A stretch of DNA of 64,000 bases, taken from the IMG/VR virus record IMGVR_UViG_3300008262_000045, positions 4,710-68,709 of that record; one strand, 5' to 3'. The position numbers were made by a program, and so were the translations under genes. Numbering within the stretch: position 1 is the first letter of the stretch; the number at the start of each line of letters is the position of its first letter. Source of the stretch: a virus. The notes below the pieces were generated by a model. The model did not search any database, was not told where the DNA came from, and saw only the letters and a program-made list of their open reading frames with translations. Of this stretch, positions 1 to 64,000 are shown piece after piece.

Positions 1-25
1 TTTATTTTAACGATCAATAATCCCC

Positions 26-1849
26 ATGTCGCGCCAGTTCAAAAATCGAAAAGCCGTTGACCCCTACGGGAAAGACTACTCGCAAATCCCTAGCACAATC
101 CAGTGGGGCGACATGATGATTTCCAAGGATGCAACGCCGGAAATATGGGAGAAATACGCGGAAAAAATCAGAGCCGGAGAGGAATCCCCGCAGCCTTATC
201 GCAACAGCATGAGGCAAAGAACAGATCGCGAGTTGATTGAGCGAGGCTTGGCTGATAATGAAGCCAAGTTAAGATATTCCTACAATGCCGCGCTTCAAAA
301 AAAAGAAAGCAGTGAGCGTCTTTTAAGAATCAATACATTGGAAGATGCAAGGCGGGAGTTCCCGAATAGGCCTGACGATGAGTTGCGACAAATTCTCGAT
401 ACAACAAGCAAGACGAGAAAATACCTTGAAGCTGATGCGAAAAAGTACGCCGCCACAGGCGGTGGATTCCCGACATACGAAGAATGGAAAATTCAAGCGG
501 AAGCCGAGGAGAAAGAACATCAGAGAAGGATGCAGGCCCAACCGCAACCCTTGCGGTCAGTTCCTGCAGGCACAATCCGAGAACCGCTTTTTGGACGCAA
601 CCCAGACGGTTCACCTAAGCCTCGCCCCCCCGGCATGGATTCCGAACAAGTCCTAGCTCTGGCGCAAGCCCAAGAACGCCAATATAACCCTCCCCAAAAG
701 ACAACAAAGAAAACCTCTAAGGCTACAAGCGCCAAGACTGCAAGTACGCCGCCCGGAGTAATCGGGTACGACGCTCTTAACCAACCCGTATACGGCAAGG
801 CCGCGCCAACTCAAAAGCCTGCTCCTAATGCACAGCCAGTATTCCAAGATAAGATCACTTATACCGATAGCCAAGGGAATACAAAAACGAGAGAGCCGAT
901 TTTTGGGATTGAACTACAACGAGCCGCGCAAAATGCAGCGCCGGGATTACGAACAACCCTGACAGCAGAAGAAGAAAAAAAAGTCAACGATTTGCTGGCA
1001 AAAAAGAAAGGCCAAATGCTCTTTGCTAATGGAGTTGAAGCCGTTCAAAGATTTGCTGGGATGGATAGTAGGGGCGAGCCAGTTTTCACATCTGAACTAC
1101 CATCTCAATACCAACAAAAACCTCAACAACCCATTGATAGGCGTGGAGCAGGTCTAACCCCTCCGTCAGTAAATCGAGACATACCATCAAATCTAAATAA
1201 AGTATGGACAGGAAGTTACGATAATGCCGGCGATCCTATTTATGGCGTTGCCGTGCCGGGGATGAAGGTCAATGTCCCAAAAGGAAAACCGCTCCCCAAG
1301 GAACAAGTGCTAGCCGCACGCGAAGCCTTTAAACAGACTCAGCAATACAAGGACGCCGAAGCATTTGCAAATTCTGGCAAGCCTGGATCAAGGACGAACC
1401 CATTGCCAGGGCAACTCCCAACAGGAGAACGATTACAGTGGGTTGACACCGGCGGGCGCGACAAAGATGGGCATCCAATATACGGGGTCAAAGCGACGCC
1501 AGAGCAGCTAAAGAAAGCGCAAAGCCAATCTTTTAGTGGCGGCGTTGTTAAACCAAACAGCGCGGCTTCATCGGCTAAAGCACAAAAAGACGAACAACCA
1601 TTGCGTGATATGCAGGGGAATCGAATTAAGCTCGATGATATGTATATCAGCGGCGGGCTTGGCAAATCGGCAGAATCTAAAAAGGAAAGCGCAGCATCCA
1701 AAAAGAAAGCATCACAACCCGCTTCAACCAAAGGAGCAGGCCAAGCAGGGGGGAGTTTCCGAGTCATCAATGGACAGGTACGCTTCTTTGGTAGTGGAGC
1801 GGATGCCGCTTCCGAAGTGGAAGCCGTGAAACCAACGGGAATGCGCTAA
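26..1849 (+). CDS. Low-complexity putative internal virion protein with GxDxxGxPxYG repeats
   Basis: 607-aa ORF rich in P/Q/K/A/G; repeated GYDALNQPVYG, GSYDNAGDPIYG, GRDKDGHPIYG; C-terminal GGSFRVINGQVRFF; virion role inferred from context. Confidence 0.7.
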   Translation: MSRQFKNRKAVDPYGKDYSQIPSTIQWGDMMISKDATPEIWEKYAEKIRAGEESPQPYRNSMRQRTDRELIERGLADNEAKLRYSYNAALQKKESSERLLRINTLEDARREFPNRPDDELRQILDTTSKTRKYLEADAKKYAATGGGFPTYEEWKIQAEAEEKEHQRRMQAQPQPLRSVPAGTIREPLFGRNPDGSPKPRPPGMDSEQVLALAQAQERQYNPPQKTTKKTSKATSAKTASTPPGVIGYDALNQPVYGKAAPTQKPAPNAQPVFQDKITYTDSQGNTKTREPIFGIELQRAAQNAAPGLRTTLTAEEEKKVNDLLAKKKGQMLFANGVEAVQRFAGMDSRGEPVFTSELPSQYQQKPQQPIDRRGAGLTPPSVNRDIPSNLNKVWTGSYDNAGDPIYGVAVPGMKVNVPKGKPLPKEQVLAAREAFKQTQQYKDAEAFANSGKPGSRTNPLPGQLPTGERLQWVDTGGRDKDGHPIYGVKATPEQLKKAQSQSFSGGVVKPNSAASSAKAQKDEQPLRDMQGNRIKLDDMYISGGLGKSAESKKESAASKKKASQPASTKGAGQAGGSFRVINGQVRFFGSGADAASEVEAVKPTGMR

Positions 1850-1854
1850 AAAGA

Positions 1855-2385
1855 ATGGCCATCAAAACACCAAGTCGAATCTTTATTGACGAGTCAGGGA
1901 AAAGCGTGGCCGAACTTGCTGCCGCCGCCGCCGGACTGACTCAAGAGGCGATGGTAGCGCGTGTTGAACTTATCAAGGTTGCACAAAACGGAAACCTTGA
2001 AGCGCGAAAAGCCATCATCGAACTATCTAAAGTTGTCCCGCCCAACCCTGATGCTGAGAAGAAAAGGAAATTCCGCAAGCCTAGACGATTGACAAAAGAC
2101 TTGAACAGGAAAGACCGGCTCACATTGCGCGGCGAAGAAAAAGCCGTGCGATCCGTAGATGGCAGAATGCTTGAGATTAAAGATGTTCTAAACAAAGGCG
2201 GGCTTGCCGGCGGCAAAAAGCTCCCGCAATATGTTGTGGATGCTATTGCTTTCAAAGCGGAACGCGCCGCAAAGAAAGTTGCGCCTGTTACTCCGGGCAT
2301 CAAACAACTAGGGCCAAAGCAACCCACCGAAAAACAATTACAACGCGAAGCCGCAAGAGCGCAGGCGGCAGAGGACGCCATGTAG
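1855..2385 (+). CDS. Hypothetical basic protein
   Basis: 176-aa ORF starting 5 nt after the previous stop, K/R/A rich. Confidence 0.7.
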   Translation: MAIKTPSRIFIDESGKSVAELAAAAAGLTQEAMVARVELIKVAQNGNLEARKAIIELSKVVPPNPDAEKKRKFRKPRRLTKDLNRKDRLTLRGEEKAVRSVDGRMLEIKDVLNKGGLAGGKKLPQYVVDAIAFKAERAAKKVAPVTPGIKQLGPKQPTEKQLQREAARAQAAEDAM

Positions 2386-2447
2386 CATTGCGCCAAACTT
2401 TACCATTGATCTTGCCGAAACATTAAACAATAAACAGAACAAAACTT

Positions 2448-4817
2448 ATGGCTACAAAAAATACAAACTGGAGCGAACAACCAAGGATTTACAAAAAGGA
2501 TATGGTACCTCTTCCCGGAGGCGGGTTTGGTAGCTCTACAGAAGCGGCTTACTTAGCCAGTAACATGACAAAAGATAAGGCTTGGGCTGATTTCAAAGCT
2601 GGGCGCATAGGTAGTAAGGAAATGGAACGCATCACCGGATATAAAAGCGGGAGCAGACCAAGTGCCGGCGGCTGGAAACCGCCAACAGAAGGAAGCTCGA
2701 CTCCAACGACAAGGCCACCAAAACCCGGCGACATTAAACTTGGCCCCGGAGGACTCCCGCCCGAGTTTCGCAACCAAGGGAACACTGCTATCCCCGCAGA
2801 CTTTAAGCCAGGGGTCATCATGCCAACCGAAACCGAGCGGCAGGAAATGGAAAACAATCCCAACTTTATCAACGGACTACCGCCCGGAATGAACCCAGCA
2901 GGGACGCCATCCGCCGCTTGGAATGCTCCGCAAAGCCCGCAACAGCCAAACTCGCGGCCTATATCAGGATCAGGAACTGCATTTGTTGACGATAAGGGCA
3001 ACAAGCCTCCAATCAAACCGGGAAGTGGCATTGGCAAACCAGGACCAATGCCTCCTTACATGGGTGGCGATGCCCTATACTTTGACGATAAGGGCAACAA
3101 GCCGAACAGGCCACAGGCTGGGGGTTCTGAATGGCAGAATGGAACGGTTGGGCCGACGAATACGGCGTGGACGGGTTACGGTAATCCTCCTCGCCCGGTA
3201 CCAATGCCTCCTTGGGGTGGTGGCGATAATCCATACACCCCCGAAATTGAGCCGCCTAGAAACAAACCTCCCATGCTGCAGCCTGGCATTGTTGAGGCAG
3301 GTTTTTCGGCGACCAGCGTTACCCCCGAGTTTAACTACACCGATCCTAAAAAGTTTAAGAAAGAAATGCTTAACCTCAAGCAAGACATTCGCGAGGCTCA
3401 AGCAGACGGGGATACAGAAAAATTAAATCGTCTCATTGATAAGCAGAACAAAGCCAACTACACAGTCCAAGGACTAAACGCAGGCTTATCGCAGGAGGAA
3501 GCAGCCCGATACGCAAAGCGCGAAGCGGATATTGATGCAAAGGCTAAGGCGAAAGGCGGCGCTGGCGGACGAATAGAGGAACCGGGGACAGTTGAACGCC
3601 GCCAACAAGATAAGCCTCGCAATCAAGAGGCAAGGCAAAACACACTTGATAGAGCCGAGGCCCAACGCCTTGCTAATGGGACGCCGGAAGAACAGGCCAA
3701 GTATGACAAGTTAAAAAGAGCAGGCCAACTACCAGGGCAAGACGGGAAACCAATCACACCAATCGCTGATCCTGTTGATCGCGGAGGTAAGACTAGAAAG
3801 CCAATCGCTGATCCCGTTGATCGCGGAGGGGGAAGTCAACAACCAACAGCCCAATCAATGTTTCAGGACATTGACGCTAGAAACCGTGCTAATGAACAGG
3901 CGCAACAAGCCGCGCAGTCACGAGAAGCCCAGCGCAACCAAGCCGCGAGAGACGCTGTTGCACAGAAACATGGTTACGCAAATGCTGAAGAAGCTGCAAA
4001 AAACGGTATGCAAATAGGAAACCCCGGCGGAAAACCACCCGGAGGTTCAGGCGGAGGAGGCGGAGGAGGCGGGGGAGGCGGCAGAGGTGGAGGAAAAGGG
4101 AAAGGGAAAGGCGCTCCTCAAGGACGCGAGACAGCTAAAGAACGCAACGCTAGAATGGAAGCAGCGGCCGATAAGCGACGCGACGCCCAATACAAGGCAG
4201 ATCGGCGGCAAGACGCAATTAACGAAGGGTATTCAAGGCTTGACCCTGAAGGTAGCAAAAAATTCTTTGAAAGGGCAAGGGATAAAAAAGAAGCCAACAA
4301 CCAAAAGCAAGGTAACAACCCGAGGCCATCAAGCAAACCCTCAAATTCTAGCGGAAATGTTCATCATTCAAAGGCATCGGGCGGCAAGGGATGGCAAGGA
4401 TACGCGGATGATTGGACTGCTGAAGCAAATAGACTTCGCAAGGCTGGCGATTTAAAGGGAGCGGCAGAGGCAGAAAAAGCGGCCAAGCAATATTCAAGCT
4501 ATAAAGAAGGGGATAACCCATACGCTTCAATCCCAAAGCTATCCGATAAAAACAAACCAAGCTCCCCCGCTAATACTGGAGAAGTGAGTAATGATAACTC
4601 TCTTAATTTGGGAATGCCAGACACATCATCTGTTCCAGATATAACATATACTCCAGGTTCTCCAAATACTACCGGCAACCCGCTATCATCAAACAACACC
4701 GGCTTCAACAATGGCGGCGGCATGGGAGGCGGGCAAGGCGGTGGAGGCGGAGGAGGAAACAGCGGAAGCGGTGGCAGATTTGTAACAATCAATGGCCAAG
4801 TTAGATACTTTGCTTAA
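2448..4817 (+). CDS. Low-complexity G/P/Q-rich putative internal virion protein
   Basis: 789 aa; internal duplications DDKGNKP and PIADPVDRGG; poly-Gly tracts; ends GGRFVTINGQVRYFA. Confidence 0.7.
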   Translation: MATKNTNWSEQPRIYKKDMVPLPGGGFGSSTEAAYLASNMTKDKAWADFKAGRIGSKEMERITGYKSGSRPSAGGWKPPTEGSSTPTTRPPKPGDIKLGPGGLPPEFRNQGNTAIPADFKPGVIMPTETERQEMENNPNFINGLPPGMNPAGTPSAAWNAPQSPQQPNSRPISGSGTAFVDDKGNKPPIKPGSGIGKPGPMPPYMGGDALYFDDKGNKPNRPQAGGSEWQNGTVGPTNTAWTGYGNPPRPVPMPPWGGGDNPYTPEIEPPRNKPPMLQPGIVEAGFSATSVTPEFNYTDPKKFKKEMLNLKQDIREAQADGDTEKLNRLIDKQNKANYTVQGLNAGLSQEEAARYAKREADIDAKAKAKGGAGGRIEEPGTVERRQQDKPRNQEARQNTLDRAEAQRLANGTPEEQAKYDKLKRAGQLPGQDGKPITPIADPVDRGGKTRKPIADPVDRGGGSQQPTAQSMFQDIDARNRANEQAQQAAQSREAQRNQAARDAVAQKHGYANAEEAAKNGMQIGNPGGKPPGGSGGGGGGGGGGGRGGGKGKGKGAPQGRETAKERNARMEAAADKRRDAQYKADRRQDAINEGYSRLDPEGSKKFFERARDKKEANNQKQGNNPRPSSKPSNSSGNVHHSKASGGKGWQGYADDWTAEANRLRKAGDLKGAAEAEKAAKQYSSYKEGDNPYASIPKLSDKNKPSSPANTGEVSNDNSLNLGMPDTSSVPDITYTPGSPNTTGNPLSSNNTGFNNGGGMGGGQGGGGGGGNSGSGGRFVTINGQVRYFA

Positions 4818-4842
4818 CGCTATAAAATAGATAATAAATTTA

Positions 4843-7800
4843 ATGGGAATACGAAACGACCTTGAATCGGCCATGCGTTCGGGAGACAGCATGGGAGTAT
4901 CTAGAATCCGAGACGAAGCCTCATCCTACGGGCTTACGGATGTCATGCGGCAAGCGGAACGCAATCTCCGTGAAATAGAAAAGAACAACGCCCGTGCCGA
5001 GCGTGAACGAATCAAGGGGCAAAAGGCTATGGAGCGCGAAGCCGCTCAACAAGCCAAGGATGCGGCCAGCAAATACAAAGAAGGCGCGATTGCATTCTTT
5101 ACGGAAGGCACAGGAGCAAGTCGAGTAGTTAAACCTATTTCCGCCCCGTCAGGTGGCGTGATGAAAAAATATAGCAAGAATGGCCCATTGTGGGATAGTA
5201 TTTCTGGCTTGCCATACGCCCGCAACGAGGTAGACGGGCAGCTAACACAAATTGACCCACTAAAAGACGGCAAGACCGTTGTTAAAGATGGCCATGTGTA
5301 CAAAGTTGTTGACGGCATGGCTTGGGAATGGGCGGGATTTGACCCGAACGCTATTGGTAACGACCCTGCGCTTGCGAAAGAACTAAAAGACAAGGCTGCA
5401 GAGCTAAAAAAAGAAAGCGAGCTAGCAAACAGCGAGATGGCTCTATTGAAGAAAGATATTGCCAGCGATGAAAGCAGGCTCCGCGACCTTGAGAAGCAAA
5501 AGAAATTAGCGTCAGGCGATGAGTACAACCGACTGCAAGGGGAGATTGACAAGCTCAAGAATGGAATTACTGGGAAGAAAGACAAGTTAGAACTGGCCGA
5601 GATTGAATCCTACAAAGCATTGGCTCGGCGCAAAGAGTTTGACCAACAATCCGATCAAAAGCTGGCTCAAGACTTGGCAAACCGCAAGCAACTGGCTTAC
5701 ACAGGCGATCCTAAGGGAGGGATGGGGGTGGATAGCGCGATTGCTAGAGGGCAAAAGGCGCAGCAACTTAAAAACTCATATAGTCCCGAAGATTTGCTCC
5801 ATGAGATGATAATGGGGAATATCAACCCTGATGGAACAAAAGGGAAAGGGTTGCAAGGTCTTATTGACGGTGGACTTCAACGCGATTCCATGTACTTGAA
5901 TCAGTGGGGGCAAGCAGTAGACAAGGCTAATGCTCAAAAGCGGGATGCTCAACAGAAAGAGTGGGCGCAAAATAAATCAACTCAAGCTACTCTTGATCTT
6001 GTTAGAAGCCAAAAAGATATCAAGCTAACAGGCACAAATGACAAAGGTCAACCAAGCGGGATGCTCAATGATCCCAAGATAAAGCCAGAACTTAAAACTA
6101 AAATACAGGACTTTATAAACAAGACAGGGCTAACATCAATCCCTGCATCCTGGCAAACCCAAGAAGCTCAAGAGGCCCGCGCCAATGCCGGGCTTTATGG
6201 ATACTACGATGTTTCCGTCCCAAAAAACTTTACACTTAAAGACGGCAAGATCACTACCACCAAGGAGGAACCCGCCAGCATTTGGGGGGTTGATATGCCG
6301 TGGAATACGAGCAAGGAGGTTAATGTAGGCACATATCAATTTGATAAGAATGGCGTTCCGTTTATCGAGCTTGATAAAAACAACCGCCTCTCCCCCTCGC
6401 AGTTATCCGGCAATCCCCTTGATGGAGTGAAGGAGTATATGCCCATGCCTGATAATTGGGTCAGCAATTTTATTCCTAAAGACCCGAGTTCTATCAAAAC
6501 ATTCAAAGACCTTGATACGAACACGCAGAAATCGTTGATGGCTGACTACAATAAAGAGGTATCCAACTATCAACAGACAGCAAAGGACGCTTGGGCGGGG
6601 CAGAAGATGGACGCTGGCCGGGTTCGCGACACGCTAGACCGATGGACAGTAGCAACGCCAGCGCAACGCCAAGAAATGATTGCCGAGCTTGATCCTCGAC
6701 AAGCCAAGATACCAGCCGCAGATCGACGCCTTGACACCCGCGCTTTGTTTGAAGCTGGAGTTATCAGCGCACAAGATGGACGCTTGTTTGAAAAGGCATT
6801 CTATGGAACAGAACCAGCCATGCCTAATGTCAACGAGGCATGGGAGGATTGGAAATCAAGTAGCGCAAATGGGCAGAAGTACACCGCAACAGCTTCCTCT
6901 ATTGGTGATTCTACCCTAACAGGGAATTTGCTTAATCTACTGCCAGGGTCAATAGCAAAAGTTGGGGCCAAGTTGTTGCTGGATAAAAGCGCACTTGGAA
7001 CTTTAGTGAGTGCCGATGCAAAGGCCAGACTCACAACGCTTGAAGCCGACGCTAAGCAGAACTTCCTGACAGACTACTACAAAGAAAACTCTCGGCGTGT
7101 TGATTTTGATGACAAATCATTTACGCAGACCCGCAACGCCATGTTGAAAGATGTTCCGATAACGGAATGGGCCAACAAGGTGATTGTTGATTTAGCGTAT
7201 GGAGTAGCCGGCCCCGCAGTTGGCATGGTTGGCGGCACGGTAGCGTTAGTTGCGGATGCGGCAGTTGATAAAGTGAATCAAGTGCTTGGCTCAAATAGGA
7301 TTGATTTGCTTAACGACAAGGAGCGGAAAATAATAGAGACTCAAACCTCTGCTTCATTGCGGAACATGAGCATGGCGGTTGCTGATCGACTTGAACCGCT
7401 TGCTAAGGTTAATGCAATGTTAACCCCAGGAACCGGCATGGTTATGGCCGCGCTTGGAGCGTATGATAAAAACGCACCCTCTGATTTATGGAACGGCAAA
7501 ACTGCCGGACAATTAAACCGCAAGCTAGACGGGCTTATCAATGAAATTGATAATGGCACTTTGACAGAAGCAAAGTACGCGCAGTACGACAAAGAAATTA
7601 GCGCGCTTTCCAAAGCGTTTAACGATCAGAGATCAAAGGCGAGTGGATGGATGGGGGGATGGGACGATAAGGCTGGCATCAAGCTAGACTACGAAAACAG
7701 CATCTCAAATCCAAAGTCTGCAATGGCTCAATACATTGCGGCGTACCAAGAAACTCGCGACCCAAGGCTCTCCACATCATTAAAGGGGGCAGCATTCAAC

Positions 7801-10800
7801 TCGCAAGCAGAGCTTGAGATTCAAAGGGCAGCAAGTGATTATGCTACGATGAACGGGCAGTTAAATGAAACTGTACCATTCGGAGGATTTATGTCGGCTG
7901 TTCGCGGGGGGTATGTCGCTCCGCTTACTGAGCAGGGGATCGAGTTATTAACTAACATTGCTGGCGTTGCAACCGGTGGCGCGCTATGGGGCGTCAAAGC
8001 ACTAGGCACAACAGCTAAAGCCAGCTCCGCATTAAACAAGGCCGCAAAAGTTGTCAATGCTTTAGAAGACGGGGCCGGGGTTGTTGGTGATGCTTTCCGA
8101 GGGCTTGGCAAGATTGAAAGACAGCCCGGAGTTAGCCTTACAGACGGGCAAAAGTTATGGAATACCAGCGTTGATCTAACAAAGCAATACACGGTATCTG
8201 GCGGTGGAGAGTTCTTCCAAGAATCTATTGCCGCATTTGGCGAGGCCGGGGCAACCGTTGGCGACGCTCTTAACCAAGGATTTAGCGGGTTGATCGGCGG
8301 CGTTGGAATGTCAGCAGTTCACGGAGGAGTGGGTTATGGGCTGAATACTATTACTAGCGGCATCAAGCAGGCGAAACTTGAACAGGCCCAAACTAAAACG
8401 CTGACAAAATTCGTAGAGGACTACAACAAAACCAATACATCAGGCACTCCGCTAACTCTTGACGAAGCAAGGCAAGCACAAGCCTATCAATCGCCTGCAA
8501 CCGTTTCTATGTTGCAGAATCAGCGTAAGGACTTGATCACTCGGTTAAGTAATGTCAATGCCGAAATCAAATCCCTGCCTCCTACTCCAATAGCACCCAA
8601 AAACCCCACCACCCCAGGTAAAGTGACAACCCCTAAGTTGGCCACTCGCCGGGAGACACTGCTTAACGAAAAGAATCAGATCGAAGGCCAGTTGGCCGCT
8701 AATACGCTCGACACGGTTGTTATTGGCGAAAACAGCTTCACGATTGCGCGGGAGATCAACAAACTGCCAGAGCAACAGCGCGCACTAGTTGATGCAACTA
8801 TTCGCGCCGCTAATGGATCACCGCTAACCGAACAGCAAGAGAACCTTTTAATCAATCATCCTACCAAGTCAGGCAGTCCAGCAGCATACACCTACGGAGA
8901 GACGAGCTTTGACTTTGTGCTGTCTGATGAACTGCGAGCGGAGATCAAGCAAATTGCGCCCGAGACAGCTAAAACCCCAGCGATTCGCAAGACACAAGCT
9001 GAGCGTGATGCCGAGTTGCGGGCCAAGTACGGCGGCGTCTTTAGGTATATCAACGGCAAGCAAATATTTATTGCAGACAAACCGCAGGGACAAGAGGCGG
9101 CAACTCCCCAACCGCAACCTAAGCCTAAACCCAAGGCTCCCCCGCGCTTAAATACTGACAACATGACGCCGCCAGTGCAAAAGCCGTCAGCACCAGCAAC
9201 CTCAATCCCGCAACGGGAAAATCCAGCGGAGCAAGCCCCTACTCCAATCCAAGTCACGCCTACTGTAACAGAGAACTTCCAAACGGAAGACGGGCAAGAA
9301 GCCACCGGCACATTTGAAAAGCAACCCGATGGGAATTGGCAACAGACTAGCCCCGAGGCTCCAACTTTTACCATCACGCCTGCTGACACGCAGTTCTACC
9401 AAACCCTAGAGGATAAAGCGGCTTATGCGTTAAACCCACAGTCACCCGACCCTGTACAGCCCGGCGAATACAAGCAAGCAGGCTATACCGCAATTGAACC
9501 CGCGACAGCATCGACCCCAGCAGATACCGCGATCAATGTCCAACCAGCTCAAGCCGACTCTGTTGAGCCAGCAACGCTTGTTCAGCCAACAGCGACAGAC
9601 CCAGCCCTAACACAACAGCAATCCCGACCCGGAACCCCTGATGCTGTCAATACAAGCAGCCAAGTATTGCCGCCGCCGATACCTGCCGAAGCATACTCGC
9701 CGCAAGTTTTCATGCAGCCTGTAAATCGCGGTTCAGCATTGCTTATGCTTCAAACTGCCGCGCCGTGGGTATCCTCTGCTCCGATTGTTGTTCGCTCTCC
9801 GCGATTCTTTATCAATAGCGCCGGCAACAAGGTTATTGACGCCGAACAACACGCAAGCCTGCCAGCTAATGAGAAGGCTGATTACAGCCCGAACCAAGGC
9901 GCTATGTTTGCGTTGGATGGTAAAATCTATGTGGATGAAGCCGCGCTAGTCGATTACATCAATGCCACGGCTCCCGAGTTGAGGCAGGACAAGCTCAAGG
10001 CCGCATTGCGCGAAGAAGTTATTCATGTCGCCACTATGAATGTGCGTGACAGCAAACAGATTTCCGAGGATTGGAATATGTTGCCTGACGAGGCTAAACG
10101 CCGCGTCATTGAAACATACTTCACATCCGACTTGGAACGAGCCGGAGGCGATTGGACACAAGTCGAAGTCCCCGCCTTTAATGCAGGAGCGGAGTTCTGG
10201 CGCATGTACCTGAACGCCGTTACAGAGGGCCGCACCACAGAGCAAGTTGATTTGCTCACAGAGGTAGCCGAATACGCAAAGACAAACCCCAGCTTTGCCG
10301 CCAGGATCAAACAGGCACTAGAAGACATTGCGCGTTGGTTGCGCGAGGAACTTCTAAGCAATCTTGACCCTGACGCCCGCGTTCAGTTCGAGCAAGCCGC
10401 ACAGAAAATCGAAGCGGAGGTTGCAAGACTTGAGCAGGAGTTCGGCATGACCAACGCAACTGCGACGCCGGAAGCCGAAGCTGCTTCCCCGATGGCATCG
10501 CCTGTGGTAGAAGCCAATGCGCCTCCGGCTCTCCCTGCCGAGACAATCAGCACAGAGCCTGTCACTCTACCTGAAAAGCCGAAGCCAAAGAATCAGGCGT
10601 ATGTGCCTAAACCTGCCATTGGATCATCCGCATGGAAGCAAGAGGCTGTCTACACCTCATTAACTGGCGGGGCCGCAGCGTTTGGCTACAAGATAGTTGA
10701 TACTGGCATCGCTAGCCCGTTTGAAGCCTACGGCAATACGCTAAATTGGGGTACACAGCTTTACGACAAGCTCAACCCTGGCAGTGAGATCGGGCAATGG

Positions 10801-13800
10801 ATCGACGCCATGAACGCAGGCACAAACCCAGCGGGCAACGCTATTATCCAAGCGGCCAGCGAGCCGGGCTTGCATCGCGTGTGGTATGGACATGATTTCG
10901 CGACAAACTTAGACAATGTGGTTGCCGAGTTTGGCTGGACAGCGGTTCCTGAATTTATCGGCCAGCTATTGAAAGACAGCCTTACCAAGAGCGGCATCCC
11001 CTTCCCCGGCGTGGAGCTTTTGGTTCAGTCCGGCGCTGTCAGTGATCGTACTGCAACTGATTGGCTCTCCACTAACATTGGCGAGGTATTCGGAGGCGGA
11101 CTAGCGTTCCTTGGGACATACAAGCTCTACAAAGCAGCCAAGGGCGGCAAGTTGTCTAAACCCCAGGTTCTTTTTGCCACCGTAGGCATTGGACTAAAGA
11201 TGGTTTCGGGCGTGATGACCGCGCAACCATTCTTGGTACTCTCGGGGCTTGCCGATACCGCGATCCTTGTAACGAATCTGGATCAAGTTAAGTCTGCTTT
11301 CCAAAAGGGCATCAAGGAGTTCAACAAGAAGCCCAAGGCTGTTCGCGACCTTTACGAGCAAGTTGCTCCGCCGGCATCTTCCCCTACTCAACAAACTTTA
11401 CCGCAGGATGGACAAGAAGTTAAGTCGCTAGGCTCATATCCTGGAAACGCGGGTGCAAATCCCGCTCCTGCTACCAATCAAGGCATTGAGGCCACGCCTC
11501 CGCCGCTCCCGCCAGAAACATTCGAGGCTTTACCACCGCCATTGCCGCCTGAAAGCCGCACCGAAGCCACCCCTCCCCCGCTCCCAAGTCAAGAGGGTGA
11601 AGTTGCCGCACCGGCAGAACCAAAGATAAAGATGAAGCAGGCGGCAGATCGCCTTGGGATTACACCAAAGGAACTGCTTGTGCTGGCGCGAGGCGGGACA
11701 ATCCCAGCGCAAAAAGACGGGAGCAATTATCTATTCAGCCCAAGCGACCTAACTGCTTACGCAGATAAATTGGCGGCAAAGACAAGCGACATTGCTACGA
11801 AACTGCAAGCCACGGACGCCAATACAGCGACGAGCAAAGATATTGATTCGCTTAAGAATCAGGGCTATGTCGAGATGCGGCGTGGTCAGCCGGTTATCAC
11901 GGTCAAGGGGTATGATCTACTTGCTAAGCAGGGAGTACAGCCAAGCATGACCCGCAAGGAGCGCATCGAGCAAATCGAGGCGGAGTTTAATACGCAGCAA
12001 TCCGAGAAAGCGCCCGAGATCGAGTTGCATCCACGGGTTAACAAGCAAGGGAGGTACTATATTGTTCCTGGGCCAAACGGATCGTTGGCCGCGACGATTA
12101 GTGACGCAGATGATGCCAAAGCGAGAGAGAAGGCTAATCAAGTTGCGCTGGAGTTTGAGGCGAGAGAAAAAGCCATCAATGATGAGCTTGCAGCGGAGCG
12201 GGCCAATCAACAGCAGCCGGAATCTCAAGACGAGTCTACTGATGCAAGTCTTGTCCCCCAATTCAAGAAGGCATTGATGCAGAAGATGAAAACCATCTCT
12301 GACTTGCGAGATCAAGAGAAGTTGACACCAGAAAGCAATAAGACGCTTATCAAGCAAGTTGCCGAGGTTGCCAACAAGTTAGGGATGCAAGAAACGCACC
12401 CCGGATCATTGCTGTTGAATTTCAGTACGGCTCCAGGGTTGCTGATGAAACGACAAGCCGACTTGATTACAGCGGTTCACGGAATGATGGAAGGGCAGTC
12501 TATCTCGGTTCAGCCTGTAGAACTAAATGCCAAGGGAGGCAAGGGAAGTCCTACCGAGCTAACCGGCCTAGAGAACAGGACGCTTTCATGGGGTGAAATG
12601 ATTTTGTTGGGCGCAATGGAAGCCAAGCCTATGCCAGATGGTTCCCTTGAACTGACTCTTGGCCAATCAGCCGTACAGATTAAAGAGCGGTTAACTCAAG
12701 AGGAAGCCGAGGCCGCTGAGCAGGAGTATTACGATGAATTAAAGGCTGAGCTTAACATTATCTCGGCTGGACAAGACGCAAGCCCAACAGGCCGAGAGTT
12801 GTTGGATGCTATTGAGGAAGCCGGCGGACTTCCGTCACCCAACAGCGAAACAGAGCAAGAGTTTACCGGCGAACTAAAGACGCTATGGGAAAGCGCAGGG
12901 GCTATGGGCAAAGGGGCTTACGCTGGCAAGGGAGTATTCAGAAACAATATATTCCGACTGAATGCGCCGCCACTGGATAAACTGGCAGCACATCTCCGTG
13001 GCCACGGGTTCTCTGTTTGGGGAGCAAACGACATTTTTGAACTGGTAGATGCAAGGTTTCGTTCAAACAAGCCCATGTACGGGACTTCATGGCAGGATGA
13101 TGGCGGCTATCGTGCGGTTGCCAGCAAGACGCCACGCAAGGTTGTTTCTTGGGATATCCCAACGAGGAACACAAACACAGAGTATATCCTCAATGGCCTG
13201 ATTGCTGGCCGCGGCCAACCCGTAGGGATGTTTATTCCAAACTTCGATGCTGATGGCAACTTGATGGCCGATACCCTGCCAGCGGAGGGAGATATTGAGT
13301 TCAGGCACTTGGATGCACCGCTTGGAAGTGAGAACGAGTATCTGACCAAGGATCAAATGCGTGAGTTGATGGAGATTCGCGCAACAGACACAAGGTTCTG
13401 GAATCGCAACTCATTCGAGATTCGTGAAATCAGGTATGCCGATTCTGATAAGGCGTTTAAGAAGACAGACAGACTCCAGATGCCCGAGCGCCAAGTTACG
13501 CTTTCAAACGCCGTGGTTTCAGAGAAGCCCGGCCCTGTATTCATCAAGAAAGCCTACCACGGCACACCGCACAAGGTAGATCGGTTCAGCACATCCAAGG
13601 TTGGCACAGGCGAAGGAGCGCAAGCCTTTGGATGGGGCTTGTACTTTGCCGAGGCATGGAAAGTCGCGCAGTCCTATCAAGACAGGTTGTCGGATTACTC
13701 ATCCCCTGGACGCTACACATGGCAGGGCAGCACATACGAGTCAGACAACTACAAGTCGCCAGAGCGTCATGCCGTGTCATTGGCTTATCACCAAGGGTTG

Positions 13801-16800
13801 CCACAGACCAAAAAGATTGCACAGCTTGGACTCCGCGATGCCAAGAGGGGCGAGCCTTACGCGATTGAGCAAGGCGGTATCCCTTACTATGAGCGGATGT
13901 TGGAAGTTGCGCGGTCTATCAAGTCACAGAAGGACATTGGCTTTGTGCAAGGCAACATCTACTCCGTGGAGTTGAATGTAGATAATGCCGACTTGCTCGA
14001 TTGGGATGCGCCTATATCGAAGCAATCAAAACAGATTAGAGCTTTCTTTGAGCCTGTATTGGCAAAGCGCAAAGAAGAAATGGAATCCAAGAGTAGCATC
14101 TACACTACTCCGATTGATGAAACGATTAACAACGCCACAGGCGCAGAAGCCTACGGATGGCTTGCCTCCGCAACGCAGTTAAATAGCCAGCAAAAGGCAT
14201 CAGAAGCGTTGGCCGCAAACGGCATCATGGGCATTCGCTATCTGGATGATGGAAGCCGCGACATCCCAAAGATTAAATGGAATGCCTACAACGGCTTTCG
14301 GATTGAGGCTCCCGGCTCAAGGACTCTCATCGAGGAAGGCACAACGAAGGAAAATAACTTGTATGCGTATGTTTGGCCCGCAGGGGAAGGCAACTGGAAG
14401 GCATCGTATGAATCCAAGGCTCCCGGCGAGGTTGTGGACAACCAGTTTGGGGAGTTTGCCAGCGAGAGCGAAGCCAAGGCCGCGATTGCGGACAGGTTCA
14501 AGCAGACATCAAACTTTGTGATCTTCGATGAGAACTTGATTCAGATCATCGGGCAGAACGGAGAGCCGGTTGGCAACGCTAGTGTTCTATCAGCCAAGCC
14601 TACCGCCGCACAACTTAAAGCCGCGCAAGACTACACGGCCCGCAATGGAACCAGCGCAGGAGCCGATATCGTTGCCCAGCAGGTTGCTAATGTGACATCG
14701 CCATTCCGTCAGGACACATATCAGCTGGACTTGTTCGGGGATCGTTCACCTATTGAACCAGAGAACGCGCCAACGGAAGTTGAGGCAGACGAATACGCCT
14801 TGCTTCTTGAGTCAGGCTTCAAGGGGAATTGGGAGGCTCTCGGTAAGGTGATTGCCAAGCAGGGCAAGGCCAGCGTGATCATGCCAGAGTTGATCGACTC
14901 CAAGATTCCTGCATGGAATCCCGTAGGGACGCTTGTTGAAAAGCCGGCTGACTTCGCCGCGCTGATGTTGCCGATCCGCACACCGTATCACGAAATGCTG
15001 AAGGTGGCGATACTGGATGATCAAAACAAAATCGTAGCCGCGCAGATTGTTAGTGTTGGCAGCGTGAATGAGACTGTTGCTCACTCGCAGAATATCTTGG
15101 GCTTCTTGTCGCGGTATCGTGCAATGAACCCTGACTCCGACGAGCATCGGATTATCATTTCGCACAACCATCCAGGGGGCGATCCTACACCATCACCGGC
15201 AGATTACAGGGTTCAGAAAAGTTTTGAAAAAATTGCAGACCTATTGGATTACACCATTGCTGACCATGTGATTACAAATGGGAAAAGTTATTTCTCATTT
15301 AAGACCGAATCAACTAACCAATTGGAAGAGGATAATGCGGCGTGGGAGAAAGTCAGCATTTCAGATTTGCCTACTCTTAATTCCAGCGAGCAACTCGCCA
15401 AATTGACGCAATCGCTGGCTCAATCCAACCCGAACGCATCGCATATTGTTTTCTACAACACTCGCAATCGCGTTATTGCCGTTGAGCAATTCGACCCGGA
15501 TGTTCAAGTTGAAACTGATCTTGGGCTATCTGGCTCGCCGGGGAGAGATGGTAACGGCGGGACAGTAGTGTTGGCACAACAAGTCTTTGATCGTGCGGCC
15601 CTCTACGGAGCCTACTCATTCAGCTTGGCACTTCGGAATGCAGGAGATCCAAAACTTAATGAATCCGTGGCAAGCCCAACAGCTAGTCATTACCGCTTTA
15701 TCAAAGCGTTGAATGACAGCATTGAGCCGTTGCAGTTGCGTATGCTTGACGCGATTACAGTTGGAAGCAGTGACTACTTCTCATGGCGCGAGGCTGGGTT
15801 ACTGAGAGAGACGGATGGGCAGTCCCCCATGTTTGCGAAGTCACGCCCGACCTCCCCTCACCAGCTTGATCTTTTCAGCAACAATTACAATGCGACAGCA
15901 ACGCCTTGGACTCCGAGTTGGCAGAAGGAGGAGGCGCAACAGACGGAATCCTCCGACGCCGCGCCAGAGGATGGGTTGAAGTTGGTAACTCAAAAGCCAA
16001 CCGGGATAATCGAGGATTTCGGCGAGAAGTTAGAAGGCGCACGAAAAGACATTTGGAGGCAGTATACGGATGCGCTTATGGCCGACCTTCCAGAGGACGC
16101 CCGCGAGATTGTCATGTCCAAGCACTTCCCCGAGCCGGACTATGAGGCAATGATTTTAAGCGGCATGGAGCCGGAGCGCGTAGCCGCGATGAAAGCTCTC
16201 CGCGATCTTGTCCCAAGGAAACCCACTCTTGGATACAAGCTCCGGCGCTGGACGGAAATGGTTGGGCAGATTCGCGGCATTGTGCAGCGGTTGGTTGATC
16301 CTAAAGACTCAATCACGATGGAGCGGTTCAATGAAATCGTGAATAGAATCAATTTCCGCGAACTTCGCGATGCTGCTGATTTTTATGCCGCGCTTGGCTT
16401 CCCGTATTTTATGAAGGCCAAGGGCTGGAAGCTCCGCCAAAGTAGCGAATATACTCGCTGGAACGGACAGCCGCTCGAAAAAGGGAAAATCGTTTCCCAC
16501 ATGGAGCAAGAACACCGGGCGTTTACCAATCTTTCCTCTGTTAATAATGATGGAGATTGGAAGCAGGGCTACAATTCCGTTATCCAAAAATTCCGTGAAT
16601 ACCTAGACGCGCAATCAGAAGCTCCGAAGGGAGAATCCAAGATCGACTTCAAGTTCTACAAAGACCGCGCAACCGGCGAAGTCTTTATCGGTAAGAAGGG
16701 CTTGAGCGGAGTGATCCGTATGCAAACAGGCTTTACCGGCGTGAAGGAAGCCATGGCTTGGTTGGCAGACAACTACAATGAGCTTGCCCTGAAATGGGAA

Positions 16801-19800
16801 GGGATGAAAAAAGACCCAGCCTTACGCCGCGCCATTAACGATCCAAGAAGCGGCCCGACTCGCCGTGAGGGAGATGTTACGCCGGAGCAGTTCAGCGAAG
16901 CCTTTGGATTCCGAGGAGTCCAGTTCGGAAACTATGTCGAAGGTGATCGCCGCCAGAAAGACCTTAATAACGCCTTCGATGCGTTCATGGACATGGCCGA
17001 TGCTCTTGGCGTCCCTGCTAAAGCTCTATCCCTAGACGGCTCTTTAGGCTTGGCTTTCGGAGCAAGAGGTACAGGAGGCAAGCGCCCTGCCGCCGCACAT
17101 TACGAGCCTAGCCAAGTTGTCATCAATCTCACCAAGAACGCTGGCCCAGGTTCCTTGGCGCACGAATGGTTCCATGCGCTCGATAATTACTTTGCCCGCT
17201 TGGAAAAAACAGGCAGCACCGCGCCTAAAGCAATAGATTCCTACGCAACAGAGAATCTAGGACTACGCGCCGGCATAATGATGAACAATCGCGGCGAGGT
17301 TGCCGGATACAGGTCAGACGCTCAAAATGTCCGGGCTGAAATTGCCGAAGCCTTCCGGGGCGTTCGTAATTCCCTTGGCGGCGACTTGGATGCCAGAAAC
17401 CGCAAGCTCGATGCCGCACGATCCAAGCCGTATTATTCCTTAACGATTGAGAAAGCGGCCCGCGCCTTTGAAAGCTATATTGTTGATCGACTCGGTAAAA
17501 CCAGCATCACGAACGACTACTTGGCGAACATTGATCCGTTCTCGGAGGCATACCCAACCCAAGCAGAGTTGGATAACGGAATCCGGCTGGCCTATGACAA
17601 CCTCTTTACCAAGATGGATACCCGCCAAGGTGAGCGTGGAACGATGTTGTTTGCCAAGACACGCGGCTTAAAAGCCATCAACATCAATGACACCGATCAG
17701 GACTTTACCAGCCAAATTTTGCGTGGAGAAAAAACCATCGAAACCCGTCCGACACCTTCACTCTCGCCATATATCGGCGAGCGCGTCGGCTTGATTAAAA
17801 CGCACGATAACTCAAAAAGATTCCCTGCTACCTTGGTTGGCTACGCGACTATTGGAGAACCAATATTCTACCCAGACGAAGCCAGTTTCCGCGCCGACGA
17901 AGACAAGCACTTGGTTAAAAAAGGCACATTCCACGACATTAAAGAGGGAAGCGGCAAGTATGGATACCCACTCCTCGATGTGCAAACAACCGCGCCTACA
18001 GAAATGGGCGACGCTCGCGGCATTGTAGCAAGGAATTTAGATTCCGTTTTTATGCGCCTCGCGCAAAACCCCGAGGCCAACCGCGAGCAGTTACAGCAGA
18101 TGGTGGATGAGGCGGCGAAGAATAAGGGATACAATGTTAAGGCTTATCATGGAACAGACGCTGCTCCATTTTCAGAATTTGATCCCAACCTTTCTGGACA
18201 AGCAACAGGCATAGAAAGTGATTTTTCTTTTCATTTTACAACAGATAGAGATCGGGCAAGTAGATATGGAGAACGAGTCATGGAGGTCTGGTTGGATATT
18301 CAGACTCCGATGGACATAAATATTAAAGACAGGACAAACAAGGTTTGGAAAAATTATGGATTGCCTGCGCCTAGACCTGGAGAATCAATAGACACATATT
18401 ACGATAACAATATTGAAAAAATAACAGATTCGCTTTTCTTTGGACAAGAAATAGATATTATTATCCGCGACAACAACCATGCACATTTTGTGGTTGGAGA
18501 CAATAAAGCAATCAAATCCGCCGATCCCGTCACCTACGACGCCAACGGCAACATCATTCCGCTCTCCGAGCGTTTTAACCCTGAAAGCGAATCTATCCTG
18601 TTTGCCAAGGCTCGGCCAACACAGGATAAAGGCTTTTATCTTAAAAGCGCGGAATTGCTGGACGCGAAAATCCAAGGGAAACAAGCGACGCTGGAGCAGG
18701 TTCAGGCGCTCCTGCAAAACCCTCAAAATGGCATCAAGGCCGAAGAATTGAAATGGACGGGCGTAATGCAGGAAGCCGAGCGCCTAGCCAATGAAAACAA
18801 CGGCAATGTGCCGAAGGAAGACTTACTCGATTTTCTTGCCAAGGATGGCGCGGTGGAGTTGCGTGAAGCATTCTTTGGAACGCTTGCACCAACCACGCCT
18901 GCAACTCGCCTTGGGGTAGCCAATTTGGAAGGCAAATTCATGCAATGGGCCGATGGGCTAACCTCGGAAAACATCAAATCCATTGAGGATGTTGGCTTCA
19001 CACTTCAAGAATTTCCATCAGATATTGATCAAGTTGCAAGTGAAGCCAGATTTTCTCAATACCAACTCCCTGGTGGCGAAAACTACCGGGAGGTCGTGCT
19101 GGCGATGCCGCTTGATCCAATTAGCGAAAAGGGAAAGCGCTGGCAATTTATAGATCAAAGGCTTGATGTACTTAAAGAAATGGCAAAAGAGCTTTTGCCG
19201 CTAGAGAGTGTTGACCCAATCGCAAAAAAGAAATTAGCGGAAATAGAAGATGAGTACGCCAATTTGGCCGACGAGATGGCGTCTATACCAATCAGAGAAG
19301 CGCAGGTCACCTCAAGTTACACATCCTCTCACTTTAACACCCCTAACTACATAGCCCACATGCGCCTCAACGAGCGCACAGATGCCGAAGGGAATGAAGG
19401 CTTATTCATTGAGGAATTGCAGTCTGACAGGCATCAGGCAGGCCGACGCCAAGGATATGGTGAAACTTTTGCAGTGATGACGCCGCGACCTTTAATGGAA
19501 GGCGGCGGCAAAAAAGAGGTTGCCTCTTTTGACACACGCGCCGAAGCGGAAAGCTATGTTTCGCAAAATCGCTCACCCCTCAATAATCTTCAAATTGTTG
19601 CCAAATCAGGCATCCCAGACGCGCCGTTCCGCACAAGCTGGCCTATTCAACTTTTTAAACGCGCATTGCGTGATGCGGTTGTATCAGGAAAAGATTGGAT
19701 TGGTTGGACTGACGGCGAGACGCAGAACGATCGCTATGATTTAAGCAAAAGCGTGGACACCATCGAGGTTGAAGCGAGGGATGGCGCGTTCCACGATGTG

Positions 19801-22800
19801 CGAATTTTCGAGAAGTCCGGCAGCGTCATCGACTTGGAAGTTGATGGAGGAATGGTCAAATACGGACAATTCGCAAACAAGCGATTGGATGAGATTATCG
19901 GTAAAGACATGGCGGATAAAATCCTAGCCGTGGAAAACGACACCGCTGCTGATTTTTCCGGCATCGACCTCAAAGTCGGCGGCTCCGGCATGAAAGGCTT
20001 CTACGACAATATGGTTCCAAAGGAAGTCGCCAAGTATGTGAAGCAATGGGGCGGGAAGGTCGATAAGTCTTCAATAGGTCAAGAGATAACCGAAAATGAC
20101 TTGGGAATGGAAGGTCTTGAAGATGCAACTCCAGAAGAGTTAGCTGAATTTGAAGCAACTGGTAAAGTTGTAGGAGAAACTGTTCCAATCTGGCGCGTGG
20201 ACATCACCCCGCAGATGCGCGAAAGCGTGGAGAGCGGCCAGCCGCTATTTGCAAAAGCCCGCCCAAGCGCCCCTAGCAGTTCGCTTCCGGGCAACTATCC
20301 AGACACCCTGGATATTGTTGTTCGCGCCACCAAAGTTGCCAAACTACGATTAGCTGGTTTAAAAGAAGGAGAATCCACAGTCCCGCTTGACCCTTCTCCT
20401 GTGCAGGCTGGCAGGAGTCCAGACCTAACGCCAGTTAGCCCATTGTACAAAGCGGCGAAGCACGGAAGTAGCATGAGCGCGGCATTGGATATTGCTGAAA
20501 TGTTTGCGACTGCCCCGCTGGTTGAGTCGATTAAAGAACGGCTCTCTCCCGACAAGCCGGTTGTTTTTGTGCCGGTTCGCCATTTTGATCCAGGCCTTTT
20601 CCATAACGCCCTTCCTGGTGCGTTTGCGACTGTATTAAGAGACAGAATCCCAAATAGCACAGTTGACACAAACATTCTTAAATCAGGAGGAATGTCCAAT
20701 ACCAGCGTTTCCACGGCGCAACGCATGGGCAACACCCAAGAATTTACCGGCCCCGTCGATCCCGATGTTCAGTATGTCATCGTTGACGATGTTTATACCA
20801 GCGGCAACACAATCACCGCGCTGATTGACCATATCGTTCGAGCTGGCGGCGAGGTTGTCGCGGCAACAACGATTGCTGACAGCCAATCGCAAAATTATCT
20901 GAAACCCCGCCCGCAAGATGTCACAAAACTTCTTGACCGGTCCGGGTTGATAAGTGAATCATTCCAGAGTGAAATTGGATTCCCCATCGAAGCCCTTACA
21001 GGAAGCGAAATCTATCGAATCGCTAACCTTGAACGAAACTGGACAGGCTCCGCGTTTATCAAGGAAAGATTTTCAAAGCGATCTGGAATTTTCGCAGAAC
21101 GAAGCCGTCTGGATGCAGAACGAAATGGACAGGCTGATGTCCCTGCGGCGCTCAGCGTCAAATCAAGAAGCGTAGCTGAGATTCCAAATATCAACGAACT
21201 GCCAGAAGGCATCACGGTATTTTCAGGTGCGGGCCTTGTTGAAATCGGCCTGCAAGGGTTGGTCACTCCAACTTTCGCGGTAGAATATAATCCCGCAATA
21301 GCGCAAGCCTATCGCGCCGCGTGGGGCGACCATGTACAAGTTGCCGACATCCGTTCCGTTTCAATGGATGGACAACAAGGGAAATTCTATTATCACGCTT
21401 CCCCTGTCTGCAAAAACTCTTCGCTACTAAAAAGCGAATCAACGGGCGGCGGCGAAAAAGACTTGGACATTGAATCGGCTCGCATTGTTGCAGAACACAT
21501 CAAGACGATTCAGCCGCAAGTTGTCACGATTGAGAATGTCGCCGCTTACAGGAAAACAATAGCCGCGCAAGCCATCCGCGACGCGCTAAATGAGCAGGGA
21601 TATACCTTCGATGAGGGAATCTACAACGCCGCCGACTACGGCGCACCAACGGCACGACGCCGATATTTGCTTCGAGCCATTAAAGGCGGAGCCTTGTTGC
21701 CAGAAGCAACGCCAGTAAAAGGGCCTGGCTGGTATGAGACAATCAAGGATATTATTGATGAATTGCCAGACGATTCGATTGAAAATGCGGCATACATCAA
21801 GCGTTCATTGCCGGAGCAGGGAGTTGATTTAGAAAACATCACCGAACCGCTCTTGGTTAGCGGCACGACGCTATTCAAAAAAGTAGCGTTCGCTAGACCG
21901 ACACAGCCGGCGTTTACATTCAAAGCAACGCCTGCAACCGTTGATCGAATCCTTTTGCCAGGAGGGCGGGTCAAACGAGTAACCGCAAAAGCCAAAGCTC
22001 GAATGACCGGCGTTCCCGATTCCTTCCCATTGCCTACTGACGAAAAGGTAGCTCTGACAATCATAGGAAATGGCGTCCCTCCCGCGCTTGTTCGCAATGC
22101 TTTTGGCCCTGTGATTGAATATGCCCGGACACGCCAAGCTCAACAGCCTCTTTTCGCGAAAAACTCTGCTCGGTCTATGCGTGGCGACACAACAGGCGAC
22201 CTGTTCGGAGATCAGACGCCGTTTAATCTTGTTGGCGAAATGTTGCCGCCGGAGGCTCCGGCAAAGCCTGATATTGTCGTTGATGCACAGGCTCGCCAAG
22301 AAGCCTTCCGCAAGAGCGGGCAAGAAGATGTTGGCGATTTGTTTGCGCCGGCATCCGCCGAACGCATCGCCGCCACCGCTGTCATTGACAAAGATGGGGT
22401 TGTTTTGAGTTCACCTTCCAAAACTCACGCGGAGATAATGGAAGAAACAAAATTTGATCTCGACGGCGGAGAGTTTCCGCCTACGCAAAACTTTGGTTTT
22501 GTTACTACAAGTGGCCGTTTTGTGGAGCAAAAAGAAGCCCAGCAGATCGCGCAGCAAGCGCGGCAGGTTCAAGGCAATCAGCCGATCTCGGGCGAGATTG
22601 TCACCGAGTTGCAACGCGAAGGTTTGCTTGCGCCCGCGCAGAAGCCCGCCCCTGCAACTTTGCCAATCAATGAAGAGTTTGGCTTCACTCAAGAGATTGA
22701 TGCCCCAATAGAAAAAATCAAAAACAACATGGTTCGCTTTGCTTCCGGCATGAGCGGATTAAGCGACCTCGGAGCCGCAACCTATGTTCGCGGAGGTATG

Positions 22801-25800
22801 CAAAATTACGGGGTTGGATTTGATGTTGGCTTGCTTTCAAAAAACGCAATAGATTTGCTTGCTGACAGGATTCTTTTCCTAGACGCACAGGTTTTTATTG
22901 ATTCAGGGGCTTTCAGCCATTTTGTCAAAAATGAAAAACTAAAAGCCGAGGGTAAAAAAACATTAGCGCCTTTGGACTTCGATAAGATTTTCAAAAAGTA
23001 CGACGCGATTACGGAAGCCATCTACGAGCAAAACAAAGTAGAAGCAGACTATCCTCGCCCGCTCATGGTTATGCCTGACATTATTGGCGACCAAAAGGCA
23101 TCACTATTACTTACTGAACAATACAAAAATCGCATTGCGATTGAGACAGCGGTAAATACATTTACCCCAATCATTCCTATACCGCTTGGCGAATTATCTC
23201 TTTCACAGGCATATAGTAAAATTATTGAGATACTAAAGACTAATGCGTCAGGAATAGAAATTGATCCTGCCAAGTTCATTGTTGGTATTCCGTCTAACGC
23301 GCAAGCCGTGAGCAGGGAGCAACTCGCTGAGTTTTTGCGTGAATCCAAACCACCCCGCATTCATTTCCTTGGCGCGGCAGCAGACATCAATATTAACCCG
23401 TTGCTCGCGGTTGTCGCTAGAACCGCCCCGGATACGATTGTTACGGCGGATGCCAGCAAGGTAAGGTCTGAAATCCTTAATGGAGTGGCGGCTGGAAAGA
23501 CGCGCCAGCAGGCAATTATCGACGCATTAAATCAAGAAGATGATCCAATAAATGTTTTGGAGAATTTCAGCCAAGTAGCTCCGCTCTTTGCCAAAGCCCG
23601 CAAGCTCCGTCCTGATTGGCCGGGAATGCTAAATCAAGCAAACGACATCAGCATTCAAGAGTTTGCAGAATTGGCAAAAGATGGACGCTTGATCCAAGCC
23701 ACCGGCAAGCCAAACGAATTTGAGGCTGGTTCAGGCAAAACGCCGCTGAGCGTTGGCGCAGCCTCTGGATATTCGCTGAATGACATCGCGCATTTCTACA
23801 TTGCCCGCCAGTTGCCGACAAAATTCAAAGACAGCACCGATGCGTCACGCCTTGTAAATCAACTTGTCGCCACTAATAAAGACCCCGCGCAAAGCAATAC
23901 TGTTTTGCGGGCGTTCGATAGATTTGCCGAAGATGCCGCAAGCGAAGCGCAGGCCGTGCCGCTTTCAGCCAAGCCCCGCCCATCTTCTCTCCTTGCTGAT
24001 ACAAAAGGCAAGGTGATAGCAGGCACGGCTGTAGGCACTCGCAATCCAACTGGCAAGACCGCGCTGGAGGCTGGCACGGATCGTTCTGCTCTGGTCGATC
24101 TCGCCTCGATGCGGCGCGATCCAGAACTTTTCCGAAAAAACGCCGTGCTACTCGCCGACTTCCCGCTAGTGGCAGGCCAAGTGCCAGAGGCCGCGAAGCT
24201 CGTTCGCGACATAAGCGCCCCGCTTAAGCAGGCCCGCGAGCAGTTCGCTGATGCCAGCAAGCGACTAGAGGATGCCCGCAACGAACTCAAAGCCGAACTC
24301 GCCCGCCGCCAAGGTGTGCGCCCGAACAAGATCAAGGTGACCGAGGTGGACAAGCTGGAGAGCGGCGAGTCCAAAGTGAAGCGAACAGATGCGGTGGTGA
24401 AAGCCGCCCTGCAAAAGATCAAGGACGCCCGAAAAATCCAAGCCACCTTCGGCGACAAGCGCGACAAGAGTCAGGCCGAATTTGAGGCAAACTCTAAAGC
24501 TCTGCTTGCCGGGGATCAGTTCTCAATGGAACTCGCCGAGCGTGTTTACGATGCGCTCAAGACCTCCGCAAAGCGCAACCTAGAGCTTCTTATCGAGCTA
24601 TTCCCTGAAGACCTCCGCGACACCGCACGGCTCTGGTATGACGGCGCGAACATCATCGCGCAAGACTTCGCCGCCCGCTACAACACCACGCTCAACCGCT
24701 CCGCCGCTGTATTGGCCGTCTTCTCCCCGCAGAAGGATTGGTTTATGAATGTCGCCCTCGGCCAGCGCATGATGAACATCTGGGCCAACCACCAGGACAC
24801 GCGCTTCGATGATGCGATGGCAAAGCAATACCTCATGCGAGCCGGTGAGCCGGAGCCGCAGTGGGACAAAAAATCCGATGACTACAAGCGCGACGCCAAA
24901 GGCGAACTCGTCTACACCAAAGGCGCGAAGCCGATCCGCGACGAGGAAGGTAACATCACCGGTTGGGAAAATTGGGACAACGAAAAGGCGCAGGAGAAAT
25001 TTAATGAAGCCAAAATGGAACTTGCCATAATGCGCGGCAAAAAACTTTCTGAGCTTCCCTTCGATCTCCAAGCCCGATTCATTCGTATGTGGAGCGAGGT
25101 TTACGACGCCCCAGGCTTCCCGGTGGTTACGCCTGCCGGAACATTCGGCAACAATAAACTCTCCGAAAAAGGCAATGAACAACGCCTCGCTTGGGGTAGC
25201 TACAACACCATTGAAAAAGCGATTCGTATTCTCACCGCGCCTGAATCCTCCGAGATGCAAGTGATCTCCAACGAACTTGGCGTCCAGCACAAGGTTCGCA
25301 GCTTTTACAATAATATCGCAGACCCCGCGAATGCGGATGGTCATGTCACGATGGACACCCATGCCATCGCCGCAATCCTCTGGCAGGCACTCTCTGGCAA
25401 CAGCCCTGAGGTGAGCATGAACTTTGGAAGCGGCGGAGCCTCGGGCAACAGCAACCTCGGCATCTCTGGACTTTACCCGGCTTTTGCTGAAGCCTACCGC
25501 GAAGTAGCGGCAGAATTTGGTTTGCTTCCTCGCGAAGTTCAGAGTATTACTTGGGAAAGTGTTCGCCTGCTTTTCCCAGCGAAATTCAAGAGCCAAAAAG
25601 CCAATGTCACCAAGGTTCGCGAAGTCTGGAATCAACACGAACAAGGAATCATCACCACAGAACAAGCCCATGACCGCATCTACCAAATTGTCGATGAATG
25701 GAAACGCCGAGGCACTCTTGCGGGACAACCCGGAAGAACTGCGGCAGATGCAATTGCAGATGGTTCAGGAGTGGGCAGACCAGACTGGGCAACAATTACC

Positions 25801-28800
25801 CGGAGCGGTGACAATAATTCTGAACTATCGCAAGCGCCCGCTGACGCAGGAGGACTACCTGACCGCGGACGGCGGGGGGATGGAACTGGACGATCTGCTG
25901 TCGGACGACGAGGCGCTGGCCGAGATGCCGGACTTCTTTCTACAACTCCCAAGGGGAGACAGCCCAGGGCTGTATTAGCGGCCAAGCCCCGCAATACTCC
26001 GCCTCCGATGCCTCCGATGGAGAAGCGAATCGAGGCGAGTCTGGATGCGATTGAAAAGTGGAACGACTTTTTGCGAGCCGTTGAAGAAAAGCCGGCTGGT
26101 TCGTTGAAAAAATTCGCAGAGGAAATTAAAGCGAATACCCCGCAAGATATTTGGCGCGGGTATCAGACGATCTTCCGTGGCCGATTAGATGTTGCCGATT
26201 CATTGGCTCCTGGCGTAAAGGCAATTTTACTGGCATCGAAACAAGAGGAAGCCCTAGCGCAAATTGGCATTAACGCAGTGGTTGACGGACTTCGACGCGA
26301 ACTGCAAAAGGCTTTTGGCGATCCTGCATTTTGGAACAAAAACCGCGCTAGATTGAAAGAGGCAACCCGATTGCTTTTGCCGATTGCCAGCTACCTACAA
26401 CCAGAGCGTCCAGGTGTGGACGGCGGATTTGATTGGCGCGAATTTGAGCGCCGCGCTGGAACGATCAGCCAAGTGGAAATTCGCAAGATGCGACTGAAAG
26501 ACGGCCAGTGGTTTGAGTATGATGGGAAGACATATCGGCTAGGCGAATTTTTGCCGGATGAAAAAGCCTATGTGCTTTTGGAGCCGGTCAGCGTGGAAAT
26601 GCAGCAAGCTATTTACGAAGAGTTTTGGTCAAACTTTCCCGAGGCTTTGCCAATTCTTAACCGCTGGATTACGCCAGAGTTGAAGGACGCATACACAGTT
26701 GGTCTTGGCGGAACAATGAGCGTTGAGTTTAACCGCGAAGCTCTCCTTTCGTTTATGAACGAATGGCCGCAAGATTTGAAAGAGGCTTTCGGAGACATGA
26801 CTCTACCCTCGGTTCCGCGACTTGAAGGCTATACGCCCGACATTGCGGCACAGCGCAGTATCGTTGCTGTTATCGCGAAATTACTTGGGCTTTACAAATC
26901 CCCTGGCCGCAAGTTTAAGACCGGCGCACTTCGCGAGGCCGGCAATGTCAAAAACTTGATTGATGGGTTTTCGACCCGCGCAATGGAGGCACACCGCGAA
27001 AAAATTCGTATGCGGACGCGGCAAGGCATCATTGAAAAAGCCGTTGTTTTTAGAGAGGATGTTCCAGCAGAAAACATAGGTGACTATGTAGCCCTCGAAG
27101 ATGTTTTCAGTAGCATCGTAAAAGCCGTTCAGTCCGCAAGACTGCTGGATGAAAAGGCATACCCAAACCTTTCAAAAGCCCTAAATCCAAAAGACCAAGT
27201 TCAACTCATGCGTCTTGTCGGAGATGCCGCGAGATTAAATGGCATTGAGCAAATGGTTCACAAAAATGTTTATCGCGAACTCATGTTGAGCATGGCGCGG
27301 GCGCAAACCGAAGGAATGCTTTTACGCGCTTTGAACTTTTTGTTGCGCGGCGCAAAGTTAGGAAAATTAACAGCCGGCTCCGTTGGCATAAACTGGCTAG
27401 GAAACCAAATCCTTACGCTTACACAAGCGATGAACAGGATGTTTGCCGGCATGACGCACTTGGCGCTATTAGACTCAAGGGGAGCAAAAGTAAATACCCT
27501 GGAGGCTCTTTTCTTATTGAGAGGGCTTATCACAGATCGTGCGCCAAACACGCTAAACCAATCGCGCATTGGCGACTTAATCCCTCGCGAGCTTTTTGAT
27601 AGCACAACGGCCCTGTCTAGCCTCGATGCAGGCGCAGACTACGGCAACTTGGTTGATGACATTAAACGAAACGGCATTCTCCGGGGGCCAGCACAAGGAC
27701 TTGTCAACGCATTCAAACAAGGAGGAATCAGCGCAAGTATTCTTTATGGCGTACACTACTCTGGTGGCGACGCCGCCGTAAAACAGCAAAGTGCATACGC
27801 GGCATACAGAGCGCGTGCTGAAATTGCGGCCAACGAAGCCAAGATTAAAAGCGGCAGATCCGAATGGATGCGAAATTGGATACAACAGCAAGTTCGCGAA
27901 AATACGGAAATTCATCGCGAGGTGATGGATGCGGCCAAGCTCTATTTCATGGATTATGAAAATGTCCCCGCATGGCTCGATCCTTCATCCAGCTTGCCGG
28001 AAGAAAAGGCTAGAAAATTCTTAAAAGAACACGGCCTATGGTTCATCAAGTACCCTTACAATTTCATACGGTTTGTAAAACGGCTTGGACTTGATGGTGC
28101 TATTGAGTTTGCGTCGCCATCCTCGACAAAACAAGAACGGGCGCGTGGTTTGGCCAATATGCTTACGATTGCGGCGGTTGCTTACGGCGGCTCCGCCTTA
28201 CTATCCGGCGGTGAAGATGATGATGATATTATTGGCTCGCGCTTTGATGAAGAAGGGAAACTTAAAGACCGCAACCAAGATACTAGTAGCCGCATGAACC
28301 TGTCGGCGATTGGAAGGAAAACGCATCTAGGACGAGTTATTGCAAGCGCCCTTCGCATGGCAGGCGTAAGCATTAACGACGATCTAACAAATCATCGAGG
28401 CGATGATTATTGGATGTATTACCAAAATATGACTTGGATGAAAGAAAGCCTTTTGATGGGGCGGGCAGTTAATGGAGACTATCAAGGATTTCTGAAGGAT
28501 TCAGGAGCGTACATATCCGATTTGACGGCGATGGGTATTTTAAGCCGCATGATGGGTCTTGCTAAAGTTGGAAGTATTGATGCCAAAAAAAGCCCTGTAA
28601 ATTTAGCTACAGAGGCATTCTTTGAGGCATTAAGTTCTCCGGTCAATCCATCAGCGTTGACAAACTATATTGGCAACATGACTGATCCAATTGTTCGCAG
28701 AACAACCAGCAGCGCAAGTCTTGGATTTAATATGGGGCCGCTGGAAAGCATTATGGCTGGAATCCCTGGACTTCGAGAAAATCTACCTGCCGCAGGGGAG

Positions 28801-29322
28801 CCGATTAAGCCCGCCCTTCTAACAACAAATGTAGATCGTGACCGGCGAATGGCTACGCAGGCCGAGAAAATCAGAAAAAACGAAAAGCTCACTCCAGCGC
28901 AAAAAGACGCCGCGATAGCTAATCTGCAAGCACAACGAGCAGAGCAAGCATCCAGACCATCACAAGTTGACTTGAATAATCTGTTTTGGGGTATGGGTGT
29001 AAACCCTGACAAAATCAAACCAGGAGTAGGAACAACTACCCGTGATATTGTTAGCGACCTTGCTCGACTGCAAGCCATGGGAGCAGGGCCAGAGAGCGTT
29101 AATGTTTATGACGAAAAACTTAAAAGTGGAGAAACACGGACTTATATTACATACCCCGATCCTGACACCGTTGCAATACGCGATCCGTTTTTCTCGCTAT
29201 TCAAAGTTGCAACCGGCGTGAATATCCGACCATTCCCTAATCCGAAAAAAGCAGCAAGCGGCAACCCTAACAATTTCGTATTCGGACAACCGCAGGCCAA
29301 CTTGACTCTGCCGAAACAATAG
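4843..29322 (+). CDS. Giant polyvalent phage protein (8,159 aa), probably virion-packaged and ejected with the DNA
   Basis: Uninterrupted 24,480-nt ORF directly upstream of the portal; many recognisable polyvalent-protein domain motifs (see sub-features). Confidence 0.92.
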   Translation: MGIRNDLESAMRSGDSMGVSRIRDEASSYGLTDVMRQAERNLREIEKNNARAERERIKGQKAMEREAAQQAKDAASKYKEGAIAFFTEGTGASRVVKPISAPSGGVMKKYSKNGPLWDSISGLPYARNEVDGQLTQIDPLKDGKTVVKDGHVYKVVDGMAWEWAGFDPNAIGNDPALAKELKDKAAELKKESELANSEMALLKKDIASDESRLRDLEKQKKLASGDEYNRLQGEIDKLKNGITGKKDKLELAEIESYKALARRKEFDQQSDQKLAQDLANRKQLAYTGDPKGGMGVDSAIARGQKAQQLKNSYSPEDLLHEMIMGNINPDGTKGKGLQGLIDGGLQRDSMYLNQWGQAVDKANAQKRDAQQKEWAQNKSTQATLDLVRSQKDIKLTGTNDKGQPSGMLNDPKIKPELKTKIQDFINKTGLTSIPASWQTQEAQEARANAGLYGYYDVSVPKNFTLKDGKITTTKEEPASIWGVDMPWNTSKEVNVGTYQFDKNGVPFIELDKNNRLSPSQLSGNPLDGVKEYMPMPDNWVSNFIPKDPSSIKTFKDLDTNTQKSLMADYNKEVSNYQQTAKDAWAGQKMDAGRVRDTLDRWTVATPAQRQEMIAELDPRQAKIPAADRRLDTRALFEAGVISAQDGRLFEKAFYGTEPAMPNVNEAWEDWKSSSANGQKYTATASSIGDSTLTGNLLNLLPGSIAKVGAKLLLDKSALGTLVSADAKARLTTLEADAKQNFLTDYYKENSRRVDFDDKSFTQTRNAMLKDVPITEWANKVIVDLAYGVAGPAVGMVGGTVALVADAAVDKVNQVLGSNRIDLLNDKERKIIETQTSASLRNMSMAVADRLEPLAKVNAMLTPGTGMVMAALGAYDKNAPSDLWNGKTAGQLNRKLDGLINEIDNGTLTEAKYAQYDKEISALSKAFNDQRSKASGWMGGWDDKAGIKLDYENSISNPKSAMAQYIAAYQETRDPRLSTSLKGAAFNSQAELEIQRAASDYATMNGQLNETVPFGGFMSAVRGGYVAPLTEQGIELLTNIAGVATGGALWGVKALGTTAKASSALNKAAKVVNALEDGAGVVGDAFRGLGKIERQPGVSLTDGQKLWNTSVDLTKQYTVSGGGEFFQESIAAFGEAGATVGDALNQGFSGLIGGVGMSAVHGGVGYGLNTITSGIKQAKLEQAQTKTLTKFVEDYNKTNTSGTPLTLDEARQAQAYQSPATVSMLQNQRKDLITRLSNVNAEIKSLPPTPIAPKNPTTPGKVTTPKLATRRETLLNEKNQIEGQLAANTLDTVVIGENSFTIAREINKLPEQQRALVDATIRAANGSPLTEQQENLLINHPTKSGSPAAYTYGETSFDFVLSDELRAEIKQIAPETAKTPAIRKTQAERDAELRAKYGGVFRYINGKQIFIADKPQGQEAATPQPQPKPKPKAPPRLNTDNMTPPVQKPSAPATSIPQRENPAEQAPTPIQVTPTVTENFQTEDGQEATGTFEKQPDGNWQQTSPEAPTFTITPADTQFYQTLEDKAAYALNPQSPDPVQPGEYKQAGYTAIEPATASTPADTAINVQPAQADSVEPATLVQPTATDPALTQQQSRPGTPDAVNTSSQVLPPPIPAEAYSPQVFMQPVNRGSALLMLQTAAPWVSSAPIVVRSPRFFINSAGNKVIDAEQHASLPANEKADYSPNQGAMFALDGKIYVDEAALVDYINATAPELRQDKLKAALREEVIHVATMNVRDSKQISEDWNMLPDEAKRRVIETYFTSDLERAGGDWTQVEVPAFNAGAEFWRMYLNAVTEGRTTEQVDLLTEVAEYAKTNPSFAARIKQALEDIARWLREELLSNLDPDARVQFEQAAQKIEAEVARLEQEFGMTNATATPEAEAASPMASPVVEANAPPALPAETISTEPVTLPEKPKPKNQAYVPKPAIGSSAWKQEAVYTSLTGGAAAFGYKIVDTGIASPFEAYGNTLNWGTQLYDKLNPGSEIGQWIDAMNAGTNPAGNAIIQAASEPGLHRVWYGHDFATNLDNVVAEFGWTAVPEFIGQLLKDSLTKSGIPFPGVELLVQSGAVSDRTATDWLSTNIGEVFGGGLAFLGTYKLYKAAKGGKLSKPQVLFATVGIGLKMVSGVMTAQPFLVLSGLADTAILVTNLDQVKSAFQKGIKEFNKKPKAVRDLYEQVAPPASSPTQQTLPQDGQEVKSLGSYPGNAGANPAPATNQGIEATPPPLPPETFEALPPPLPPESRTEATPPPLPSQEGEVAAPAEPKIKMKQAADRLGITPKELLVLARGGTIPAQKDGSNYLFSPSDLTAYADKLAAKTSDIATKLQATDANTATSKDIDSLKNQGYVEMRRGQPVITVKGYDLLAKQGVQPSMTRKERIEQIEAEFNTQQSEKAPEIELHPRVNKQGRYYIVPGPNGSLAATISDADDAKAREKANQVALEFEAREKAINDELAAERANQQQPESQDESTDASLVPQFKKALMQKMKTISDLRDQEKLTPESNKTLIKQVAEVANKLGMQETHPGSLLLNFSTAPGLLMKRQADLITAVHGMMEGQSISVQPVELNAKGGKGSPTELTGLENRTLSWGEMILLGAMEAKPMPDGSLELTLGQSAVQIKERLTQEEAEAAEQEYYDELKAELNIISAGQDASPTGRELLDAIEEAGGLPSPNSETEQEFTGELKTLWESAGAMGKGAYAGKGVFRNNIFRLNAPPLDKLAAHLRGHGFSVWGANDIFELVDARFRSNKPMYGTSWQDDGGYRAVASKTPRKVVSWDIPTRNTNTEYILNGLIAGRGQPVGMFIPNFDADGNLMADTLPAEGDIEFRHLDAPLGSENEYLTKDQMRELMEIRATDTRFWNRNSFEIREIRYADSDKAFKKTDRLQMPERQVTLSNAVVSEKPGPVFIKKAYHGTPHKVDRFSTSKVGTGEGAQAFGWGLYFAEAWKVAQSYQDRLSDYSSPGRYTWQGSTYESDNYKSPERHAVSLAYHQGLPQTKKIAQLGLRDAKRGEPYAIEQGGIPYYERMLEVARSIKSQKDIGFVQGNIYSVELNVDNADLLDWDAPISKQSKQIRAFFEPVLAKRKEEMESKSSIYTTPIDETINNATGAEAYGWLASATQLNSQQKASEALAANGIMGIRYLDDGSRDIPKIKWNAYNGFRIEAPGSRTLIEEGTTKENNLYAYVWPAGEGNWKASYESKAPGEVVDNQFGEFASESEAKAAIADRFKQTSNFVIFDENLIQIIGQNGEPVGNASVLSAKPTAAQLKAAQDYTARNGTSAGADIVAQQVANVTSPFRQDTYQLDLFGDRSPIEPENAPTEVEADEYALLLESGFKGNWEALGKVIAKQGKASVIMPELIDSKIPAWNPVGTLVEKPADFAALMLPIRTPYHEMLKVAILDDQNKIVAAQIVSVGSVNETVAHSQNILGFLSRYRAMNPDSDEHRIIISHNHPGGDPTPSPADYRVQKSFEKIADLLDYTIADHVITNGKSYFSFKTESTNQLEEDNAAWEKVSISDLPTLNSSEQLAKLTQSLAQSNPNASHIVFYNTRNRVIAVEQFDPDVQVETDLGLSGSPGRDGNGGTVVLAQQVFDRAALYGAYSFSLALRNAGDPKLNESVASPTASHYRFIKALNDSIEPLQLRMLDAITVGSSDYFSWREAGLLRETDGQSPMFAKSRPTSPHQLDLFSNNYNATATPWTPSWQKEEAQQTESSDAAPEDGLKLVTQKPTGIIEDFGEKLEGARKDIWRQYTDALMADLPEDAREIVMSKHFPEPDYEAMILSGMEPERVAAMKALRDLVPRKPTLGYKLRRWTEMVGQIRGIVQRLVDPKDSITMERFNEIVNRINFRELRDAADFYAALGFPYFMKAKGWKLRQSSEYTRWNGQPLEKGKIVSHMEQEHRAFTNLSSVNNDGDWKQGYNSVIQKFREYLDAQSEAPKGESKIDFKFYKDRATGEVFIGKKGLSGVIRMQTGFTGVKEAMAWLADNYNELALKWEGMKKDPALRRAINDPRSGPTRREGDVTPEQFSEAFGFRGVQFGNYVEGDRRQKDLNNAFDAFMDMADALGVPAKALSLDGSLGLAFGARGTGGKRPAAAHYEPSQVVINLTKNAGPGSLAHEWFHALDNYFARLEKTGSTAPKAIDSYATENLGLRAGIMMNNRGEVAGYRSDAQNVRAEIAEAFRGVRNSLGGDLDARNRKLDAARSKPYYSLTIEKAARAFESYIVDRLGKTSITNDYLANIDPFSEAYPTQAELDNGIRLAYDNLFTKMDTRQGERGTMLFAKTRGLKAININDTDQDFTSQILRGEKTIETRPTPSLSPYIGERVGLIKTHDNSKRFPATLVGYATIGEPIFYPDEASFRADEDKHLVKKGTFHDIKEGSGKYGYPLLDVQTTAPTEMGDARGIVARNLDSVFMRLAQNPEANREQLQQMVDEAAKNKGYNVKAYHGTDAAPFSEFDPNLSGQATGIESDFSFHFTTDRDRASRYGERVMEVWLDIQTPMDINIKDRTNKVWKNYGLPAPRPGESIDTYYDNNIEKITDSLFFGQEIDIIIRDNNHAHFVVGDNKAIKSADPVTYDANGNIIPLSERFNPESESILFAKARPTQDKGFYLKSAELLDAKIQGKQATLEQVQALLQNPQNGIKAEELKWTGVMQEAERLANENNGNVPKEDLLDFLAKDGAVELREAFFGTLAPTTPATRLGVANLEGKFMQWADGLTSENIKSIEDVGFTLQEFPSDIDQVASEARFSQYQLPGGENYREVVLAMPLDPISEKGKRWQFIDQRLDVLKEMAKELLPLESVDPIAKKKLAEIEDEYANLADEMASIPIREAQVTSSYTSSHFNTPNYIAHMRLNERTDAEGNEGLFIEELQSDRHQAGRRQGYGETFAVMTPRPLMEGGGKKEVASFDTRAEAESYVSQNRSPLNNLQIVAKSGIPDAPFRTSWPIQLFKRALRDAVVSGKDWIGWTDGETQNDRYDLSKSVDTIEVEARDGAFHDVRIFEKSGSVIDLEVDGGMVKYGQFANKRLDEIIGKDMADKILAVENDTAADFSGIDLKVGGSGMKGFYDNMVPKEVAKYVKQWGGKVDKSSIGQEITENDLGMEGLEDATPEELAEFEATGKVVGETVPIWRVDITPQMRESVESGQPLFAKARPSAPSSSLPGNYPDTLDIVVRATKVAKLRLAGLKEGESTVPLDPSPVQAGRSPDLTPVSPLYKAAKHGSSMSAALDIAEMFATAPLVESIKERLSPDKPVVFVPVRHFDPGLFHNALPGAFATVLRDRIPNSTVDTNILKSGGMSNTSVSTAQRMGNTQEFTGPVDPDVQYVIVDDVYTSGNTITALIDHIVRAGGEVVAATTIADSQSQNYLKPRPQDVTKLLDRSGLISESFQSEIGFPIEALTGSEIYRIANLERNWTGSAFIKERFSKRSGIFAERSRLDAERNGQADVPAALSVKSRSVAEIPNINELPEGITVFSGAGLVEIGLQGLVTPTFAVEYNPAIAQAYRAAWGDHVQVADIRSVSMDGQQGKFYYHASPVCKNSSLLKSESTGGGEKDLDIESARIVAEHIKTIQPQVVTIENVAAYRKTIAAQAIRDALNEQGYTFDEGIYNAADYGAPTARRRYLLRAIKGGALLPEATPVKGPGWYETIKDIIDELPDDSIENAAYIKRSLPEQGVDLENITEPLLVSGTTLFKKVAFARPTQPAFTFKATPATVDRILLPGGRVKRVTAKAKARMTGVPDSFPLPTDEKVALTIIGNGVPPALVRNAFGPVIEYARTRQAQQPLFAKNSARSMRGDTTGDLFGDQTPFNLVGEMLPPEAPAKPDIVVDAQARQEAFRKSGQEDVGDLFAPASAERIAATAVIDKDGVVLSSPSKTHAEIMEETKFDLDGGEFPPTQNFGFVTTSGRFVEQKEAQQIAQQARQVQGNQPISGEIVTELQREGLLAPAQKPAPATLPINEEFGFTQEIDAPIEKIKNNMVRFASGMSGLSDLGAATYVRGGMQNYGVGFDVGLLSKNAIDLLADRILFLDAQVFIDSGAFSHFVKNEKLKAEGKKTLAPLDFDKIFKKYDAITEAIYEQNKVEADYPRPLMVMPDIIGDQKASLLLTEQYKNRIAIETAVNTFTPIIPIPLGELSLSQAYSKIIEILKTNASGIEIDPAKFIVGIPSNAQAVSREQLAEFLRESKPPRIHFLGAAADININPLLAVVARTAPDTIVTADASKVRSEILNGVAAGKTRQQAIIDALNQEDDPINVLENFSQVAPLFAKARKLRPDWPGMLNQANDISIQEFAELAKDGRLIQATGKPNEFEAGSGKTPLSVGAASGYSLNDIAHFYIARQLPTKFKDSTDASRLVNQLVATNKDPAQSNTVLRAFDRFAEDAASEAQAVPLSAKPRPSSLLADTKGKVIAGTAVGTRNPTGKTALEAGTDRSALVDLASMRRDPELFRKNAVLLADFPLVAGQVPEAAKLVRDISAPLKQAREQFADASKRLEDARNELKAELARRQGVRPNKIKVTEVDKLESGESKVKRTDAVVKAALQKIKDARKIQATFGDKRDKSQAEFEANSKALLAGDQFSMELAERVYDALKTSAKRNLELLIELFPEDLRDTARLWYDGANIIAQDFAARYNTTLNRSAAVLAVFSPQKDWFMNVALGQRMMNIWANHQDTRFDDAMAKQYLMRAGEPEPQWDKKSDDYKRDAKGELVYTKGAKPIRDEEGNITGWENWDNEKAQEKFNEAKMELAIMRGKKLSELPFDLQARFIRMWSEVYDAPGFPVVTPAGTFGNNKLSEKGNEQRLAWGSYNTIEKAIRILTAPESSEMQVISNELGVQHKVRSFYNNIADPANADGHVTMDTHAIAAILWQALSGNSPEVSMNFGSGGASGNSNLGISGLYPAFAEAYREVAAEFGLLPREVQSITWESVRLLFPAKFKSQKANVTKVREVWNQHEQGIITTEQAHDRIYQIVDEWKRRGTLAGQPGRTAADAIADGSGVGRPDWATITRSGDNNSELSQAPADAGGLPDRGRRGDGTGRSAVGRRGAGRDAGLLSTTPKGRQPRAVLAAKPRNTPPPMPPMEKRIEASLDAIEKWNDFLRAVEEKPAGSLKKFAEEIKANTPQDIWRGYQTIFRGRLDVADSLAPGVKAILLASKQEEALAQIGINAVVDGLRRELQKAFGDPAFWNKNRARLKEATRLLLPIASYLQPERPGVDGGFDWREFERRAGTISQVEIRKMRLKDGQWFEYDGKTYRLGEFLPDEKAYVLLEPVSVEMQQAIYEEFWSNFPEALPILNRWITPELKDAYTVGLGGTMSVEFNREALLSFMNEWPQDLKEAFGDMTLPSVPRLEGYTPDIAAQRSIVAVIAKLLGLYKSPGRKFKTGALREAGNVKNLIDGFSTRAMEAHREKIRMRTRQGIIEKAVVFREDVPAENIGDYVALEDVFSSIVKAVQSARLLDEKAYPNLSKALNPKDQVQLMRLVGDAARLNGIEQMVHKNVYRELMLSMARAQTEGMLLRALNFLLRGAKLGKLTAGSVGINWLGNQILTLTQAMNRMFAGMTHLALLDSRGAKVNTLEALFLLRGLITDRAPNTLNQSRIGDLIPRELFDSTTALSSLDAGADYGNLVDDIKRNGILRGPAQGLVNAFKQGGISASILYGVHYSGGDAAVKQQSAYAAYRARAEIAANEAKIKSGRSEWMRNWIQQQVRENTEIHREVMDAAKLYFMDYENVPAWLDPSSSLPEEKARKFLKEHGLWFIKYPYNFIRFVKRLGLDGAIEFASPSSTKQERARGLANMLTIAAVAYGGSALLSGGEDDDDIIGSRFDEEGKLKDRNQDTSSRMNLSAIGRKTHLGRVIASALRMAGVSINDDLTNHRGDDYWMYYQNMTWMKESLLMGRAVNGDYQGFLKDSGAYISDLTAMGILSRMMGLAKVGSIDAKKSPVNLATEAFFEALSSPVNPSALTNYIGNMTDPIVRRTTSSASLGFNMGPLESIMAGIPGLRENLPAAGEPIKPALLTTNVDRDRRMATQAEKIRKNEKLTPAQKDAAIANLQAQRAEQASRPSQVDLNNLFWGMGVNPDKIKPGVGTTTRDIVSDLARLQAMGAGPESVNVYDEKLKSGETRTYITYPDPDTVAIRDPFFSLFKVATGVNIRPFPNPKKAASGNPNNFVFGQPQANLTLPKQ
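9890..10260 (+). other. Giant-protein domain: zincin-like metallopeptidase (MPTase-like, EExxH variant)
   Basis: GKIYVD...ALREEVIHVAT (EEVIH at 10012-10026) then AGAEFWRM as possible third ligand; boundaries approximate. Confidence 0.55.
10630..11310 (+). other. Giant-protein domain: HRxxxGHD domain with hydrophobic, membrane-like helices
   Basis: GLHRVWYGHD (10873-10896), KDSLTKSGIPFPG, then Gly-rich hydrophobic helices VFGGGLAFLG and VLFATVGIGLKMVSGV. Confidence 0.45.
11626..11770 (+). other. Giant-protein domain: excisionase/MerR-like HTH (HTH_17 type)
   Basis: IKMKQAADRLGITPKELLVLARGGTIPAQKDGSNYLFSPSDL. Confidence 0.7.
13549..14560 (+). other. Giant-protein domain: ADP-ribosyltransferase-like 1 (ART-PolyVal type)
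   Basis: KAYHGTPH...GTGEGAQAFGWGLYFAE...GIMGIRYLD...NFVIFD. Confidence 0.75.
14920..15810 (+). other. Giant-protein domain: JAB/RadC-like domain plus a second degenerate copy
   Basis: E...ILDDQNKI...IIISHNHPGGDPTPSPAD...DHVI (HNHP at 15163-15174); second copy lacks the His ligands and ends YFSWREAGLL. Confidence 0.85.
16006..17620 (+). other. Giant-protein domains: LPD5-like then LPD1-like (HExxH)
   Basis: IEDFGEKLEGARKD; FGFRGVQFGNYV; GSLAHEWFHALDNY (HEWFH at 17161-17175); EKAARAFESY. Confidence 0.8.
17668..18030 (+). other. Giant-protein domain: ASCH
   Basis: ILRGEKTIETR (GxKxxExR)...GERVGLI...LVGYATIG. Confidence 0.75.
18136..18597 (+). other. Giant-protein domain: ADP-ribosyltransferase-like 2
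   Basis: VKAYHGTD..FSEFD...FHFTTDRDRASRYG..VMEVWL...IKSADPVTYD.NGNIIPLSERFN. Confidence 0.75.
18625..20240 (+). other. Giant-protein domain: EExQSD module of phage virion proteins, function unknown
   Basis: GIKAEELKWTG, LPGGENYREVVL, SHF...AHMR, FIEELQSD (19411-19428), PDAPF, GMKGFYD. Confidence 0.6.
20440..21030 (+). other. Giant-protein domain: type I phosphoribosyltransferase
   Basis: PRPP-binding loop VIVDDVYTSGNT at 20776-20811. Confidence 0.85.
21208..22110 (+). other. Giant-protein domain: DNA (cytosine-5) methyltransferase
   Basis: Motifs in canonical order: FSGAG (I), AVEY, ADI, SPVC (IV, Cys kept), ENV (VI), AADYGAPTARRR (VIII), IGNGVP (X). Confidence 0.88.
22735..23520 (+). other. 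Giant-protein domain: TGT/DpdA-like TIM barrel
   Basis: VFIDSGAFS (DSGAF at 22900-22914), MPDIIGD, RIHFLG, ADAS. Confidence 0.55.
24620..25570 (+). other. Giant-protein domain: HhH-GPD/glycosylase-like helical domain
   Basis: LWYD...AVFSPQKDWFMN...KVRSFYNNI...VTMDTH (25345-25362)...YREVA...EVQSITW. Confidence 0.55.
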
Positions 29323-29337
29323 ACAAAATCACACACG

Positions 29338-31470
29338 ATGATTGCGCTACCCGAACTTTCTGAAAGCCTTGATCCGCCTAGCGCCCCGCTTCGCGGAAGT
29401 CTGAAACTTACAGGCGCTCAAGAACGCGAAATCATGCACCTGATTAAGACTCGCATGGGGAGTGCTACGCAAAGTTACAGCAAAAGCGGATGGCTCGAAA
29501 AACGCAACCGCGCCATGCAACAGTATATGGGCAACATGGAGTCGCGCCGCGACCCTGGAAGTATATTTGAGTTATCAAACATTACGCTAAACTTACCGAA
29601 GAGATTTGTTCGCATTACCGCCGCTCGAATCTACGACACAATGCTGACGAGCAACCCTATTCTTGGGATTACAGTAGAAGGAAAAGGCGATGATTACGAA
29701 GTAGCTCGCGTCATTGAGCGATATGCAGGACAACAAATAGAAAAAAGCGGCGTTCGGGCAATTTTGCGGGAGGCGCAGACACTAGCTTGCATACGAGGCG
29801 AAACGGTTGTCAAAACCACATGGGAAAAGCGACTTTCCAGAAGCAAAAAACGAGGGATGATTTTAGTGCGAGAAGGTGGGCCTGTTCGGGCGCGTGACGG
29901 AAATTTGGTTCGGCAAGATGATATTTGGGCAGAAGACGGCGAAGCAATGGTTCTTTCCAGGGATAAACGAGTTCGGATTGAAAAAGACGAAGCGCCGACT
30001 TGGGAGGAAATGGAATATGACTATTACCGCACTACTTTTGAAGGACTAGAATCTAGCTGTATTGACCATAGGGACTTTGTTTGTAGCACAACAGAAAAAG
30101 ATATTCATTCGGCTGACTTTGTAGCCGTCCGCATGGACATGGAATTAGACCGCGTAATAGCCATGTTAATGCCAGTGAAAGACAGCCTGCAAACCAAAGA
30201 GGTGATTAAAAAAATGCGCTCAAGCGCATCAAGCGAAGGCGGGCAATACAGCATGAAAGCAGAAATGTTTCGCGGCGAAGAGACTCGAAGCCAAGAAGCG
30301 TTGCCTATGTGCGAACTGGCAGAAGTCTATATGCGGGTTGTTTTAACTGACGATGGTATTGCTGATGAAATTGCTTTGCTGGTCGATACCAAAAATGACC
30401 AGCTATTAGCGTACGATTATCTCGATAATGTTTCACCTACCGGCCAACGGCCACTGCGAGTGATTCGCATGGAGCCTGTTCCTCATCGCTGGTATGGGAC
30501 AGGATTTTACGAGCTTTTCGATGATCGCCACAAATTTTGCGACCTGTTCATCAACCGCGTGAATTTGGCGGCGAGCCTTTCTGGCAACATCAAAATCGAA
30601 AATCCGATGGCTACCGAAGAAGGCATGGCCGGGGAGCCGATTGAATTTGGCACAAATAAAACATACAGGCTACGCGAGGGGTTTTCTGCAGACGATGTTT
30701 TTAAAGTTGTGACGATCCCTAATGATTCAAATGCTTCAGAAAACTTGCTGAATATGTTGATGCAAGTAACTCAACTTGAAGCAGGAATCGTAAGCGCGGG
30801 CGATCATGGATTGGCGGGGTTGCCAGCGGCAAGCCTCGCCACCGGCATTCGCTCACTTGATCGTGTAGCTAATGTTCTTCTAAAGAATATGCTCTTTGAT
30901 GTCGTGGAGGGATTTGAGGCGGTATTGAAAGATTGCGTTGCTCTGACTCTTAAAAATTACAACGCATACGACGCAGAAAGGTTGATGGGTGAAGATGCGG
31001 CAACGCTTTTAAGCAAAAACCGAGACTTCTCGCAGTTGCACTACCAAGTTAAAATGCTCCTCTCAAACAGCAAGGACAGCGATGTTGTTGAGGCTCACAA
31101 GCAGGCATTTGATATTCTTATTGGCTACGAGCAGTTGCCGCCTGAACCTAAAGTTCGGATTCGCCCGATCATTTACCGCATTCTGCAAACAATGGGAATC
31201 GAGGATGTCGATAAGGCACTTGGCGCAGAAGCAATGGCTGCGGAGGCTGCGCTTGCAATCATGCCTCCGCCCGAGGCTATTGCCGCAATGCAAATGCAAC
31301 AGCAACAAGCCGCCGCCGATCCGAACTCCTTGGAAGTACCGCAAGAAAGCGAAGCGCCAGAAGAAAGTGTGCCGCGTGTTCCGGCGACCTATACTCCGCC
31401 GGCCAAAGAAAAAGAGTACGAGCCTATTGAGGACGGCCAAATGATGCCAACGCCAGAAAGGGTTGAATGA
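29338..31470 (+). CDS. Portal protein (podovirus type)
   Basis: 710 aa; GETVVKTTW, PHRWYGTGFYELFDDRH, ATGI patterns and an acidic/Gln C-terminal tail typical of portals. Confidence 0.8.
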   Translation: MIALPELSESLDPPSAPLRGSLKLTGAQEREIMHLIKTRMGSATQSYSKSGWLEKRNRAMQQYMGNMESRRDPGSIFELSNITLNLPKRFVRITAARIYDTMLTSNPILGITVEGKGDDYEVARVIERYAGQQIEKSGVRAILREAQTLACIRGETVVKTTWEKRLSRSKKRGMILVREGGPVRARDGNLVRQDDIWAEDGEAMVLSRDKRVRIEKDEAPTWEEMEYDYYRTTFEGLESSCIDHRDFVCSTTEKDIHSADFVAVRMDMELDRVIAMLMPVKDSLQTKEVIKKMRSSASSEGGQYSMKAEMFRGEETRSQEALPMCELAEVYMRVVLTDDGIADEIALLVDTKNDQLLAYDYLDNVSPTGQRPLRVIRMEPVPHRWYGTGFYELFDDRHKFCDLFINRVNLAASLSGNIKIENPMATEEGMAGEPIEFGTNKTYRLREGFSADDVFKVVTIPNDSNASENLLNMLMQVTQLEAGIVSAGDHGLAGLPAASLATGIRSLDRVANVLLKNMLFDVVEGFEAVLKDCVALTLKNYNAYDAERLMGEDAATLLSKNRDFSQLHYQVKMLLSNSKDSDVVEAHKQAFDILIGYEQLPPEPKVRIRPIIYRILQTMGIEDVDKALGAEAMAAEAALAIMPPPEAIAAMQMQQQQAAADPNSLEVPQESEAPEESVPRVPATYTPPAKEKEYEPIEDGQMMPTPERVE

Positions 31471-31471
31471 T

Positions 31472-31732
31472 ATGGAAATTTCAGAACAAATCGCCACGCT
31501 TGAGAGCATTAACAGGTTGATTGAAAATGAAGATTTTCAAAAGCAATTAGCTCCATACTTCCAGCAACTTTTTGATAACTCGCACTCGGCCATTATCAAT
31601 CCTGAAACAACGGGAGCCGGGCTTGAGTTCGCAAGGGCGCGATATGTCGCCGCCAGAGAATTAAAAACATACCTGCACGACAAAAAAACAGCTTTGGAAA
31701 GAGCCATAAAAAATAAGCAGGCAATAAATTAA
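31472..31732 (+). CDS. Small helical protein following the portal
   Basis: ATG 1 nt after the portal stop; about 86 aa. Confidence 0.65.
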   Translation: MEISEQIATLESINRLIENEDFQKQLAPYFQQLFDNSHSAIINPETTGAGLEFARARYVAARELKTYLHDKKTALERAIKNKQAIN

Positions 31733-31740
31733 AATCATTT

Positions 31741-32025
31741 ATGCAACAACCAACACTCCGAATCCGGCGAGGCAATGGAACGCCACCGCTATTGAGTGAC
31801 GGAGAGCTTTTGTATGATAAGCAAAATAAAAATTTCTATCTCGGAGTCGAAAAACAAGGGGTTACAACAAATGTAATTATTGCTGGTGAAGGAACCTTTG
31901 CAAAAAAAACATATTACAATTCAACTCCGCCAACATCACCTTTAGAATCAGACAGATGGATAGACACAGACACATTTCGCGCATACGAGTTTTGCGGCGG
32001 AGCATGGGTCGAAATCGTCACCTAA
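31741..32025 (+). CDS. Short tail-fibre anchor/adapter protein
   Basis: LRIRRG...LSDGELLYD N-terminal fibre motif; C-terminal TPP..RWIDT..AWVEI module. Confidence 0.7.
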   Translation: MQQPTLRIRRGNGTPPLLSDGELLYDKQNKNFYLGVEKQGVTTNVIIAGEGTFAKKTYYNSTPPTSPLESDRWIDTDTFRAYEFCGGAWVEIVT

Positions 32026-32045
32026 ACAAACAACAAAAATAAAAT

Positions 32046-33449
32046 ATGATAACATTCCCTACAAACCCCACAACTAATGATATTTATCCGCCATTAAACT
32101 TGCCTGCAATCAATGGCCGGCGCTGGAAATTTAATGGAACCGCATGGGACGCTGTTCCGATCCCTCCGGCATGGGATGAATTAACTGGCAAACCGACTGA
32201 ATTTCCGCCAGAAAGCCACAACCACGCGATTAGCGAGATTACCAATCTCACAACCACACTTGCGGGACTACAACCGGCGGGAAGTTATGCTACGCTTGAC
32301 GGCGGAGGCAAAGTTCCATCTTCACAACTCCCCTCATTTGTTGATGATGTTTTGGAATATGCCAATTTGGCATCTTTCCCAGCTACGGGGGAATCTGCAA
32401 AAATCTATGTTGATCTTGCAACTGGAAAAACATATCGTTGGGGTGGATCAGTATATGTGGAAATTTCCGCATCTCCGGGGACAACAGATGATGTTCCAGA
32501 AGGAAGCGCAAATCTTTATTATAAAACATCCAGAGCTTCGGCTGATGCGCCAGTTCAATCTGTCGCCGGAAAAGTGGGAGCAGTAACATTATCTCCTACT
32601 GATATTGTTGGACTTGATACGGCTCTTGATGGAGCCGGCGCAATGAGCGCGAATTTTACAGTCAAGGCCGTAAGCCAAGGCGCATATAATGATGGAAGCG
32701 TTATTCCATCAGGAACGACGCTTGAAGCAGTTATTAAAAATATGCTTCAACTTCGCGTCCCATACACTTATGCACAGCCAACGCTGTCCTTGACTACATC
32801 CGCAACAACAAACCCTGAAATTGGCACTAATGTTTCGGCAACGCTTGTTTCCACTTGGAGTAAAGGCGACGCGGGAACCGCGACTGAATTTCGTGTTGAA
32901 ATGGATGGGACTGTTGTTCAAACAACAAGCGGCAGTTCTCCAGCAAACTATTCTGCCAGCTTCCAACTTCTCACAAACACTTCATTTACAGCAGAGGCAG
33001 ATTATGGGCAAGGAAACCAAGGCTACGACAACCTCGGCGATGCAAGCGGAACTCCAATATCAGCCGGGACAAAGACAAGCACAACGCTTACTTTCACTCC
33101 TCGCCGGGCTTCATTCTATGGAGCAGACACAGGCACAAGCGCGGCAGCAACCTCCGCGAATGTGCGCTCTATTGCAAATTCAGTCCTTGGACACACTAAC
33201 GGCTCAACATTTACGCTGAATATTCCAGCCGGCTCAACGCGAGTTACGATCGCTTATCCAGCTTCATTGCGAACTTTGAACAGCGTGAAATATGTTGAAG
33301 TCGGCAACTCCGAGGTGAAAGACACCTTTTCGGAGACTTCCGTTAGTGTTGAGGGAGCTAATGGCGCGTCCGCTACTAGCTACCGCGTTTACACCTACCG
33401 CCCGAGCATTCCGTTCGGCTCCGCAGCTACCTACACTGTCACAATCTAA
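32046..33449 (+). CDS. Tail-fibre-related protein
   Basis: FPTNP...WKFNG N-terminus, HNHAISEI fibre repeat, QLPSFVDDVLEY module, VQSVAGKVGAV, Ser/Thr-rich beta C-terminus. Confidence 0.75.
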   Translation: MITFPTNPTTNDIYPPLNLPAINGRRWKFNGTAWDAVPIPPAWDELTGKPTEFPPESHNHAISEITNLTTTLAGLQPAGSYATLDGGGKVPSSQLPSFVDDVLEYANLASFPATGESAKIYVDLATGKTYRWGGSVYVEISASPGTTDDVPEGSANLYYKTSRASADAPVQSVAGKVGAVTLSPTDIVGLDTALDGAGAMSANFTVKAVSQGAYNDGSVIPSGTTLEAVIKNMLQLRVPYTYAQPTLSLTTSATTNPEIGTNVSATLVSTWSKGDAGTATEFRVEMDGTVVQTTSGSSPANYSASFQLLTNTSFTAEADYGQGNQGYDNLGDASGTPISAGTKTSTTLTFTPRRASFYGADTGTSAAATSANVRSIANSVLGHTNGSTFTLNIPAGSTRVTIAYPASLRTLNSVKYVEVGNSEVKDTFSETSVSVEGANGASATSYRVYTYRPSIPFGSAATYTVTI

Positions 33450-33467
33450 TAACTGAAAATATAAATT

Positions 33468-34121
33468 ATGGCTACACCTATTTCACTTCCAAAAGGCTAT
33501 CAACGCCTCGGCGACTTTCCGCTAGACGCTTCTAGCATTTTCGATAATTTTTCGGCACTGCAAACATACGCCGCCTCGAATGGCACGGCGTATGCGGGCC
33601 AAGTCTGCGCGGTCAAAGATACCGGGCTTCTTTATATTATTCGCACCGATAAAAGCCTGAGCCAAGTTGGAGCTACCCCCGGCGTGGCAGATGTCACGGG
33701 GCTTTCTACTGCTCTTGCAGGAAAGGCAGACCTCATTAGTGGGAAAATTCCTGCAGAACAACTTCCTTCGTATGTAGACGATGTTGTTGAGTATGCAAAC
33801 CTAGCCGCATTCCCAGCTACAGGCGAAACAGGCAAAATCTATATCGCGCTGAATACTCTTAAAACTTACCGATGGGGCGGTAGCGTTTATGCTGAAATTT
33901 CGTCAAGTGAAGTCACAAGCGTTGCGGGTCATGTCGGGGCTGTCACCCTTGATGTTAATGACATAACAGGGCTTCAAGACGATTTGGATGCCAAGCAAGT
34001 AAAAAATGTTTTTAGCGATACCGCCCCGCTTGCGCCAGAGGACGGCCAGCGGTGGGTAAATACAACGACAATGACAGCATACGAGTATTATAGCGACGCA
34101 TGGGTTGAAATCCCTGATTGA
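33468..34121 (+). CDS. Modular tail-fibre-related protein
   Basis: Shares PKGYQRL..AYAGQV, QLPSYVDDV and AWVEI modules with neighbours. Confidence 0.75.
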   Translation: MATPISLPKGYQRLGDFPLDASSIFDNFSALQTYAASNGTAYAGQVCAVKDTGLLYIIRTDKSLSQVGATPGVADVTGLSTALAGKADLISGKIPAEQLPSYVDDVVEYANLAAFPATGETGKIYIALNTLKTYRWGGSVYAEISSSEVTSVAGHVGAVTLDVNDITGLQDDLDAKQVKNVFSDTAPLAPEDGQRWVNTTTMTAYEYYSDAWVEIPD

Positions 34122-34135
34122 TTTAGTAAAAAATC

Positions 34136-35518
34136 ATGCCTGCGCCTTCGCCAATTTCGGTTCCGAAAGGCTACCAGCGCCTCGATGCGTTTGCTCTTGA
34201 TGCGACTAGCACTTTCGCAACTCTTGCCGAGTTGCAATCCTACGCGGCATCGAACGGCACGGCATATGCAGGGCAGGTATGCTCTGTAAGCGGAACTGGG
34301 AAAGTTTATGTCCTCCAAAGTGATAAGTCGCTTTTAGAGCTTTCGTCGGGCGGAGGTGGGGGCGGGGGCTCCATCACCGTTAGCAAAGTTCTGACAAACG
34401 GAACCTATACTGGAGCTATTACTAATGTAACTGGTTTGCGGTTTGACGACGATTCCGGGTTTGATGTTGTAGACCTTGGCAACGGCAATGCCAAGGTTCA
34501 AATGAACTCTACCTTTAAGTATTGGGAGGTAAACGGTCAGCCCGGACTCACTGCTCAAGGATTGGATACAGCCAATTTTATTGCAGGTTCCGGCGTCACC
34601 ATTGCCGCTGATTCTGTAAATAACTCGCTGACATTTTCTTCTACGGGGGGAGTTTCCGATGGAGACAAGGGCGATGTTACGGTATCAGGGTCCGGGGCAA
34701 CTTGGACAATAGACAATGGGGCGGTTACATATGCTAAAATGCAGAATGTTTCTGCAACAGATCGGCTCTTAGGAAGATCGACGGCAGGGGCGGGAACGGT
34801 AGAAGAAATTGTTTGCACCAGCGCAGGCCGAGCTATTTTAGATGATGCTGACGCTACCGCGCAAAGGGCCACTCTCGGCCTCGGCGATGCGGCTACAAAG
34901 AATGTAGGCACAGCGTCATTCCAAGTCTCTGCGGGTAATCATGTGCACCAAATCGCAGATATTCCTAGTTTACAGGCGGCAATAGACGCAAAGGCTGCAA
35001 CAGCTCATAGCCACTCTATCGCCTCGATAACCGGTTTAGCGACAACACTCACTCAAAAGGCAGATGTGGGGCATACGCACACAATGTCTCAGATAACAGA
35101 CTTAACTTTTCCAACCGCGTCTGTTTATTATGGGGATACTGCACCAACAGATTCCACATATAATCTTTGGATTCAGACGAGCACGGCTCGAATTTTCAAC
35201 AAAATTGATGGGTATTGGGTCGAGGCGGCAGCGGGATTTGGGCCTTTGGTAATCGAAGGAACAGGAGGAGGCACAGGAGGGGGAGGCACAGGAGGGGGCG
35301 CAGTAGATAGTGTCAATGGATTAACTGGAGTTGTAACGCTAACGCCATCGTTGTTAGGGGCAGCCAATGCAACGCACAATCACGCAATCTCAGATGTAAC
35401 AAACTTGCAGACCAGCTTAAATTCCAAGGTCACAAATAGTGGGGGCGTGTCGAGCATCGCAAAAGTATCTGTCCTTCCTCTTGTTCTAGACCCAAACACT
35501 CTCTATATCGTTGTTTGA
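34136..35518 (+). CDS. Tail fibre protein
   Basis: HxH fibre repeats (HVHQIADI, HSHSIASI, HTHTMSQI, HNHAISDV), DGDKGDVTVS, VDSVNGLTG, C-terminal DPNTLYIV. Confidence 0.8.
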   Translation: MPAPSPISVPKGYQRLDAFALDATSTFATLAELQSYAASNGTAYAGQVCSVSGTGKVYVLQSDKSLLELSSGGGGGGGSITVSKVLTNGTYTGAITNVTGLRFDDDSGFDVVDLGNGNAKVQMNSTFKYWEVNGQPGLTAQGLDTANFIAGSGVTIAADSVNNSLTFSSTGGVSDGDKGDVTVSGSGATWTIDNGAVTYAKMQNVSATDRLLGRSTAGAGTVEEIVCTSAGRAILDDADATAQRATLGLGDAATKNVGTASFQVSAGNHVHQIADIPSLQAAIDAKAATAHSHSIASITGLATTLTQKADVGHTHTMSQITDLTFPTASVYYGDTAPTDSTYNLWIQTSTARIFNKIDGYWVEAAAGFGPLVIEGTGGGTGGGGTGGGAVDSVNGLTGVVTLTPSLLGAANATHNHAISDVTNLQTSLNSKVTNSGGVSSIAKVSVLPLVLDPNTLYIVV

Positions 35519-35521
35519 TAT

Positions 35522-37480
35522 ATGTCTAATATCTCTCTAGCTTCAAATGTCTATCTTGGCGGGGGCGCTAGTCAGGTTTTCTCTGGAAACAATAGGCTTT
35601 GGAGAAAATATACAGTTGTTAAAGATTTTTGGCCAGGTGATTATGAATATTCAAGTTACACTTGGCTTTCGTATATTGGTCTTGATGGGATTTGCAGAAT
35701 AGGATCGTCTAGCAATAATAATTATGGGCAAGCGACGGTTCCGGCTGCTTATCAGGGAGCAGGAGCTGTTCGTAAGTGCATATCAACCATAGATGTAGCT
35801 TGTGTCATAGGGCCAAATAATGTCTGTCAATTTTTTGGAAGAAACGATGTCGCAAACTACGGAGCAATCCGCAGATTTCCGGCATCTTTGGTGGGCTCTC
35901 CAACAATAAAAGATGTTGCTTTAGTCCATCCAAACTTTGCCGCAGCTCTAAGAACAAATAACTCTGTTATAGCTTGGGGGAGACTAAAAACGGAATCAGG
36001 GTGGGCTGCAGACTACGACGCCATTAACAACGACCCAAGACTAACTTCAGGGGTTGTAAAAATACAGTGGTGTGGAAATGGGGGGACATTTGTAGCATTA
36101 AAATCGGATGGTTCAGTTGTTATTATTCCCGGGAATCCAACTGGTGATTCATGGGCCGGGAATGCTTTCCTTACAGCAAATCTCACAGGTATCAGAGACA
36201 TAATTGGCGGCAAGCAGGTAGGTTGTTTTGCCACGATAGATAATCAAGACATATTAACTATTTATCGAGCAGATTCCATTGATCCTAGAGGGATTATTAC
36301 CCAATGCCCCACAGAATTTTTAAGCACAGGCAGCACACTACACAGTCTAGATATGGGTTACGGCGCGGCCATCGCGTTGAGGAAAGATGGTTCGGTTGTG
36401 ACATGGGGCAATCAAAGCCGCGCACTAGAACGAGGGGTAGCGATAGACCCCCAACCTGAGGAGCTTATGTATCCACGACCGGGGGGAGCTACAGGAATGA
36501 AAATTTCCCTTTTTGCTCACTCCCACCCCTATCCGACAGGCAGAGCAGTATTTTATGTCGGGCTTCCAGATGGTTTAGGGAATTACCGGATGACTTATTG
36601 GAATTTTGACATTAGAGTTAGCAACATTACTCCAATATTGTTTTCTCCTGATTATACGGCGAAATTCACTCCATACGATATAAATACTGGTTATTGGGTT
36701 CGCAACGATGTTGGCGTCTCCAGAGACGCACCTATGAATGTATCCGCAGTAACAGATGTAAAATTTTCAACCTATGCGAAGCGGTTTGTTTGCACGACTG
36801 TCGGCAGGGGGCCTCGCGGCAGCGGTCTGTCAACGATAAACGGGTGGTATAATTATCTTGATTACGACAACTCTAATCAGTTCCTTACTACACAGTTTAA
36901 TGGGGTAGAGTCTAATATCCAACTTCGTGAATCGGGGTCTAGTTTTGTGGCAGAAAGTCTTGTATTTATGGCGAAGAAAAGAGCAGTAGACACCATTAAC
37001 TCTGTTTGGATTCAAGATTCTGGTGGTAGCGGTCGGGCGATATTTAACACCCCGAACAATGTTTTGTTTGTGGATTGTGGGATAAAGACTTCCGATAACT
37101 CAGCACACAGAATTACTATCTCAAATATCTGGCCGACCCGCGATAATACTACTGCCCACATTTTCATAATAACCTTAACCCCCAATCCCGCACAGGGACA
37201 GCCGAGTATAGCCATATGGAGAGACGGGACTTTAATAGGTAGCTTAAATTTGACAGCCCCGGTTACTGCTACAGTAGGAAACACAACAGTTCTTGGTAAC
37301 AATGCCGGTGGAGCAAATTCATTTCTTGCTGAGCTTGCTGAATTTATATCTTTTGGGTATATTTTATCTTCAACAGACAGACAAAAAATCGAGGGGTATC
37401 TGGCGTGGAAATATGCCACAGACTCACAACTGCCAGAGGATCACCCATACAAACTAGGAGCTCCATTAAGGGTTCAATAA
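35522..37480 (+). CDS. Putative receptor-binding protein (RCC1-like repeats plus LamG-like C-terminus)
   Basis: ALRTNNSVIAWG, ALKSDGSV, ALRKDGSVVTWG repeats; C-terminal LSSTDRQKIEGYLAWKY..LPEDHPYK. Confidence 0.7.
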   Translation: MSNISLASNVYLGGGASQVFSGNNRLWRKYTVVKDFWPGDYEYSSYTWLSYIGLDGICRIGSSSNNNYGQATVPAAYQGAGAVRKCISTIDVACVIGPNNVCQFFGRNDVANYGAIRRFPASLVGSPTIKDVALVHPNFAAALRTNNSVIAWGRLKTESGWAADYDAINNDPRLTSGVVKIQWCGNGGTFVALKSDGSVVIIPGNPTGDSWAGNAFLTANLTGIRDIIGGKQVGCFATIDNQDILTIYRADSIDPRGIITQCPTEFLSTGSTLHSLDMGYGAAIALRKDGSVVTWGNQSRALERGVAIDPQPEELMYPRPGGATGMKISLFAHSHPYPTGRAVFYVGLPDGLGNYRMTYWNFDIRVSNITPILFSPDYTAKFTPYDINTGYWVRNDVGVSRDAPMNVSAVTDVKFSTYAKRFVCTTVGRGPRGSGLSTINGWYNYLDYDNSNQFLTTQFNGVESNIQLRESGSSFVAESLVFMAKKRAVDTINSVWIQDSGGSGRAIFNTPNNVLFVDCGIKTSDNSAHRITISNIWPTRDNTTAHIFIITLTPNPAQGQPSIAIWRDGTLIGSLNLTAPVTATVGNTTVLGNNAGGANSFLAELAEFISFGYILSSTDRQKIEGYLAWKYATDSQLPEDHPYKLGAPLRVQ

Positions 37481-37486
37481 AATACT

Positions 37487-37789
37487 ATGCCTATAGATTT
37501 TCCAAATTCACCAAGCGACGGATACATATACCCGCCAGAGAGCCAACCCTCACTAGAAGGACGCCGCTGGAAATGGGATGCCGCAGGCGGCGTGTGGCTA
37601 AACTTCGCTGCCTCTCAACCCTACACGCTGCAAATCTACAATGTGGTTAATTTACAACCTTCACTAGATAAAAAAATCGAAAAGCGGTCTAACGATACGA
37701 CCCCCGTAAATGCTATTCGGTGCCTTACCCAAGCGGAATATGACGGTGAAACAAAAGACCCGAACACCATTTATTTCATAAAACAATAA
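37487..37789 (+). CDS. Short fibre adapter protein
   Basis: IDFPNSP...RRWKW N-terminus like the 32046 gene; C-terminal LTQAEYD..KDPNTIYFI. Confidence 0.7.
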   Translation: MPIDFPNSPSDGYIYPPESQPSLEGRRWKWDAAGGVWLNFAASQPYTLQIYNVVNLQPSLDKKIEKRSNDTTPVNAIRCLTQAEYDGETKDPNTIYFIKQ

Positions 37790-37790
37790 T

Positions 37791-39545
37791 ATGCCTACTG
37801 TTGTAAAAGCCTATTTAGGCACAACCCCGCTCTTTACAGGAGACGCAGGAGCCATCGCCGAGTGGGTTCGCCCCGCCGATTGGATTTCGTTACCTTCTGC
37901 TCAAGCTAACTCTGTTAAGATTCTGCACGCTGTTTTTGATCAAGCTGAAAACTATGTGGTGATAAAAATGCAGACCTCCGATGGCTCCGCATACACTATA
38001 AATTGGGGAGATGGGAATACGACAACAGCCTTAAGCAATACAAATACCACCTATAATTACAGCTACAGCAATGCTGCCTTGGACGGAACTTTATCTTCCC
38101 GAGGATATAAGCAGGCGATAATTACAATAACCCCATCGGGGGCAGCGACATTTTCATTATGCGACCTATCCCAAAAAATAAGCAGCCCGGCTGGAATGCA
38201 AATGTACGCCACTGGGCTACTCGATGTTAATATAAACCTGCCTAACTTAACAACAGGACAAAGATTGCTTATCGGTTCGTCGACTGTTCGTCATGCCTAT
38301 CTCGAAAGAGTCTATATCGTCTCTTGGGGGCTTATCAGTAATGTATCCGCCTTGTTCCAATACTGTACCGCGCTTCAATCGCTAAACGAAGCAGAGTGGA
38401 ACATGGCGAACATAACAAATGCTGCAAGCCTGTTTTTTTCGTGCAGTGGTATAAAGGTAATCAATGGGTCGAACTGGAACATGGCCAAAGTAACAGCTAT
38501 CACAGATATGTTTAGGGATTGCCAAACGATCCAAAAAATAAACTGCGCGAATTGGAACTTAGGGGCTTGCACCTCTTTTTCTTCTACATTTCAAGGTTGT
38601 GTAGCTCTGACTGAAATTGATGTCGGTAACTGGAACACAGCAAATGTTACTACTTTTTCATTCGCCTTCCACTCCTGCCGTTCTCTTGTAAGATTAAATG
38701 TTAGAAACTGGAATACTGCGAAAGTAACCACAATGGCAAATATGTTTGAGTCTTGCTTTGGTTTGCAAGAAGTTGATATGTCGCTATGGAACCTACCTCT
38801 ATGCACAACGGCATCAGCGGCATTCGCAAACTGCCACTCATTAAGAAAACTCGGGCCGTGCAATTTTAATAGTTTAACAACTCTCGGGACTGTATTTAGC
38901 ACCTGTCGCTCTATGACATCGTGCGCCGTGACAAACCTAAGGGCAACGGTGGATTTTTCAAATTGCCGATTAAGCACCACGGCCTTGCTTCAAGTTTTTA
39001 CAAATTTAACAGCGGGATCGACATCAAGAACTATAACTATTACTGGAAACTACGGCGCGGATACTGCGATCAGTAAGACTACTTGCGGGACCACGGCGGG
39101 TTCAAAAACTGTAACCCAGTTAAATACTTCGAGCTTGGCGGTTGGAATGAGAGTTCTTGGAACTGGAGTGAATACTGCTGTGGCAGTTACTTTTCAAGAC
39201 GCTGGCGATACTGTTACACGGGCAGGCCATGGGTTAGCTGATGGCACTATAGTTTCTTTTACAAGCATAACTAGCACAACGGGAGTAGTTGCCTTTACAC
39301 CATACTATGTAATTAACGCCACAACTGACACATTCCAGTTGTCCGCAACTTCTGGAGGGGCGGCTATTGCGTTAACCACAAACGGCAGTGGGAATATGCT
39401 TTATCCGGCATATATCACAGAAATTACCGCAAACACTTCCTTCCAAATAAGCGCCCCAGCGTCGGCCACTGGAAGTGTGACGCTCACAGCGCGAATTTTA
39501 GACACCTACCCCGCGATTGCGAAAGGCTGGACTGTAACTGGATAA
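37791..39545 (+). CDS. Putative receptor-binding protein with DUF285/BspA-like leucine-rich repeats
   Basis: About 25-aa repeats WNMANITNAASLF, WNMAKVTAITDMF, WNTANVTTFSFAF, WNTAKVTTMANMF; ends AIAKGWTVTG. Confidence 0.75.
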   Translation: MPTVVKAYLGTTPLFTGDAGAIAEWVRPADWISLPSAQANSVKILHAVFDQAENYVVIKMQTSDGSAYTINWGDGNTTTALSNTNTTYNYSYSNAALDGTLSSRGYKQAIITITPSGAATFSLCDLSQKISSPAGMQMYATGLLDVNINLPNLTTGQRLLIGSSTVRHAYLERVYIVSWGLISNVSALFQYCTALQSLNEAEWNMANITNAASLFFSCSGIKVINGSNWNMAKVTAITDMFRDCQTIQKINCANWNLGACTSFSSTFQGCVALTEIDVGNWNTANVTTFSFAFHSCRSLVRLNVRNWNTAKVTTMANMFESCFGLQEVDMSLWNLPLCTTASAAFANCHSLRKLGPCNFNSLTTLGTVFSTCRSMTSCAVTNLRATVDFSNCRLSTTALLQVFTNLTAGSTSRTITITGNYGADTAISKTTCGTTAGSKTVTQLNTSSLAVGMRVLGTGVNTAVAVTFQDAGDTVTRAGHGLADGTIVSFTSITSTTGVVAFTPYYVINATTDTFQLSATSGGAAIALTTNGSGNMLYPAYITEITANTSFQISAPASATGSVTLTARILDTYPAIAKGWTVTG

Positions 39546-39549
39546 CTTT

Positions 39550-39726
39550 ATGGACGACACTTCAGGATTCTACAAACTAGACGAAGGCCAGCTATTATAC
39601 GGGCCTAATTTCGTGAGTAACGCAAATTTTGAACTCCTTCGTGAGATCAAGGATGAATACACCTACCCTGTTGACGGGTGGCATTGGTTTGATAGCGAGT
39701 CTGAAGCAAAGAAAGCATTACTATGA
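39550..39726 (+). CDS. Small fibre-associated protein (58 aa, absent from the ORF track)
   Basis: Manual translation MDDTSGFYKLDEGQLLYGPNFV...YTYPVDGWHWFDSESEAKKALL; fills the gap and overlaps the next start (ATGA). Confidence 0.75.
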   Translation: MDDTSGFYKLDEGQLLYGPNFVSNANFELLREIKDEYTYPVDGWHWFDSESEAKKALL

Positions 39727-39995
39727 GCAACGAAATGGTCAGAAATCAACGAGGCGTGAAACTATCTTACGGAGAAGCGTTTTCATTTATAGCAGTTTTA
39801 ATCGCGGGCTTTTCCGCATTCAGCGGGTGGGTTGTCCTGCCTGAAAAAGTTATCCACTTGCAAAAGGAAAACGACCGCCAAGATATGCGGTTGGGCGTAA
39901 TCGAAAGCGTTGCCGCCGAGCGAGCCGAGACTTTAGTGAGAATTGACGAAAGAACTAAAAGGATCGAGGAAGCTCTGAAAAAACTCAACCCATGA
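39723..39995 (+). CDS. Single-TM plus coiled-coil protein (lysis module)
   Basis: TM segment AFSFIAVLIAGFSAFSGWVVL followed by a coiled coil. Confidence 0.6.
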   Translation: MSNEMVRNQRGVKLSYGEAFSFIAVLIAGFSAFSGWVVLPEKVIHLQKENDRQDMRLGVIESVAAERAETLVRIDERTKRIEEALKKLNP

Positions 39996-40213
39996 GAACT
40001 ACCAATTTACTACTAATTGCTACCATTTTGGTAGTTGGCGGGTGCGTATCCGTACCTATCCCCCCTTTTGGAGATCAGATTGGCGAGATGGGAACTCTTA
40101 AAGTTTCCCTAAAAGTTGACTATCTACCAAAACAAAACCAACAAATCTCAAGCCCTGCCCTGGATCATGCTTGGGATCAACTCATCAAATCCAGAACAAT
40201 AAAAGACAAATGA
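39992..40213 (+). CDS. Lipoprotein, possibly spanin-like
   Basis: Signal peptide with lipobox-like LVVGGC. Confidence 0.55.
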   Translation: MRTTNLLLIATILVVGGCVSVPIPPFGDQIGEMGTLKVSLKVDYLPKQNQQISSPALDHAWDQLIKSRTIKDK

Positions 40214-40386
40214 AAAACATACTAAACATTGTAGTGGAACGCTTAAAAGAGAATAGCACATGGCGCGGTTTAATTTTGGTAGCGACAGCTTTGGGCGTGA
40301 AGCTCGATCCGGCGCTCCAAGAGCAAATCATCGTGGCGGGCCTCTCGCTGGTCGGGCTGATCAATATTGTCCGCAAAGGGAAATAA
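40210..40386 (+). CDS. Putative holin
   Basis: 58 aa; RLKENSTWRG, two TM helices, basic tail; directly upstream of the endolysin. Confidence 0.7.
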   Translation: MKNILNIVVERLKENSTWRGLILVATALGVKLDPALQEQIIVAGLSLVGLINIVRKGK

Positions 40387-40968
40387 ATGGCTCCCGAACA
40401 AATCCAGAGAATGCAACGCAAAATCGGCGTTGTACCTGATGGGTTTTGGGGGCCACGGAGTCAGGCGCGTTGCCGCGAGTATTTGCGACAAATGATGCCG
40501 ACTCCGAACCCCTGGCCTTATTCGACACAAGAAGCCCTGCGCGAATTTTATGGAGAACCGGGAGACGAATCGAATCTTGTTGTAGTTGAATTTCCATACC
40601 CAATGTTTTACGATGGCAAGCGGGTATTAAAATCTCGGTGTCATTTCAAAGTAGCAGCATCGCTAAAGCGGATTCTAACTCAAATCGGGAATCTTTACGC
40701 TAACGATAGAGAAATCCTAGAGGAAGCCGAGGACTACGGCGGCATTTTTAATTTCCGGCATAAGCGCGGCGGCACGAGCTACTCGGTTCACTCCTGGGGC
40801 GCGGCCATCGACCTCGATGCTGATGACAATACCTTCCGCGACACTTGGCCGATCAAAGCGGATATGCCGCTGGAAATCTGCGAAGCCTTTGCAAAGGAAG
40901 GCTGGACGAGCGCCGGGCCGTTTTGGGGATTCGATGGAATGCACCATGAGGCTTGCAAACCAAGATAG
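40387..40968 (+). CDS. Endolysin, M15-family metallopeptidase with N-terminal PG-binding motif
   Basis: DGFWGP; R...SVHSWGAAID (SxHxxGxAxD); DGMHHE. Confidence 0.85.
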   Translation: MAPEQIQRMQRKIGVVPDGFWGPRSQARCREYLRQMMPTPNPWPYSTQEALREFYGEPGDESNLVVVEFPYPMFYDGKRVLKSRCHFKVAASLKRILTQIGNLYANDREILEEAEDYGGIFNFRHKRGGTSYSVHSWGAAIDLDADDNTFRDTWPIKADMPLEICEAFAKEGWTSAGPFWGFDGMHHEACKPR

Positions 40969-41036
40969 CATTTTGCGTTTTCTGTATCTGCCGAAACGAT
41001 TGACAAATAAGCAGGAAGCATATTAAATCCGACTCG

Positions 41037-42173
41037 ATGAACACTATGGAATCACTCGCCGAAGTTGACACCAATACCCTCGAAGCCGCGTTGGAAGCCG
41101 CAATCTCTGGCATTCCTGCATCAGATGAACCCCCCACACAAGAAAATGAGCCTATTGTTAATGACGAGCAGGCTGATAACGAAGTTGTTGTAGAAAATGA
41201 GCAGCCGGAATATGTCGAATCTGAGGATACCGAATCCGAAGTAGAGGCCGAAGTAGAGGCCGAAGCAGAGGAATCACAGGAAGCGGATACAGGGTTTGAA
41301 TCAGAAGTCGAAGTGATTCACGGGCATTGGGCAGAGGATGAAAAACTAGCGGCGCAAATCCGCGATAATAATCCTGACATCCCACTTGATACCGCCCTCG
41401 CGCTTGCCAGGGCGCGGCTCGGCTACAACAACAGCGCCGACGAGCTTCCCGAGCCTGAATCCCAAGAGCCAACGCGAGCCGAAATGATTCTTGCGCTTGA
41501 GCAAAAAATGGACGAGGCCGGCGCAAATGAAGGGCTGTTCACGCCTGAAATTGCAGAAATGCTTAAACAGCATACGCGCTTGGTTGGAGAACAGGCAATG
41601 GAAGAAGCGGTTAATAAAGTTGAAAGCGAAAACGCCCGCCGCCGCGAACAAGAGATTGTAGAAAAAGAGACAATCCGACTTATACACCAGATGGAGGAAA
41701 GTAAGCAGAGAGTCTATGCCATTTGTCCAGAAGCGGAGGATAGAAATTCCAAAATCGGAAAAGCCATCGAACAAGTAATTATACGATGGAATGAAAAAAA
41801 TAATCCTGATGCGAATGAGCCGAATGCGCCTGAACTTGCATTCCAAGCCGCACAACTACTTTTGCCACCCGAGAGCCGAGTGTCCGCTGTTCCTCGCGAA
41901 CAGCCTAAACACGCCCAGCCGGCCTCGATAACAAAACAAGCTCAAGTCCAAAAGACGAGCGAAGCCACAGCCGCGATCCCGATTGCCCCTCCCGTTCCAA
42001 CGGTGCGGGCGTTGCCGGTATCAGCTATGGCCCGGACCGCACAACCCGAATCTATTAACCTCAACCCGTCCCAAGTGGGACAACTGGTTAAAGATGCGTC
42101 AAAAGACGATCTTGCCGCGATTGAGGAAGCTATCTATGGCGTTTCGGGACGCGATGTCCTGCTTCGCATCTGA
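41037..42173 (+). CDS. Capsid scaffolding protein (putative)
   Basis: Very acidic N-terminus, coiled coil, immediately upstream of the major capsid gene. Confidence 0.7.
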   Translation: MNTMESLAEVDTNTLEAALEAAISGIPASDEPPTQENEPIVNDEQADNEVVVENEQPEYVESEDTESEVEAEVEAEAEESQEADTGFESEVEVIHGHWAEDEKLAAQIRDNNPDIPLDTALALARARLGYNNSADELPEPESQEPTRAEMILALEQKMDEAGANEGLFTPEIAEMLKQHTRLVGEQAMEEAVNKVESENARRREQEIVEKETIRLIHQMEESKQRVYAICPEAEDRNSKIGKAIEQVIIRWNEKNNPDANEPNAPELAFQAAQLLLPPESRVSAVPREQPKHAQPASITKQAQVQKTSEATAAIPIAPPVPTVRALPVSAMARTAQPESINLNPSQVGQLVKDASKDDLAAIEEAIYGVSGRDVLLRI

Positions 42174-42232
42174 TTACTCTCGCGTCGATTTCGTGACGCT
42201 CTAGGCCAGTTTTTTAACACAAACTAAAACCC

Positions 42233-42253
42233 ATTGCCGAGACAATCGGCAAT
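42233..42253 (+). promoter_or_regulatory. Perfect copy of the genome-wide 17-bp motif, upstream of the capsid gene
   Basis: ATTGCCGA-GACAA-TCGGCAAT; nine related copies elsewhere (see findings). Confidence 0.75.
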
Positions 42254-42269
42254 TTAGAAAACAAAAATT

Positions 42270-43754
42270 ATGCCTAGTTACGAAAAAATCAATGCACAAA
42301 CACTGTCGGAAGTTCTTGCCCGCTCCCCCGAGGCCGCACGCGTCGCGTGGGGCGAGCTTGCTATCCGCAAATCGAACGACTACTCCGAACTCTACAAATA
42401 CCTCGTTGGGCCTCTCGGCTCCGGCAAGGCGTTCATCGAGCATAGCGACCTGAAAATCACTGCAGGCAATCGCGTGGTTCTGCCCCTGGTTGGCGGAGCG
42501 CGTGGCGGCGGCGTTCAAGGCTCCGGGGATCGTATCGGTAAAGAAAAGAAACTCGTTCCAAAGGATTTCGATTTCAAAATCGGACGCTGGTGGGATGGTT
42601 TTGCTATCAACAGCGTGGCCCTTAACGAGACGGTGATTGGTTCCAAATGGGATCGCGCTGCCAGCCAGTTCCTTCAACGCAACCTCGGCATCAAAAAAAC
42701 CGACGATATGCTTTTGGAGCTTTTGGTTCGCGCCAACGCCCGCAATACGATCCGCCCGAATAGCAAAGCTACTCGCAACGATCTTCGCACCCTCGATGTT
42801 TTCAGCACTAGCACCGTAACACGCGGTCAGTCCACGCTGACTTCTCTTGGAGCCAAGCCGGTAACTCTCGCGAAATCGAGCGCCGGAGCGGACATCCGTA
42901 TGTTCACTTTCCTGGGGACTCAATTCTCGCTGGAAACCTTGAAAAACTCTTCAAGCTACCTTGAGGCCGCGCAATACGCCGAGGAGCGCGGAATTAAAAA
43001 CAGCCTGTTCACTGGCGACATCATGCCTTGGAATGGCAATGCTATCTATCAATGGAATGTCGAAGACCCCGAAGATATGGCCCCAGCCGGATGCCCCCTC
43101 TCCGCTCGCGCCTACCTTGGAAATGCGATTGCCAGCGGCACAGCCGCAGTTGCCATCACGGGTGGAGGCAGCGCGTCCAACGCCGCCGATACTGATGTTC
43201 AATACTTTGGCTATTTCAGCAACGCTCCTATCGTTGGTTGCGAAGGCTCCAAGCGCGCCGCCGACACCGCTACCGAGCGTTATGTCGCAATCCTTAACCA
43301 AACCGGCGCAAACGCTGGTAAGGTCATGTTTGCGAGTTACAAAGTCAATAATGGCAACAGGCTCACGATGTTCAAGCGCCTCGGCGCTTCTGCGTCCGGC
43401 GACCAAGCCACCACCATTGGCAACATCACTTGGGGTTCTGGAAGCTACGGCGGCGTGAGCTTGACCGATTCCGCTCCCGAAGGCTCGCTCATGGTTGAAG
43501 TGAACAGCTACGGCGTTCCTTTCGGCTATGTTCTCGCCCTTGGCGAAATGGCCGGCATCATGGGCCACGGCTCGATTGACGGCAAGAGCGCCATTGCCAA
43601 ACGCACCGAAGAGCATCGCAACCACGACATGGATCATGCTATCGGCCTCGAAACCACTTTTGGTTCGCGGGCTTTTGAGCGCATTGACGGCCAAGTTGGC
43701 GGTTACGCTGTTGTGGAATGCGCTCTCGCGCTTCCCGGCTTCGCAGTTGTTTAA
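42270..43754 (+). CDS. Major capsid protein (N4-gp56-like)
   Basis: 494 aa; DLKITAGNRVVLPL..GVQG..IGKE motif; C-ending codon bias of a highly expressed gene; strong terminator downstream. Confidence 0.8.
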   Translation: MPSYEKINAQTLSEVLARSPEAARVAWGELAIRKSNDYSELYKYLVGPLGSGKAFIEHSDLKITAGNRVVLPLVGGARGGGVQGSGDRIGKEKKLVPKDFDFKIGRWWDGFAINSVALNETVIGSKWDRAASQFLQRNLGIKKTDDMLLELLVRANARNTIRPNSKATRNDLRTLDVFSTSTVTRGQSTLTSLGAKPVTLAKSSAGADIRMFTFLGTQFSLETLKNSSSYLEAAQYAEERGIKNSLFTGDIMPWNGNAIYQWNVEDPEDMAPAGCPLSARAYLGNAIASGTAAVAITGGGSASNAADTDVQYFGYFSNAPIVGCEGSKRAADTATERYVAILNQTGANAGKVMFASYKVNNGNRLTMFKRLGASASGDQATTIGNITWGSGSYGGVSLTDSAPEGSLMVEVNSYGVPFGYVLALGEMAGIMGHGSIDGKSAIAKRTEEHRNHDMDHAIGLETTFGSRAFERIDGQVGGYAVVECALALPGFAVV

Positions 43755-43770
43755 TCAGAAATGAAATTAA

Positions 43771-43804
43771 AGGTGGGGCGGGTAAAACCGCTCCACCTAT
43801 TTTT
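43771..43804 (+). terminator. Rho-independent terminator after the capsid gene
   Basis: AGGTGGGGCGG-gtaaaa-CCGCTCCACCT followed by ATTTTT. Confidence 0.8.
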
Positions 43805-43824
43805 CTAATTAGGAGGAACATTTT

Positions 43825-44106
43825 ATGATGGGACAAAAATCCAATAGAGGGCCGATCAATAGAGGGCCAGAAAATATACCGGGGTCTGGATTCAAAAAAA
43901 AACCAGGCAGTCCTTTTGATGGGTTGGTAAAACCAACTCCTGTTTTTGGGGCAAAGATAAATGGCAATATGAGGATGGCAACGCAAAAAGAGTGGGAAGA
44001 AAGCCAGCGAGTCGCTGCTTCAACTATGAGCCATTCCGAAGCAGAAAGGCGCGAGAAAGAAAGGCAGCAAGGCAAACAAAGCAAGCCAATGCCAAATAGG
44101 TATTAA
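43825..44106 (+). CDS. Small basic hypothetical protein
   Basis: 93-aa ORF in operon orientation. Confidence 0.55.
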   Translation: MMGQKSNRGPINRGPENIPGSGFKKKPGSPFDGLVKPTPVFGAKINGNMRMATQKEWEESQRVAASTMSHSEAERREKERQQGKQSKPMPNRY

Positions 44107-44128
44107 CAAGCCCGACTCAATATAACTC

Positions 44129-45232
44129 ATGGGCGCAAGCACTTCTACTACAAACCAAGAATTAAACCCAAACGGGTTTCCTGTGTATGCCGGATATAAA
44201 GCTCCGCCGACTTATTACGCTGATTCTGGAAAGGGGTGGACTAAAAAAGCATTCGATGAAATGAATGAGGTTAATGCGTACCGTTCCAAACTTGCACAAC
44301 AAGAAGAAATTAAAAAAAAGGGCGGCGTTCAAATAGGGAGAGATGAATACGGCAACCCGCAGTATGGAATGAGAGTCCCCGGGGGAACCGCTCGCGAACC
44401 AAAGCGCACAACCGCAGACGCGACAGGACGGCAAACGCAATGGGATTCTCGCGGCGAGGGGACGCCGAAGCCCGCATCTGGCTCGAAAATAACCACAGAT
44501 GCGACAGGACGGCAAACGCAATGGGATTCTCGCGGCGAGGGGACGCCGGCTCCAAACCCAAGTCAAAGTTTTTTACCAAAGAGCGGACGCGATTGGGACA
44601 AAAATCCTCCGACCAGCGATGGCGATGTTATTCGCTATGAGAAAGACATTGGTATGCCGAAGGGTATCGGGATGATGGACATTGAAAAAATGCCAGAAGG
44701 CCCAGCTAAGCAGAAGGCGTTAAAAGATAATGCAGATTTTCATAAGCAAGCCGCCGAGAAAAGCGGTGGCCAAGGCTTAACATCTATGCCGAATCGCGCA
44801 CAGAAACCTAAAGGGGAATCTGATGCGACTGCAAAAGCCGCACAAAAAGCCGCCAGACTCCCAGCATCCGGCTCAAAGAGCGGAGCAGGCGGGAAACCCC
44901 TGAATGAAAATCCATTTTCAGGAATCCCTAAACTCTCAAATCAAGGCCAAGGGAATAATACAGGAAATTCTTATAGCGGCGGAGAACCGCTAATGAACGG
45001 CATACAGAATATTGGTGATGATTGGTTGAATAAATTTACCTCTCCCGCAAATCAGCCTGCCACCAATAGCGGCACAAACCAAGGCTCTACACAAACCAAT
45101 AATGGCAGTTGGAACAACGGAGGAGGCATGAGCGGGGGACAAGGCGGAGGACAAGGCGGGGGACAAGGCGGAGGACAAATGGCCGGCGCTTTAATTGGAT
45201 ATCTAAAAAAGAAAAAAGAAGGTAATGTTTAA
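44129..45232 (+). CDS. Low-complexity putative internal virion protein sharing motifs with ORFs 26 and 2448
   Basis: GRDEYGNPQYG, VPGGTAREP, NPFSGIPKLS, NNGGGMSGGQGGG. Confidence 0.7.
   Translation: MGASTSTTNQELNPNGFPVYAGYKAPPTYYADSGKGWTKKAFDEMNEVNAYRSKLAQQEEIKKKGGVQIGRDEYGNPQYGMRVPGGTAREPKRTTADATGRQTQWDSRGEGTPKPASGSKITTDATGRQTQWDSRGEGTPAPNPSQSFLPKSGRDWDKNPPTSDGDVIRYEKDIGMPKGIGMMDIEKMPEGPAKQKALKDNADFHKQAAEKSGGQGLTSMPNRAQKPKGESDATAKAAQKAARLPASGSKSGAGGKPLNENPFSGIPKLSNQGQGNNTGNSYSGGEPLMNGIQNIGDDWLNKFTSPANQPATNSGTNQGSTQTNNGSWNNGGGMSGGQGGGQGGGQGGGQMAGALIGYLKKKKEGNV
44420..44548 (+). repeat. 48-bp exact direct repeat (81-bp period) within a CDS
   Basis: GCGACAGGACGG...GGGGACGCCG at 44420-44467 and 44501-44548. 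Confidence 0.9.
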
Positions 45233-45605
45233 TATGAACAATAATACACAAAACATCGAAAAAAACATCGTAGTTGTTTTAGAACTAACTGAATCCCCCG
45301 TCAGTCCAGTTTTTCCGATACCTGGGGCAAACGGCAGTGAGATAGGACTGATGACTTTTTGCCCTGTCCGCAACCGGCATTGCCTACGAATGCCACTTGA
45401 AGTTTATCGGAAACACAAAACCAACATCGCGATGGCCCGGCGAAGGTTTTTTCAAATCGTTTTTGACATTGAAATTACCGAACCAGCAGAACAGCCGATT
45501 GAAATTGCGGAGCCAAAGACCGTAGAACTAGAAGCTGAAATCGCACAATTTCAAAAAACTAAAAAACGGGGACGGCCCGCAAAAGACATAATCATCGAGC
45601 AATGA
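45225..45605 (+). CDS. Hypothetical protein with C-terminal KKRGRP
   Basis: 126-aa ORF overlapping both neighbours. Confidence 0.65.
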   Translation: MFNMNNNTQNIEKNIVVVLELTESPVSPVFPIPGANGSEIGLMTFCPVRNRHCLRMPLEVYRKHKTNIAMARRRFFQIVFDIEITEPAEQPIEIAEPKTVELEAEIAQFQKTKKRGRPAKDIIIEQ

Positions 45606-46537
45606 CAACCGCTGACGCCCGAGACGATCTACTTACCATGATCGGGATTGAGAATCCCGCTCACGCGAGCGAGTCTATTTTAAAGCGCATCAAAGGCGAT
45701 ATAAATCTGACTCTCCAGAAAATATGGACGATGGCTTCGCCTTGGTGGAGTTATGGGAAAAGCGGTGGGATTCTAAAGGGGCCAACAGCGATTTCAGGGA
45801 TTGAGGCTACGCTAGGCAGCACAAATATATCTGATCCCGGCTCGCAAATTGACGGCTCGATGATCGGCCAAACTATTCGTTTAGGCGATGATCCATACGA
45901 CAATGAACTTGCAAACTATGACGCCGCAACAAAAACAGGCGCTTTAATGCGACCTTTTGCGGGAGTAACGACAGCGGAAGCTAGCGGATATATTTTTACC
46001 GATACAATTATTCTCCCGGATAATGTAATGAGCGTAATTCCGCCGGTAGTGATTTATGGGGAGCATGAGTTAAAGCCACTGCGAAGCCAGCGCGACATTA
46101 TGAGCTTTTCAGAATCTATCAACTACAGCTCGTATTCTGAATCTTCCGTCGGGCCATCATCTACCATTATCGCCGAGAATCGAGATATTGATGTTCCCGT
46201 TGGTTTTTACATAGAAAATTATCGGAGGGCTTCAGGCAAAACAACTTTGCGGATGCGTGTTTCGCCACTGCCAAATAAAGAATATGTTTTGCGTTACGAT
46301 GTTCGTTATGGTGCGCCTGAAATTGCGGCCTTGGATAGCACTGAAATCCCGATTCCACAGAATTACACGCATTCCATATTTTTGCCGATATTGCGCTATC
46401 AGTTTTCAACATGGAAGCATGTTAATCTTGGCAATCAAGGCAATGAGTACAAAACTCATTACGACGAGGCTTGGCAACTTTTGTCAAAACTCAAGCCGCA
46501 ACCGCTCGCGGTTGGCAGGGTAAGAATTGTTTATTAA
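45602..46537 (+). CDS. Head-tail adaptor protein (putative)
   Basis: MTTADARDDL N-terminal helix, LRMRVSPLPNKEYVLRYD, IPQNY; position before the nozzle. Confidence 0.7.
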   Translation: MTTADARDDLLTMIGIENPAHASESILKRIKGDINLTLQKIWTMASPWWSYGKSGGILKGPTAISGIEATLGSTNISDPGSQIDGSMIGQTIRLGDDPYDNELANYDAATKTGALMRPFAGVTTAEASGYIFTDTIILPDNVMSVIPPVVIYGEHELKPLRSQRDIMSFSESINYSSYSESSVGPSSTIIAENRDIDVPVGFYIENYRRASGKTTLRMRVSPLPNKEYVLRYDVRYGAPEIAALDSTEIPIPQNYTHSIFLPILRYQFSTWKHVNLGNQGNEYKTHYDEAWQLLSKLKPQPLAVGRVRIVY

Positions 46538-46540
46538 AAA

Positions 46541-49291
46541 ATGGAATATCGGCTGATCAAAAATTTCCGAGGCATTGATGTTGGCACGGAATCAACTGAT
46601 GCCGACGAACGATCTTTATCGTACGCCGAAAATATCATCTTGCGGCCCCGAGGAGCGATTAGCCGGCTCCCCCCACTCAAAAAGGTTTGGGGGTTTGATC
46701 AAATTCAAAACTACAAAACTGATCTAGGAATTGTTAACGCCGATAAATCGTGCTTACTAAAAATCACACAACCAAAAGGCGCAAACAACATTGAGATAAC
46801 TTTTCTTTTAGTACATGATTTTGTTAATAATATTCCGCTGGGAATTTTTTGTGCGAGCAACAGCGCGGAGAGCCAAAACGAAATTTCGCTGGATGATTTA
46901 GGCCAGTTTGCTACAACGACCCCACTTGCAACAATTCAGGTTCTAAAAAAAGGGTTATCCGAAAAAGCCAGATGGTTTTTTTATAGTTTTTTTGACAGTG
47001 TTGTGATGGGAAATGGTATTGACGAAAATTTAATTTATCAATCTGCCAGAACCAACCAACAACTTCGCCCTATCGGAACAAGCGTGGTTCCTGACCTGCC
47101 GATCATTGAATCCCTTGGCAGCGTTGCTCAATATGCACAAGCATCTCTTGATGTAACATTTGTAACATCAATATTTTTCCCGCCACCAAGGATTTTGGCT
47201 GACACCAGATGGGACACTACTACGCTTACGCATTACATGATTTTAAAGTGGACGCCGACTGACACGGCGGATGCTTATGAAATTGATTTCGCGGATGTTC
47301 CTGATTTTAGCACAAGAACCACTATTCAGTTACAAGCTGAAACGGCTTGGCAGTTTGACGAATTAGATATTAACACCAGATACTATTTTAGAATTAGAGC
47401 TTTATACAAAAGCGGAAACTCAACCTTTTATAGCTCATATACTAATGGCTCTCATGCAACTACCCGTTATGGATTTACAGGGGCAGACCAAGGCACACCT
47501 ACGCTGACCGCTATACAAGGCATACGGCCATCTGAGGCTGTTATTAGGTTTTCGGCTGTTGGCGCTTTTAGAAATTCACTAGGAAATAATATCCGCGTTG
47601 AGCTTGTGGCTGAAGGGCAAAGTCTTTCAAGCATAAGAACAGGGGAGGGAATTTCACAAGCTGACCCTATTGAATATAAGATTTCAGGCATTGGCGCTAA
47701 AACAGTCCATGATCTTCTAACTTTCGTGCAAAATGACCCTGCAATTACAGGAGTTTTAGCTGTCTTTTTAGTAAGCGGCTCGAATACAAGTACAGCTTCG
47801 CAACTCACAAGTAAACCTGCTACATTTTTAAGCGGCGGAATTGGCGACCCGATTGAAGCTCAAGAAACTCCATTGCAAGCCGGAGGATATATTGGTATCA
47901 CCTATTTTGATCCAGGTAGCAACAATCAGGGAATGGAAAGCGGCATTTCTATTGCCTTGCAAGTTAATTCTACTGGCAAAAAACTGATCAAGCCGATTTA
48001 CAAATCAGAAGTTGACTTGCAAAGATTTTCAAAATTTCGAGTCTATTACAAAACTTCTGACCAAGCCTATTTGCTCCCATTAAACCTGCCGGCAAACAAA
48101 TGGATTTTGCTCGGGGAGTGTAACAACACGCCAAATACTTCATTTAGCGCATTTCTAAAACCCTCAACGGCAAGCACTATAATTCAAAACGACGATACGC
48201 TAATTAGAGATAAATTGCCACCATGCAGCGTTTTTGAAATGTGCCAAAATAGGATGTTTGCGAGCGGCAATAAAGACAACACAAAAAGAATTTGGTACTC
48301 TCACTTCAATTCTCCAGACCTATTGTTGCCAGAGGCATTTAATACCGCCAAGCAGTTTATTGATATGCCGTCCACCAAAGAAGATGGTGCGGTTGCAAGA
48401 GTGACACACCTTCAAGTTTTTGATAAAACTCTGCAAATCCATACAAATCGCGGCATCGTGATGATGGATGGCATTACGCTGAATCGCGTAAATTCTCGAT
48501 CCGACTACGGCTCAATTAACCCATCCGCATCGACAAACTGGAAACACCAAGTATCTCCGTATCTTGGGGCAGATGGAGTTCTTTACGAAATCCACAATCA
48601 ACAGGTATTGAAAAGCAATATCGCGAATGAAAACTCATGGGATTTTGTAAAAAACTACATTGATACCAGCGAAATCATGCGGAGTCCGAATAAGGCTAAT
48701 GTGTATGGAGATTTCACAAATCAAATGGTATGGGTATGGATGCCGTGTATAATTGAAGGCACAAAAAAACTTGCTGGTTTCTTGTATGACTACAATACAA
48801 AGGGGTTCTCCGGGCCGATTACATACCCTGGCCTAGTTAGTGTAACAAAATTAAACAACACCGACCCCCGGATTATTGGCCAGACTGAAACTGGTCAAAT
48901 CGTTTATATTGATGCAGGCGAGCTAAACAAAGACGAGTTCTCAACAAATTTTACCTATTCAGGAACGCCATATTCAAATGCAACAAACAATATTGAGTTC
49001 TCAACAAATCTACTCGATTTCAATACCCCAAACAGAAACAAATCATTTTGCGAGGTGATTATCAACACTTCTAAGGGCAGCTACGCACAAAATGTCTTTA
49101 TCGAAATGGAAACTGACGAGGGGAAAAAAACATCCTTGAATTTCGGTATAATGAATAAAGAGCGAAACAAGGTAGCTTTTCTTTTATCTGGCTACTCCGC
49201 CAGATTAAATATCAAGGCAGATATTCCGGCAGACAAGCCATTCGTAATTAGAGATATTGCGATAGGCTACACCATGATGAACGAACGATGA
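46541..49291 (+). CDS. Tail nozzle/tubular protein with FN3-like insertion
   Basis: NFRGI..AENI..RGAI N-terminus; NRMFASG..RIWYS beta-propeller pattern; internal LKW...YEI...YYFRIRA. Confidence 0.7.
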   Translation: MEYRLIKNFRGIDVGTESTDADERSLSYAENIILRPRGAISRLPPLKKVWGFDQIQNYKTDLGIVNADKSCLLKITQPKGANNIEITFLLVHDFVNNIPLGIFCASNSAESQNEISLDDLGQFATTTPLATIQVLKKGLSEKARWFFYSFFDSVVMGNGIDENLIYQSARTNQQLRPIGTSVVPDLPIIESLGSVAQYAQASLDVTFVTSIFFPPPRILADTRWDTTTLTHYMILKWTPTDTADAYEIDFADVPDFSTRTTIQLQAETAWQFDELDINTRYYFRIRALYKSGNSTFYSSYTNGSHATTRYGFTGADQGTPTLTAIQGIRPSEAVIRFSAVGAFRNSLGNNIRVELVAEGQSLSSIRTGEGISQADPIEYKISGIGAKTVHDLLTFVQNDPAITGVLAVFLVSGSNTSTASQLTSKPATFLSGGIGDPIEAQETPLQAGGYIGITYFDPGSNNQGMESGISIALQVNSTGKKLIKPIYKSEVDLQRFSKFRVYYKTSDQAYLLPLNLPANKWILLGECNNTPNTSFSAFLKPSTASTIIQNDDTLIRDKLPPCSVFEMCQNRMFASGNKDNTKRIWYSHFNSPDLLLPEAFNTAKQFIDMPSTKEDGAVARVTHLQVFDKTLQIHTNRGIVMMDGITLNRVNSRSDYGSINPSASTNWKHQVSPYLGADGVLYEIHNQQVLKSNIANENSWDFVKNYIDTSEIMRSPNKANVYGDFTNQMVWVWMPCIIEGTKKLAGFLYDYNTKGFSGPITYPGLVSVTKLNNTDPRIIGQTETGQIVYIDAGELNKDEFSTNFTYSGTPYSNATNNIEFSTNLLDFNTPNRNKSFCEVIINTSKGSYAQNVFIEMETDEGKKTSLNFGIMNKERNKVAFLLSGYSARLNIKADIPADKPFVIRDIAIGYTMMNER

Positions 49292-49743
49292 ATAATTTTG
49301 CTCAAATCACCACCACGGCTACTGGCTGGCAAAGCGCCGCATCTTTACTTGTTTCATACCCTCTTGGAACGAAGTCATATATGTTTGATGTTGCGGCAAT
49401 TCACGAAATGCAAGTGGGCGAAACTATTTATAAATCAAATACCCCTGCATTTTCTTTAACTTTTGGGGCCGCACAGGTTCAAGTGTTAAACAATACAGGC
49501 GCCGCAATCAATGGGGAGGTGAAGTTTCGCTTGGCTTTGTATGTCAGGGAGCCGGAAGCCCCAAATGGAGCCACTACTTTTCTAATGGAATTTCCAAGCA
49601 AAGATTTATTTCCAGCACTAGGCAGCGCGGGGAAAATTTATGTCGATACTAGCACAAACACAATTTATCGCTGGAACTCGACACAATACGCATTTCTGCC
49701 CGGAATGATTGACGCGGATACGGCTCCAGGTGATGAGTATTAA
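49288..49743 (+). CDS. Tail-associated protein
   Basis: C-terminal FPALGSAGKIYVDTSTNTIYRW module as in the fibre genes. Confidence 0.65.
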   Translation: MNNFAQITTTATGWQSAASLLVSYPLGTKSYMFDVAAIHEMQVGETIYKSNTPAFSLTFGAAQVQVLNNTGAAINGEVKFRLALYVREPEAPNGATTFLMEFPSKDLFPALGSAGKIYVDTSTNTIYRWNSTQYAFLPGMIDADTAPGDEY

Positions 49744-49928
49744 ATTTTGCTCTCAATATATTTTCCGCGTGAAAGTGTCCCGCGTTGAGCATCGAGCTTG
49801 TTCCAAGACTCCGGTTGCATGGAAACGGATCTGGTGACAGCTGTCCTCCCTTTGGCGTTTTTGTTTTTACTGCCGGTTTTCCGGCCAGCGCCTTCGCGCT
49901 GGCCGCCGTGGGTGGTGGGTTTACTCAT
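49740..49928 (-). CDS. Small DNA-binding protein (GGxRxGAGRK plus RHH-like)
   Basis: HGGQREGAGRK...RSVSMQPESW. Confidence 0.65.
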   Translation of the reverse strand: MSKPTTHGGQREGAGRKTGSKNKNAKGRTAVTRSVSMQPESWNKLDAQRGTLSRGKYIESKI

Positions 49929-49937
49929 GCTTTTAGT

Positions 49938-50189
49938 TTATTGGTTTACAAACGAGGGATTGTCTTTGAGTAACCGCATAACAGGCTTGTCGAATGTCCA
50001 GCCCTCGCCGCCTTGCCATGTGCCAATGTGTTCATGGATTCCATGAATGTCGGCTAGCCTCCCGTAGTAGAGGTAAAGACGCTTGCCTTGCTCGACATAA
50101 GGGCGGCACCGTACAGGCACACCGCCATTGATGCCGTAAAGCTCAAGTTCAAAATTACTTTTTGTTATTTTGCGTGTATTATTTTTCAT
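49938..50189 (-). CDS. Hypothetical protein
   Basis: 83-aa ORF in the leftward operon. Confidence 0.55.
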   Translation of the reverse strand: MKNNTRKITKSNFELELYGINGGVPVRCRPYVEQGKRLYLYYGRLADIHGIHEHIGTWQGGEGWTFDKPVMRLLKDNPSFVNQ

Positions 50190-50207
50190 TTTTTGCTTTG
50201 GTTAAGG

Positions 50208-50429
50208 TTAGATGGCGAGGGCGGCGGTTGATTCTTCATGGGACAGGATGATGTCAGTCCCGCAATCGAGGTAGGCATGGCGACCTGTGGAGGGTTGCCA
50301 GCAATACAGGAGGGTTTTTCCAGAACGGGAACGGAATGGAATTTCGGTTCCGCCGCAAGCTGGAATCCAATTTCCCTGTTCGGATTTGGCGGTGATTTCG
50401 GCGATGATTTGGTCGATGTTTTTTTGCAT
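50208..50429 (-). CDS. Hypothetical protein
   Basis: MQKNIDQ...GNWIPACGGTE; start chosen after an A-rich leader. Confidence 0.6.
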   Translation of the reverse strand: MQKNIDQIIAEITAKSEQGNWIPACGGTEIPFRSRSGKTLLYCWQPSTGRHAYLDCGTDIILSHEESTAALAI

Positions 50430-50475
50430 TTTTTTTGGTTGGTTTGCGGAGGCGTTGTGCCTCCGATCTGCAACC

Positions 50476-50503
50476 ACTCTACACCCTCTTGATTTCCCGT
50501 CAA
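50476..50503 (-). promoter_or_regulatory. Sigma70-like promoter for the small leftward operon
   Basis: TTGACG-16 nt-TAGAGT on the minus strand with an A-rich upstream element. Confidence 0.45.
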
Positions 50504-50559
50504 CAACATTTTTTCAAGAAAATGAAAATATTTTTATGGCCCGCAGAGCCGCTTAAAAC

Positions 50560-50928
50560 CTAGCTCGGCGAGGGGCCGGAGTTTTTTTTTGCTCTTTTTG
50601 GCTGATAAGATTTACCCGTTTCACCATGCACTAAATTTTTAGCCACATCCCGAGCGGCCCGACGCATAGCGAGGGCAATTTCTAAAATTTCATCCTCGGA
50701 AAAGCCGAGCTTGGAATTAAAATAAACCCGCCCGTCGGCGATCAAATATGATTTGGTCGCGCCGACCCGATAAACCGGCCCGTCCTGCTGCCTAACCCTG
50801 GAGAGGCGTTGCTTCGCTTTTTCAACCAGCTTGGCGCGGTTCTCTAAATACCACTGGCGTTTTCGGGCTTTGTCGTACTCTGCATTTTTGGCTCTCCACT
50901 CGCGGTTATATTCAGGGTTTGTTTTCAT
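50560..50928 (-). CDS. Hypothetical basic protein coupled to the integrase
   Basis: ATGA overlap with the integrase stop; YNREWRAKN-type N-terminal helix. Confidence 0.6.
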   Translation of the reverse strand: MKTNPEYNREWRAKNAEYDKARKRQWYLENRAKLVEKAKQRLSRVRQQDGPVYRVGATKSYLIADGRVYFNSKLGFSEDEILEIALAMRRAARDVAKNLVHGETGKSYQPKRAKKNSGPSPS

Positions 50929-51905
50929 AGATTCCAATACTTGATTGCTTCTGATTGCGGCACTGCCCGCGCATAGGTTTTATTGACCATTTGGGGCGAC
51001 GAATGCCCGAGGAAAAACGCGGTTTTGCCGGCGTCCTGCCACATCGCTAGGTGCATTGATGCCGCCGTGTGACGGAGGCAGTTTTTTGGCCAAGCCTTCC
51101 ATCCCATGTGTTCGCACAGATTCGCTCGCATTCTTTTAATGTGCCATTCATCCAAGCAGTCCCATTGCTCCGGCAGGTAGCGCAACAAGGCCGGCTGAAT
51201 CGGCACATAGCGTGGTCGAGGAATTGCCTCTGTGGATTTGGTAATCGGCACAAAAATCTCCTGCTCGCGCAAATGTTCGCGCAATGCTCGCCCGACCTCG
51301 CTTTGTCTCATGCCAGCAAATAATCCGAGCGCAAGCCACGCTCGAAGCCTGGAAGATGATTCGCTAAAAGCCAAAAGTTTTTCCACCTCTGCGCAAGTTA
51401 GTAGATGATGCCGGCCAGATTTAACGGGAACATCCGCTAGTAATACCGGCGACTTTTCAACATGGCCGTATCGGACAAGCCAATTAAAAACCATTCGGAG
51501 GTAAACATAGCCTTGGCCTTGCGTTGTTCCGCTCCAACCGCCCTTTCCTAAAAAGGCGTCGATGTTGCGAGGGCCGATGCCGCGAACCGGCGAGGAGCCG
51601 TACATCGCGACAAATTTTTCATTCCACCACCGTGATAGCCGAAGATGGTTTCCGCGCATTTTGGGATGCCTCGAATTATTAAAATCTTTGAATGCGTCTG
51701 AAACAGACTCGCCTTGGACGCTGAATGAATCTGTCCCGCGAGTTTCGAGTTGTTCTAGCACGGAGATTTTTGCGGCTTGCGCTTCCTCCCATGTTTCAAA
51801 AAACAGCCTCTTGATATTTGACTCAATTCTGTATCGCAGACGGAAAACTTTTTTCCCGCGCAGGTTGAATTTAGTCACCGAGACAGATGTTTTTTTAGTC
51901 TTCAT
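50925..51905 (-). CDS. int: Tyrosine recombinase (integrase)
   Basis: GLFAGMRQSE (R), TKS (K), NCLRHT, LGHSS, KTYA (Y). Confidence 0.92.
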   Translation of the reverse strand: MKTKKTSVSVTKFNLRGKKVFRLRYRIESNIKRLFFETWEEAQAAKISVLEQLETRGTDSFSVQGESVSDAFKDFNNSRHPKMRGNHLRLSRWWNEKFVAMYGSSPVRGIGPRNIDAFLGKGGWSGTTQGQGYVYLRMVFNWLVRYGHVEKSPVLLADVPVKSGRHHLLTCAEVEKLLAFSESSSRLRAWLALGLFAGMRQSEVGRALREHLREQEIFVPITKSTEAIPRPRYVPIQPALLRYLPEQWDCLDEWHIKRMRANLCEHMGWKAWPKNCLRHTAASMHLAMWQDAGKTAFFLGHSSPQMVNKTYARAVPQSEAIKYWNL

Positions 51906-51911
51906 TTTTTG

Positions 51912-52147
51912 TTGCCACCGTTGCCACGGATTGCGTTTTTTTTGAAATCAAACGCGATCATTTGTTTCGTTTTAGCACATCCTCGAAATGCCCTCCGAGC
52001 CTCTTAGAATCTAGGGTTTCGGCCATATTGCATTGATCTTTAAGGGGAGCCGATGGCGGGACTCGAACCCGCGACCTACCGATTACGAATCGAAATTCGG
52101 CCTTTGATTATCATAGTTTTGCGTTGCTGTTGCCACCCTGCTGCCAC
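51912..52147 (+). promoter_or_regulatory. Integrase arm-type sites (paired TGCCAC repeats) flanking the att core
   Basis: TTGCCAC at 51912 and 51921; TTGCCAC at 52130 and CTGCCAC at 52141. Confidence 0.65.
52046..52092 (-). other. attP: attP core: 3' half of tRNA-Thr(CGT)
   Basis: Minus strand CGA-TTCGTAA-TCG gtaggtc GCGGG-TTCGAGT-CCCGC CATCGGC TCC; no D-arm or 5' acceptor strand; 140 bp from the integrase start. Confidence 0.88.
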
Positions 52148-52169
52148 GAATCTTCAGAAGTCAGGTCAA

Positions 52170-52463
52170 TTATTTCGCATTTCCAGCCCGGCGGGTAGTC
52201 TTGATCCGAGCTATTGACGATCCACCAGCGTAGCTCTCGGACGGCAGTACAACATTTCCAGCACTGCCCTTGGCTGGGTGGTTTCCCTGGTTTTGCACTG
52301 CCTCATGCTCCATTAGGAGCGCAATGGCTTTATGAACCATTTTACTGCGATCCGTCGGGCAATACAGGTTTGAGGGGTCATTATTATGATCCGCGACGCA
52401 CTGGTCTATGTAGGTAAGCAAATCCATGCGTAAGGAAATGCTGACCTTGTTGTGTGTTTTCAT
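52170..52463 (-). CDS. Ribbon-helix-helix regulator (candidate repressor)
   Basis: KVSISLRMDLLTYID...DRSKMVHKAI. Confidence 0.65.
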   Translation of the reverse strand: MKTHNKVSISLRMDLLTYIDQCVADHNNDPSNLYCPTDRSKMVHKAIALLMEHEAVQNQGNHPAKGSAGNVVLPSESYAGGSSIARIKTTRRAGNAK

Positions 52464-52730
52464 CAGTCGCACCAGTAACACCAATGCTCCCTGCCGCAAC
52501 TATTTTTTTTAAACCGTGTGAAAATTTAGAAATTGCGTCATGGCCCGCCGAGCCTTTTCTGATCAGCGTTTCCAAATGGTTTAATTTTCTCTTGACACGC
52601 ATTGAAAAATAGAGGGCGTCCGCAGAGCCTTTATTTATGCGGTAGAAAATAAATTTCGGCCTGCCGCGCCTTTATTTATGCGCCTGTCAAATAAAAAAGA
52701 GTAGGTAATTCCCCCACCTTGCAAAAAAAT

Positions 52731-52764
52731 AATTGCTACCGGTAAGACCGAATTGCTACTGGTA
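52731..52764 (+). promoter_or_regulatory. Tandem operator-like repeats AATTGCTAC(C/T)GGTA
   Basis: Copies at 52731-52744 and 52751-52764, overlapping a TTGCAA...TAAGAC promoter-like element. Confidence 0.6.
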
Positions 52765-52769
52765 TTTCC

Positions 52770-52955
52770 ATGCCAAACAACCCGTGCATTAAATTTTCGA
52801 TCAGCCTCCCAATCGAAGCCCACAAATACATCAAACAAAAATCCGAGGCTCAATTTAACCGGCCCATTTCCCAACTCATCACGGAAGCGATTGAGTCGAT
52901 GCGGAAACTCGAAATCAAAAAAGCCAAGACGGAAAAAGCGAAGGCTGCGAAATGA
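52770..52955 (+). CDS. Arc-like ribbon-helix-helix protein
   Basis: IKFSISLPIEAHKYI...RPISQLITEAI. Confidence 0.7.
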   Translation: MPNNPCIKFSISLPIEAHKYIKQKSEAQFNRPISQLITEAIESMRKLEIKKAKTEKAKAAK

Positions 52956-53134
52956 AAACCCCAAACCAAATCGCCAAACTTTTCAGCGTAACCCCCACCG
53001 TAGTCCGCAAGCTCGCCCGCCTTGAGAAGATTCCAGCCTACCGCGTCGGCGGCGTGTGGCGCTTTGACGAAAAAACGGTTCGGGCAATTTTCGCCAACAA
53101 ACCCCAAGCGGCCTTCAACAAGGTTAAAATCTAA
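52952..53134 (+). CDS. Excisionase-like HTH_17 protein
   Basis: TPNQIAKLFSVTPTVVRKLARLEKIPAYRVGGVWRF. Confidence 0.8.
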   Translation: MKTPNQIAKLFSVTPTVVRKLARLEKIPAYRVGGVWRFDEKTVRAIFANKPQAAFNKVKI

Positions 53135-53235
53135 TGGAACACGAAACCCTCATCCGCCTGCTTGGCTACACGCTCGAAGCCGTGTGGCAGTTCGGGCCAG
53201 CCGTTTTGCTCGGCTACATCGCATGGAAACTATGA
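53134..53235 (+). CDS. 33-aa membrane peptide (absent from the ORF track)
   Basis: MEHETLIRLLGYTLEAVWQFGPAVLLGYIAWKL; TAATG and ATGA coupling on both sides. Confidence 0.6.
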   Translation: MEHETLIRLLGYTLEAVWQFGPAVLLGYIAWKL

Positions 53236-53417
53236 ATCCCGAAGAAGCCATCCTACTCGCCTCCCTCGCTTTCGGCTCCATGTGGGCTTGCTGGCACATT
53301 GGCTACCAAGCCGGCCAAAAAAGCGTTTTGAGGGAATTTGAATCTTATTGTGACCGGCGCGACGCCGGCTTGCAAAAACCCCGCCGAGACAATCGGCAAA
53401 CAAAACCCAAAAAATAA
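53232..53417 (+). CDS. Small single-TM protein
   Basis: MNPEEAILLASLAFGSMWACWHIGYQAG. Confidence 0.6.
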   Translation: MNPEEAILLASLAFGSMWACWHIGYQAGQKSVLREFESYCDRRDAGLQKPRRDNRQTKPKK

Positions 53418-53443
53418 ACCCCGCTGGGGACAACCAGCGGGGT
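53418..53443. terminator. 10-bp GC-rich hairpin (terminator-like on the minus strand)
   Basis: ACCCCGCTGG-ggacaa-CCAGCGGGGT with an A-tract on its left. Confidence 0.5.
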
Positions 53444-53463
53444 CAACGAAGGAACCAAACGAA

Positions 53464-54549
53464 ATGAACAACGAAATAACAACAACACAAACAGGGGCGG
53501 TTGTCAATAGCCAACCCAAGAAAGGTCTTCGAGGTTTACTTGAAGGCGAACAATTTAAAAATGCTATCGCGGCGGCTCTGCCGAAGCACTTACCAGCCGA
53601 GCGTTTTATTCGCGTGGCAATAACGGCTATGACGAGGACGCCGAAACTGGCCGATTGCGACCAAGCCAGCTTTTTTAATAGTCTACTTACGCTTTCGCAA
53701 TGCGGTATCGAGCCGGATGGCCGTCGCGCTTATTTAATCCCATACGAAAACCGCAAGCGCGGCGTTACCGAATGCCAGTTGATTATCTCATACATGGGCT
53801 TGCTGGAACTCGCTATGCGAACCGGCGAAATCAGCAATGTCCATGCAGACAAAATCTGCGATAACGATATTTTTGAATATGATCGCGGCCAAATAGGCCG
53901 TCATCAAATTGATTTTCGCCGGCCACGCGGAAGCGCCTATGCCTATTATGCGATTTGCCGCTTTAAAGACGGCACAGAAAAGGCCGAGGTAATGACGCTA
54001 GAGGAAGTTGAAGCGATTCGTAATCGCTCTAGGGCGGGAAATTCCGGGCCTTGGGTTACTGACTTTGACGAAATGGCGAAAAAAACCGCTTTTCGCCGCC
54101 TGTCAAAATGGTTGCCGCTCAGTTCAGAATATCGCGACGCGCTAGACAAGGACGCCGATCAGTTGCCAGCCATACAAGCAACAATAGAAAAGCCAGCAGC
54201 AGTAAAGCCTGTTTTTACGCGCCCCCCTCGCCAAACGCCGGTTCTTGAACAGACGCTTGAACTGGCAACGGAAATCGAAATTCCCGAAGAACCAGCCGCC
54301 GCTCCGAAGCCACCACGCGCTTCAAAAGAAGTGGTCGAAGAGTCCTTTCCAGAAATTGAAACGGATACCCCCCAAAAGCAGTTAGCTATTGCGCTAAGAG
54401 ACGCGCTGGTTCCCGAGGGAGGTTTTATGCGCGCTCTTAAAAAAATGTCTTCAGGCGCAAAAAAGGCATCAACGATTAGCGAACTCTCCGACGAGTTGGC
54501 AAGTCACGCTCTTAACGAAATCAACAGCATCATCGAGGAGATCGAATAA
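53464..54549 (+). CDS. recT: RecT-family single-strand annealing protein
   Basis: LPKHLPAERFIR, AYLIPY, CQLIISYMG, PWVTDFDEMAKKT. Confidence 0.92.
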   Translation: MNNEITTTQTGAVVNSQPKKGLRGLLEGEQFKNAIAAALPKHLPAERFIRVAITAMTRTPKLADCDQASFFNSLLTLSQCGIEPDGRRAYLIPYENRKRGVTECQLIISYMGLLELAMRTGEISNVHADKICDNDIFEYDRGQIGRHQIDFRRPRGSAYAYYAICRFKDGTEKAEVMTLEEVEAIRNRSRAGNSGPWVTDFDEMAKKTAFRRLSKWLPLSSEYRDALDKDADQLPAIQATIEKPAAVKPVFTRPPRQTPVLEQTLELATEIEIPEEPAAAPKPPRASKEVVEESFPEIETDTPQKQLAIALRDALVPEGGFMRALKKMSSGAKKASTISELSDELASHALNEINSIIEEIE

Positions 54550-55352
54550 TGAACTTTTCACCTAACACCGAAGGAAGATTTTACGACTTGGACGAGGCGA
54601 TTTACCGCCAAGCTCCGGGCGTCAACATCAGCAATTTGAAACTCATGGGCCGCTCTCCATCCCACTATTGGGCAAAACTGAATGCCCCGCCAATCACGCC
54701 GACACCGGCAATGATTTTCGGGACACTGGTTCACAGGGCTTGCCTAGAGCCACAAAAACTTCAAGGAAGTTTCGCAGTCAAGCCGTCCGATATGGATTTT
54801 CGATCCAAGGAAGGCAAGGCATGGCGCGATTCTCAAACCGCGCCAATCATCGACGCGGAGCAGGCTTCTGCATTGACGCAAATTGCAGATCAAATTGCAT
54901 CACACGAAATCGCGGGAGAAATCCTAAAGAACGCAGATCGTGAGGTTTCGCAGTTTAAACGGCGCGAAAGCGGCACAATGCTGAAAGGCCGGATCGACGC
55001 CCATACAATGCACGAGGATTACGAGACTCTCGTGGATATTAAAACGACGGATGACGCCAGCCCTGGCGCGTTCGCCAGAACAATCGCCAATTTTGGGTAT
55101 GCGGAACAAGCCGCATTTTACCTCGATTTGATTGGAGCGTCGCGGTTTTACTTTATCGCCGTAGAAAAAGCCGCTCCCTATGCCATTGCGATTTACAAGT
55201 TAGACGAAGCAAGCATCGCGAAAGGCCGCGAAAAGAACGCTCGCAACCTCGATTTACTCGAAATGTGCGAAAAGACAGGGAAATGGGCCGGATATTTTGA
55301 CGGCATCCAAGAAATCAGCCTGCCAGCGTGGGCAAAAAAGGAGGGGGAATAA
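54549..55352 (+). CDS. RecE/exonuclease VIII-like PD-(D/E)XK nuclease (DUF3799 type)
   Basis: FGTLVH..LEP, LKGRID, VDIKTT, YAEQAAFY, FIAVEK. Confidence 0.88.
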   Translation: MNFSPNTEGRFYDLDEAIYRQAPGVNISNLKLMGRSPSHYWAKLNAPPITPTPAMIFGTLVHRACLEPQKLQGSFAVKPSDMDFRSKEGKAWRDSQTAPIIDAEQASALTQIADQIASHEIAGEILKNADREVSQFKRRESGTMLKGRIDAHTMHEDYETLVDIKTTDDASPGAFARTIANFGYAEQAAFYLDLIGASRFYFIAVEKAAPYAIAIYKLDEASIAKGREKNARNLDLLEMCEKTGKWAGYFDGIQEISLPAWAKKEGE

Positions 55353-55353
55353 T

Positions 55354-55587
55354 ATGGAACAGCCAGCCCCCTACATTGCTCGGCCCAAGCTGGAACTTGT
55401 GAAAAAAACCATAGCAACCACCTACGAATACAAGTGCGGAGACAAGGCGGGATTCACGATTCAGTTTGTAGATTCGGAATTTAAGCAGGCCAGATTCCCG
55501 ATGAAAGACCCGTACACGAAGCACGATTGGCAAATCTTGGGGGCGATTTCAGACGAAATCCAAAAAGTGGAAGGAGGGTTATTATAA
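55354..55587 (+). CDS. Hypothetical protein
   Basis: GGAGG upstream; coupled to the next gene. Confidence 0.6.
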   Translation: MEQPAPYIARPKLELVKKTIATTYEYKCGDKAGFTIQFVDSEFKQARFPMKDPYTKHDWQILGAISDEIQKVEGGLL

Positions 55588-56087
55588 TGGCAGTTTCAAA
55601 ATTAAAAACACGGTTTGCTGTTATGCGTCAGAAGCTAGGGCCAAAGGGCAATGTTAATTATTTAATAAGTAAAACCGGCCTTAGTGATTCTTGGATCAAA
55701 AAAGTTTCCTGCGGTGCAACAGATCTCCAATACAGACAAGCAAAATTATTTGAGCTAACATTTGGGTTTTCCGCAGATTGGTTACTAGGTGAAGATGTTC
55801 CGATGATGGTTGGTAGGGACTGCGAAATGAGTTTAACCACGGAGAACGCGCAGTTAAATGACGGCGGGGCCGCTTTTCCTATTCCGGGGATCATTGGTCA
55901 AGATAACAACTGGATTGAATCACCTATTACCGGAATGTCCCTTCGAGACTGGTTCGCGGGGATGGCTTTACAGGGGCGGGCGCACATGATTAACCCACCG
56001 CATAGGACTGCGAAAGGTTGTTACGCAATCGCAGACGCCATGCTCTACGAACGCAATCATAATCATAAGGAGGAATCCAATGATTGA
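55587..56087 (+). CDS. XRE-like HTH in frame with a GGxAFP...GMSLRDWFA module
   Basis: GFSADWLLG end of an HTH; DGGAAFP...GMSLRDWFAGMALQG...YAIADAML. Confidence 0.6.
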   Translation: MAVSKLKTRFAVMRQKLGPKGNVNYLISKTGLSDSWIKKVSCGATDLQYRQAKLFELTFGFSADWLLGEDVPMMVGRDCEMSLTTENAQLNDGGAAFPIPGIIGQDNNWIESPITGMSLRDWFAGMALQGRAHMINPPHRTAKGCYAIADAMLYERNHNHKEESND

Positions 56088-56388
56088 CCTTCCCCTTTGG
56101 GCGGCGGCGACATCCTACCCAACCTTGGCCGGGAGCAAGGCTGGAGGAACGAGCGCCGAGGCCGCAGATAAAATTGACAACAAGCGACTGCAAGGCATGG
56201 CGCTGGAAACCCTAAAGAAACACCCAGCCGGAATGACGGCAGACGAAATCGCGGCGGCACTTTGCTTGAGCATTCTTTCAATCCGCCCGCGCATTTCCGA
56301 GCTAAAGCGGCTTGGGAAAGTCCAAAAAACCAACCAACGGAGACAAAACGCCTCCGGCATGACAGCAATTGTATGGATACCACAATAA
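56080..56388 (+). CDS. Winged-helix protein
   Basis: GMTADEIAAAL..SIRPRISELKRLG. Confidence 0.7.
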   Translation: MIDLPLWAAATSYPTLAGSKAGGTSAEAADKIDNKRLQGMALETLKKHPAGMTADEIAAALCLSILSIRPRISELKRLGKVQKTNQRRQNASGMTAIVWIPQ

Positions 56389-56657
56389 TTGACGAACCAG
56401 ATAAATTGGTACGAGGCCACGGAGAAACGACTTATATCGGCTCGATACAGGCGGCTCCTGGTCTTATCGGAGAAATCTGCACATGGCAACCGGCTGATAA
56501 ACCACCAACCGAAGGCCAATCGGTAGTCATGGCTCTTGAGGACGGCCAGCCGTGGACAGGCTATATCGCAGACGATGGCTCTTGGAGATACATCAGCGGT
56601 GATCCCGTCATCGAGGCTGTAACGCATTGGTTAAACATACCAGAAATGTCAAATTAA
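56373..56657 (+). CDS. DUF551-like hypothetical protein
   Basis: WQPADKPP...VTHWL pattern. Confidence 0.55.
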   Translation: MDTTIIDEPDKLVRGHGETTYIGSIQAAPGLIGEICTWQPADKPPTEGQSVVMALEDGQPWTGYIADDGSWRYISGDPVIEAVTHWLNIPEMSN

Positions 56658-56671
56658 AAAACTTATATAAC

Positions 56672-56959
56672 ATGAATATAAAAGAGAAAGAAATAGAGAA
56701 AGATTTAATGTCAAAAGCAGAGATAAGTCGGCTAAAAGCTATCGCATCAGATGTCGCAAAGCTGATTAAAAGAAGTAACGGATTAAATGAAAAAATCGAC
56801 GCGCTTCATGCCGAAGCACGCGATCTTGTTGGATTTGAACACATCAATATCACATTTAATGAGGACTACGATTTAGGTTGGAATGATTGCCCTAATGAAC
56901 TTGCAGAAGAATATATCCGATGGGCAAAAAAAGCGCGGACATCTTGGCATGTTTGGTAA
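56672..56959 (+). CDS. Hypothetical protein
   Basis: ORF in the rightward operon. Confidence 0.5.
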   Translation: MNIKEKEIEKDLMSKAEISRLKAIASDVAKLIKRSNGLNEKIDALHAEARDLVGFEHINITFNEDYDLGWNDCPNELAEEYIRWAKKARTSWHVW

Positions 56960-56964
56960 ATTAC

Positions 56965-57141
56965 ATGAAAAAACAAACAAATAGCCAACTTCAATCAAGG
57001 GTTTCGTATCTCGAAGCTCAACTAGAACGAATTTTTCAGGCTTTGACTTCAATCTGCGTTGCACAACAGATTCACGACACGGCTTGGGAAGAACTGGATT
57101 TGTGGCGCACGAAACAATTTAACGAAAAAAATAGGAAATAA
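56965..57141 (+). CDS. Hypothetical protein
   Basis: Short coiled-coil ORF tiling the operon. Confidence 0.45.
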   Translation: MKKQTNSQLQSRVSYLEAQLERIFQALTSICVAQQIHDTAWEELDLWRTKQFNEKNRK

Positions 57142-57142
57142 T

Positions 57143-57340
57143 ATGGGAGCTACAAAAGCAGAAATGTTGGAAAAATTACAGAAAGAGGCCGAGGAAAACA
57201 ATAAGGTAGCGAGAGCCGCTGGTTTTGATGATTACGCAGAATATGCGGCGTATCTGGAAGATGTAGGCTTGGGGTGGATTGTACTCCGCAACCAATGTAA
57301 AAAGCAGGGAAAAATTAAGAAAAGAGGGAACGGCTTATGA
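57143..57340 (+). CDS. Hypothetical protein
   Basis: ORF tiling the operon. Confidence 0.45.
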   Translation: MGATKAEMLEKLQKEAEENNKVARAAGFDDYAEYAAYLEDVGLGWIVLRNQCKKQGKIKKRGNGL

Positions 57341-57350
57341 AGGAGGGAAA

Positions 57351-57782
57351 ATGAAAGCCGATGTCCTCCCTGAAAATATCCTGCGGTGCATGAGCGCCGA
57401 GGATCGCGCCACCCACGCCAAGGCCGTTGGACACCCGAACGCCGGGAAAACCAGCGCCGAATTACGGGAGGCAGCGATTAAAAAAGACGAAAAGAGCGCA
57501 CAAAAAGACATCGCCAATTACCTACGGATGCGCGGGATTGAATTTATCTGCCCACCGATGAACCGCAAAAGCATCCTGCCCGAGGGCTGGCCCGATTTCA
57601 CATTGGCCCTTGAAGGCAAGGCGATGGCTTTCGAGGTCAAGGTATGGGGCGGGAAGCCCCGCCCGGAGCAACTAACACGCCATGACAAAATGCGCGGCAA
57701 TGGCTGGCAAGTTTTTGTCGTTAATTCCGTTGCTGATGTAGTTGCAATTTTTCAAAACCAACAAACCCAACCCAACCCATGA
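57351..57782 (+). CDS. VRR-NUC nuclease (resolvase-like)
   Basis: EKSAQKDI, GWPDF, FEVK, PRPEQ, VVNSV; AGGAGG RBS. Confidence 0.8.
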   Translation: MKADVLPENILRCMSAEDRATHAKAVGHPNAGKTSAELREAAIKKDEKSAQKDIANYLRMRGIEFICPPMNRKSILPEGWPDFTLALEGKAMAFEVKVWGGKPRPEQLTRHDKMRGNGWQVFVVNSVADVVAIFQNQQTQPNP

Positions 57783-58024
57783 ACACCGAAGACATCCTGG
57801 CCGGATTAAAGGCCGCAAAAACCCAAAAGAACAAGGCGTTGATTAAAGCGACGCTGGAACACATTGAGAACAGCCACAAAGCCATTTGCGGTCTGGTGGC
57901 TCAACGCAACAAATGGAAGGCGGAATGTCAGGCATTGCTGAAGTTGATAGGTAAAATCAACCAAGATGCAGAAATCCGCGAAGCGGCGATGAAAAAGCAG
58001 AGCGAAATCAATTATCTGCAATGA
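57779..58024 (+). CDS. Hypothetical coiled-coil protein
   Basis: ATGA-coupled ORF. Confidence 0.55.
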   Translation: MNTEDILAGLKAAKTQKNKALIKATLEHIENSHKAICGLVAQRNKWKAECQALLKLIGKINQDAEIREAAMKKQSEINYLQ

Positions 58025-58347
58025 TTCCAACCGAAAACATTTTCCTCGCCCTGCGGACATTGGGCAGCAACATCGAGGAGCCGGATTCGGAAGACCCCAA
58101 GGCCGAAGAGGTGAACCAGACAAAAATGCTGGTCAACGATGCGGCAAACCGGCTGGAAATGTTAAGCAAGGCCGTGGTCAAATTGTCACGGCGGCTGGAT
58201 CGTTACGCGCAATCGCGGGCTAACTGGAAGGCCAGGGCGAAGGATGCGGAAAATTTTATCGCGCTGGAGCAGGCTCAACAGGCCGTCCTGCAAATCAAAT
58301 TTCAAGCAGCAATGCAAAACTTTATCAATCAAAAGAATTTATCATAA
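58021..58347 (+). CDS. Hypothetical coiled-coil protein
   Basis: ATGA-coupled; RANWKA resembles RNKWKA in the preceding gene. Confidence 0.55.
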   Translation: MIPTENIFLALRTLGSNIEEPDSEDPKAEEVNQTKMLVNDAANRLEMLSKAVVKLSRRLDRYAQSRANWKARAKDAENFIALEQAQQAVLQIKFQAAMQNFINQKNLS

Positions 58348-58778
58348 TGGAAAACAAAAAACAAATCTACCTAGCTAGGAAATTTCTTAAACTGCAAAAC
58401 AAGCAGTTCGGCGTTACGATGCAACTAATCCCCCGTGAGCAATGGGGGGCCGAGGCCGAGGAAGATGCGCCTAAAACTATCAAGGAAGTATGGCGAAGCC
58501 GCGATTACTGCGCCCAAATCCACGACGATGCCGGCATTTTGCGGATATCCGCTTGCCGGACAGCTATTGATAGTGAAGGCCGATGGCTGGACGGAATTAC
58601 TTGGGAGGAGTTGCAACGGATCAAAAACGAGATCGGGTTTGCCGAGCGGGAAGCCGTCGAGATTTATCCGCCTAAAACTGACGAGGTGACGATTGCCAAC
58701 ATGAGACATCTTTGGCTTTTGCCCGAGGGCGAGCGGTTGCCATTTAGCTGGAGGCGCGAAACCGAACCCACGGAATAA
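58347..58778 (+). CDS. Conserved phage hypothetical protein
   Basis: DGITWEELQRIK..G...AVEIYP....NMRHLW. Confidence 0.7.
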   Translation: MENKKQIYLARKFLKLQNKQFGVTMQLIPREQWGAEAEEDAPKTIKEVWRSRDYCAQIHDDAGILRISACRTAIDSEGRWLDGITWEELQRIKNEIGFAEREAVEIYPPKTDEVTIANMRHLWLLPEGERLPFSWRRETEPTE

Positions 58779-58783
58779 AATAT

Positions 58784-59503
58784 ATGCGTTGGTTAAACCT
58801 TGAAATTTCAAATCTACGATCCCCGGCCTTTGTTGGGGCAGAACCTGTTGAAAGGGCGACTTGGTTGAGCTTACTCGCCTACTGCGCCGACCAAGAAAAT
58901 GGCGGGATTATTGCTGAATGTCGGGCGTGGAAAGACCGACAATGGCAACAGACTTGCGGCATTACGCAGGCTGAAGCGCAACAGGAGTGCCTGTTGTGGG
59001 ATTGGGACGGCGACAATTTGTGTGTGTCCTTTTTCCCGCTGGCTAAACAAGCCGAGGTACAAATCAAAAGAGAGGCTGGGAAATTGGGCGGGAGCGTTAA
59101 ATCCGAAGCAAAAACCCAAGCATCGCGAGTTAATGGAGCCAAGCACAACCCAAGCACAACCCAAGCAGACACCCAAGCACAATCCAAGCAAAAGCCAAGC
59201 TCCAACCCAACGGAAAGGAAAGGAAAGGAAAGTAATGGAAATGGAAAGGAAGGAGAAGAAGGCGGCGTTTCCGCCGCACGGCACACTAATGCCTACACAC
59301 TCGATGAAGAGTTTTGGGAAGAAATGAGACGGCATCATCCAGATATTGATGTGCAAGCCGAGTCCCGCAAAATGGACGCATGGCTTACGGCCCGACCTGG
59401 ACGGAAAAAAACACGGCAGTTTGTCATTATGTGGCTCGGCAAGACTGAGCCGGTTTTAGCACCAGAAAAAACTGAAGAAAGCAAATGGGCATGGAAAATC
59501 TGA
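58784..59503 (+). CDS. Replication initiator (lambda O-like architecture)
   Basis: N-terminal domain, low-complexity linker holding DNA repeats, C-terminal helical domain; precedes a DnaC-like gene. Confidence 0.75.
   Translation: MRWLNLEISNLRSPAFVGAEPVERATWLSLLAYCADQENGGIIAECRAWKDRQWQQTCGITQAEAQQECLLWDWDGDNLCVSFFPLAKQAEVQIKREAGKLGGSVKSEAKTQASRVNGAKHNPSTTQADTQAQSKQKPSSNPTERKGKESNGNGKEGEEGGVSAARHTNAYTLDEEFWEEMRRHHPDIDVQAESRKMDAWLTARPGRKKTRQFVIMWLGKTEPVLAPEKTEESKWAWKI
59116..59262 (+). repeat. Putative replication origin: phased CCAAGC iterons plus GGAAA purine tract
   Basis: CCAAGC at 59116, 59139, 59150, 59161, 59173, 59184, 59195; GGAAA repeats from 59212. Confidence 0.7.
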
Positions 59504-60210
59504 ACAATCTAATAATGCAACCCTGCGCCACCCTAGATTGCGAAAATCTCGTCCCAATGCCGGGATCGGACTTTGCACGGTTTTTCCCAACAATGAAAAT
59601 CCTGTGCGAGGCTTGCGATATCGAGCGCATTGAGGAATTAAAGCGTAAACAGGCCGAAGAAGAGCAAGAACGCCGCCAAGAAGCGTTTTTTAGCCTCTGT
59701 CCACCCATTTACCGCGAAAGCGACCTAAATCGCATTCCAGCGGCATTTCTGCGCGAATGCAGGACTTGGAAGGTTTCGCCACAAGGGCTGGCGTTTGTCG
59801 GGAAGGCTGGCAGCGGAAAAACCCGAGCCTCATGGCTACTCTTAAAGCGTTTGCATTTTAGCGGGGTTGGAGTTTATGGACTGACAGCAACGCAATACGC
59901 AAAAGCCTGTGCTGACCAATGGCAGGATAACGCGCAACTCAAGGCAACATCCGATGAAGTTTTAGAAAAATGCCGAAAAGTAAGGGTTTTGCTTATTGAT
60001 GATTTGGGGAAAAATAAATTCACCGAGAGGGCCGAATTGGAATTTTTTGACTTACTGGAACACCGCACTAGCCACGAAATGCCGGTCATTTGGACTGCAA
60101 ACGCAGAGGGAACAACTTTTTTGAAAATGCTCTCGTCGGATCGCGGCGAGCCGATCCTCCGGCGGTTATCGGAGTTTACAAAAATCATTAACACAGAACA
60201 TGACAGATAA
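59485..60210 (+). CDS. DnaC/IstB-like ATPase (helicase loader)
   Basis: Cys-containing N-terminus, Walker A GKAGSGKT, Walker B LLIDDLG, WTAN, RRL. Confidence 0.88.
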   Translation: MGMENLNNLIMQPCATLDCENLVPMPGSDFARFFPTMKILCEACDIERIEELKRKQAEEEQERRQEAFFSLCPPIYRESDLNRIPAAFLRECRTWKVSPQGLAFVGKAGSGKTRASWLLLKRLHFSGVGVYGLTATQYAKACADQWQDNAQLKATSDEVLEKCRKVRVLLIDDLGKNKFTERAELEFFDLLEHRTSHEMPVIWTANAEGTTFLKMLSSDRGEPILRRLSEFTKIINTEHDR

Positions 60211-60604
60211 ACTTATAAATGAAATAATTGATGTTACAAAAGCTCCTACCGGGAACATCATAGACAGAAGAGGATACAAGGCAGGAGATTTAATAGTAAT
60301 TGGTTTTGCGGATATAAAACCAAGAACACGACTAAAAAATGATAAAGATCCTCATTGGGTTGGTAAGGTCACTCCATGCAAAACTATAAAAACTGATAAT
60401 GAAAATTATTGGTGGGTTGATAGGAATGGAGAAATTTTGAGGTGGGGGTGGAAGGCAGTTAAGAAATATGAAAGATTTTTCAAATTATTAAAAATAGCAG
60501 GCATTAAAAATACAAACCCGAAAGGATGGACTGATGAAGAAGGTGAAAGATATCGCGCTGCTAAATTAGAGTATCAAAATTGTGCCGGCACGATTGACAA
60601 ATAA
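60200..60604 (+). CDS. AT-rich hypothetical protein (moron-like)
   Basis: 134 aa; visibly more AT-rich than its neighbours. Confidence 0.6.
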   Translation: MTDKLINEIIDVTKAPTGNIIDRRGYKAGDLIVIGFADIKPRTRLKNDKDPHWVGKVTPCKTIKTDNENYWWVDRNGEILRWGWKAVKKYERFFKLLKIAGIKNTNPKGWTDEEGERYRAAKLEYQNCAGTIDK

Positions 60605-60665
60605 CAAAACTCTATGATACCTCGGACTAATTTCCCTAGATAAACCAACAACCAACCACCTAAAA

Positions 60666-60950
60666 ATGATCACATTTTCAATCGACCTAAAAAAATTAGA
60701 TAAAACCCGTTTTAAAGAATTTAAGCGCGATAACGGAACAGATTCGCTTTATGCCAACTTCATTATTCTGAAAACCAAAAGCGGCGAACTGATCGTGAAG
60801 CAGAGCATGACCAAGCAAGAACGCGAAAGCGGATTGCAGTTGCCTATTCTTGGCAATGCAAAAGACGCAGTTCCTTTGGATCAAGCCGTAAAGCAAATAC
60901 AGCGTCATGTAGAAAAAAGCCACGAGAGCCAAGATGACATCCCATTTTAA
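60666..60950 (+). CDS. Putative small ssDNA-binding protein
   Basis: SIDLKKLDK...KQS...PILGN and acidic SSB-type tail DDIPF. Confidence 0.65.
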   Translation: MITFSIDLKKLDKTRFKEFKRDNGTDSLYANFIILKTKSGELIVKQSMTKQERESGLQLPILGNAKDAVPLDQAVKQIQRHVEKSHESQDDIPF

Positions 60951-60971
60951 TCTGCCGAGACATTTGACACA

Positions 60972-61253
60972 ATGAGAAATTTACCATCCGACACCCTGGA
61001 GGAATTTGCCGAGGACTATCCCGCCGACAATCCCGCCGTCACCGCGGATTACATGATTGGCAAGTGCGAAAACCTGCAACTTGGCTGGAGCTTGGATCAT
61101 ACCGGCGGTCTGATCGAGGCTCGAATCTGGAACTGGCCCTCTGTGGTTGGCAGATACCGCCCGCACCAAGTGGAGCCGCTGGCAAAAATGCTCTGGATGG
61201 CCCTGCAAGATGGAAACCAACACTTAAAAAACGGAACCACCGCTTATGCTTAA
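60972..61253 (+). CDS. Hypothetical protein
   Basis: 93-aa ORF. Confidence 0.5.
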   Translation: MRNLPSDTLEEFAEDYPADNPAVTADYMIGKCENLQLGWSLDHTGGLIEARIWNWPSVVGRYRPHQVEPLAKMLWMALQDGNQHLKNGTTAYA

Positions 61254-61701
61254 ATCGACCAACCCGCTTTTATATTTCCGGGCATCAACAAAATCGGAAT
61301 TGAAGGGCTGCGAAAAATTCAGCGGCCCCTACGATGCGAACGAAATCTACATGATTCCGAGCGTGGTTAATGACGCCGAAAACAGCAATCACGCGACATT
61401 TTTCTCGCGGCGTCTAGCTGGCCGCAAAACCAGCGTCACAATTTATCTGAAACGAATGGCTCTGAAGAAATCTGGCCCACAGCCGGTGACGGATTTTTTT
61501 ATGACTCTGAGCGAAGAAAAGGCATTAAAGGCCGGCGCGGAAATCCACGCGAAAATCACGAGCTTTAGGGAAGCCTACGATTGGATTATCGAAACGCTGA
61601 AAACAGGACACACGCCGATTCTCATTGAGAAAGACGGCGAAATTACTGGCGCGTTAATACGGAAAAAAATCGGGGAGAAACCAGTAAATAAAAAGAAGTA
61701 G
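61246..61701 (+). CDS. Hypothetical protein
   Basis: 151-aa ORF overlapping the previous stop. Confidence 0.55.
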   Translation: MLKSTNPLLYFRASTKSELKGCEKFSGPYDANEIYMIPSVVNDAENSNHATFFSRRLAGRKTSVTIYLKRMALKKSGPQPVTDFFMTLSEEKALKAGAEIHAKITSFREAYDWIIETLKTGHTPILIEKDGEITGALIRKKIGEKPVNKKK

Positions 61702-61767
61702 TAATACATATTTTACTTAAACGCGCGATTTAAGGTCAAACACAAAATTTAAAGCAAAATCCGCAAA

Positions 61768-62259
61768 ATGTCAGACACCGAAAAAACCGAGCCAGCAGAA
61801 ATAAAACGAGGACCTGGCCGACCCTCGAAATACTCCCAAGAACTGGTCGAGGAAATTATCACTCTGCTTTCTGAGGGCAATACCATGAAGTCGATTTGCG
61901 CCCTTCCCCATATGCCGGACATCACCACGATTTTCAAATGGGAACGAGAAAATGGGGAATTTTCCCAACTCTCCGCGCGCGCCCGTGAGGCCGGAACCCA
62001 TGTGATCGCCGACCAATGCATTGAAATTGCCGACGATCCGATCCTCGACCCCGCTGACAAACGAGTGCGAATCGACACAAGAATGCGCCTAATAGGAAAA
62101 TGGAACGCCAAGAAGTATGGCGACAAGATTGAGCATACGGTTCAGCAAGAATTTATCCCGCTGGACGAATTACGCCGCAGAATCGCGGAAAGCGAGTCCC
62201 GGCAGCAAATCCACATCGAGGAAAACAAATTATTACCGGCAACAAAGGAGGAAAAATGA
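61768..62259 (+). CDS. terS: Terminase small subunit (Sf6 gp1-like)
   Basis: GRPSKYSQELVEEI...G.TMKSIC..PHMP...TIFKW...IAD...RIDTR...KKYGDK. Confidence 0.85.
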   Translation: MSDTEKTEPAEIKRGPGRPSKYSQELVEEIITLLSEGNTMKSICALPHMPDITTIFKWERENGEFSQLSARAREAGTHVIADQCIEIADDPILDPADKRVRIDTRMRLIGKWNAKKYGDKIEHTVQQEFIPLDELRRRIAESESRQQIHIEENKLLPATKEEK

Positions 62260-62531
62260 AAGACGCCTACAAGAAGAAAGGCTTTACCGAATACAATAAG
62301 CCAAAAAAAACCCCGAACCATCCCACAAAAAGCCATGCGGTAGTCGCGAAAGAAGGCCCGCTCGAAAAACTGATCCGCTTTGGACAGCAAGGCGTGACGG
62401 GAAGCCCTAAAAAGAAAGGCGAGAGCGCCGAATATCGCGCCCGCCGAGAATCTTTCAAAGCAAGACACGCCAAAAACATCGCGAAAGGCAAGATGAGCGC
62501 GGCTTGGTGGGCCGATAAGAAAAAATGGTGA
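62256..62531 (+). CDS. Conserved small basic phage protein
   Basis: KLIRFGQQG...RRESFKARH...SAAWWA. Confidence 0.75.
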   Translation: MKDAYKKKGFTEYNKPKKTPNHPTKSHAVVAKEGPLEKLIRFGQQGVTGSPKKKGESAEYRARRESFKARHAKNIAKGKMSAAWWADKKKW

Positions 62532-62532
62532 T

Positions 62533-62754
62533 ATGAATTGCCGGTTTTGCGGATTTGAAATGTGGACTGACGATAAATACGGCTGTCCGAACTGCTACGG
62601 GGAGGGATTGGACGGCGAATATCTCCCGCGACAACGGAAAAAATCGAAAAAGCCGGCGCAAAGCGCCCACGAACCCCCCCGTGTTACCCCCGAACGACCA
62701 TCCGGCGAGGATCGGAGTCCGAGGCAGAGCCTCGGGAGGAGAAACAAACTATGA
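62533..62754 (+). CDS. Small zinc-finger protein
   Basis: CRFC...CPNC. Confidence 0.5.
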   Translation: MNCRFCGFEMWTDDKYGCPNCYGEGLDGEYLPRQRKKSKKPAQSAHEPPRVTPERPSGEDRSPRQSLGRRNKL

Positions 62755-63038
62755 AAAAACGCACAGACGGCCCAAAAAAACTGATCATGGCAATTTTGGG
62801 CGCACCAAAACCCAATGGACTCCCGCGAGGGAGGGTAAAAACCAAACGCGAAGCCCAAGTAATCCGATTGATCGCCCTCGGGGATACTAACCAGAAGATT
62901 GCCGACCGCTTGGGGATCAGCATTAAGACGGTGGAGAAGCACCGGGAGAACGCCATGAGGAAATTTTCACTCCGAAATACCGCCGACATCACCCGCTTTG
63001 CGGTTGCGTCGAAAATCATTGAAGTGAAGCCGCTTTAA
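62751..63038 (+). CDS. Stand-alone LuxR/GerE-type HTH regulator
   Basis: TKREAQVIRLIALGDTNQKIADRLGISIKTVEKHRENAMRK. Confidence 0.88.
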   Translation: MKKRTDGPKKLIMAILGAPKPNGLPRGRVKTKREAQVIRLIALGDTNQKIADRLGISIKTVEKHRENAMRKFSLRNTADITRFAVASKIIEVKPL

Positions 63039-63045
63039 TCCTGCT

Positions 63046-63288
63046 ATGCCCAAAAAAAATCCCGACAAGAAACCCAAAATTAAAACAGAATTGCAACGGA
63101 ATCCCGCTCTTTACCGCGTGAAGCTGTCCTGTGAAATGTCAAGGAAATGTCTTGGGGGAGAAATCAACCCGCCGAGCGGATTAAGCCGGCAGGAGTGGGT
63201 TTTATACAATATGTGCCACGCCTTGGAGGACATCGCCACGGCCATGATGAATCAATTTTCGCCAGCCGAGACGATTAGCAATACATAG
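63046..63288 (+). CDS. Hypothetical protein
   Basis: 80-aa ORF. Confidence 0.5.
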   Translation: MPKKNPDKKPKIKTELQRNPALYRVKLSCEMSRKCLGGEINPPSGLSRQEWVLYNMCHALEDIATAMMNQFSPAETISNT

Positions 63289-63318
63289 TATAGATAACTT
63301 CCAAGAGGCTTTACCTCA

Positions 63319-63795
63319 ATGAGCAGTAAAACCTACTCACAATTCACTAGCGATTTAGAATCAAGTCGCGACGCCGTTTTTGCTGTTGCTAAACATATAC
63401 AAGGCGCCGGGCGCGATGTCATCTTGCCCTTCCACAGGGTAACGCCTAACGAAAATGAGCGATATGCTTTTCAAGACGAATGCGATATTAAGGTAGCGGT
63501 TCCGCATCAAGTAAAGCAAAGCAGCAGGGACTTTGGGTCAGTCAATGAATTTGGCTTCCGCATGATAACCGTGGACGAAAGATACAAAATTGAAAAACAG
63601 AAAGCGTCACCGCCCTTTGCATACTGGATAGTTAACAAATCTAAAACTGGCGCAATTTTTATTCCTTGGAGCACTAAAGCTAGTTGGGATGTTTTTACCG
63701 CACAAGATAACCTGCAAGGCGGGCGCGAATGTGAGTTTTTAAGATGCCCGTCTGATCTTTGTCGCTTTATCACCTTTACTGAATCGCGTTTATGA
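63319..63795 (+). CDS. Hypothetical protein, degenerate PD-(D/E)XK-like
   Basis: DECDI...HQVK spacing resembles D-x(n)-ExK nucleases. Confidence 0.45.
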   Translation: MSSKTYSQFTSDLESSRDAVFAVAKHIQGAGRDVILPFHRVTPNENERYAFQDECDIKVAVPHQVKQSSRDFGSVNEFGFRMITVDERYKIEKQKASPPFAYWIVNKSKTGAIFIPWSTKASWDVFTAQDNLQGGRECEFLRCPSDLCRFITFTESRL

Positions 63796-63857
63796 ATACT
63801 GCCGAGACGATTGACAAAAATTATCCCCACAGCCAGCCAAAACGAGCTTCTACAACT

Positions 63858-63962
63858 CCCCACACATTTGAGGGGTTTTCTAAATCCCCCACACATTTGA
63901 GGGGTTTTCTAAATCCCCCACACATTTGAGGGGTTTTCTAAATCCCCCACACATTTGAGGGG
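63858..63962 (+). repeat. 29-bp perfect tandem repeat, 3.6 copies
   Basis: Unit CCCCACACATTTGAGGGGTTTTCTAAATC at 63858, 63887, 63916, partial at 63945. Confidence 0.95.
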
Positions 63963-64000
63963 AATAATGGAGCTTCACTAGGGAAGCCGCCAAAAAAACC

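Follow-up and report, generated by a model that had tools for sequence, protein, structure and literature searches.

T7-type promoters and those that depend on phage sigma factors such as T4 gp55 occur as sets of about 10–20 near-identical, contiguous sites of about 17 bp, co-oriented with the genes and lying directly before them, often within the end of the upstream gene, and their specificity drifts. In phage P1, 22 dispersed 17-bp asymmetric operators are described for the C1 repressor; these sites control lytic genes, the immunity repressor binds them, and its own promoter is among them (PMC8546580). The stoperators of L5 and other cluster A mycobacteriophages, temperate phages without a polymerase of their own, number more than 20 and are oriented with transcription in short intergenic spaces; they are 13 bp long and fully asymmetric, and the repressor that recognizes them, a monomer with two domains, binds the early promoter as well (PMC9283540). 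The SAS and ESAS elements of cluster K mycobacteriophages occur in one orientation directly before start codons, sometimes with the upstream stop codon inside the site, and have a consensus that varies by subcluster and a function given as unknown; SAS carries a Shine-Dalgarno core 3–7 bp from the ATG and precedes non-structural genes only (PMC3203893). Finally, PeSL elements of T4-type phages are characterized as composites of a terminator and a host-type early promoter, repeated at gene boundaries in hyperplastic regions where cassettes swap (PMC4122927).

Here, we describe a 17-bp motif present in about a dozen copies on a single strand of the contig of an uncultivated, temperate phage (IMG/VR record IMGVR_UViG_3300008262_000045); coordinates refer to the window, the 64,000-nt stretch analysed (positions 4,710–68,709 of the record). 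The phage collection contained no close relative: the capsid protein had no match, and the terminase's partial matches did not exceed 29% identity, with about 25% where most of its length was covered. No prophage came up in two scans of representative bacterial genomes, of which one gave nothing and the other a marginal Cupriavidus match.

An earlier note on this DNA had listed ten copies, and every one was recovered with the same letters at the same coordinates. When both strands were scanned against shuffled sequence, the degenerate pattern proposed there proved to be far above chance, with the + strand dominant: allowing up to two mismatches, the window holds 16 matches (13 on the + strand and 3 on the − strand, each of the latter with two mismatches) against a mean of 0.71 and a maximum of 3 over 100 shuffles, and a looser pattern with at most one mismatch gives 12 matches (11 + and 1 −) where 0.26 are expected. 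The co-orientation with transcription claimed in the same note also holds in the two complete relatives (G001 and G002), which share the identical motif. At a position weight matrix (PWM) threshold of at least 17 bits, the gene strand carries 14 copies in the present contig, 18 in G001 and 20 in G002, and the opposite strand none (52 versus 0 in sum); the exact pattern occurs 13/0 and 0/15 times by strand in the two relatives, with a backwards control giving 0. Each genome has 12–20 motif sites, some before structural genes. Across IMG/VR, multiple exact copies were found only in G001 and G002, and 31 other contigs have one exact motif each, which is about the chance level by a rough estimate.

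The motif is one contiguous conserved block, and no second conserved block at −35/−10 spacing was seen on either side of it. Its left arm is fixed; the consensus of the right arm is TTGACA (present, as had been noted, in four of the ten listed copies), not TCGGCA. The dyad symmetry is partial (T1/A17, G2/C16, C4/G14, A6/T12). The commonest and also top-scoring form is TGCCGAGACAATTGACA. Following the motif, A is enriched at two positions (25/40 and 23/40), and a pyrimidine occupies position −1 in 36/40. Upstream hairpins were found at a few sites only and inconsistently, and are no part of the element.

Most copies end 0–73 nt before a downstream start codon, and about ten genes in the three genomes begin 0–8 nt after the motif; in one of these the ATG abuts the motif directly and also marks the point where homology to the G002 gene sets in. 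Motif positions 12–15 of several copies hold the stop codon (TAG, TAA or TGA) of the gene upstream. The statement that nine of the ten listed copies are intergenic or overlap a gene end was correct, the exception being 10536, inside an ORF: those at 2413, 40989, 42235, 60953 and 63800 are intergenic, and those at 29309, 53382, 60583 and 63264 overlap the preceding ORF at its 3′ end. Beyond the ten, the window has a good copy at 25134 and a weak one at 2078, and the 4.7 kb of contig preceding it contain two more, of which one precedes the large-terminase ATG by 1 nt.

The copies described in what follows all lie on the + strand. The weak copy (AGCCTAGACGATTGACA, 2078–2094; contig 6787), inside ORF 1855–2385, has two mismatches and scores 17.5 bits, and may be non-functional. 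It is followed by an intergenic copy (TGCCGAAACATTAAACA, 2413–2429; 24.0 bits) that stands 18 nt before the ATG (2448) of a gene for a 789-aa low-complexity protein. Two copies lie within the 24-kb gene for a giant 8,159-aa protein: TGCCGAGACAATCAGCA (10536–10552), read as PAETIS in a Pro-rich linker, is matched by copies at the equivalent place in the giant ORFs of both complete relatives, and TGCCGGAACATTCGGCA (25134–25150; 22.4 bits) lies in the DUF7178 region. The same ORF also contains a tRNA-Met gene in frame. The stop codon of the giant ORF is the TAG inside the next copy (TGCCGAAACAATAGACA, 29309–29325), 12 nt before the portal ATG (29338); this arrangement is the same in both relatives and recurs with a variant motif in G003 and L128. 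An intergenic copy (TGCCGAAACGATTGACA, 40989–41005) precedes by 31 nt a 378-aa gene (41037), the probable scaffold gene, whose homologues at loci L001, L002 and L004 are likewise preceded by copies. The major capsid ATG (42270) lies 18 nt after a perfectly palindromic copy (TGCCGAGACAATCGGCA, 42235–42251), and the capsid unit is closed by a strong intrinsic terminator on the + strand (43771–43798; an 11-pair stem with 8 G–C pairs, then ATTTTTCT).

In the early region, the first copy (CGCCGAGACAATCGGCA, 53382–53398), again a perfect palindrome, sits where a small ORF ends and stands 65 nt ahead of the recT start codon (53464), a place also occupied in both complete relatives. Just after it lies a conserved G+C-rich hairpin (53417–53444), with an A-run before it on the + strand and a T-run after it on the − strand, which is present in both relatives with different letters and reads as a putative leftward terminator. 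Further downstream, TGCCGGCACGATTGACA (60583–60599) overlaps the end of ORF 60200–60604, 66 nt before ORF 60666; TGCCGAGACATTTGACA (60953–60969) lies 2 nt before the ATG (60972) of a conserved 93-aa gene, whose homologues in the relatives have a copy 4 nt before theirs; AGCCGAGACGATTAGCA (63264–63280) overlaps the end of ORF 63046–63288, 38 nt before ORF 63319; and TGCCGAGACGATTGACA (63800–63816) follows ORF 63319–63795 by 5 nt and is itself followed by a 29-bp tandem array. The label 'SSB-like' previously attached to the gene at 63319–63795 found no match in Pfam or PHROGs. The motif is absent from the lysogeny module, the switch region and the first early operon with its Arc-like and excisionase-like genes: the switch region (~52600–52770) has other repeats instead, no copy of at least 10 bits occurs at 52500–52770, and the first early copy, at 53382, lies about 600 nt into the early operon.

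The motif is conserved in related phages. Before the capsid gene the motif is kept in 8 of 11 related loci (L001–L002 and L004–L009, with a variant centre in L005–L007 and L009) while the surrounding intergenic letters have diverged; no copy was found before the capsid gene of L003, L010 and L011. In a sister clade (G003, G004 and L128), a shifted variant, TGYCRAAAGRATTGRCA, occupies the same kinds of place, with all copies but one on the gene strand. Read from these sequences, the clade-specific change of the centre would be the way in which promoter specificities drift.

The motif is thus real, strictly co-oriented with genes, conserved across relatives and placed relative to the downstream start codon, and it depends on neither a hairpin, the LuxR gene nor the immunity region. 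Most likely, judging from its sequence and setting, it is the phage's own transcription signal. Our leading, though still tentative, reading, which we hold with somewhat less than even confidence, is that it may serve as the core of a phage-specific promoter that starts short-leader or leaderless mRNAs. Host RNA polymerase would be directed to the motif by a factor conserved in the phage clade, and RNA would start within a few bases of the last A of the motif (about positions 17–20), giving mRNAs that have a very short leader without a Shine-Dalgarno sequence or are leaderless. The units for recombination and replication, terminase, ejection, portal, scaffold and capsid, the operon of recT among them, do carry copies at their heads, and each of these lytic transcription units would be started there. 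We infer initiation at the motif, its start position and a clade-conserved protein as the reader.

Several observations stand against this promoter reading. Pfam and PHROGs searches of the ORFs and of the giant protein revealed neither an RNA polymerase nor a sigma factor of phage type in the present phage or its two closest relatives, and none was seen, T7-like enzymes included, in parts of the giant protein compared with the PDB (phmmer) and in two Atlas look-ups. Six-frame searches of the three genomes for sigma factors gave no match to Sigma70_r2 or TIGR02937 except the LuxR helix–turn–helix (HTH; 18.3 bits), and a six-frame search with PF00940, the T7-type polymerase family, was uninformative, as its control matched nowhere. 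Sister phages G003 and G004 have a full sigma-factor domain inside their giant ORF; a hidden Markov model (HMM) built from it did not match the giant protein of the present phage, and a polymerase or sigma factor hidden in that protein was rejected on the combined Pfam, PHROGs, PDB, Atlas and HMM results. A standard −35/−10 architecture is also missing. TTGACA does not act as a −35 box, there being no −10 element at 16–18 bp and genes beginning 0–8 nt after the motif; no information lies downstream of TTGACA, or upstream of positions 7–12, as two hexamers 16–18 bp apart would require, and a −35/−10 consensus scan found no excess (19 versus 22.4 expected). Sigma-54-like, ECF-like and Bacteroidetes-type (−33/−7) promoters, compared by eye with consensus sequences, were discarded because spacing or key bases misfit or starts would fall inside genes. 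In addition, the same motif stands before early and late genes and does not tell them apart, its partial dyad points to a protein that binds DNA as a dimer and not to a polymerase, and the giant gene contains strong copies, as does the DnaB gene in relatives. Contigs on the capsid and scaffold genes are present in four metatranscriptome assemblies, at depths of 2.4–5.7, and such contigs cannot show starts: left ends fall near motifs (42233, 42248 and 41007), with one beginning 2 nt before the motif, and one contig spans the capsid copy from 42098, 137 nt upstream, so that RNA or contaminating DNA crossing the motif exists.

Among conserved proteins, one candidate for the reader is a small zinc-ribbon protein of the NrdR type, which is recognisable by fold family only and whose gene lies just beyond the window. 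Among 19 other phages with NrdR-type zinc ribbons, the motif was seen only in the close relative L113. We consider it rather doubtful, but conceivable, that the phage takes over the host without a polymerase of its own by means of a factor, made early or brought in, that re-aims host RNA polymerase at the motif, with leaderless or near-leaderless mRNAs arising from nearly all lytic genes. In the sister clade this factor would be the sigma-70-family domain carried inside the giant protein and injected together with the DNA, and here a non-homologous reader such as the NrdR-type zinc ribbon would have taken its place. The giant polyvalent protein is presumably delivered with the virion.

The suggestion that a phage regulator uses the copies as operators or activator sites named the right class, a DNA signal that is read by a protein and oriented with transcription, and failed in its candidates. 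The LuxR/GerE gene (62751–63038) was dismissed for want of a homologue in G001–G005, two of which have the identical motif, and neither the ribbon–helix–helix (RHH) nor the excisionase-like genes found in the immunity and early region are conserved in relatives. The main rival, a more specific form of this idea, is that the copies are operators or roadblocks dispersed over the genome, for which P1 and L5 provide precedents: a phage repressor made in the lysogen would bind each of them and silence the lytic genes, either because it occludes promoters nearby or because it halts elongating polymerase in one orientation. This is somewhat unlikely but deserves to be taken seriously. It suits a temperate phage with an integrase, an excisionase-like gene, Arc-like RHH genes and, adjoining the integrase, what reads as a putative tRNA 3′ fragment; a 17-bp site with a partial dyad, perfect at 53382 (early) and 42235 (capsid); and the use of one site type before early and late genes and inside the 24-kb gene. 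It would also account for every copy being co-oriented with transcription, as reported for L5 (PMC9283540). Many transcription-oriented copies mostly at gene junctions are indeed what an L5-type system has; the motif is missing from the presumed region of the early lytic promoter (52500–52770), where the switch between leftward and rightward genes has its own repeats, no co-varying immunity repressor is seen, and neither an L5-type repressor nor a promoter copy of the motif was found. Moreover, repressors and their operators normally change together. The ORFs of the immunity region (52170–53134) had no tblastn match in G001 and G002, a search that short, very diverged homologues could escape, and this lack of detectable homologues in phages sharing an identical motif argues that the reader belongs to the conserved machinery rather than being the immunity repressor. 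The copies, furthermore, track the downstream start codon (0–8 nt in about ten cases) rather than any intergenic gap. A basic 122-aa protein, conserved in the present phage and in G001–G003, whose gene neighbours the integrase gene on the opposite strand, speaks for a repressor. No repressor was matched to the site, and the 122-aa protein has no recognisable DNA-binding family and no Foldseek match at E ≤ 0.001. In its AlphaFold model (mean pLDDT 74.6), long helices are joined by a sheet of three strands and one more helix; the long helix is all that the VIA-align rows cover.

Strand specificity and a position just before start codons would also suit a motif acting in RNA, where a boxB-like antiterminator, a translational regulator or a processing nuclease would bind it as a hairpin or as a linear site on the 5′ side of each cistron; we judge this improbable. 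Perfect copies would give a 6-bp stem with a GACAA loop, likened by the earlier note to the P22 boxB loop, and pairing is possible for most copies of the sister clade: all six pairs form in 10 of 17, 13 of 17 fold at −3 kcal/mol or below, and positions 3 and 15 change together (T–A in 11 copies, C–G in 3 and C–A in 3). In the present clade, by contrast, only 7 of 51 copies make all six pairs and 33 have a minimum free energy above −1 kcal/mol; positions 3 and 15 are unpaired in 34 (a C–A mismatch in 32), the left arm never changes to compensate, and the commonest form, TGCCGAGACAATTGACA, is a poor hairpin. The copies lack a stable short hairpin with a GNRA-like pentaloop, match no Rfam family, stand at a variable distance from the ATG (0–73 nt) and far outnumber the few sites after an early promoter and before terminators expected of boxB/nut. 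The boxB proposal is thus unsupported in this phage; a nut-like setting exists at 53382 only, where the conserved hairpin follows the copy.

The listed copies had also been proposed as crossover sites bracketing single-gene cassettes. This stood up in part, through enrichment of breakpoints at the motif and gain and loss of genes beside it: between G002 and G001, 5 of 92 homology endpoints per genome lie within 20 nt of a motif centre, where 1.16 and 0.95 are expected; homology blocks end exactly at the motif end (5985/33993 and 11022/38479) or start there (3616/29817), and a 501-aa gene is present or absent precisely between the motif and the terminase gene. PeSL elements offer a precedent, although they are themselves regulatory (PMC4122927). 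That the motif is mainly a recombination or boundary sequence for cassette swaps, with no regulatory role, is nevertheless highly improbable. The excess is weaker or absent where the present phage is compared: none appears against G002 (0/56 and 1/56 endpoints, with 0.40 and 0.71 expected), and 2/62 and 2/62 endpoints lie near the motif in the comparison with G001. In addition, copies at core genes (capsid, portal and scaffold) are kept where no exchange is seen, and such a role has no need of strict orientation, pre-start placement or a clade-wide change of the centre. Exchange looks like a consequence, not the purpose, and is probably a by-product: as many genes share the same 17 bases, cassettes are exchanged at them. 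Under either the promoter or the repressor reading, the coincidence would mean that a shared regulatory word drives cassette shuffling. T5-like and phiKMV-like phages have single-strand interruptions at consensus sites, and a strand-specific DNA signal for nicks, for control of packaging or ejection, or for replication priming would likewise be spread genome-wide on one strand; it would give no reason for the placement 0–73 nt before starts or for the absence from the leftward lysogeny module, and we regard it as very unlikely.

Compared with the described systems, the motif resembles SAS and ESAS in its single orientation, its place directly ahead of start codons, the occasional inclusion of the upstream stop codon and the variation of its consensus; unlike SAS, it has no AGGAG core, lies at 0–73 nt from the ATG and is found before structural genes too (PMC3203893). 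With the T4-type PeSL, it shares the nature of a repeated element at gene boundaries where cassettes swap, and differs in being a single 17-mer, present before core genes as well, with no consistent upstream hairpin and no −35/−10 pair (PMC4122927). Like the P1 C1 operators, it is a 17-bp site with some 20 copies spread over a temperate phage genome; unlike in P1, the switch region is free of it and the immunity genes differ among phages that share it (PMC8546580). The likeness to the L5 stoperators lies in the many copies in short intergenic spaces, the orientation and a temperate phage without a polymerase of its own (PMC9283540). If the copies are roadblocks or operators, genome-wide silencing in the style of P1 and L5 would extend to an unrelated phage group.

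The motif also provides a ready map of transcription units for an uncultivated freshwater lineage with polyvalent proteins of 5,800–8,200 aa, and a precise 17-bp bait for the factor that runs its lytic programme. Unlike in the T7 and T4 gp55 systems, a phage polymerase or sigma factor was not found here, and the motif does not end in four A+T-rich bases as T7 promoters do. Promoters of these two types are nevertheless what the motif resembles in copy number, contiguity, length, co-orientation and position before genes, and, if it does act as a promoter with neither a phage polymerase nor a recognisable sigma factor, it would represent a new way of redirecting host transcription.

The ten copies of the 17-bp quasi-palindrome TGCCGA-RACRW-TYRRCA listed in an earlier note on this DNA are all present, with the letters quoted there, and two more, at 25134 (good) and 2078 (weak), were absent from that list. 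With up to two mismatches allowed, the pattern matched 16 times, against 0.71 expected from 100 shuffles (largest count, 3); 13 matches lie on the plus strand and three on the minus strand, all of the latter with two mismatches. A looser pattern with one mismatch gave 12 matches against 0.26 expected, 11 on the plus strand and one on the minus strand. In the two complete relatives that carry the identical motif, the exact loose pattern was found 13 times forward and never in reverse (G002, 68 kb) or never forward and 15 times in reverse (G001, 71 kb); read backwards as a control, it was found in no genome. Both strands were also rescanned with a weight matrix built from the pattern hits, the scores of which are not independent of the sites whereas the strand asymmetry is: sites of at least 17 bits on the gene strand number 14 in the phage studied here (G000), 20 in G002 and 18 in G001, with none on the other strand. 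Two further copies lie on the contig 5′ of the window, including TGCCGGAACAATAGACA, 1 nt before the large-terminase ATG, in which an internal TAG is the stop of the preceding 60-aa gene.

The source of the window is a temperate tailed phage. Its contig comprises 68,709 bp (the window being bases 4710–68709) and, to judge from a 114-bp overlap between its ends, is probably a circular assembly. Nearly all genes are carried on the plus strand. The gene set comprises early genes (RecT, exonuclease and a DnaC-like loader), packaging and structural genes (small and large terminase, portal, probable scaffold, major capsid and tail genes) and a giant ORF of 8159 aa (4843–29322) with the polyvalent-protein domains RadC, LPD5, LPD1, ART-PolyVal, C5 methylase and DUF7178. 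Few genes have a Shine–Dalgarno sequence, and leaders are mostly A-rich. Lysogeny genes are a minus-strand integrase gene (50925–51905) and two genes at 52770–53134, one for an Arc-like RHH protein and one excisionase-like. The phage belongs to a lineage without a cultivated relative: its capsid protein had no match among 50,697 phage records, its terminase reached at most 29% identity to such records over partial matches and ~25% across most of its length, and scans of representative bacterial genomes found no prophage. The G+C content of G000 is 49% versus 58–60% in G001 and G002, about 10 points apart, with core proteins 75–88% identical and the 17-mer unchanged.

Several other elements accompany these genes. 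A stretch located between the integrase gene and the leftward RHH gene (~52053–52100, minus strand) was read by eye as the 3′ portion of a putative tRNA-Thr(CGU), from anticodon stem to discriminator base, and is probably the attachment site. The switch region between leftward and rightward genes (52620–52770) holds two direct-repeat pairs, gcctttatttatgcg twice and aattgctacYggta twice, which are likely operators of RHH proteins, and no copy of the 17-mer. Directly 3′ of the copy at 63800 and 5′ of a MazG-like gene, a 29-bp unit, CCCCACACATTTGAGGGGTTTTCTAAATC, forms a perfect tandem array (63858–63962; 3.6 copies in the window) that runs on across the contig junction and may be an origin or packaging region; the contig ends of G003, a member of a sister clade, carry an unrelated 69-bp array.

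Of the 12 stronger copies in G000, two lie within the giant ORF; the other ten either precede a start codon by 1–66 nt or open an intergenic region. Across G000–G002, the distance from motif end to ATG ranges from 0 to 73 nt, and about ten genes begin 0–8 nt past the motif. Copies stand at the start of the RecT operon and of the large terminase region, and before a conserved 93-aa gene 5′ of the small terminase, two ejection-protein-like genes, and the portal, scaffold and capsid genes; they are absent from the leftward lysogeny module, from the switch region and from upstream of the first early genes. The capsid gene of G000 ends in the only strong plus-strand terminator found. A strong hairpin at 53417–53444, 18–45 nt 3′ of the early-region copy, has counterparts in G001 and G002 in which the pairing is kept and the letters differ; on the gene strand it follows an A-run and lacks a trailing T-run, so that it would serve as a terminator for leftward transcription only.

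The in-ORF copies sit in Pro/Ala-rich linkers of the giant protein, at positions that are not homologous between the two clades and each with the variant of its own clade; that of G003 aligns to the site of a tRNA gene in G000. The giant ORF of the window also contains a tRNA-Met(CAT) with a CCA end (11402–11476, plus strand; 52.4 bits with Rfam, also found by ARAGORN), which keeps the frame open and, read in that frame, spells PQDGQEVKSLGSYPGNAGANPAPAT within a Pro-rich linker. In G001 and G002, too, this tRNA-Met lies within the giant ORF, with nucleotide homology blocks stopping at its 3′ end; its maturation, if it occurs, would cut the giant mRNA.

The clade consensus is TGCCGA-rACrw-TnGrCA; in the table of consensus and flanks, the search pattern itself had fixed eight positions. 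Whereas the left arm never varies, the right arm takes several forms: mostly TTGACA, sometimes TCGGCA, and TAGACA, TAAACA or TTGACA in copies that contain the upstream gene's stop codon (TAG, TAA or TGA) in this arm. A pyrimidine directly precedes 36 of 40 sites, TTGA occupies positions −7 to −4 in about half, and the next two 3′ positions are A in 25/40 and 23/40. The invariant A8 and near-invariant T12 are spaced like two key bases of a −10 element, a mere resemblance. All six pairs can form in only 7 of the 51 copies from G000–G002; positions 3 and 15 are unpaired in 34 of these copies (a C–A mismatch in 32), and 33 fold no better than −1 kcal/mol. Such poor pairing implies that a hairpin is not needed in this phage, contrary to the RNA-hairpin option raised previously. 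In the sister clade, full pairing is possible for 10 of 17 copies, with covariation between positions 3 and 15, and the ancestral site probably had the palindromic form TGTCAA-N5-TTGACA.

Among 11 loci obtained by a capsid-protein search of IMG/VR, the copy before the capsid gene is kept in eight, without mismatch in L001, L002, L004 and L008 and with a variant centre in L005, L006, L007 and L009; it was not found in L003, L010 and L011. The surrounding intergenic letters differ among loci, and the motif lies 18–30 nt 5′ of the ATG. The sister clade (G003, G004 and L128; capsid ~71–74% identical where measured) has a shifted form, TGYCRAAAGRATTGRCA, with ~13 copies in G003 and four in G004, all but one on the gene strand, and this form likewise precedes the portal, scaffold and capsid genes. 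No convincing copy was seen in the more distant G005, whose capsid protein is 35% identical, and when all of IMG/VR was searched for the exact motif, only G001 and G002 had more than one copy.

Gene content also changes at the motif. Between G002 and G001, 5 of 92 alignment endpoints per genome fall within 20 nt of a motif centre, where about one is expected; the corresponding counts are 2/62 and 2/62 for G000 versus G001, and 0/56 and 1/56 for G000 versus G002. In several places the edge of a homology block coincides exactly with the end of the motif (block ends) or with its start (block begins), and only some genomes have the 94-aa ORF between the copies at 60583 and 60953 or the 501-aa gene between motif and terminase gene. 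The proposal that the copies are crossover sites was thus partly borne out, as to breakpoints and gene gain or loss, but this cassette exchange is best viewed as a side effect of a common regulatory word. A similar exchange is described for the PeSL cassettes of T4-type phages (PMC4122927).

The regulators that the earlier note put forward did not hold up as readers of the motif: the LuxR/GerE protein has no counterpart in any relative, and, as far as sequence can tell, the RHH protein, like the excisionase-like ORF also considered among the immunity proteins, has no match in G001 or G002, although the motif is identical there. Pfam and PHROGs scans, sequence searches of the PDB, Atlas look-alikes and six-frame HMM searches detected no RNA polymerase or sigma factor in G000–G002; a search for the T7-polymerase family was uninformative, its control being silent. 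A complete sigma-70-family domain does lie within the giant ORFs of G003 (5885 aa; G003:C1:35515–35724, minus strand) and G004 (5833 aa; G004:C1:23721–24221, minus strand), with loci L052:15125–15754 and L055:3616–4227. Sigma70_r2 scored 59.7 and 39.3 bits (56.5–59.7 bits was also obtained), and TIGR02937, matched along its whole length, 74.2 and 51.2 bits. A sigma factor is an unusual polyvalent-protein cargo. Because the domain sits in the variable cargo part, just before the conserved C-terminal 1,000 aa, where G000–G002 have other modules (DUF7178 modules in the window's phage), its tie to the motif is only a lead.

An NrdR-type zinc-ribbon protein of 75–85 aa without ATP-cone (PF22811, 28.8–40.7 bits; cut-off 27.2) is conserved in G000 (contig 1545–1772, L061:1545–1772, outside the window), G001 and G002, its gene lying between those of the small and large terminase, and is absent from G003–G005. 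The ATG of the G001 gene directly adjoins a motif copy, and homology to the G002 gene begins at that ATG. This protein could be the reader, as could other conserved small proteins of G000–G002: a 101-aa double zinc ribbon, the 60-aa protein encoded immediately 5′ of the terminase copy, proteins of 93, 151 and 80 aa (at 60972, 61246 and 63046, respectively) and a 122-aa protein encoded on the opposite strand. The latter, a basic protein beside the integrase (50560–50928, minus strand), matches no family and is conserved, with 52–68% identity, in G001–G003 as well as in 19 metagenome proteins; its model (mean pLDDT 74.6) combines long helices with a three-strand sheet and a helix. Loci L115–L125, from other phages that encode NrdR-type zinc ribbons, carry a different repeated element, with several copies on both strands around the zinc-ribbon gene; it consists of TTGAC and then three direct repeats of 9 nt (CACAGAGGA-like).

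On sequence grounds, we tentatively favor a promoter-type signal, to which we give slightly less than an even chance. The copies are strictly co-oriented with genes, their placement is tied to the downstream gene even where they overlap the end of the upstream one, they stand at module heads and are missing from the lysogeny and immediate-early parts, the motif is kept across phages with different immunity regions, and its central bases drift by clade. Were genes that begin 0–2 nt past the motif expressed from it, transcription would start at about positions 17–20 and yield leaderless mRNAs. Against a promoter stand the fruitless polymerase and sigma-factor searches, the lack of a second promoter block, the use of one word before early and late genes alike, the strong copies within ORFs, and RNA-library contigs that span the capsid copy; the dyad symmetry, too, suggests a dimeric binder.

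That symmetry fits the main rival, dispersed operators or roadblocks by analogy with P1 and L5, as do the temperate lifestyle, the absence of temporal distinction and the in-ORF copies; the switch region, however, is without the motif and the immunity genes are not conserved, and we consider this account doubtful, with perhaps one chance in four. Action at the RNA level, for which full pairing in most sister-clade copies would speak, is improbable given the weak folding in G000–G002. A purely recombinational role, despite the breakpoints at the motif, is very improbable, and we would be equally surprised by some other DNA signal.

Known systems offer partial parallels. P1 has 22 asymmetric, dispersed 17-bp C1 operators (PMC8546580), L5 has more than 20 oriented stoperators (PMC9283540), and the start-associated sequences of cluster K mycobacteriophages are similar in placement (PMC3203893). 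Judged by the defining features of each family, the motif belongs to none of phage-directed promoters, P1/L5 operators or cluster K start-associated sequences; in its mode of action, it would come closest either to the consensus promoters that serve phage-directed transcription or to dispersed operators of the P1 and L5 type.

Follow-up and report, generated by a model that had tools for sequence, protein, structure and literature searches.

Among the phage systems closest to the locus described here, DarB of phage P1 is a large protein that has been suggested to accompany the phage DNA and to counter restriction, gp14, gp15 and gp16 of T7 run in size from small through medium to very large, and the virion RNA polymerase of the Schitoviridae has a mass of about 380 kDa. 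The polyvalent proteins described by Iyer, Burroughs, Anand, de Souza and Aravind (2017, PMC5512222) combine many unrelated enzyme domains in one polypeptide and are encoded beside portal and packaging genes, and their injection with the DNA has been proposed; that account gives them 2-15 domains, calls those above 2,000 aa 'large', and describes a methylase-helicase dyad in which a MTase is fused to an SF2 helicase and LPD36, while the words 'cysteine' and 'linker' are absent from its main text. According to a recent preprint (10.64898/2026.04.10.717836), gp47 of the short-tailed temperate phage phi24B, a protein of 2,811 aa with LPD5, LPD1, LPD38 and MuF-C domains, was detected in virions by proteomics and is a proposed ejection protein. 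In the Schitoviridae, suppression of cysteine is described as a conserved trait of the ejection operon (N4 gp50/DEV gp71 virion RNA polymerase, gp72 and gp73), including its protein of about 3,400 aa, with a Cys frequency of 0.00075% against 0.865% for the proteome (PMC11445570). For the T7-like ejectosome of PhiM1, a complex of 1.5 MDa is reported to pass a nozzle of about 30 Å (PMC11440229).

The locus analyzed here lies in a 64,000-nucleotide stretch of viral DNA (the window), of which a single gene takes up 38.25%, or 35.6% of the 68,709-bp phage genome. The initial annotation had reported one ORF of 8,159 aa at 4843..29322 on the plus strand, about 0.9 MDa and 38% of the window, and these values were reproduced (894 kDa computed; Table 1). 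The gene starts 25 nt past a preceding run of three genes, and the tail-fibre-like genes come after the SU10-type portal gene; no terminase was identified. The source is a small-genome freshwater phage, treated here as a temperate phage of 68.7 kb. Because the DNA derives from a metagenome assembly, and gene callers recorded the closest relatives at only 4,807 and 4,935 aa, one could imagine a chimaera or separate genes fused by sequencing errors. Against such an artefact, the homologous frame runs without an internal stop in the assemblies of four diverged relatives (G001, 7,029 aa; G002, 7,146 aa; G003, 8,610 aa; G004, 5,881 aa). X2 contigs from other studies are near-identical to the gene with zero indels, and all indels listed for the X2-X5 contigs are either compensating +1/-1 pairs within 2-8 nt or in-frame (+3). 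In addition, of the 40 strain variants listed, 29 affect the third base of a codon, and the genome carries a 114-nt terminal repeat. The ORF is real and its continuity is upheld; an assembly or annotation artefact is exceedingly improbable.

Table 1. Positions in the window of the giant gene, its modules and the neighbouring genes.
Feature	Position (nt)	Strand	Details
Upstream cysteine-free ORF, 607 aa	26..1849	+	0 Cys; GGSFRVINGQVRF tag at aa 575, near C-terminus
Upstream cysteine-free ORF, 176 aa	1855..2385	+	0 Cys
Upstream cysteine-free ORF, 789 aa	2448..4817	+	0 Cys; C-terminus ends ...GGRFVTINGQVRYFA
Giant polyvalent protein gene	4843..29322	+	Single ORF, ATG start, 8,159 aa, 894 kDa
N-terminal chassis module A	4843..9072	+	aa 1-1410; ends in GGVFRYINGKQIF tag, nt 9031-9069
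Pro/Gln-rich low-complexity linker	9073..9792	+	aa 1411-1650
N-terminal chassis module B	9793..11532	+	aa 1651-2230; hydrophobic segment 2109-2127
Excisionase-type HTH	11635..11769	+	aa 2265-2309; Pfam HTH_17 27.8 bits vs cut-off 27; TIGR01764 0.0023; phrog_66
ART-PolyVal module 1	13483..14589	+	aa 2881-3249; ends at linker VLSAKPT
RadC/JAB module	14590..15831	+	aa 3250-3663; canonical JAB 3368-3489, degenerate partial copy 3609-3653
LPD5 - zincin-like - LPD1 block	15832..17649	+	aa 3664-4269; HEWFH at aa 4107
Possible ASCH and ART-PolyVal module 2	17650..18600	+	ASCH aa ~4276-4380; ART 4428-4561
EExQSD domain module	18601..20247	+	aa 4587-5135; motif at 4857
PRTase-like and C5 cytosine DNA methyltransferase	20248..22152	+	PRTase aa ~5199-5395; methyltransferase 5458-5753
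Mobile mini-domain and TIM-barrel enzyme, TGT/DpdA-like	22153..23586	+	aa 5828-5932; barrel aa ~5941-6244
Small module	23587..23964	+	aa 6249-6374; bounded by linkers at 6248 and 6374
DUF7178-containing module	23965..25977	+	aa 6375-7045
C-terminal chassis module	25978..29319	+	aa 7046-8159
Portal gene	29338..31470	+	PF23899 SU10_portal 1.1e-20; phrog_1216; 15 nt downstream of giant gene

Judged by its sequence, the assignment of the giant to the phage-type polyvalent proteins is well supported, since it has the LPD1, LPD5 and ART-PolyVal hallmarks, matches phrog_616 and is adjoined by the portal gene; the earlier claim to this effect holds. The class is recognized by at least two unrelated catalytic or LPD domains and by a virion gene neighbourhood in a portal-terminase phage; here RadC, LPD5, LPD1, ART-PolyVal and DNA_methylase all score above their Pfam cut-offs, and an SU10-type portal gene follows after 15 nt. 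With the members described in PMC5512222 the giant shares LPD1, LPD5, ART-PolyVal, metallopeptidase-like, PRTase and DNA methylase domains and the place beside the portal, but it is far larger, with about 17 modules, and neither of its end modules has a Pfam model. Its LPD5 and LPD1 core is also that of phi24B gp47, a link made here via the phrog_616 profile, although gp47 is about one third of its size and the LPD38 and MuF-C domains described in the preprint were not found in the giant by Pfam. Relatives of at least 4,487 aa number at least 140 and one reaches 8,610 aa, so the uniqueness implied in the initial annotation falls, and the giant is an extreme case within a class already known, not a new kind. 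The likeness to P1 DarB is that of a large protein proposed to enter with phage DNA. A DarB-type assignment fails beyond this point because no helicase or N6-adenine methylase family was found in the giant with Pfam, PHROGs or NCBIfam; the dyad was not seen, and the giant's own methylase is a C5 cytosine enzyme without a helicase.

In overall layout, conserved N- and C-terminal modules flank a variable enzyme cassette. Module A is conserved at the N-terminal end of G001-G004 and further giants and yields zero Pfam or PDB matches; the GGVFRYINGKQIF tag, at aa 1397, is found in G001 and G003 too. Over residues 1401-1700, Pro makes up 11-18% and Gln 6-13% of each 100-aa bin, and 20 local domain matches to aa 1650-2000 of module B were obtained among the fetched proteins. 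What remains of a proposed membrane-like domain is one hydrophobic segment above threshold (Kyte-Doolittle peak 1.67), whereas the Xis-like HTH is retained marginally, less than one bit above its Pfam cut-off. The proposed N-terminal zincin was not recovered: the sole HExxH of the protein lies inside the LPD5-LPD1 block, HxxEH does not occur anywhere in the chain, and Pfam gives no zincin match at the N-terminus. A candidate motif, 'EEVIH' at aa 1724, is 82% conserved in 11 sequences and was rejected as a zincin motif because its first His is missing.

The cassette contains two predicted ADP-ribosyltransferases. The second exceeds its cut-off (PF18760, 1.1e-10, 42.9 bits against 31.2); the first, at 2902-2947, is marginal at 23.8 bits, below 31.2, and its region is common to 21 giants. 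Similarly, the first of the two reported JABs is clear (PF04002, 1.5e-25), and HNHPGGDPTPSPAD, its JAMM-type motif, can be read in the translation, while the second is degenerate and stands only in part, matching the last third of the profile (positions 77-121; 24.9 bits, 2e-5). The same module contains QLDLF at aa 3294-3298. Profiles bear out LPD5 (PF18799, 3907-4020, 1e-23) and LPD1 (PF18796, 4189-4261, 2e-13). An NCBIfam CLCA_X match covers 4002-4231 (2.9e-36), aa 3698-4276 match the 2,793-position profile of phrog_616 at 1e-94 to 8e-100, and the block is common to 48 of 124 giants. The ASCH domain is weakly supported: aa 4272-4430 have zero Pfam match to PF04266 at E<=5, and the link is a transitive, sub-threshold one through P0170, matched at 451-553 with 7e-24, where Pfam ASCH scores 19.6 bits, below the cut-off of 21.2. 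The EExQSD module, common to 71 of the 124 giants, has zero Pfam or PHROGs matches. Its motif, as first noted, forms the conserved centre of a widespread domain in the alignment of 46 sequences, with Q4860, S4861 and Q4865 conserved in 100% and E4858 in 98%.

The claimed C5 DNA methyltransferase is confirmed by a nearly full-length match above cut-off (PF00145, 3e-20, 73.3 bits against 22, profile positions 5-318 of 324) together with the Pro-Cys cysteine, C5523, and by phrog_116 (1e-31); TIGR00675 matches at 1.5e-16, below its own cut-off. FSGAGL, SPVC, ENV and GNGVPP, read in the translation, are its motifs. The preceding PRTase is likewise retained, on a match to phrog_22413 (2.4e-26) and a marginal Pfam match (PF00156 at 5309-5351, 21.9 bits, below 26.3), with VIVDDVYTSGNT in the translation as the PRPP loop. 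The TGT/DpdA-like barrel stands at the level of fold only. Its model (pLDDT 73, pTM 0.73) has the eight beta/alpha units of a (beta/alpha)8 fold, and in VIA 1iq8 (Z 14.4), 3unt (Z 13.4) and 7ui4 (DpdA, Z 12.9) rank 1, 2 and 4 of 48,161 chains, with TGT-family chains only 1-2 Z above generic barrels and unrelated barrels at 12-13.2. Foldseek against the PDB gives 169 matches at E<=1e-3, those shown being mostly TIM barrels, with TGT at rank 6 among aldolases and TIM; an atlas look-alike is a cluster with DpdA on 17% of its members (score 0.91). Neither Pfam (E<=5) nor the PDB (E<=10, by sequence or an 8-sequence profile) provides a sequence match. TGT enzymes have a zinc site built from cysteines, and such a site is excluded here by a barrel module without cysteine; no queuosine-pathway family was found among the phage ORFs scanned. 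Since the barrel is 75-85% identical in G001-G003 where its flanks are 35-70% identical, these comparisons suggest that it is under strong selection. The small module at aa 6249-6374 has relatives in P0143 and G003 and zero Pfam matches. An HhH glycosylase-like domain proposed for this region found no backing, as Pfam gave no match on aa 6251-6377 and only DUF7178 on 6375-7045, and PDB sequence searches gave none below E 0.3. By its profile matches (PF23802, 7.7e-21 at 6788-6905; phrog_3842), DUF7178 is a predicted domain to be added to the earlier list, and its module is common to 11 giants.

Among the long members listed, the C-terminal module is found at or near the C-terminal end, and searches with it retrieve 116 representative clusters. 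The helical C-terminus of about 1,100 aa noted earlier is mainly helical in the model as well (pLDDT 75.8, pTM 0.72). As modelled, it weakly resembles the PhiM1 ejectosome and phage 'internal virion proteins'. The ejectosome chain 8vb2_A ranks 1 of 48,161 in VIA with Z 7.0, a value that falls short of what the tool counts as reliable for helical models (rmsd 5.6 Å over 219 residues). Foldseek finds nothing in the PDB at E<=1e-3. In BFVD there are 41 matches at E<=1e-3 with TM-scores of only 0.18-0.34, including an 'internal virion protein' of phages S-CBP2 and EXVC018P (TM 0.23) and terminal segments of LPD proteins. One atlas look-alike is an LPD38-bearing cluster (score 0.95), and Pfam gives zero matches. 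A mainly helical fold is also that of the T7-like ejectosome (8VB2, as described in PMC11440229), the module's best, if sub-threshold, structural match. The sizes of the last two upstream ORFs and the giant (176, 789 and 8,159 aa) echo the order of T7 gp14, gp15 and gp16; however, the T7-like genes follow the tail genes whereas these lie upstream of the portal, and no lytic transglycosylase domain was found in the giant by Pfam.

Cysteine is nearly missing from this block of four genes, with 1 in 9,731 residues for the giant and the three upstream ORFs together. The giant has 1 in 8,159 (0.012%) and the upstream ORFs 0, compared with 100 in 10,583 (0.94%) for the remaining ORFs (P ~3e-32). The sole cysteine, C5523 (nt 21409-21411), belongs to the methyltransferase's SPVC stretch; the four relatives have 3, 1, 1 and 0, and the median over 120 giants is 0.043%. 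Zero cysteine in a short protein is not specific, since the 467-, 367-, 311- and 151-aa ORFs of the same phage are likewise Cys-free, while its cytoplasmic enzymes have 0.7-3.3%. The giant shows the suppression relative to the phage proteome by which podophage ejection proteins are characterized in PMC11445570. As described there, the Schitoviridae operon also consists of consecutive Cys-suppressed genes of very unequal size, the largest encoding an ejected protein of several thousand residues. No sequence relationship between the two was detected, no RNA polymerase domain was found in the giant by Pfam, and in place of a polymerase the giant, 2.4 times longer, would carry modifying enzymes as cargo. 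The three upstream ORFs have zero Pfam or PHROGs matches, and together with both chassis modules they match no named ejection-protein family.

We consider that the giant is probably a polyvalent protein packaged in the capsid and ejected into the host. Delivery in the virion is supported indirectly by the Cys-poor four-gene block, the weak ejectosome match of the C-terminal module and the presence of phi24B gp47 in virions. The conserved N-terminal region, which spans aa 1 to about 2770, and the C-terminal module would form a carrier with the behaviour of the large ejection protein found in short-tailed phages. Synthesized late, along with the virion proteins, the giant would be packed in the capsid near the portal in one or few copies, and at infection would thread out through the tail, extended or partly unfolded, and refold in the host. 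Between the conserved ends, about ten enzyme modules would constitute the cargo, comprising two ADP-ribosyltransferases, the RadC/JAB pair, LPD5-zincin-LPD1, a possible ASCH, EExQSD, PRTase, the C5 methyltransferase, the TGT/DpdA-like barrel and DUF7178; the domains are observed, and their presumed activities could be exerted, ahead of phage gene expression, on host proteins, on nucleotides and on the DNA as it enters. Size speaks against ejection, in that 894 kDa is more than twice the virion RNA polymerase of about 3,400 aa, the largest ejected phage protein cited from PMC11445570.

The linkers between modules bear on how such a chain might be used. [LM]FAK occurs six times in the giant protein and in none of the other ORFs, with one more in a frame that runs antisense within the giant gene, against a mean of 0.21 and a maximum of 3 in 2,000 shuffles. 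The linker is not typical of the class at large, as it is present in only 5 of 49 giants with the LPD5-zincin-LPD1 block, all of this clade. The linkers are also the sites of insertions and deletions: in G001 window aa 4274 is followed directly by 5129, and residues 5136-5770 are missing from G002. Comparison of these sequences shows that modules are exchanged among related phages at short, clade-specific LFAKxR linkers. Cleavage there is unsupported, and we hold it unlikely that the giant is an injected polyprotein in which a built-in peptidase, either the zincin-like domain with HEWFH or the active member of the active/degenerate JAB pair, cuts between LFAK and xR after ejection or in the capsid. 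By that scheme about nine enzymes would be freed, several of which would carry an exact beta-clamp-type motif at their start and bind the sliding clamp of the host on the incoming DNA, and the linkers would be recombination joints too. QLDLF lies 30-45 residues past the 3249 linker and about 10 residues past the 3663 linker. If correct, a dsDNA phage would be using an RNA-virus-like polyprotein strategy for cargo that acts before expression.

The regular linkers at module borders and the two possible peptidase domains in the chain would equally suit a polyprotein that is never packaged, translated in the infected or lysogenic cell, cut at LFAKxR into about ten enzymes and structural pieces as in RNA viruses, and modifying progeny DNA and host factors in the producing cell. 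The C5 methyltransferase could just as well protect progeny DNA before packaging, and P1 DdrB is described in PMC5512222 as processed before packaging. Nevertheless, a cytoplasmic polyprotein seems improbable to us, for it leaves unexplained the near-total avoidance of cysteine that the giant shares with three neighbour genes and 120 relatives, in a phage whose cytoplasmic enzymes do contain it, the conserved modules at or near the protein ends, and the position in a virion gene block beside the portal, and the linker is missing from most relatives. Conversely, the giant might be packaged and stay in the virion or envelope, for example as an internal core or channel scaffold whose enzyme domains are largely vestigial or act locally in the envelope. 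The long conserved ends outweigh any one enzyme module, the second JAB is degenerate, and the phi24B authors propose a transperiplasmic conduit for gp47 in the preprint cited above. The catalytic signatures are nevertheless intact (HNHPGGDPTPSPAD, VIVDDVYTSGNT, FSGAGL, SPVC, ENV and GNGVPP), the single cysteine is kept in the Pro-Cys motif of the methyltransferase, and the conservation of the barrel over its flanks suggests strong selection. The substrates NAD+, PRPP, SAM and DNA are moreover cytoplasmic, and we give a purely structural role little credence.

If the ejection reading is right, a temperate phage of 68.7 kb devotes more than one third of its coding capacity to a single toolkit that is made in advance and injected, which would measure how far the carrying of enzymes with the DNA can go, and the lone cysteine of the methyltransferase would be a clean natural illustration of selection on ejected proteins. 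The conserved end modules offer a handle for metagenomes, where the clusters reached by the C-terminal module alone are nearly all unannotated, and the sequence between them forms a catalogue of candidate anti-defence or host-takeover enzymes. Targets for biochemistry include the EExQSD domain, the cysteine-free TGT/DpdA-like barrel and the C5 methyltransferase, which sits where the published methylase-helicase dyad has an adenine methylase. RadC lies inside the giant protein here and in 17 of 124 related giants (a count that includes duplicate entries), and all five loci examined for RadC-bearing giants are phage with an adjoining portal gene.

The giant polyvalent protein gene is a single ORF at 4843..29322 on the + strand, which starts with ATG, encodes 8,159 aa and, in both the ORF listing and its translation, contains no internal stop. 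The coordinates, the length and the 38% share of the window claimed in the initial annotation are exact: the gene spans 24,480 nt, equal to 38.25% of the window or 35.6% of the full genome; its product has a computed mass of 894 kDa and a pI of 5.5. The window covers bases 4710-68709 of a single 68,709-bp virus record whose opening 114 nt recur identically at its end, and the phage genome is thus probably complete. Several observations make it very unlikely that so long an ORF is an artefact. A search for the giant's first 3,000 residues in five related virus records yielded a fragment with the first 227 residues alone and four diverged relatives, in which the frame is open over 7,033 (genome G001), 7,150 (G002), 8,656 (G003) and 5,885 codons (G004) with 0 internal stops. 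Read from the first ATG, these encode proteins of 7,029, 7,146, 8,610 and 5,881 aa, respectively, that are 35-72% identical to the giant in shared parts (BLASTP); database proteins of 4,807 and 4,935 aa are shortened gene calls of G001 and G002. Logan contigs (assembled, not raw reads) from four metagenome runs, compared over window 4843-24842, the first 20 kb of the ORF, cover 30/30, 30/30, 30/30 and 28/30 bins, the two bins without cover being in run X5. Over the same 20 kb the contigs of run X2 are near-identical to the giant gene with 0 indels, the indels listed in diverged strains are all +1/-1 pairs within 2-8 nt or +3 and so keep the frame, and codon position 3 holds 29 of the best-supported 40 single-letter differences listed (p = 5e-7). 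The continuity that the initial annotation had left to be checked is therefore borne out, with an unbroken frame in four relatives and contigs of four runs free of frame breaks in the first 20 kb, and the ORF is one continuous gene.

The encoded protein consists of two conserved ends and a variable cassette. In BLASTP comparisons with the four relatives, the N-terminal part is conserved over residues 3-2774 (G001 and G002), 7-1574 (G003) and 426-2219 (G004), the C-terminal module at ~7046-8159 is likewise conserved, and the region between the ends varies from phage to phage. The same order recurs among other very long polyvalent proteins, of which 124 were examined (120 database proteins and those of G001-G004, some of them duplicates): the N-terminal module sits at the protein start, and the C-terminal module lies ~10-90 residues from the protein end in 12/14 giants, with ~190 residues in the database giant P0026 and no reading for G001. 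A profile of the C-terminal module retrieved 116 representative clusters out of 1.84 billion, and in nearly all long members, in proteins of ~1,100 to 7,063 aa, it again lies near the C-terminal end, preceded in mid-sized members by sigma-70, PRTase, ART, MuF-C or ASCH domains. Residues 1-1410 are closed by a GGVFRYINGKQIF tag, after which comes a 240-residue Pro/Gln-rich linker. Copies of the tag, GG(S/R/V)F(R/V)x(I)NG(Q/K)xxF, occur at aa 575 in the 607-aa ORF, as the closing residues of the 789-aa ORF, and at giant residue 1397; G001 and G003 keep the tag at the corresponding site. Sharing of this element with the two largest upstream ORFs suggests that the giant's first 1,410 residues may once have been a separate protein of the same set.

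Positions of domains, tag copies and the recombination module
Feature	Residues in giant	Window	Basis or remark
Tag, copy in 607-aa ORF		1748-1786
Tag, copy in 789-aa ORF		4770-4814
Tag, copy in giant		9031-9069
HTH_17	2265-2309		marginal, 27.8 bits vs cut-off 27
First ART	2902-2947		marginal, below Pfam cut-off
RadC/JAB	3368-3489		Pfam above cut-off
Second JAB	3609-3653		last third of profile only
LPD5	3907-4020		Pfam above cut-off
Zincin-like, NCBIfam CLCA_X	4002-4231		2.9e-36
LPD1	4189-4261		Pfam above cut-off
ART-PolyVal (second)	4428-4561		Pfam above cut-off
EExQSD module	4587-5135	18601-20247
PRTase	5309-5351		marginal, below Pfam cut-off; strong phrog_22413 match
C5 DNA methylase	5458-5753		Pfam above cut-off
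DUF7178	6788-6905		Pfam above cut-off
Integrase, RecT-like annealing protein, exonuclease		50925-51905 (-), 53338-55352	phage's recombination module

Profile searches recover much of the domain content proposed in the initial annotation and revise part of it. LPD5, LPD1 and the C5 DNA methyltransferase stand as called, and DUF7178, absent from the earlier list, joins them. The two proposed ARTs differ in strength, the second being secure and the first marginal, although the region of the first recurs in 21 giants. Of the two JABs, one is canonical, with HNHPGGDPTPSPAD as what we take to be its JAMM-type motif; the other combines a partial profile match with the absence of any HxH motif in its translation and is for these reasons read as a second, degenerate copy. 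The PRTase is marginal in Pfam and well matched in PHROGs, and its VIVDDVYTSGNT, as read in translation, is presumably the canonical-looking PRPP loop, while the Xis-like HTH corresponds to a marginal HTH_17 match. The ASCH domain has no direct Pfam match on the giant and is reached at sub-threshold level through one intermediate alone, the protein P0170, in which residues 451-553 match giant residues 4276-4380 (the putative ASCH) at 7e-24 and the Pfam ASCH score is just under the cut-off. A zincin had been placed in the N-terminal region, a call that found no support: EEVIH at 1724 does not fit HExxH and shows only moderate conservation. The sole HExxH in the entire protein is HEWFH at 4107, which together with the CLCA_X match puts the zincin-like element within the LPD5-LPD1 block. 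The proposed HhH glycosylase drew no support from Pfam or PDB sequence searches, the latter (aa 1-1400, 1650-3249, 4272-5138, 5773-6377 and 6377-7048, and alignment profiles A1 and A2) returning nothing below E 0.17.

The EExQSD module is the segment most often common to other giants (71/124), and that it is real, as originally proposed, is clear from a 46-sequence alignment in which the motif hardly varies, with Q, S and Q invariant and His and Arg residues conserved. Searches of Pfam and PHROGs gave no match to the module, and the domain is a candidate for an undescribed enzyme family. For the TGT/DpdA-like barrel the fold proposed earlier is confirmed by a (beta/alpha)8 model (pLDDT 73, pTM 0.73, from an 8-sequence alignment), and the family membership is suggestive only. 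Foldseek returned TIM barrels of a generic kind and placed TGT at rank 6. Among 48,161 chains compared with VIA-align, archaeosine TGT was at rank 1 (Z 14.4, rmsd 3.7 A, 214 aligned), bacterial TGT at rank 2 (Z 13.4) and the DNA preQ0 insertase DpdA at rank 4 (Z 12.9, 16% identity), with unrelated barrels in the same search at Z 12-13.2; Pfam and PDB sequence and profile searches gave no sequence-level link to TGT/DpdA. The TGT-type zinc site is built from cysteines, and the modelled barrel, having none, could not hold such a site. The barrel module (window 22663-23574) is 75-85% identical in G001-G003, set in flanking chassis of 35-70% identity, as would be expected of either recent exchange or unusually strong constraint.

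Between residues 3249 and 7045 the modules are divided by a short motif, (L/M)FAK(A/S/T/N)(R/S) in six copies and (L)(S/A)AKP in three. The [LM]FAK core occurs 6 times in the giant and 0 times in the other ORFs of the genome, with one more read from the opposite strand of the giant gene; shuffled sequences (n=2,000) hold a mean of 0.21 and a maximum of 3. Differences among the relatives fall at these linkers. G001 fuses the left side of the 4269 linker to the right side of the 5135 linker and consequently is without the ASCH/ART/EExQSD block, and in G002 the PRTase-methylase block, which the 5135 and 5770 linkers bound, is missing. The linkers are thus module junctions used in cassette exchange, and cleavage at them is conceivable. 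Two or more [LM]FAK motifs are found in 5/49 giants with the LPD5-zincin-LPD1 block, all five from this clade or its duplicates, which makes the linker clade-specific. The possibility that this block takes the linker as its substrate was considered and rejected, since the predicted co-occurrence fails (44/49 giants with the block lack the linker).

An exact QLDLF, which we take to resemble the bacterial sliding-clamp-binding consensus, occurs twice (window 14722-14736 and 15862-15876), 30-45 and ~10 residues past linkers, and QL[SD]LF among 125 giants was observed 14 times vs 0.65 expected, within 8/125 proteins that include several duplicates. In runs X4 and X5, which hold diverged strains, contig depth over window 17516-18849 is 14-47 vs 0-12 elsewhere. 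Short-sided joints (sides of 20-32 letters) lie near 18117-18510 and elsewhere, and several skip ~370-390 nt (~18117-18138 to 18510) across the second ART domain. The flanks of the second-ART module are probably common to many other phages in these two samples.

Cysteine is strongly suppressed in the giant, with 1 in 8,159 residues, and the three upstream ORFs (607, 176 and 789 aa) have 0; the other ORFs tabulated hold 100/10,583 (0.94%). The Poisson probability of one cysteine or fewer in the giant is 3e-32, and the remaining two frames of its gene contain 191 and 374 TGT/TGC triplets. The sole cysteine, C5523, lies within an SPVC stretch of the methyltransferase and is presumably its motif IV nucleophile, so cysteine seems to have been purged save where predicted catalysis needs it. 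The four relatives have 3, 1, 1 and 0 cysteines, and the 120 database giants a median of 0.043% and a maximum of 0.28%, with 78 below 0.1%. ORFs of 467, 367, 311 and 151 aa (window 32046-33449, 44129-45232, 45602-46537 and 49288-49743) are also Cys-free; these may be extra virion or ejected proteins, or lack cysteine by chance for their length. Such suppression is a published criterion, described in Schitoviridae, where it is conserved across a three-gene ejection operon that includes the ~3,400-aa virion RNA polymerase (0.00075% vs 0.865%) and is tied to crossing the oxidizing periplasm (PMC11445570).

Structural comparison of the C-terminal module (pLDDT 75.8, pTM 0.72, from a 29-sequence alignment) points weakly towards virion proteins. 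Foldseek against the PDB found no solved relative (best E 0.094). BFVD yielded 41 viral proteins matching the model at E<=1e-3, aligned over ~650-1,260 columns with TM-scores of 0.18-0.34; many are the closing segments of 'large polyvalent protein associated domain' proteins, and the others include an 'internal virion protein' of Synechococcus phage S-CBP2 and Pelagibacter phage EXVC018P and a 'tail protein' of Anabaena phage A-4L. VIA-align ranked the PhiM1 pre-infection ejectosome first among 48,161 chains (rmsd 5.6 A over 219 residues, model 63-634) at Z 7.0, below the tool's reliability line and with 0 chains reaching Z 8; the match may be taken as at most a convergent lead. Among published precedents, phi24B gp47 (2,811 aa; LPD5, LPD1 and LPD38) was detected in purified virions and proposed as an ejection protein (preprint 10.64898/2026.04.10.717836), and the ~1.5 MDa PhiM1 ejectosome needs partial unfolding to pass a ~30 A nozzle (PMC11440229). 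By analogy with these precedents, a capsid that accommodates 0.9 MDa of protein is plausible on physical grounds.

Building on the gene, its domains, the layout of two ends plus cassette, exchange at linkers and cysteine suppression, we favour, with some reservation, a packed and ejected polyvalent protein whose carrier ends flank an enzyme cassette acting in the cytoplasm. The giant would be packed in the head together with the three upstream proteins and would exit via the tail either before the DNA or along with it, its end modules serving packaging and passage. Inside the host cell, the methyltransferase, perhaps joined by the barrel, would protect the incoming DNA from restriction by modifying it. 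Host factors would be modified by the ARTs at the expense of NAD+, and nucleic acids or nucleotides would be the targets of RadC, PRTase, ASCH and the EExQSD domain. A non-packaged cytoplasmic polyprotein would accommodate the enzyme content and the case, argued in a 2017 paper, that polyvalent proteins are perhaps processed by metallopeptidase domains, with P1 DdrB cited as processed and N4 vRNAP as unprocessed (PMC5512222); given the clade-specific linker and the cysteine suppression, we regard it as improbable. That the giant is packaged but mainly structural would suit the degenerate second JAB and sits less well with the retained, presumably catalytic cysteine, and this too we hold to be unlikely.

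By the features tested, the giant is a polyvalent protein of the phage type (Iyer et al. 2017). Relative to the accessible part of that description, it has ~17 modules where 2-15 domains are given, carries RadC within a phage protein, has conserved end modules without a Pfam model, and includes a C5 methylase and a TGT-like barrel in its cargo. The suggested affinity to DarB was not sustained, as profile searches found no N6-adenine methylase or helicase. Nor is the giant unique, as had been implied: there are at least 140 relatives of at least 4,487 aa, the longest of the 120 listed being 7,758 aa, and the G003 protein is longer than the giant itself. In the open literature on LPD5, LPD38, 'large polyvalent protein' and DUF7178, Iyer et al. 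2017 and the phi24B preprint were the only relevant items among the papers listed.

The element is a temperate tailed phage of fresh water, and its DNA turns up in metagenomes of lakes, reservoirs and other fresh waters across several studies. An SU10-type portal gene (PF23899, 1e-20) begins 15 nt past the giant gene and is followed by tail-fibre-like genes and, farther downstream, by an endolysin, a weak major-head match, an integrase, a RecT-like protein and an exonuclease, the last three indicating a temperate phage with its own recombination module. Most other phage genes have no Pfam or PHROGs match, with no terminase, scaffold or protease identified; megablast found no near-identical DNA among GenBank phages, and the portal has two distant tblastn matches alone (24.5% identity). 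A genome-contig scan gave one match, in a MAG titled Pelodictyon luteolum, on a contig of 7.3 kb that is too short to be trusted as a prophage. A Shine-Dalgarno-like motif lies within 20 nt upstream of 3/29 ORFs, vs a 14% background, and leaders are A/T-rich. Weak Shine-Dalgarno use with A/T-rich leaders is typical of Bacteroidota, and the leader sequences hint that the host, perhaps a member of that group, initiates translation independently of SD motifs.

Follow-up and report, generated by a model that had tools for sequence, protein, structure and literature searches.

Phage polyvalent proteins, in which unrelated effectors are joined in one chain encoded among virion genes, were described by Iyer, Burroughs, Anand, de Souza and Aravind, who proposed that an MPTase hub processes them into units (Iyer et al., 2017; PMC5512222). 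The same account notes that N4 vRNAP, ArdC and TraC1 are delivered without processing although each has an MPTase. Processing has been proposed before, and in the main text of that paper we found no junction peptide or cleavage site for it.

A second close system is that of the Stx2-converting phages. Phage 86 gp35 (2783 aa) and phi24B gp47 (2811 aa) share an LPD5–zincin–LPD1 block with the protein considered here. Mass spectrometry has detected the phi24B protein in virions, and a role in ejection is proposed for it; in the passages of the preprint that deal with it, its metallopeptidase is assigned to peptidoglycan degradation and not to self-processing (10.64898/2026.04.10.717836).

The window analysed here is a stretch of 64,000 nucleotides from a temperate podovirus-like contig of 68.7 kb (68,709 b), and a single ORF in it encodes a protein of the phage polyvalent type. 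As in the proteins of Iyer et al. (2017), unrelated effectors (ART-PolyVal, RadC, LPD5, LPD1, PRTase and DNA methylase) lie in one chain among virion genes, and the zincin shares with the common phage-type MPTase of that paper an Asp three residues past the second His of HExxH and a conserved upstream His. RadC is listed there as confined to conjugative-element proteins; here it occurs in a phage protein. With 8159 aa and 11 sites of a recurring junction peptide, our protein stands at the large end of the polyvalent class. The Stx-phage protein, unlike ours, carries the junction peptide once and lacks a series of inserted effector modules. Its gp35 version is 37% identical to aa 3723-4272 of our protein, and the alignment ends at the motif, where gp35 reads GVA-FYSRKGV.

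Organization of the giant gene

The features of the gene are collected in Table 1. The portal gene that follows it was assigned from PF23899 SU10_portal and phrog_1216. Two near relatives, G004 and G005, have portals 80-81% identical to that of our phage and share the N-terminal part at 52-54% identity. The C-terminal part matches what simpler family members have behind the zincin junction; the simplest of them possess just one junction, and their C-terminal region behind it is about 1100-1340 aa long. The ORF preceding the capsid gene resembles an acidic scaffold. Scans of the 20 distinct window ORFs against PHROGs and Pfam recognised no member of a prohead protease family.

Table 1. Features of the giant gene, in window coordinates, with the counterparts of the junction sites in two near relatives.
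Feature	Position	Strand	Remarks
Giant polyvalent-protein gene	4843..29322	+	8159 aa; immediately 5' of portal gene 29338-31470
N-terminal part, ~2758 aa	4843..13116	+	without strong motif sites; colinear with G004 and G005
EEVIH zincin-like variant	10012-10026	+	within N-terminal part
Site VASKTPR (weak)	13117..13137	+	same place: G004 VAAKPRV, G005 FAATKPRV; followed by an insert of ~110 aa specific to our protein
Site LSAKPTA	14587..14607	+	ART-like fragment / RadC-JAB fragment; G004 LGAKPTA, G005 LSAKPTA
Site MFAKSRP	15829..15849	+	RadC/JAB fragment / LPD5-zincin-LPD1 fragment; G004 LGAKPRQ, G005 LAAKPRQ
LPD5-zincin-LPD1 block	16480..17646	+	aa 3880-4268; called LPD5...LPD1 by Pfam
HEWFH	17161-17175	+	aa 4107-4111
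Site LFAKTRG	17647..17667	+	directly 3' of zincin block; family-wide junction, consensus GVA-L-[FY]-S-[RK]; the alignments with Stx phage 86 gp35 and with Bacillus phage Dartukuta gp57 both stop here
Site LFAKARP	18598..18618	+	after ART-PolyVal domain 2; pLDDT <50 segment of module model
Site LFAKARP	20245..20265	+	after unnamed 549-aa module; pLDDT <50 segment; 23 HSP ends cluster around it at aa 5122-5154
Site LSVKSRS	21151..21171	+	PRTase / C5-MTase; G004 ILGAKPAR at same place
Site LFAKNSA	22150..22170	+	after C5-MTase; G004 LFAKPRR, G005 LFAKSRR
Site LFAKARK	23584..23604	+	after 478-aa fragment without Pfam match; HSP ends cluster at aa 6243-6262
Site LSAKPRP	23962..23982	+	before DUF7178 fragment; G004 and G005 LFAKSRP
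Site LAAKPRN	25975..25995	+	last site, before conserved C-terminal region; G004 LGAKRRP; G005 LGAKARP and LSAKPSS
C-terminal part, ~1108 aa	25996..29319	+	without sites; kept in all portal-linked relatives, 35-87% identity

Enrichment and placement of the junction peptide

An earlier note on this DNA had listed eleven related peptides, the weak VASKTPR among them, as linkers at module boundaries that are conserved as peptides and not as DNA. All eleven are present at the positions given there, in one ORF, and both parts of the description hold. Measured against 500 residue shuffles of the giant protein, LFAK occurs five times (0.15 expected, shuffle maximum 2), [LM][FSA]AK.R seven times (0.10 expected, maximum 2) and [LM][FSA][AV]K.[RST] eleven times (0.30 expected, maximum 3). 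The same peptide emerges de novo: among exact 4-mers that are not trivial, AKAR (6) and LFAK (5) are the most frequent in the protein, and none of 300 shuffles reaches 6. The eleventh match of the loosest expression, LAAKTSD at 11770, was not in the list of the earlier note; it lies where an HTH_17 match ends, G004 and G005 have nothing corresponding to it, and it is probably a chance match.

The motif is confined to the giant protein. The loose pattern has 13 matches in all ORFs of at least 50 aa in the 68,709-b genome, 11 of them in the giant ORF and the other two in spurious-looking ORFs of 60 and 87 aa. Within this set it was not found in the capsid, scaffold, portal or any other real ORF, including the two adjacent large upstream proteins and the other virion proteins.

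No Pfam match to the giant protein spans a site, and seven of the ten site-delimited fragments contain a Pfam family. A cluster of BLAST HSP ends lies at most 20 aa from nine of the 11 sites, compared with a mean of 3.4 for random sites in aa 2700-7100 (P = 0.0013). Conversely, the motif is present at only nine of the 28 breakpoint clusters in that range, and at least one mobile sub-module (aa 5828-5932) ends without the motif in the giant protein. In the model of the 549-aa module, the motif copies on either side fall within the only terminal segments with pLDDT <50. Six Leu codons (CTA, TTG, CTG, CTC, CTT and TTA) are used across the copies, and L, A, K and R are retained amid scrambled synonymous positions. 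Since the codons differ between copies and relatives keep the residues at the same junctions, selection acts on the peptide.

Conservation and replacement in relatives

Each of the two near relatives has seven junction sites that match the regular expression, plus variants, despite differing module sets. L-x-A-K-x-R is kept at every junction in both; at a given junction, position 2 varies among F, G, A and S across the lineage and L, A, K and R are constant. The motif persists at orthologous junctions of proteins that are 50-70% identical overall. Comparison with relatives shows that the motif is exactly where modules have been added, lost or relocated. In this respect the suggestion of a domain-shuffling signal, also made in the earlier note, describes the pattern well, but the copies, short and codon-divergent as they are at the DNA level, could not themselves drive homologous recombination.

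More distant relatives have other repeated peptides at the same junctions: SFSIG, RFMPEG, AASLD and KASGAVP. The 549-aa module, for example, ends in SFSIG, RFMPEG, LFMPD or LFAAN, and each relative repeats its own peptide at other junctions. The repeats were compared with shuffles: SFSI occurs five times (reached in 0 of 300 shuffles), AASL five times (1.3% of shuffles), ASGA five times (4.3%) and MPEG four times (about 1%). The junction peptide is lineage-specific. No copy of the LPD1-type zincin was detected in the complete relatives G001 (AASLD) and G002 (KASGAVP). Repeated junction peptides are therefore also present in relatives without this zincin, and the phenomenon is independent of the LPD5–HEWFH–LPD1 enzyme.

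The zincin block and its junction

The LPD5...LPD1 block is predicted to be one zincin metallopeptidase. In 61 aligned sequences the His-Glu-His of HEWxH and one downstream Glu are invariant, and His4086, Asp4114, Glu4203 and Glu4210 vary little or not at all. The model of the block (pLDDT 87.8) matches best the catalytic domain of anthrax lethal factor (Z 9.7, rmsd 4.0, 181 aligned), followed by the putative metal hydrolase 3dl1 (Z 8.4) and Pro-Pro endopeptidases (Z 7.9 and 7.6); a Foldseek search with it gave no match at E <=0.001. On the strength of these residues and the model, the block is a credible intact endopeptidase of the sequence-specific type. Its own copy of the motif appears to be partly structural, since in the model its first residues (T-M-L-F-A) form the second strand of a C-terminal hairpin; confidence drops only after that hairpin (block means 92, then 70, then 57).

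We surveyed 150 listed representatives of 5494 matches to the block, of which 149 could be mapped. A hydrophobic residue followed by F, Y or H stands directly after LPD1 in 125 of the 149, with the consensus L-[FY]-S-[RK] (column counts among the listed representatives L90, F72/Y48, S77, R48/K18). In 123 proteins the post-zincin hexamer recurs within the same protein 35 times at a BLOSUM62 score of at least 22; when the pairings are permuted the mean is 5.6 and the highest count 18, and none of 5000 permutations reaches 35, although such counts overstate independence because the proteins compared are related to each other. The covariation holds without our own lineage (29 versus 5.3), and the peptides repeated within proteins include LFSRRA, LFSSAS, L[YF]ALDP, L[HF]TSELPK and L[YF]ARR. 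A generic motif expression is barely enriched across the family (194 matches versus 136 in shuffles, 142 proteins), and the 194 include about one junction copy per protein. Most family members are single-site, since only eight of the 123 carry at least two extra copies at a score of at least 20.

Discussion

We lean towards the reading that the L-[FSAG]-A-K-x-R(P) peptides are recognition and cleavage sites of the giant protein's own LPD5–HEWFH–LPD1 zincin. The earlier note had proposed a protease site, possibly for an EExxH or HExxH zincin of the protein itself, that releases separate effectors; with the HExxH enzyme this is the best-supported reading, given the place of the motif beside the zincin, the covariation and the retention of the peptide as modules turn over. 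We infer cutting as such, and with it the enzyme, the bond and the timing. The second candidate, the EExxH region, does not have the first zinc-binding His.

By analogy with related virion proteins, the giant protein would be loaded into the capsid and leave it together with the DNA at ejection. The zincin's own C-terminal junction may hold the original copy of the site, as viral polyprotein proteases have their own boundaries as substrates, and each effector module inserted upstream or downstream would end in a further copy in a disordered linker. Cutting would then release about ten enzymes (ART, RadC/JAB, zincin, ART, an unnamed module, PRTase, C5-MTase, two unnamed modules and DUF7178), together with the large N-terminal part and the C-terminal part. 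Zincins generally prefer a hydrophobic P1' residue, so the putative bond would lie directly before the Leu or Phe of the motif.

Thirteen stand-alone LPD5–zincin–LPD1 proteins (453-503 aa) end in GVA-LF[AT]KPRR plus 3-8 residues, a short basic tail. There is nothing to release at such an end, and the motif may belong to the domain itself or serve as a tag. These proteins lend some weight to the chaperone or ejection handle offered as an alternative in the earlier note: a peptide that stays uncut, one copy per module, and acts as a short linear handle for capsid loading, for unfolding or threading through portal and tail at ejection or for host-factor binding. The copies are basic (K-x-R, often with R or P next), a 472-aa ORF upstream of one stand-alone zincin on its contig ends in the tag-like MRFGAKKKRR, and delivery of MPTase-bearing proteins uncut has precedent in the main text of Iyer et al. 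(2017; PMC5512222). A single handle per polypeptide would suffice for packaging, however, and the two large upstream neighbours and all other virion proteins do without the motif. The peptide is, moreover, wholly different between lineages (SFSIG, RFMPEG, AASLD, L[YF]ALDP, LFSSAS), and so complete a change fits a coevolving enzyme–site pair better than a conserved portal, DNA or host target; we regard the handle as doubtful. It is highly improbable, in our view, that the repeats are functionless scars of module insertion, duplicated in the manner of target-site duplications. Such an origin would yield the similarity of copies within a protein and suits the gain, loss and movement of modules exactly at the motif, as well as richer members that look like the simple, single-junction architecture with modules inserted at the junction. 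Neutral scars would nevertheless have decayed, whereas L, A, K and R persist among scrambled synonymous positions and in the diverged orthologous junctions of G004 and G005, and 26 of the 65 extra copies in the 123 proteins lie upstream of the zincin.

That the sites serve another protease, be it the EEVIH region (aa 1538-1869), the RadC-type JAB domain, an unrecognised phage head protease or a host protease, we consider quite unlikely. Such an enzyme would leave unexplained why the motif stands right after the LPD1-type zincin and covaries within proteins, but it would suit the relatives that repeat junction peptides without this zincin. Many of these (L008, L010, L013, L015, L016, L018, L019 and L020) have an HExxH at ORF aa 650-850 that MAFFT aligns with our EEVIH, which is kept in all three genomes of the lineage; the HMM that ties EEVIH to these relatives included our own sequence and is not independent, and the missing His weighs against this region. 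The RadC/JAB match is strong (1.5e-25 in the whole protein, 4.6e-29 for the fragment alone). Assemblin-type proteases prefer (V/L/I)-x-A↓S, which L-x-A↓K and LKA↓SGAVP resemble, but no prohead protease family was recognised in the 20 window ORFs (PHROGs and Pfam), and capsid, scaffold and portal are without the motif.

Comparison with known proteases

The endopeptidases lethal factor, PPEP-2 and PPEP-3 recognise their substrates as extended linear peptides. These M34-type zincins are among the top structural matches of our block (Z 9.7, 7.9 and 7.6), at 12-14% sequence identity, a resemblance of fold only that gives no indication of shared targets and makes the block no more than a candidate member of that family.

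Head proteases process packaged internal proteins, T4 gp21 at L/I-x-E and the phiKZ type at S/A/G-x-E. There, as here, the mark is a short lineage-specific peptide; theirs designates cuts in capsid-loaded proteins before injection. In T4 and phiKZ, however, a separate prohead protease also cuts capsid and scaffold, whereas our candidate enzyme is embedded in its substrate, our capsid, scaffold and portal do not carry the motif and the 20 window ORFs contain no recognised prohead protease.

The polyprotein proteases of RNA viruses, such as picornavirus 3C, potyvirus NIa and alphavirus nsP2, differ from the present case in that ours is of the zincin class, is encoded in a dsDNA phage genome and would release accessory effectors rather than replication machinery, and in that cleavage here is what we infer. 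The likeness lies in a short consensus repeated at the junctions, with the boundary of the protease among the sites, and in the dependence of that consensus on lineage as it coevolves with the enzyme.

Linker peptides and module ends

The earlier note had listed eleven peptides resembling L-x-A-K-x-R in one giant protein and had placed them in linkers between its modules. Each was found where that note had put it, the weak VASKTPR included, and all of them lie inside a single ORF. Five copies of LFAK were observed where 0.15 were expected (maximum 2 in 500 shuffles of the giant protein), [LM][FSA]AK.R occurs seven times against 0.10 expected and the loosest form of the motif eleven times against 0.30. 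In a pattern-free count AKAR (six copies) and LFAK (five) were the top non-trivial 4-mers of the protein, and six copies were reached in none of 300 shuffles. A chance origin of the motif was rejected on these counts. One extra match, LAAKTSD, is probably fortuitous. Among all ORFs of at least 50 residues in the genome there are 13 matches, 11 in the giant ORF and two in short ORFs, both probably spurious; none occurs in the capsid, scaffold or portal or in the two large upstream proteins. A BLOSUM 'hub' motif finder returned mainly windows rich in Pro or containing Trp and failed to pick out the motif in this lineage, after which the motif was assessed by exact 4-mer counts and by a test on junction hexamers.

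Features of the giant gene and its surroundings (window nucleotides; residues of the giant protein)
Feature	Window	Residues
Three upstream ORFs (607, 176 and 789 aa)	26-4817
Giant ORF, + strand	4843-29322	1-8159
EEVIH	10012-10026	1724-1728
Extra match LAAKTSD	11770
Site VASKTPR	13117
Insert of ~110 aa	13138-13482	2766-2880
Site LSAKPTA	14587
RadC-type JAB domain	14587-15828
QLDLF, first copy	14722-14736
Site MFAKSRP	15829
QLDLF, second copy	15862-15876
Zincin block (LPD5-HEWFH-LPD1)	16480-17646	3880-4268
HEWFH		4107-4111
Site LFAKTRG	17647
Site LFAKARP	18598
Linker used in complex prediction (40 aa)	20194-20313
Site LFAKARP, end of 549-aa module	20245
Site LSVKSRS	21151
Site LFAKNSA	22150
105-aa sub-module	22324-22638	5828-5932
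304-aa segment	22663-23574	5941-6244
Site LFAKARK	23584
Site LSAKPRP	23962
Site LAAKPRN	25975
Region of acidic scaffold-like ORF (378 aa) and the capsid-like ORF directly after it	41037-43754

All eleven sites fall within residues 2759-7045, with none in the N-terminal 2758 residues or the C-terminal stretch of about 1108. No site is spanned by a Pfam match; seven of the ten fragments between sites contain a Pfam family and the other three gave no Pfam match. We clustered 126 BLAST HSP ends, taken against all fetched relatives, into 29 breakpoints. A breakpoint lies within 20 residues of nine of the 11 sites, compared with a mean of 3.4 for sites placed at random in residues 2700-7100 (P = 0.0013), and the biggest clusters (24, 23, 8, 7, 7 and 6 ends) are every one at a motif site. 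Conversely, the motif is present at only nine of the 28 breakpoint clusters in residues 2700-7100. The location between modules is borne out as a repeated consensus at module junctions. In an AlphaFold model of the 549-residue module, which has no family name, with its flanks (built on a 19-row alignment, with a mean pLDDT of only 60.8), both LFAKARP copies lie in the terminal segments, where pLDDT is below 50, as would fit exposed linkers.

An exact copy of QLDLF, the sliding-clamp-binding consensus, stands shortly past each of two linker sites, and both near-relative genomes have it too (as AQQLDLFAD). D/E-L-F also follows the junction peptides of six more distant family proteins (P0005, P0009, P0010, P0011, P0015 and P0076). 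DLF or ELF lies within 25 residues past seven of 188 junction-like sites and 56 of 4920 random positions, counts small enough that the excess is only a hint.

Near relatives

Scanning IMG/VR with the portal returned ten loci, of which two complete genomes, G004 and G005, were examined; their portal and capsid proteins are 80-81% and 87-88% identical, respectively, to those of our genome. Their giant proteins, of 7033 and 7150 residues, contain seven regex-matching sites each, of the form L-[FGAS]-A-K-x-R-[PRQ], together with variants such as ILGAKPAR and VAAKPRV at the two junctions where our copies are weak. At the same junction position 2 varies by genome (MFAKSRP, LGAKPRQ, LAAKPRQ), with L, A, K and R constant. 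Exact 4-mer counts were not significant in these two genomes or in the distant loci L007, L008 and L018.

The differences in module content of the two relatives begin and end at the motif. In G004 the end of LPD1 is fused directly to the PRTase module, residues 4275-5128 of our protein being missing; G005 has different modules at this position and one additional module before the last site. The 105-residue sub-module, which starts GDLFA, has an 86% identical copy in G004, placed after rather than before the following module; its end carries no L-x-A-K motif in our protein and LFAKSRP in G004. The 304-residue segment is 84.5% identical to its counterpart in the loci L038 and L039, whose other common parts are only 31-35% identical, a sign that a single module moved from one lineage to another in the recent past. 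At first reading this segment had been called TGT/DpdA-like; it has no Pfam match. The insert directly past VASKTPR is not found in G004 or G005, a further instance of sequence being gained or lost right at a site.

The embedded zincin

In an alignment of 61 sequences of the zincin block (block numbering) His207, the residues His228-Glu229-Trp230-x-His232, Glu324 and Glu331 are invariant, and Asp235 is present in at least 90%. The block therefore has the HExxH and downstream glutamate of a zincin; the glutamate ligand would be either Glu324 or Glu331. The AlphaFold model of the block has a pLDDT of 87.8 and a pTM of 0.82. Foldseek gave no match in the PDB at E <= 0.001, its weak rows being zincins. 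In a VIA-align structural scan zincins make up four of the five best rows and most of the best 30, among them the catalytic domain of anthrax lethal factor (Z = 9.7, rmsd 4.0, 181 residues), the putative metal hydrolase 3dl1 (Z = 8.4) and Pro-Pro endopeptidases (Z = 7.9 and 7.6); the top matches are of the MEROPS M34 type (lethal factor/PPEP), at only 12-14% identity and Z <= 9.7, so that a relationship to them closer than the general zincin fold is no more than a possibility. The matches span model residues ~130-390, Pfam 'LPD1' included, so LPD1 is the helical C-terminal portion of the predicted peptidase. Our model identifies the LPD5-zincin-LPD1 block as a zincin fold and predicted peptidase. 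Each of the three genomes of the lineage encodes exactly one canonical HExxH, the HEWFH of this block.

The model has T-M-L-F-A of the zincin's own motif copy as strand two of a hairpin at the C-terminus, so this copy is partly structural. A complex prediction for the zincin block, zinc and a 40-residue linker gave no answer (score 0.00) and counts neither way on binding.

The junction peptide after the zincin

Residues 3718-4272 are the only part of our protein with relatives in named phages (221 records, all below 60% identity and mostly from Stx-converting phages). The alignments to gp35 of Stx2 phage 86 and to gp57 of Bacillus phage Dartukuta end at the motif, which reads GVA-FYSRKGV in the former and GNVLLFSFAGK in the latter. 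A HMMER search of 1.84 billion representatives with residues 3880-4290 gave 5494 matches. The best 150 of these are nearly all giant proteins, in which the matches stop at query residues 390-398, the position of the motif; a hydrophobic residue followed by F, Y or H stands at the aligned place in 125 of the 149 that could be mapped. The junction columns (L90/M21/F10, F72/Y48, S77/A14/Q12, R48/K18) give the consensus ...ETKETDKGVA-L-[FY]-S-[RK]. It follows that LFAK is the local dialect of a peptide that stands after the zincin block throughout the family. In our protein the boundary of the predicted protease carries the same consensus, with LFAKTRG directly after the block and MFAKSRP 55 residues before its LPD5 part.

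We compared the hexamer after the zincin with hexamers elsewhere in the same protein for 123 family proteins of at least 1500 residues, ours included. At a BLOSUM62 score of at least 22 there were 35 self matches against a permuted mean of 5.6 (maximum 18), and none of 5000 permutations reached 35, a count that is not a true probability since the proteins are related. With our lineage removed the result was 29 against 5.3. At a score of at least 20 there were 65 against 16.2. The signal comes from few proteins, eight having at least two extra copies at a score of at least 20. Distinct dialects among these few include LFSRRA/LFARRA (P0005), LFSSAS (P0009) and L[YF]ALDP (P0118 and P0078); L[HF]TSELPK (P0014) and L[YF]ARR[DEG] (P0015) are further ones. 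Module types of the same kind carry the dialect of each protein, for example the ART end ...PLSxRF[ND]Pxxxx and the end of the 549-residue module, ...ITPEMxxxxxGQx. The pattern [LMFIV][FY][SA][RK] occurs 194 times in 142 family proteins against 136 in shuffles, junction copies counted, and there is no family-wide excess of extra copies.

Most zincin-bearing giants (L062-L141, 80 viral loci) follow a common plan of ~1300-1900 residues, the zincin, the junction peptide and a further ~1100-1340 residues, the last part of which is matched by the C-terminal 1108 residues of our protein. Proteins with more modules resemble this plan after the insertion of cassettes at its junction.

Dialects in distant relatives

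A scan with the 549-residue module found 26 loci, every one within a large ORF, and homology to the module ends just before the motif.

Peptides at the end of the 549-residue module
Lineage	Module end
Our protein	GQP-LFAKARP
L009, L024	GQP-SFSIG
L011-L019	GQM-RFMPEG
L008	GQA-LFMPD
L007	GQS-LFAPSG
L021, L025	GQA-LFAAN
L026-L030	GSP-MFAAAP

Lineages reuse their own peptide at further junctions of the same protein. SFSIG occurs in five copies (reached in none of 300 shuffles), R[FAM]MPEG in three to four (about 1% of shuffles), (N)AASLD in five (1.3%), (IL)KASGAVP in four to five (4.3%) and [QM]AMPD in three to four, the last not significant by exact 4-mer. A copy of the zincin was not detectable in the complete genomes with AASLD or KASGAVP, and Pfam gave no match in the 4829-residue protein of L021.

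EEVIH, a zincin-like variant in the N-terminal part of our protein, is kept in all three genomes of the lineage. In eight relatives at a greater distance, MAFFT pairs it with the HExxH of a zincin-like region near the N-terminus. EEVIH may be a zincin that has lost its first metal-binding histidine or, alternatively, a variant site. In relatives that use the x-F-M-P-[ED] dialect, an intact HExxH stands at residues 650-850; MAFFT aligns it with EEVIH, where the first histidine is missing. An HMM of this N-terminal zincin-like region, not independent for our EEVIH region, matched only its input sequences together with L012 and L014 and nothing in L007, L009, L021 or L022. With low confidence, a protease swap might be considered, in which the HExxH of the F-M-P relatives is the counterpart of the LPD1-type zincin, with its own dialect, in our lineage.

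Possible processing of the giant protein

Of the protease-site proposal in the earlier note, the position at module ends stands, and the family-wide link to a zincin and the co-variation within proteins strengthen the proposal. That the embedded zincin cuts the chain at these peptides is the reading to which we incline, at slightly better than even chances. The zincin would cut at its own C-terminal boundary first and then at the other junctions, and modules would be recruited through insertion at that boundary. The peptide is uniform within a protein and different among lineages, as expected of a co-evolving enzyme-site pair. Several observations count against cutting. Thirteen stand-alone zincin proteins (453-503 residues) end in GVA-LF[AT]KPRR and stop 3-8 residues past the motif, so that there is nothing to release; the zincin's own copy of the motif is partly structural in the model; most family members have a single junction, followed by ~1100-1340 residues; the motif is missing at some module boundaries; and, according to the available text of Iyer et al. 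(2017; PMC5512222), some MPTase-bearing proteins are delivered uncut. A handle that stays uncut would suit such proteins and is a rather unlikely explanation of the peptide. One stand-alone zincin, P0156 (474 residues, L142:9890-11422), ends LFTKPRRKML, and the 472-residue ORF upstream of it (L142:6800-8215) ends MRFGAKKKRR, which looks like a C-terminal tag; the two may be the system in split form, in which the peptide acts as a C-terminal tail.

Should the zincin be mistaken as the enzyme, the site might be cut by another protease, which we consider unlikely. No prohead protease family was found among the 20 distinct window ORFs scanned, several of which had no match of any kind and could hide one, and the motif is not shared with capsid, scaffold and portal in the manner of prohead proteases, all ORFs of at least 50 residues but the two short ones being free of it outside the giant gene. 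The peptides might also be neutral scars of module insertion, which their coincidence with module gain and loss and the likeness of the copies within a protein would allow; we regard this as very improbable, since the codons of the copies differ while L, A, K and R are kept. Homologous recombination at the motif DNA was rejected, codon choice being free to vary and the copies alike only where the peptide dictates. Ribosome stalling or 2A-like skipping was rejected as well, since the likeness is a proline only and the peptides are wholly different between lineages.

Extended to the family, the preferred reading of cutting by the embedded zincin would make the zincin block of thousands of giants a self-processing polyprotein protease, with GVA-L-[FY]-S-[RK] as its co-evolving code and with cassettes inserted there, each bringing or regenerating a copy. 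We offer this only tentatively and with more doubt than conviction.

Comparison with known systems

The source virus record (68,709 b), of which the window covers bases 4710-68709, has a CheckV completeness of 100. Next after the giant gene is the portal gene (PF23899 SU10_portal, phrog_1216), and downstream of it come tail-fibre-like and M15 endolysin genes, an acidic ORF resembling a scaffold, a weak match to a capsid, an integrase, and RecT paired with an exonuclease, a gene content that makes this a temperate, probably short-tailed phage. Megablast found nothing matching the region among 50,697 phage records, and a portal-based scan of genome contigs gave no relative and hence pointed to no host. 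The three upstream ORFs have no PHROG or Pfam match; the first reading of the sequence places a GGxFxxINGxxxF peptide in two of them and in the giant protein.

Pfam assigns HTH_17, two ART-PolyVal domains, RadC/JAB, LPD5, LPD1, Pribosyltran, C5 DNA_methylase and DUF7178 to the giant protein, the combination that marks the polyvalent proteins described by Iyer et al. (2017; PMC5512222). Several unrelated effector and enzymatic domains share the chain, and the gene lies among phage virion and late genes. The RadC-type JAB domain, in two matched stretches, is here inside a phage polyvalent protein; the available text of Iyer et al. (2017; PMC5512222) describes RadC as restricted to those of conjugative elements.

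Both this class of protein and the idea of processing by an MPTase were already published in the consulted text of Iyer et al. (2017; PMC5512222), the main text of which, supplements apart, does not describe the junction peptide. In the literature searched on polyvalent proteins and LPD5/LPD1 the relevant sources were that paper and a preprint on phi24B (10.64898/2026.04.10.717836), and the available text of neither gives such a peptide. What is new is not the existence of linkers but the family-wide tie of the peptide to the C-terminal junction of the zincin, together with the test for co-variation within proteins.

Polyvalent proteins are regarded as a principal route by which phages and conjugative elements deliver anti-defence enzymes, and the 2017 proposal that a zincin cuts them into units has so far had no defined site to test. 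An exact candidate site and a candidate enzyme with catalytic residues are now supplied, as is a rule that can be transferred to other lineages by reading the peptide after the zincin, which opens the hypothesis to a straightforward reporter test. With this rule thousands of giants could be split automatically into effectors, including modules without a known family. The findings also suggest that these giants become larger as cassettes are inserted at the junction. If the reading is true, the lineage code read from the zincin junction could be used to place precisely both ends of each effector that is released, and a dsDNA phage would employ the polyprotein strategy of RNA viruses for its injected arsenal.

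The phage-type MPTase is described, in the available text of Iyer et al. (2017; PMC5512222), as having a histidine where strand 2 ends plus an aspartate three residues past HExxH, and the zincin block matches it in its upstream histidine and in the aspartate past HExxH. For packaging and delivery to the host the sole analogy is gp47 of phi24B, a relative of the giant protein that is found in virions, its processing state not being given in the available text of the preprint (10.64898/2026.04.10.717836); by this analogy the giant protein may likewise be packaged and delivered.
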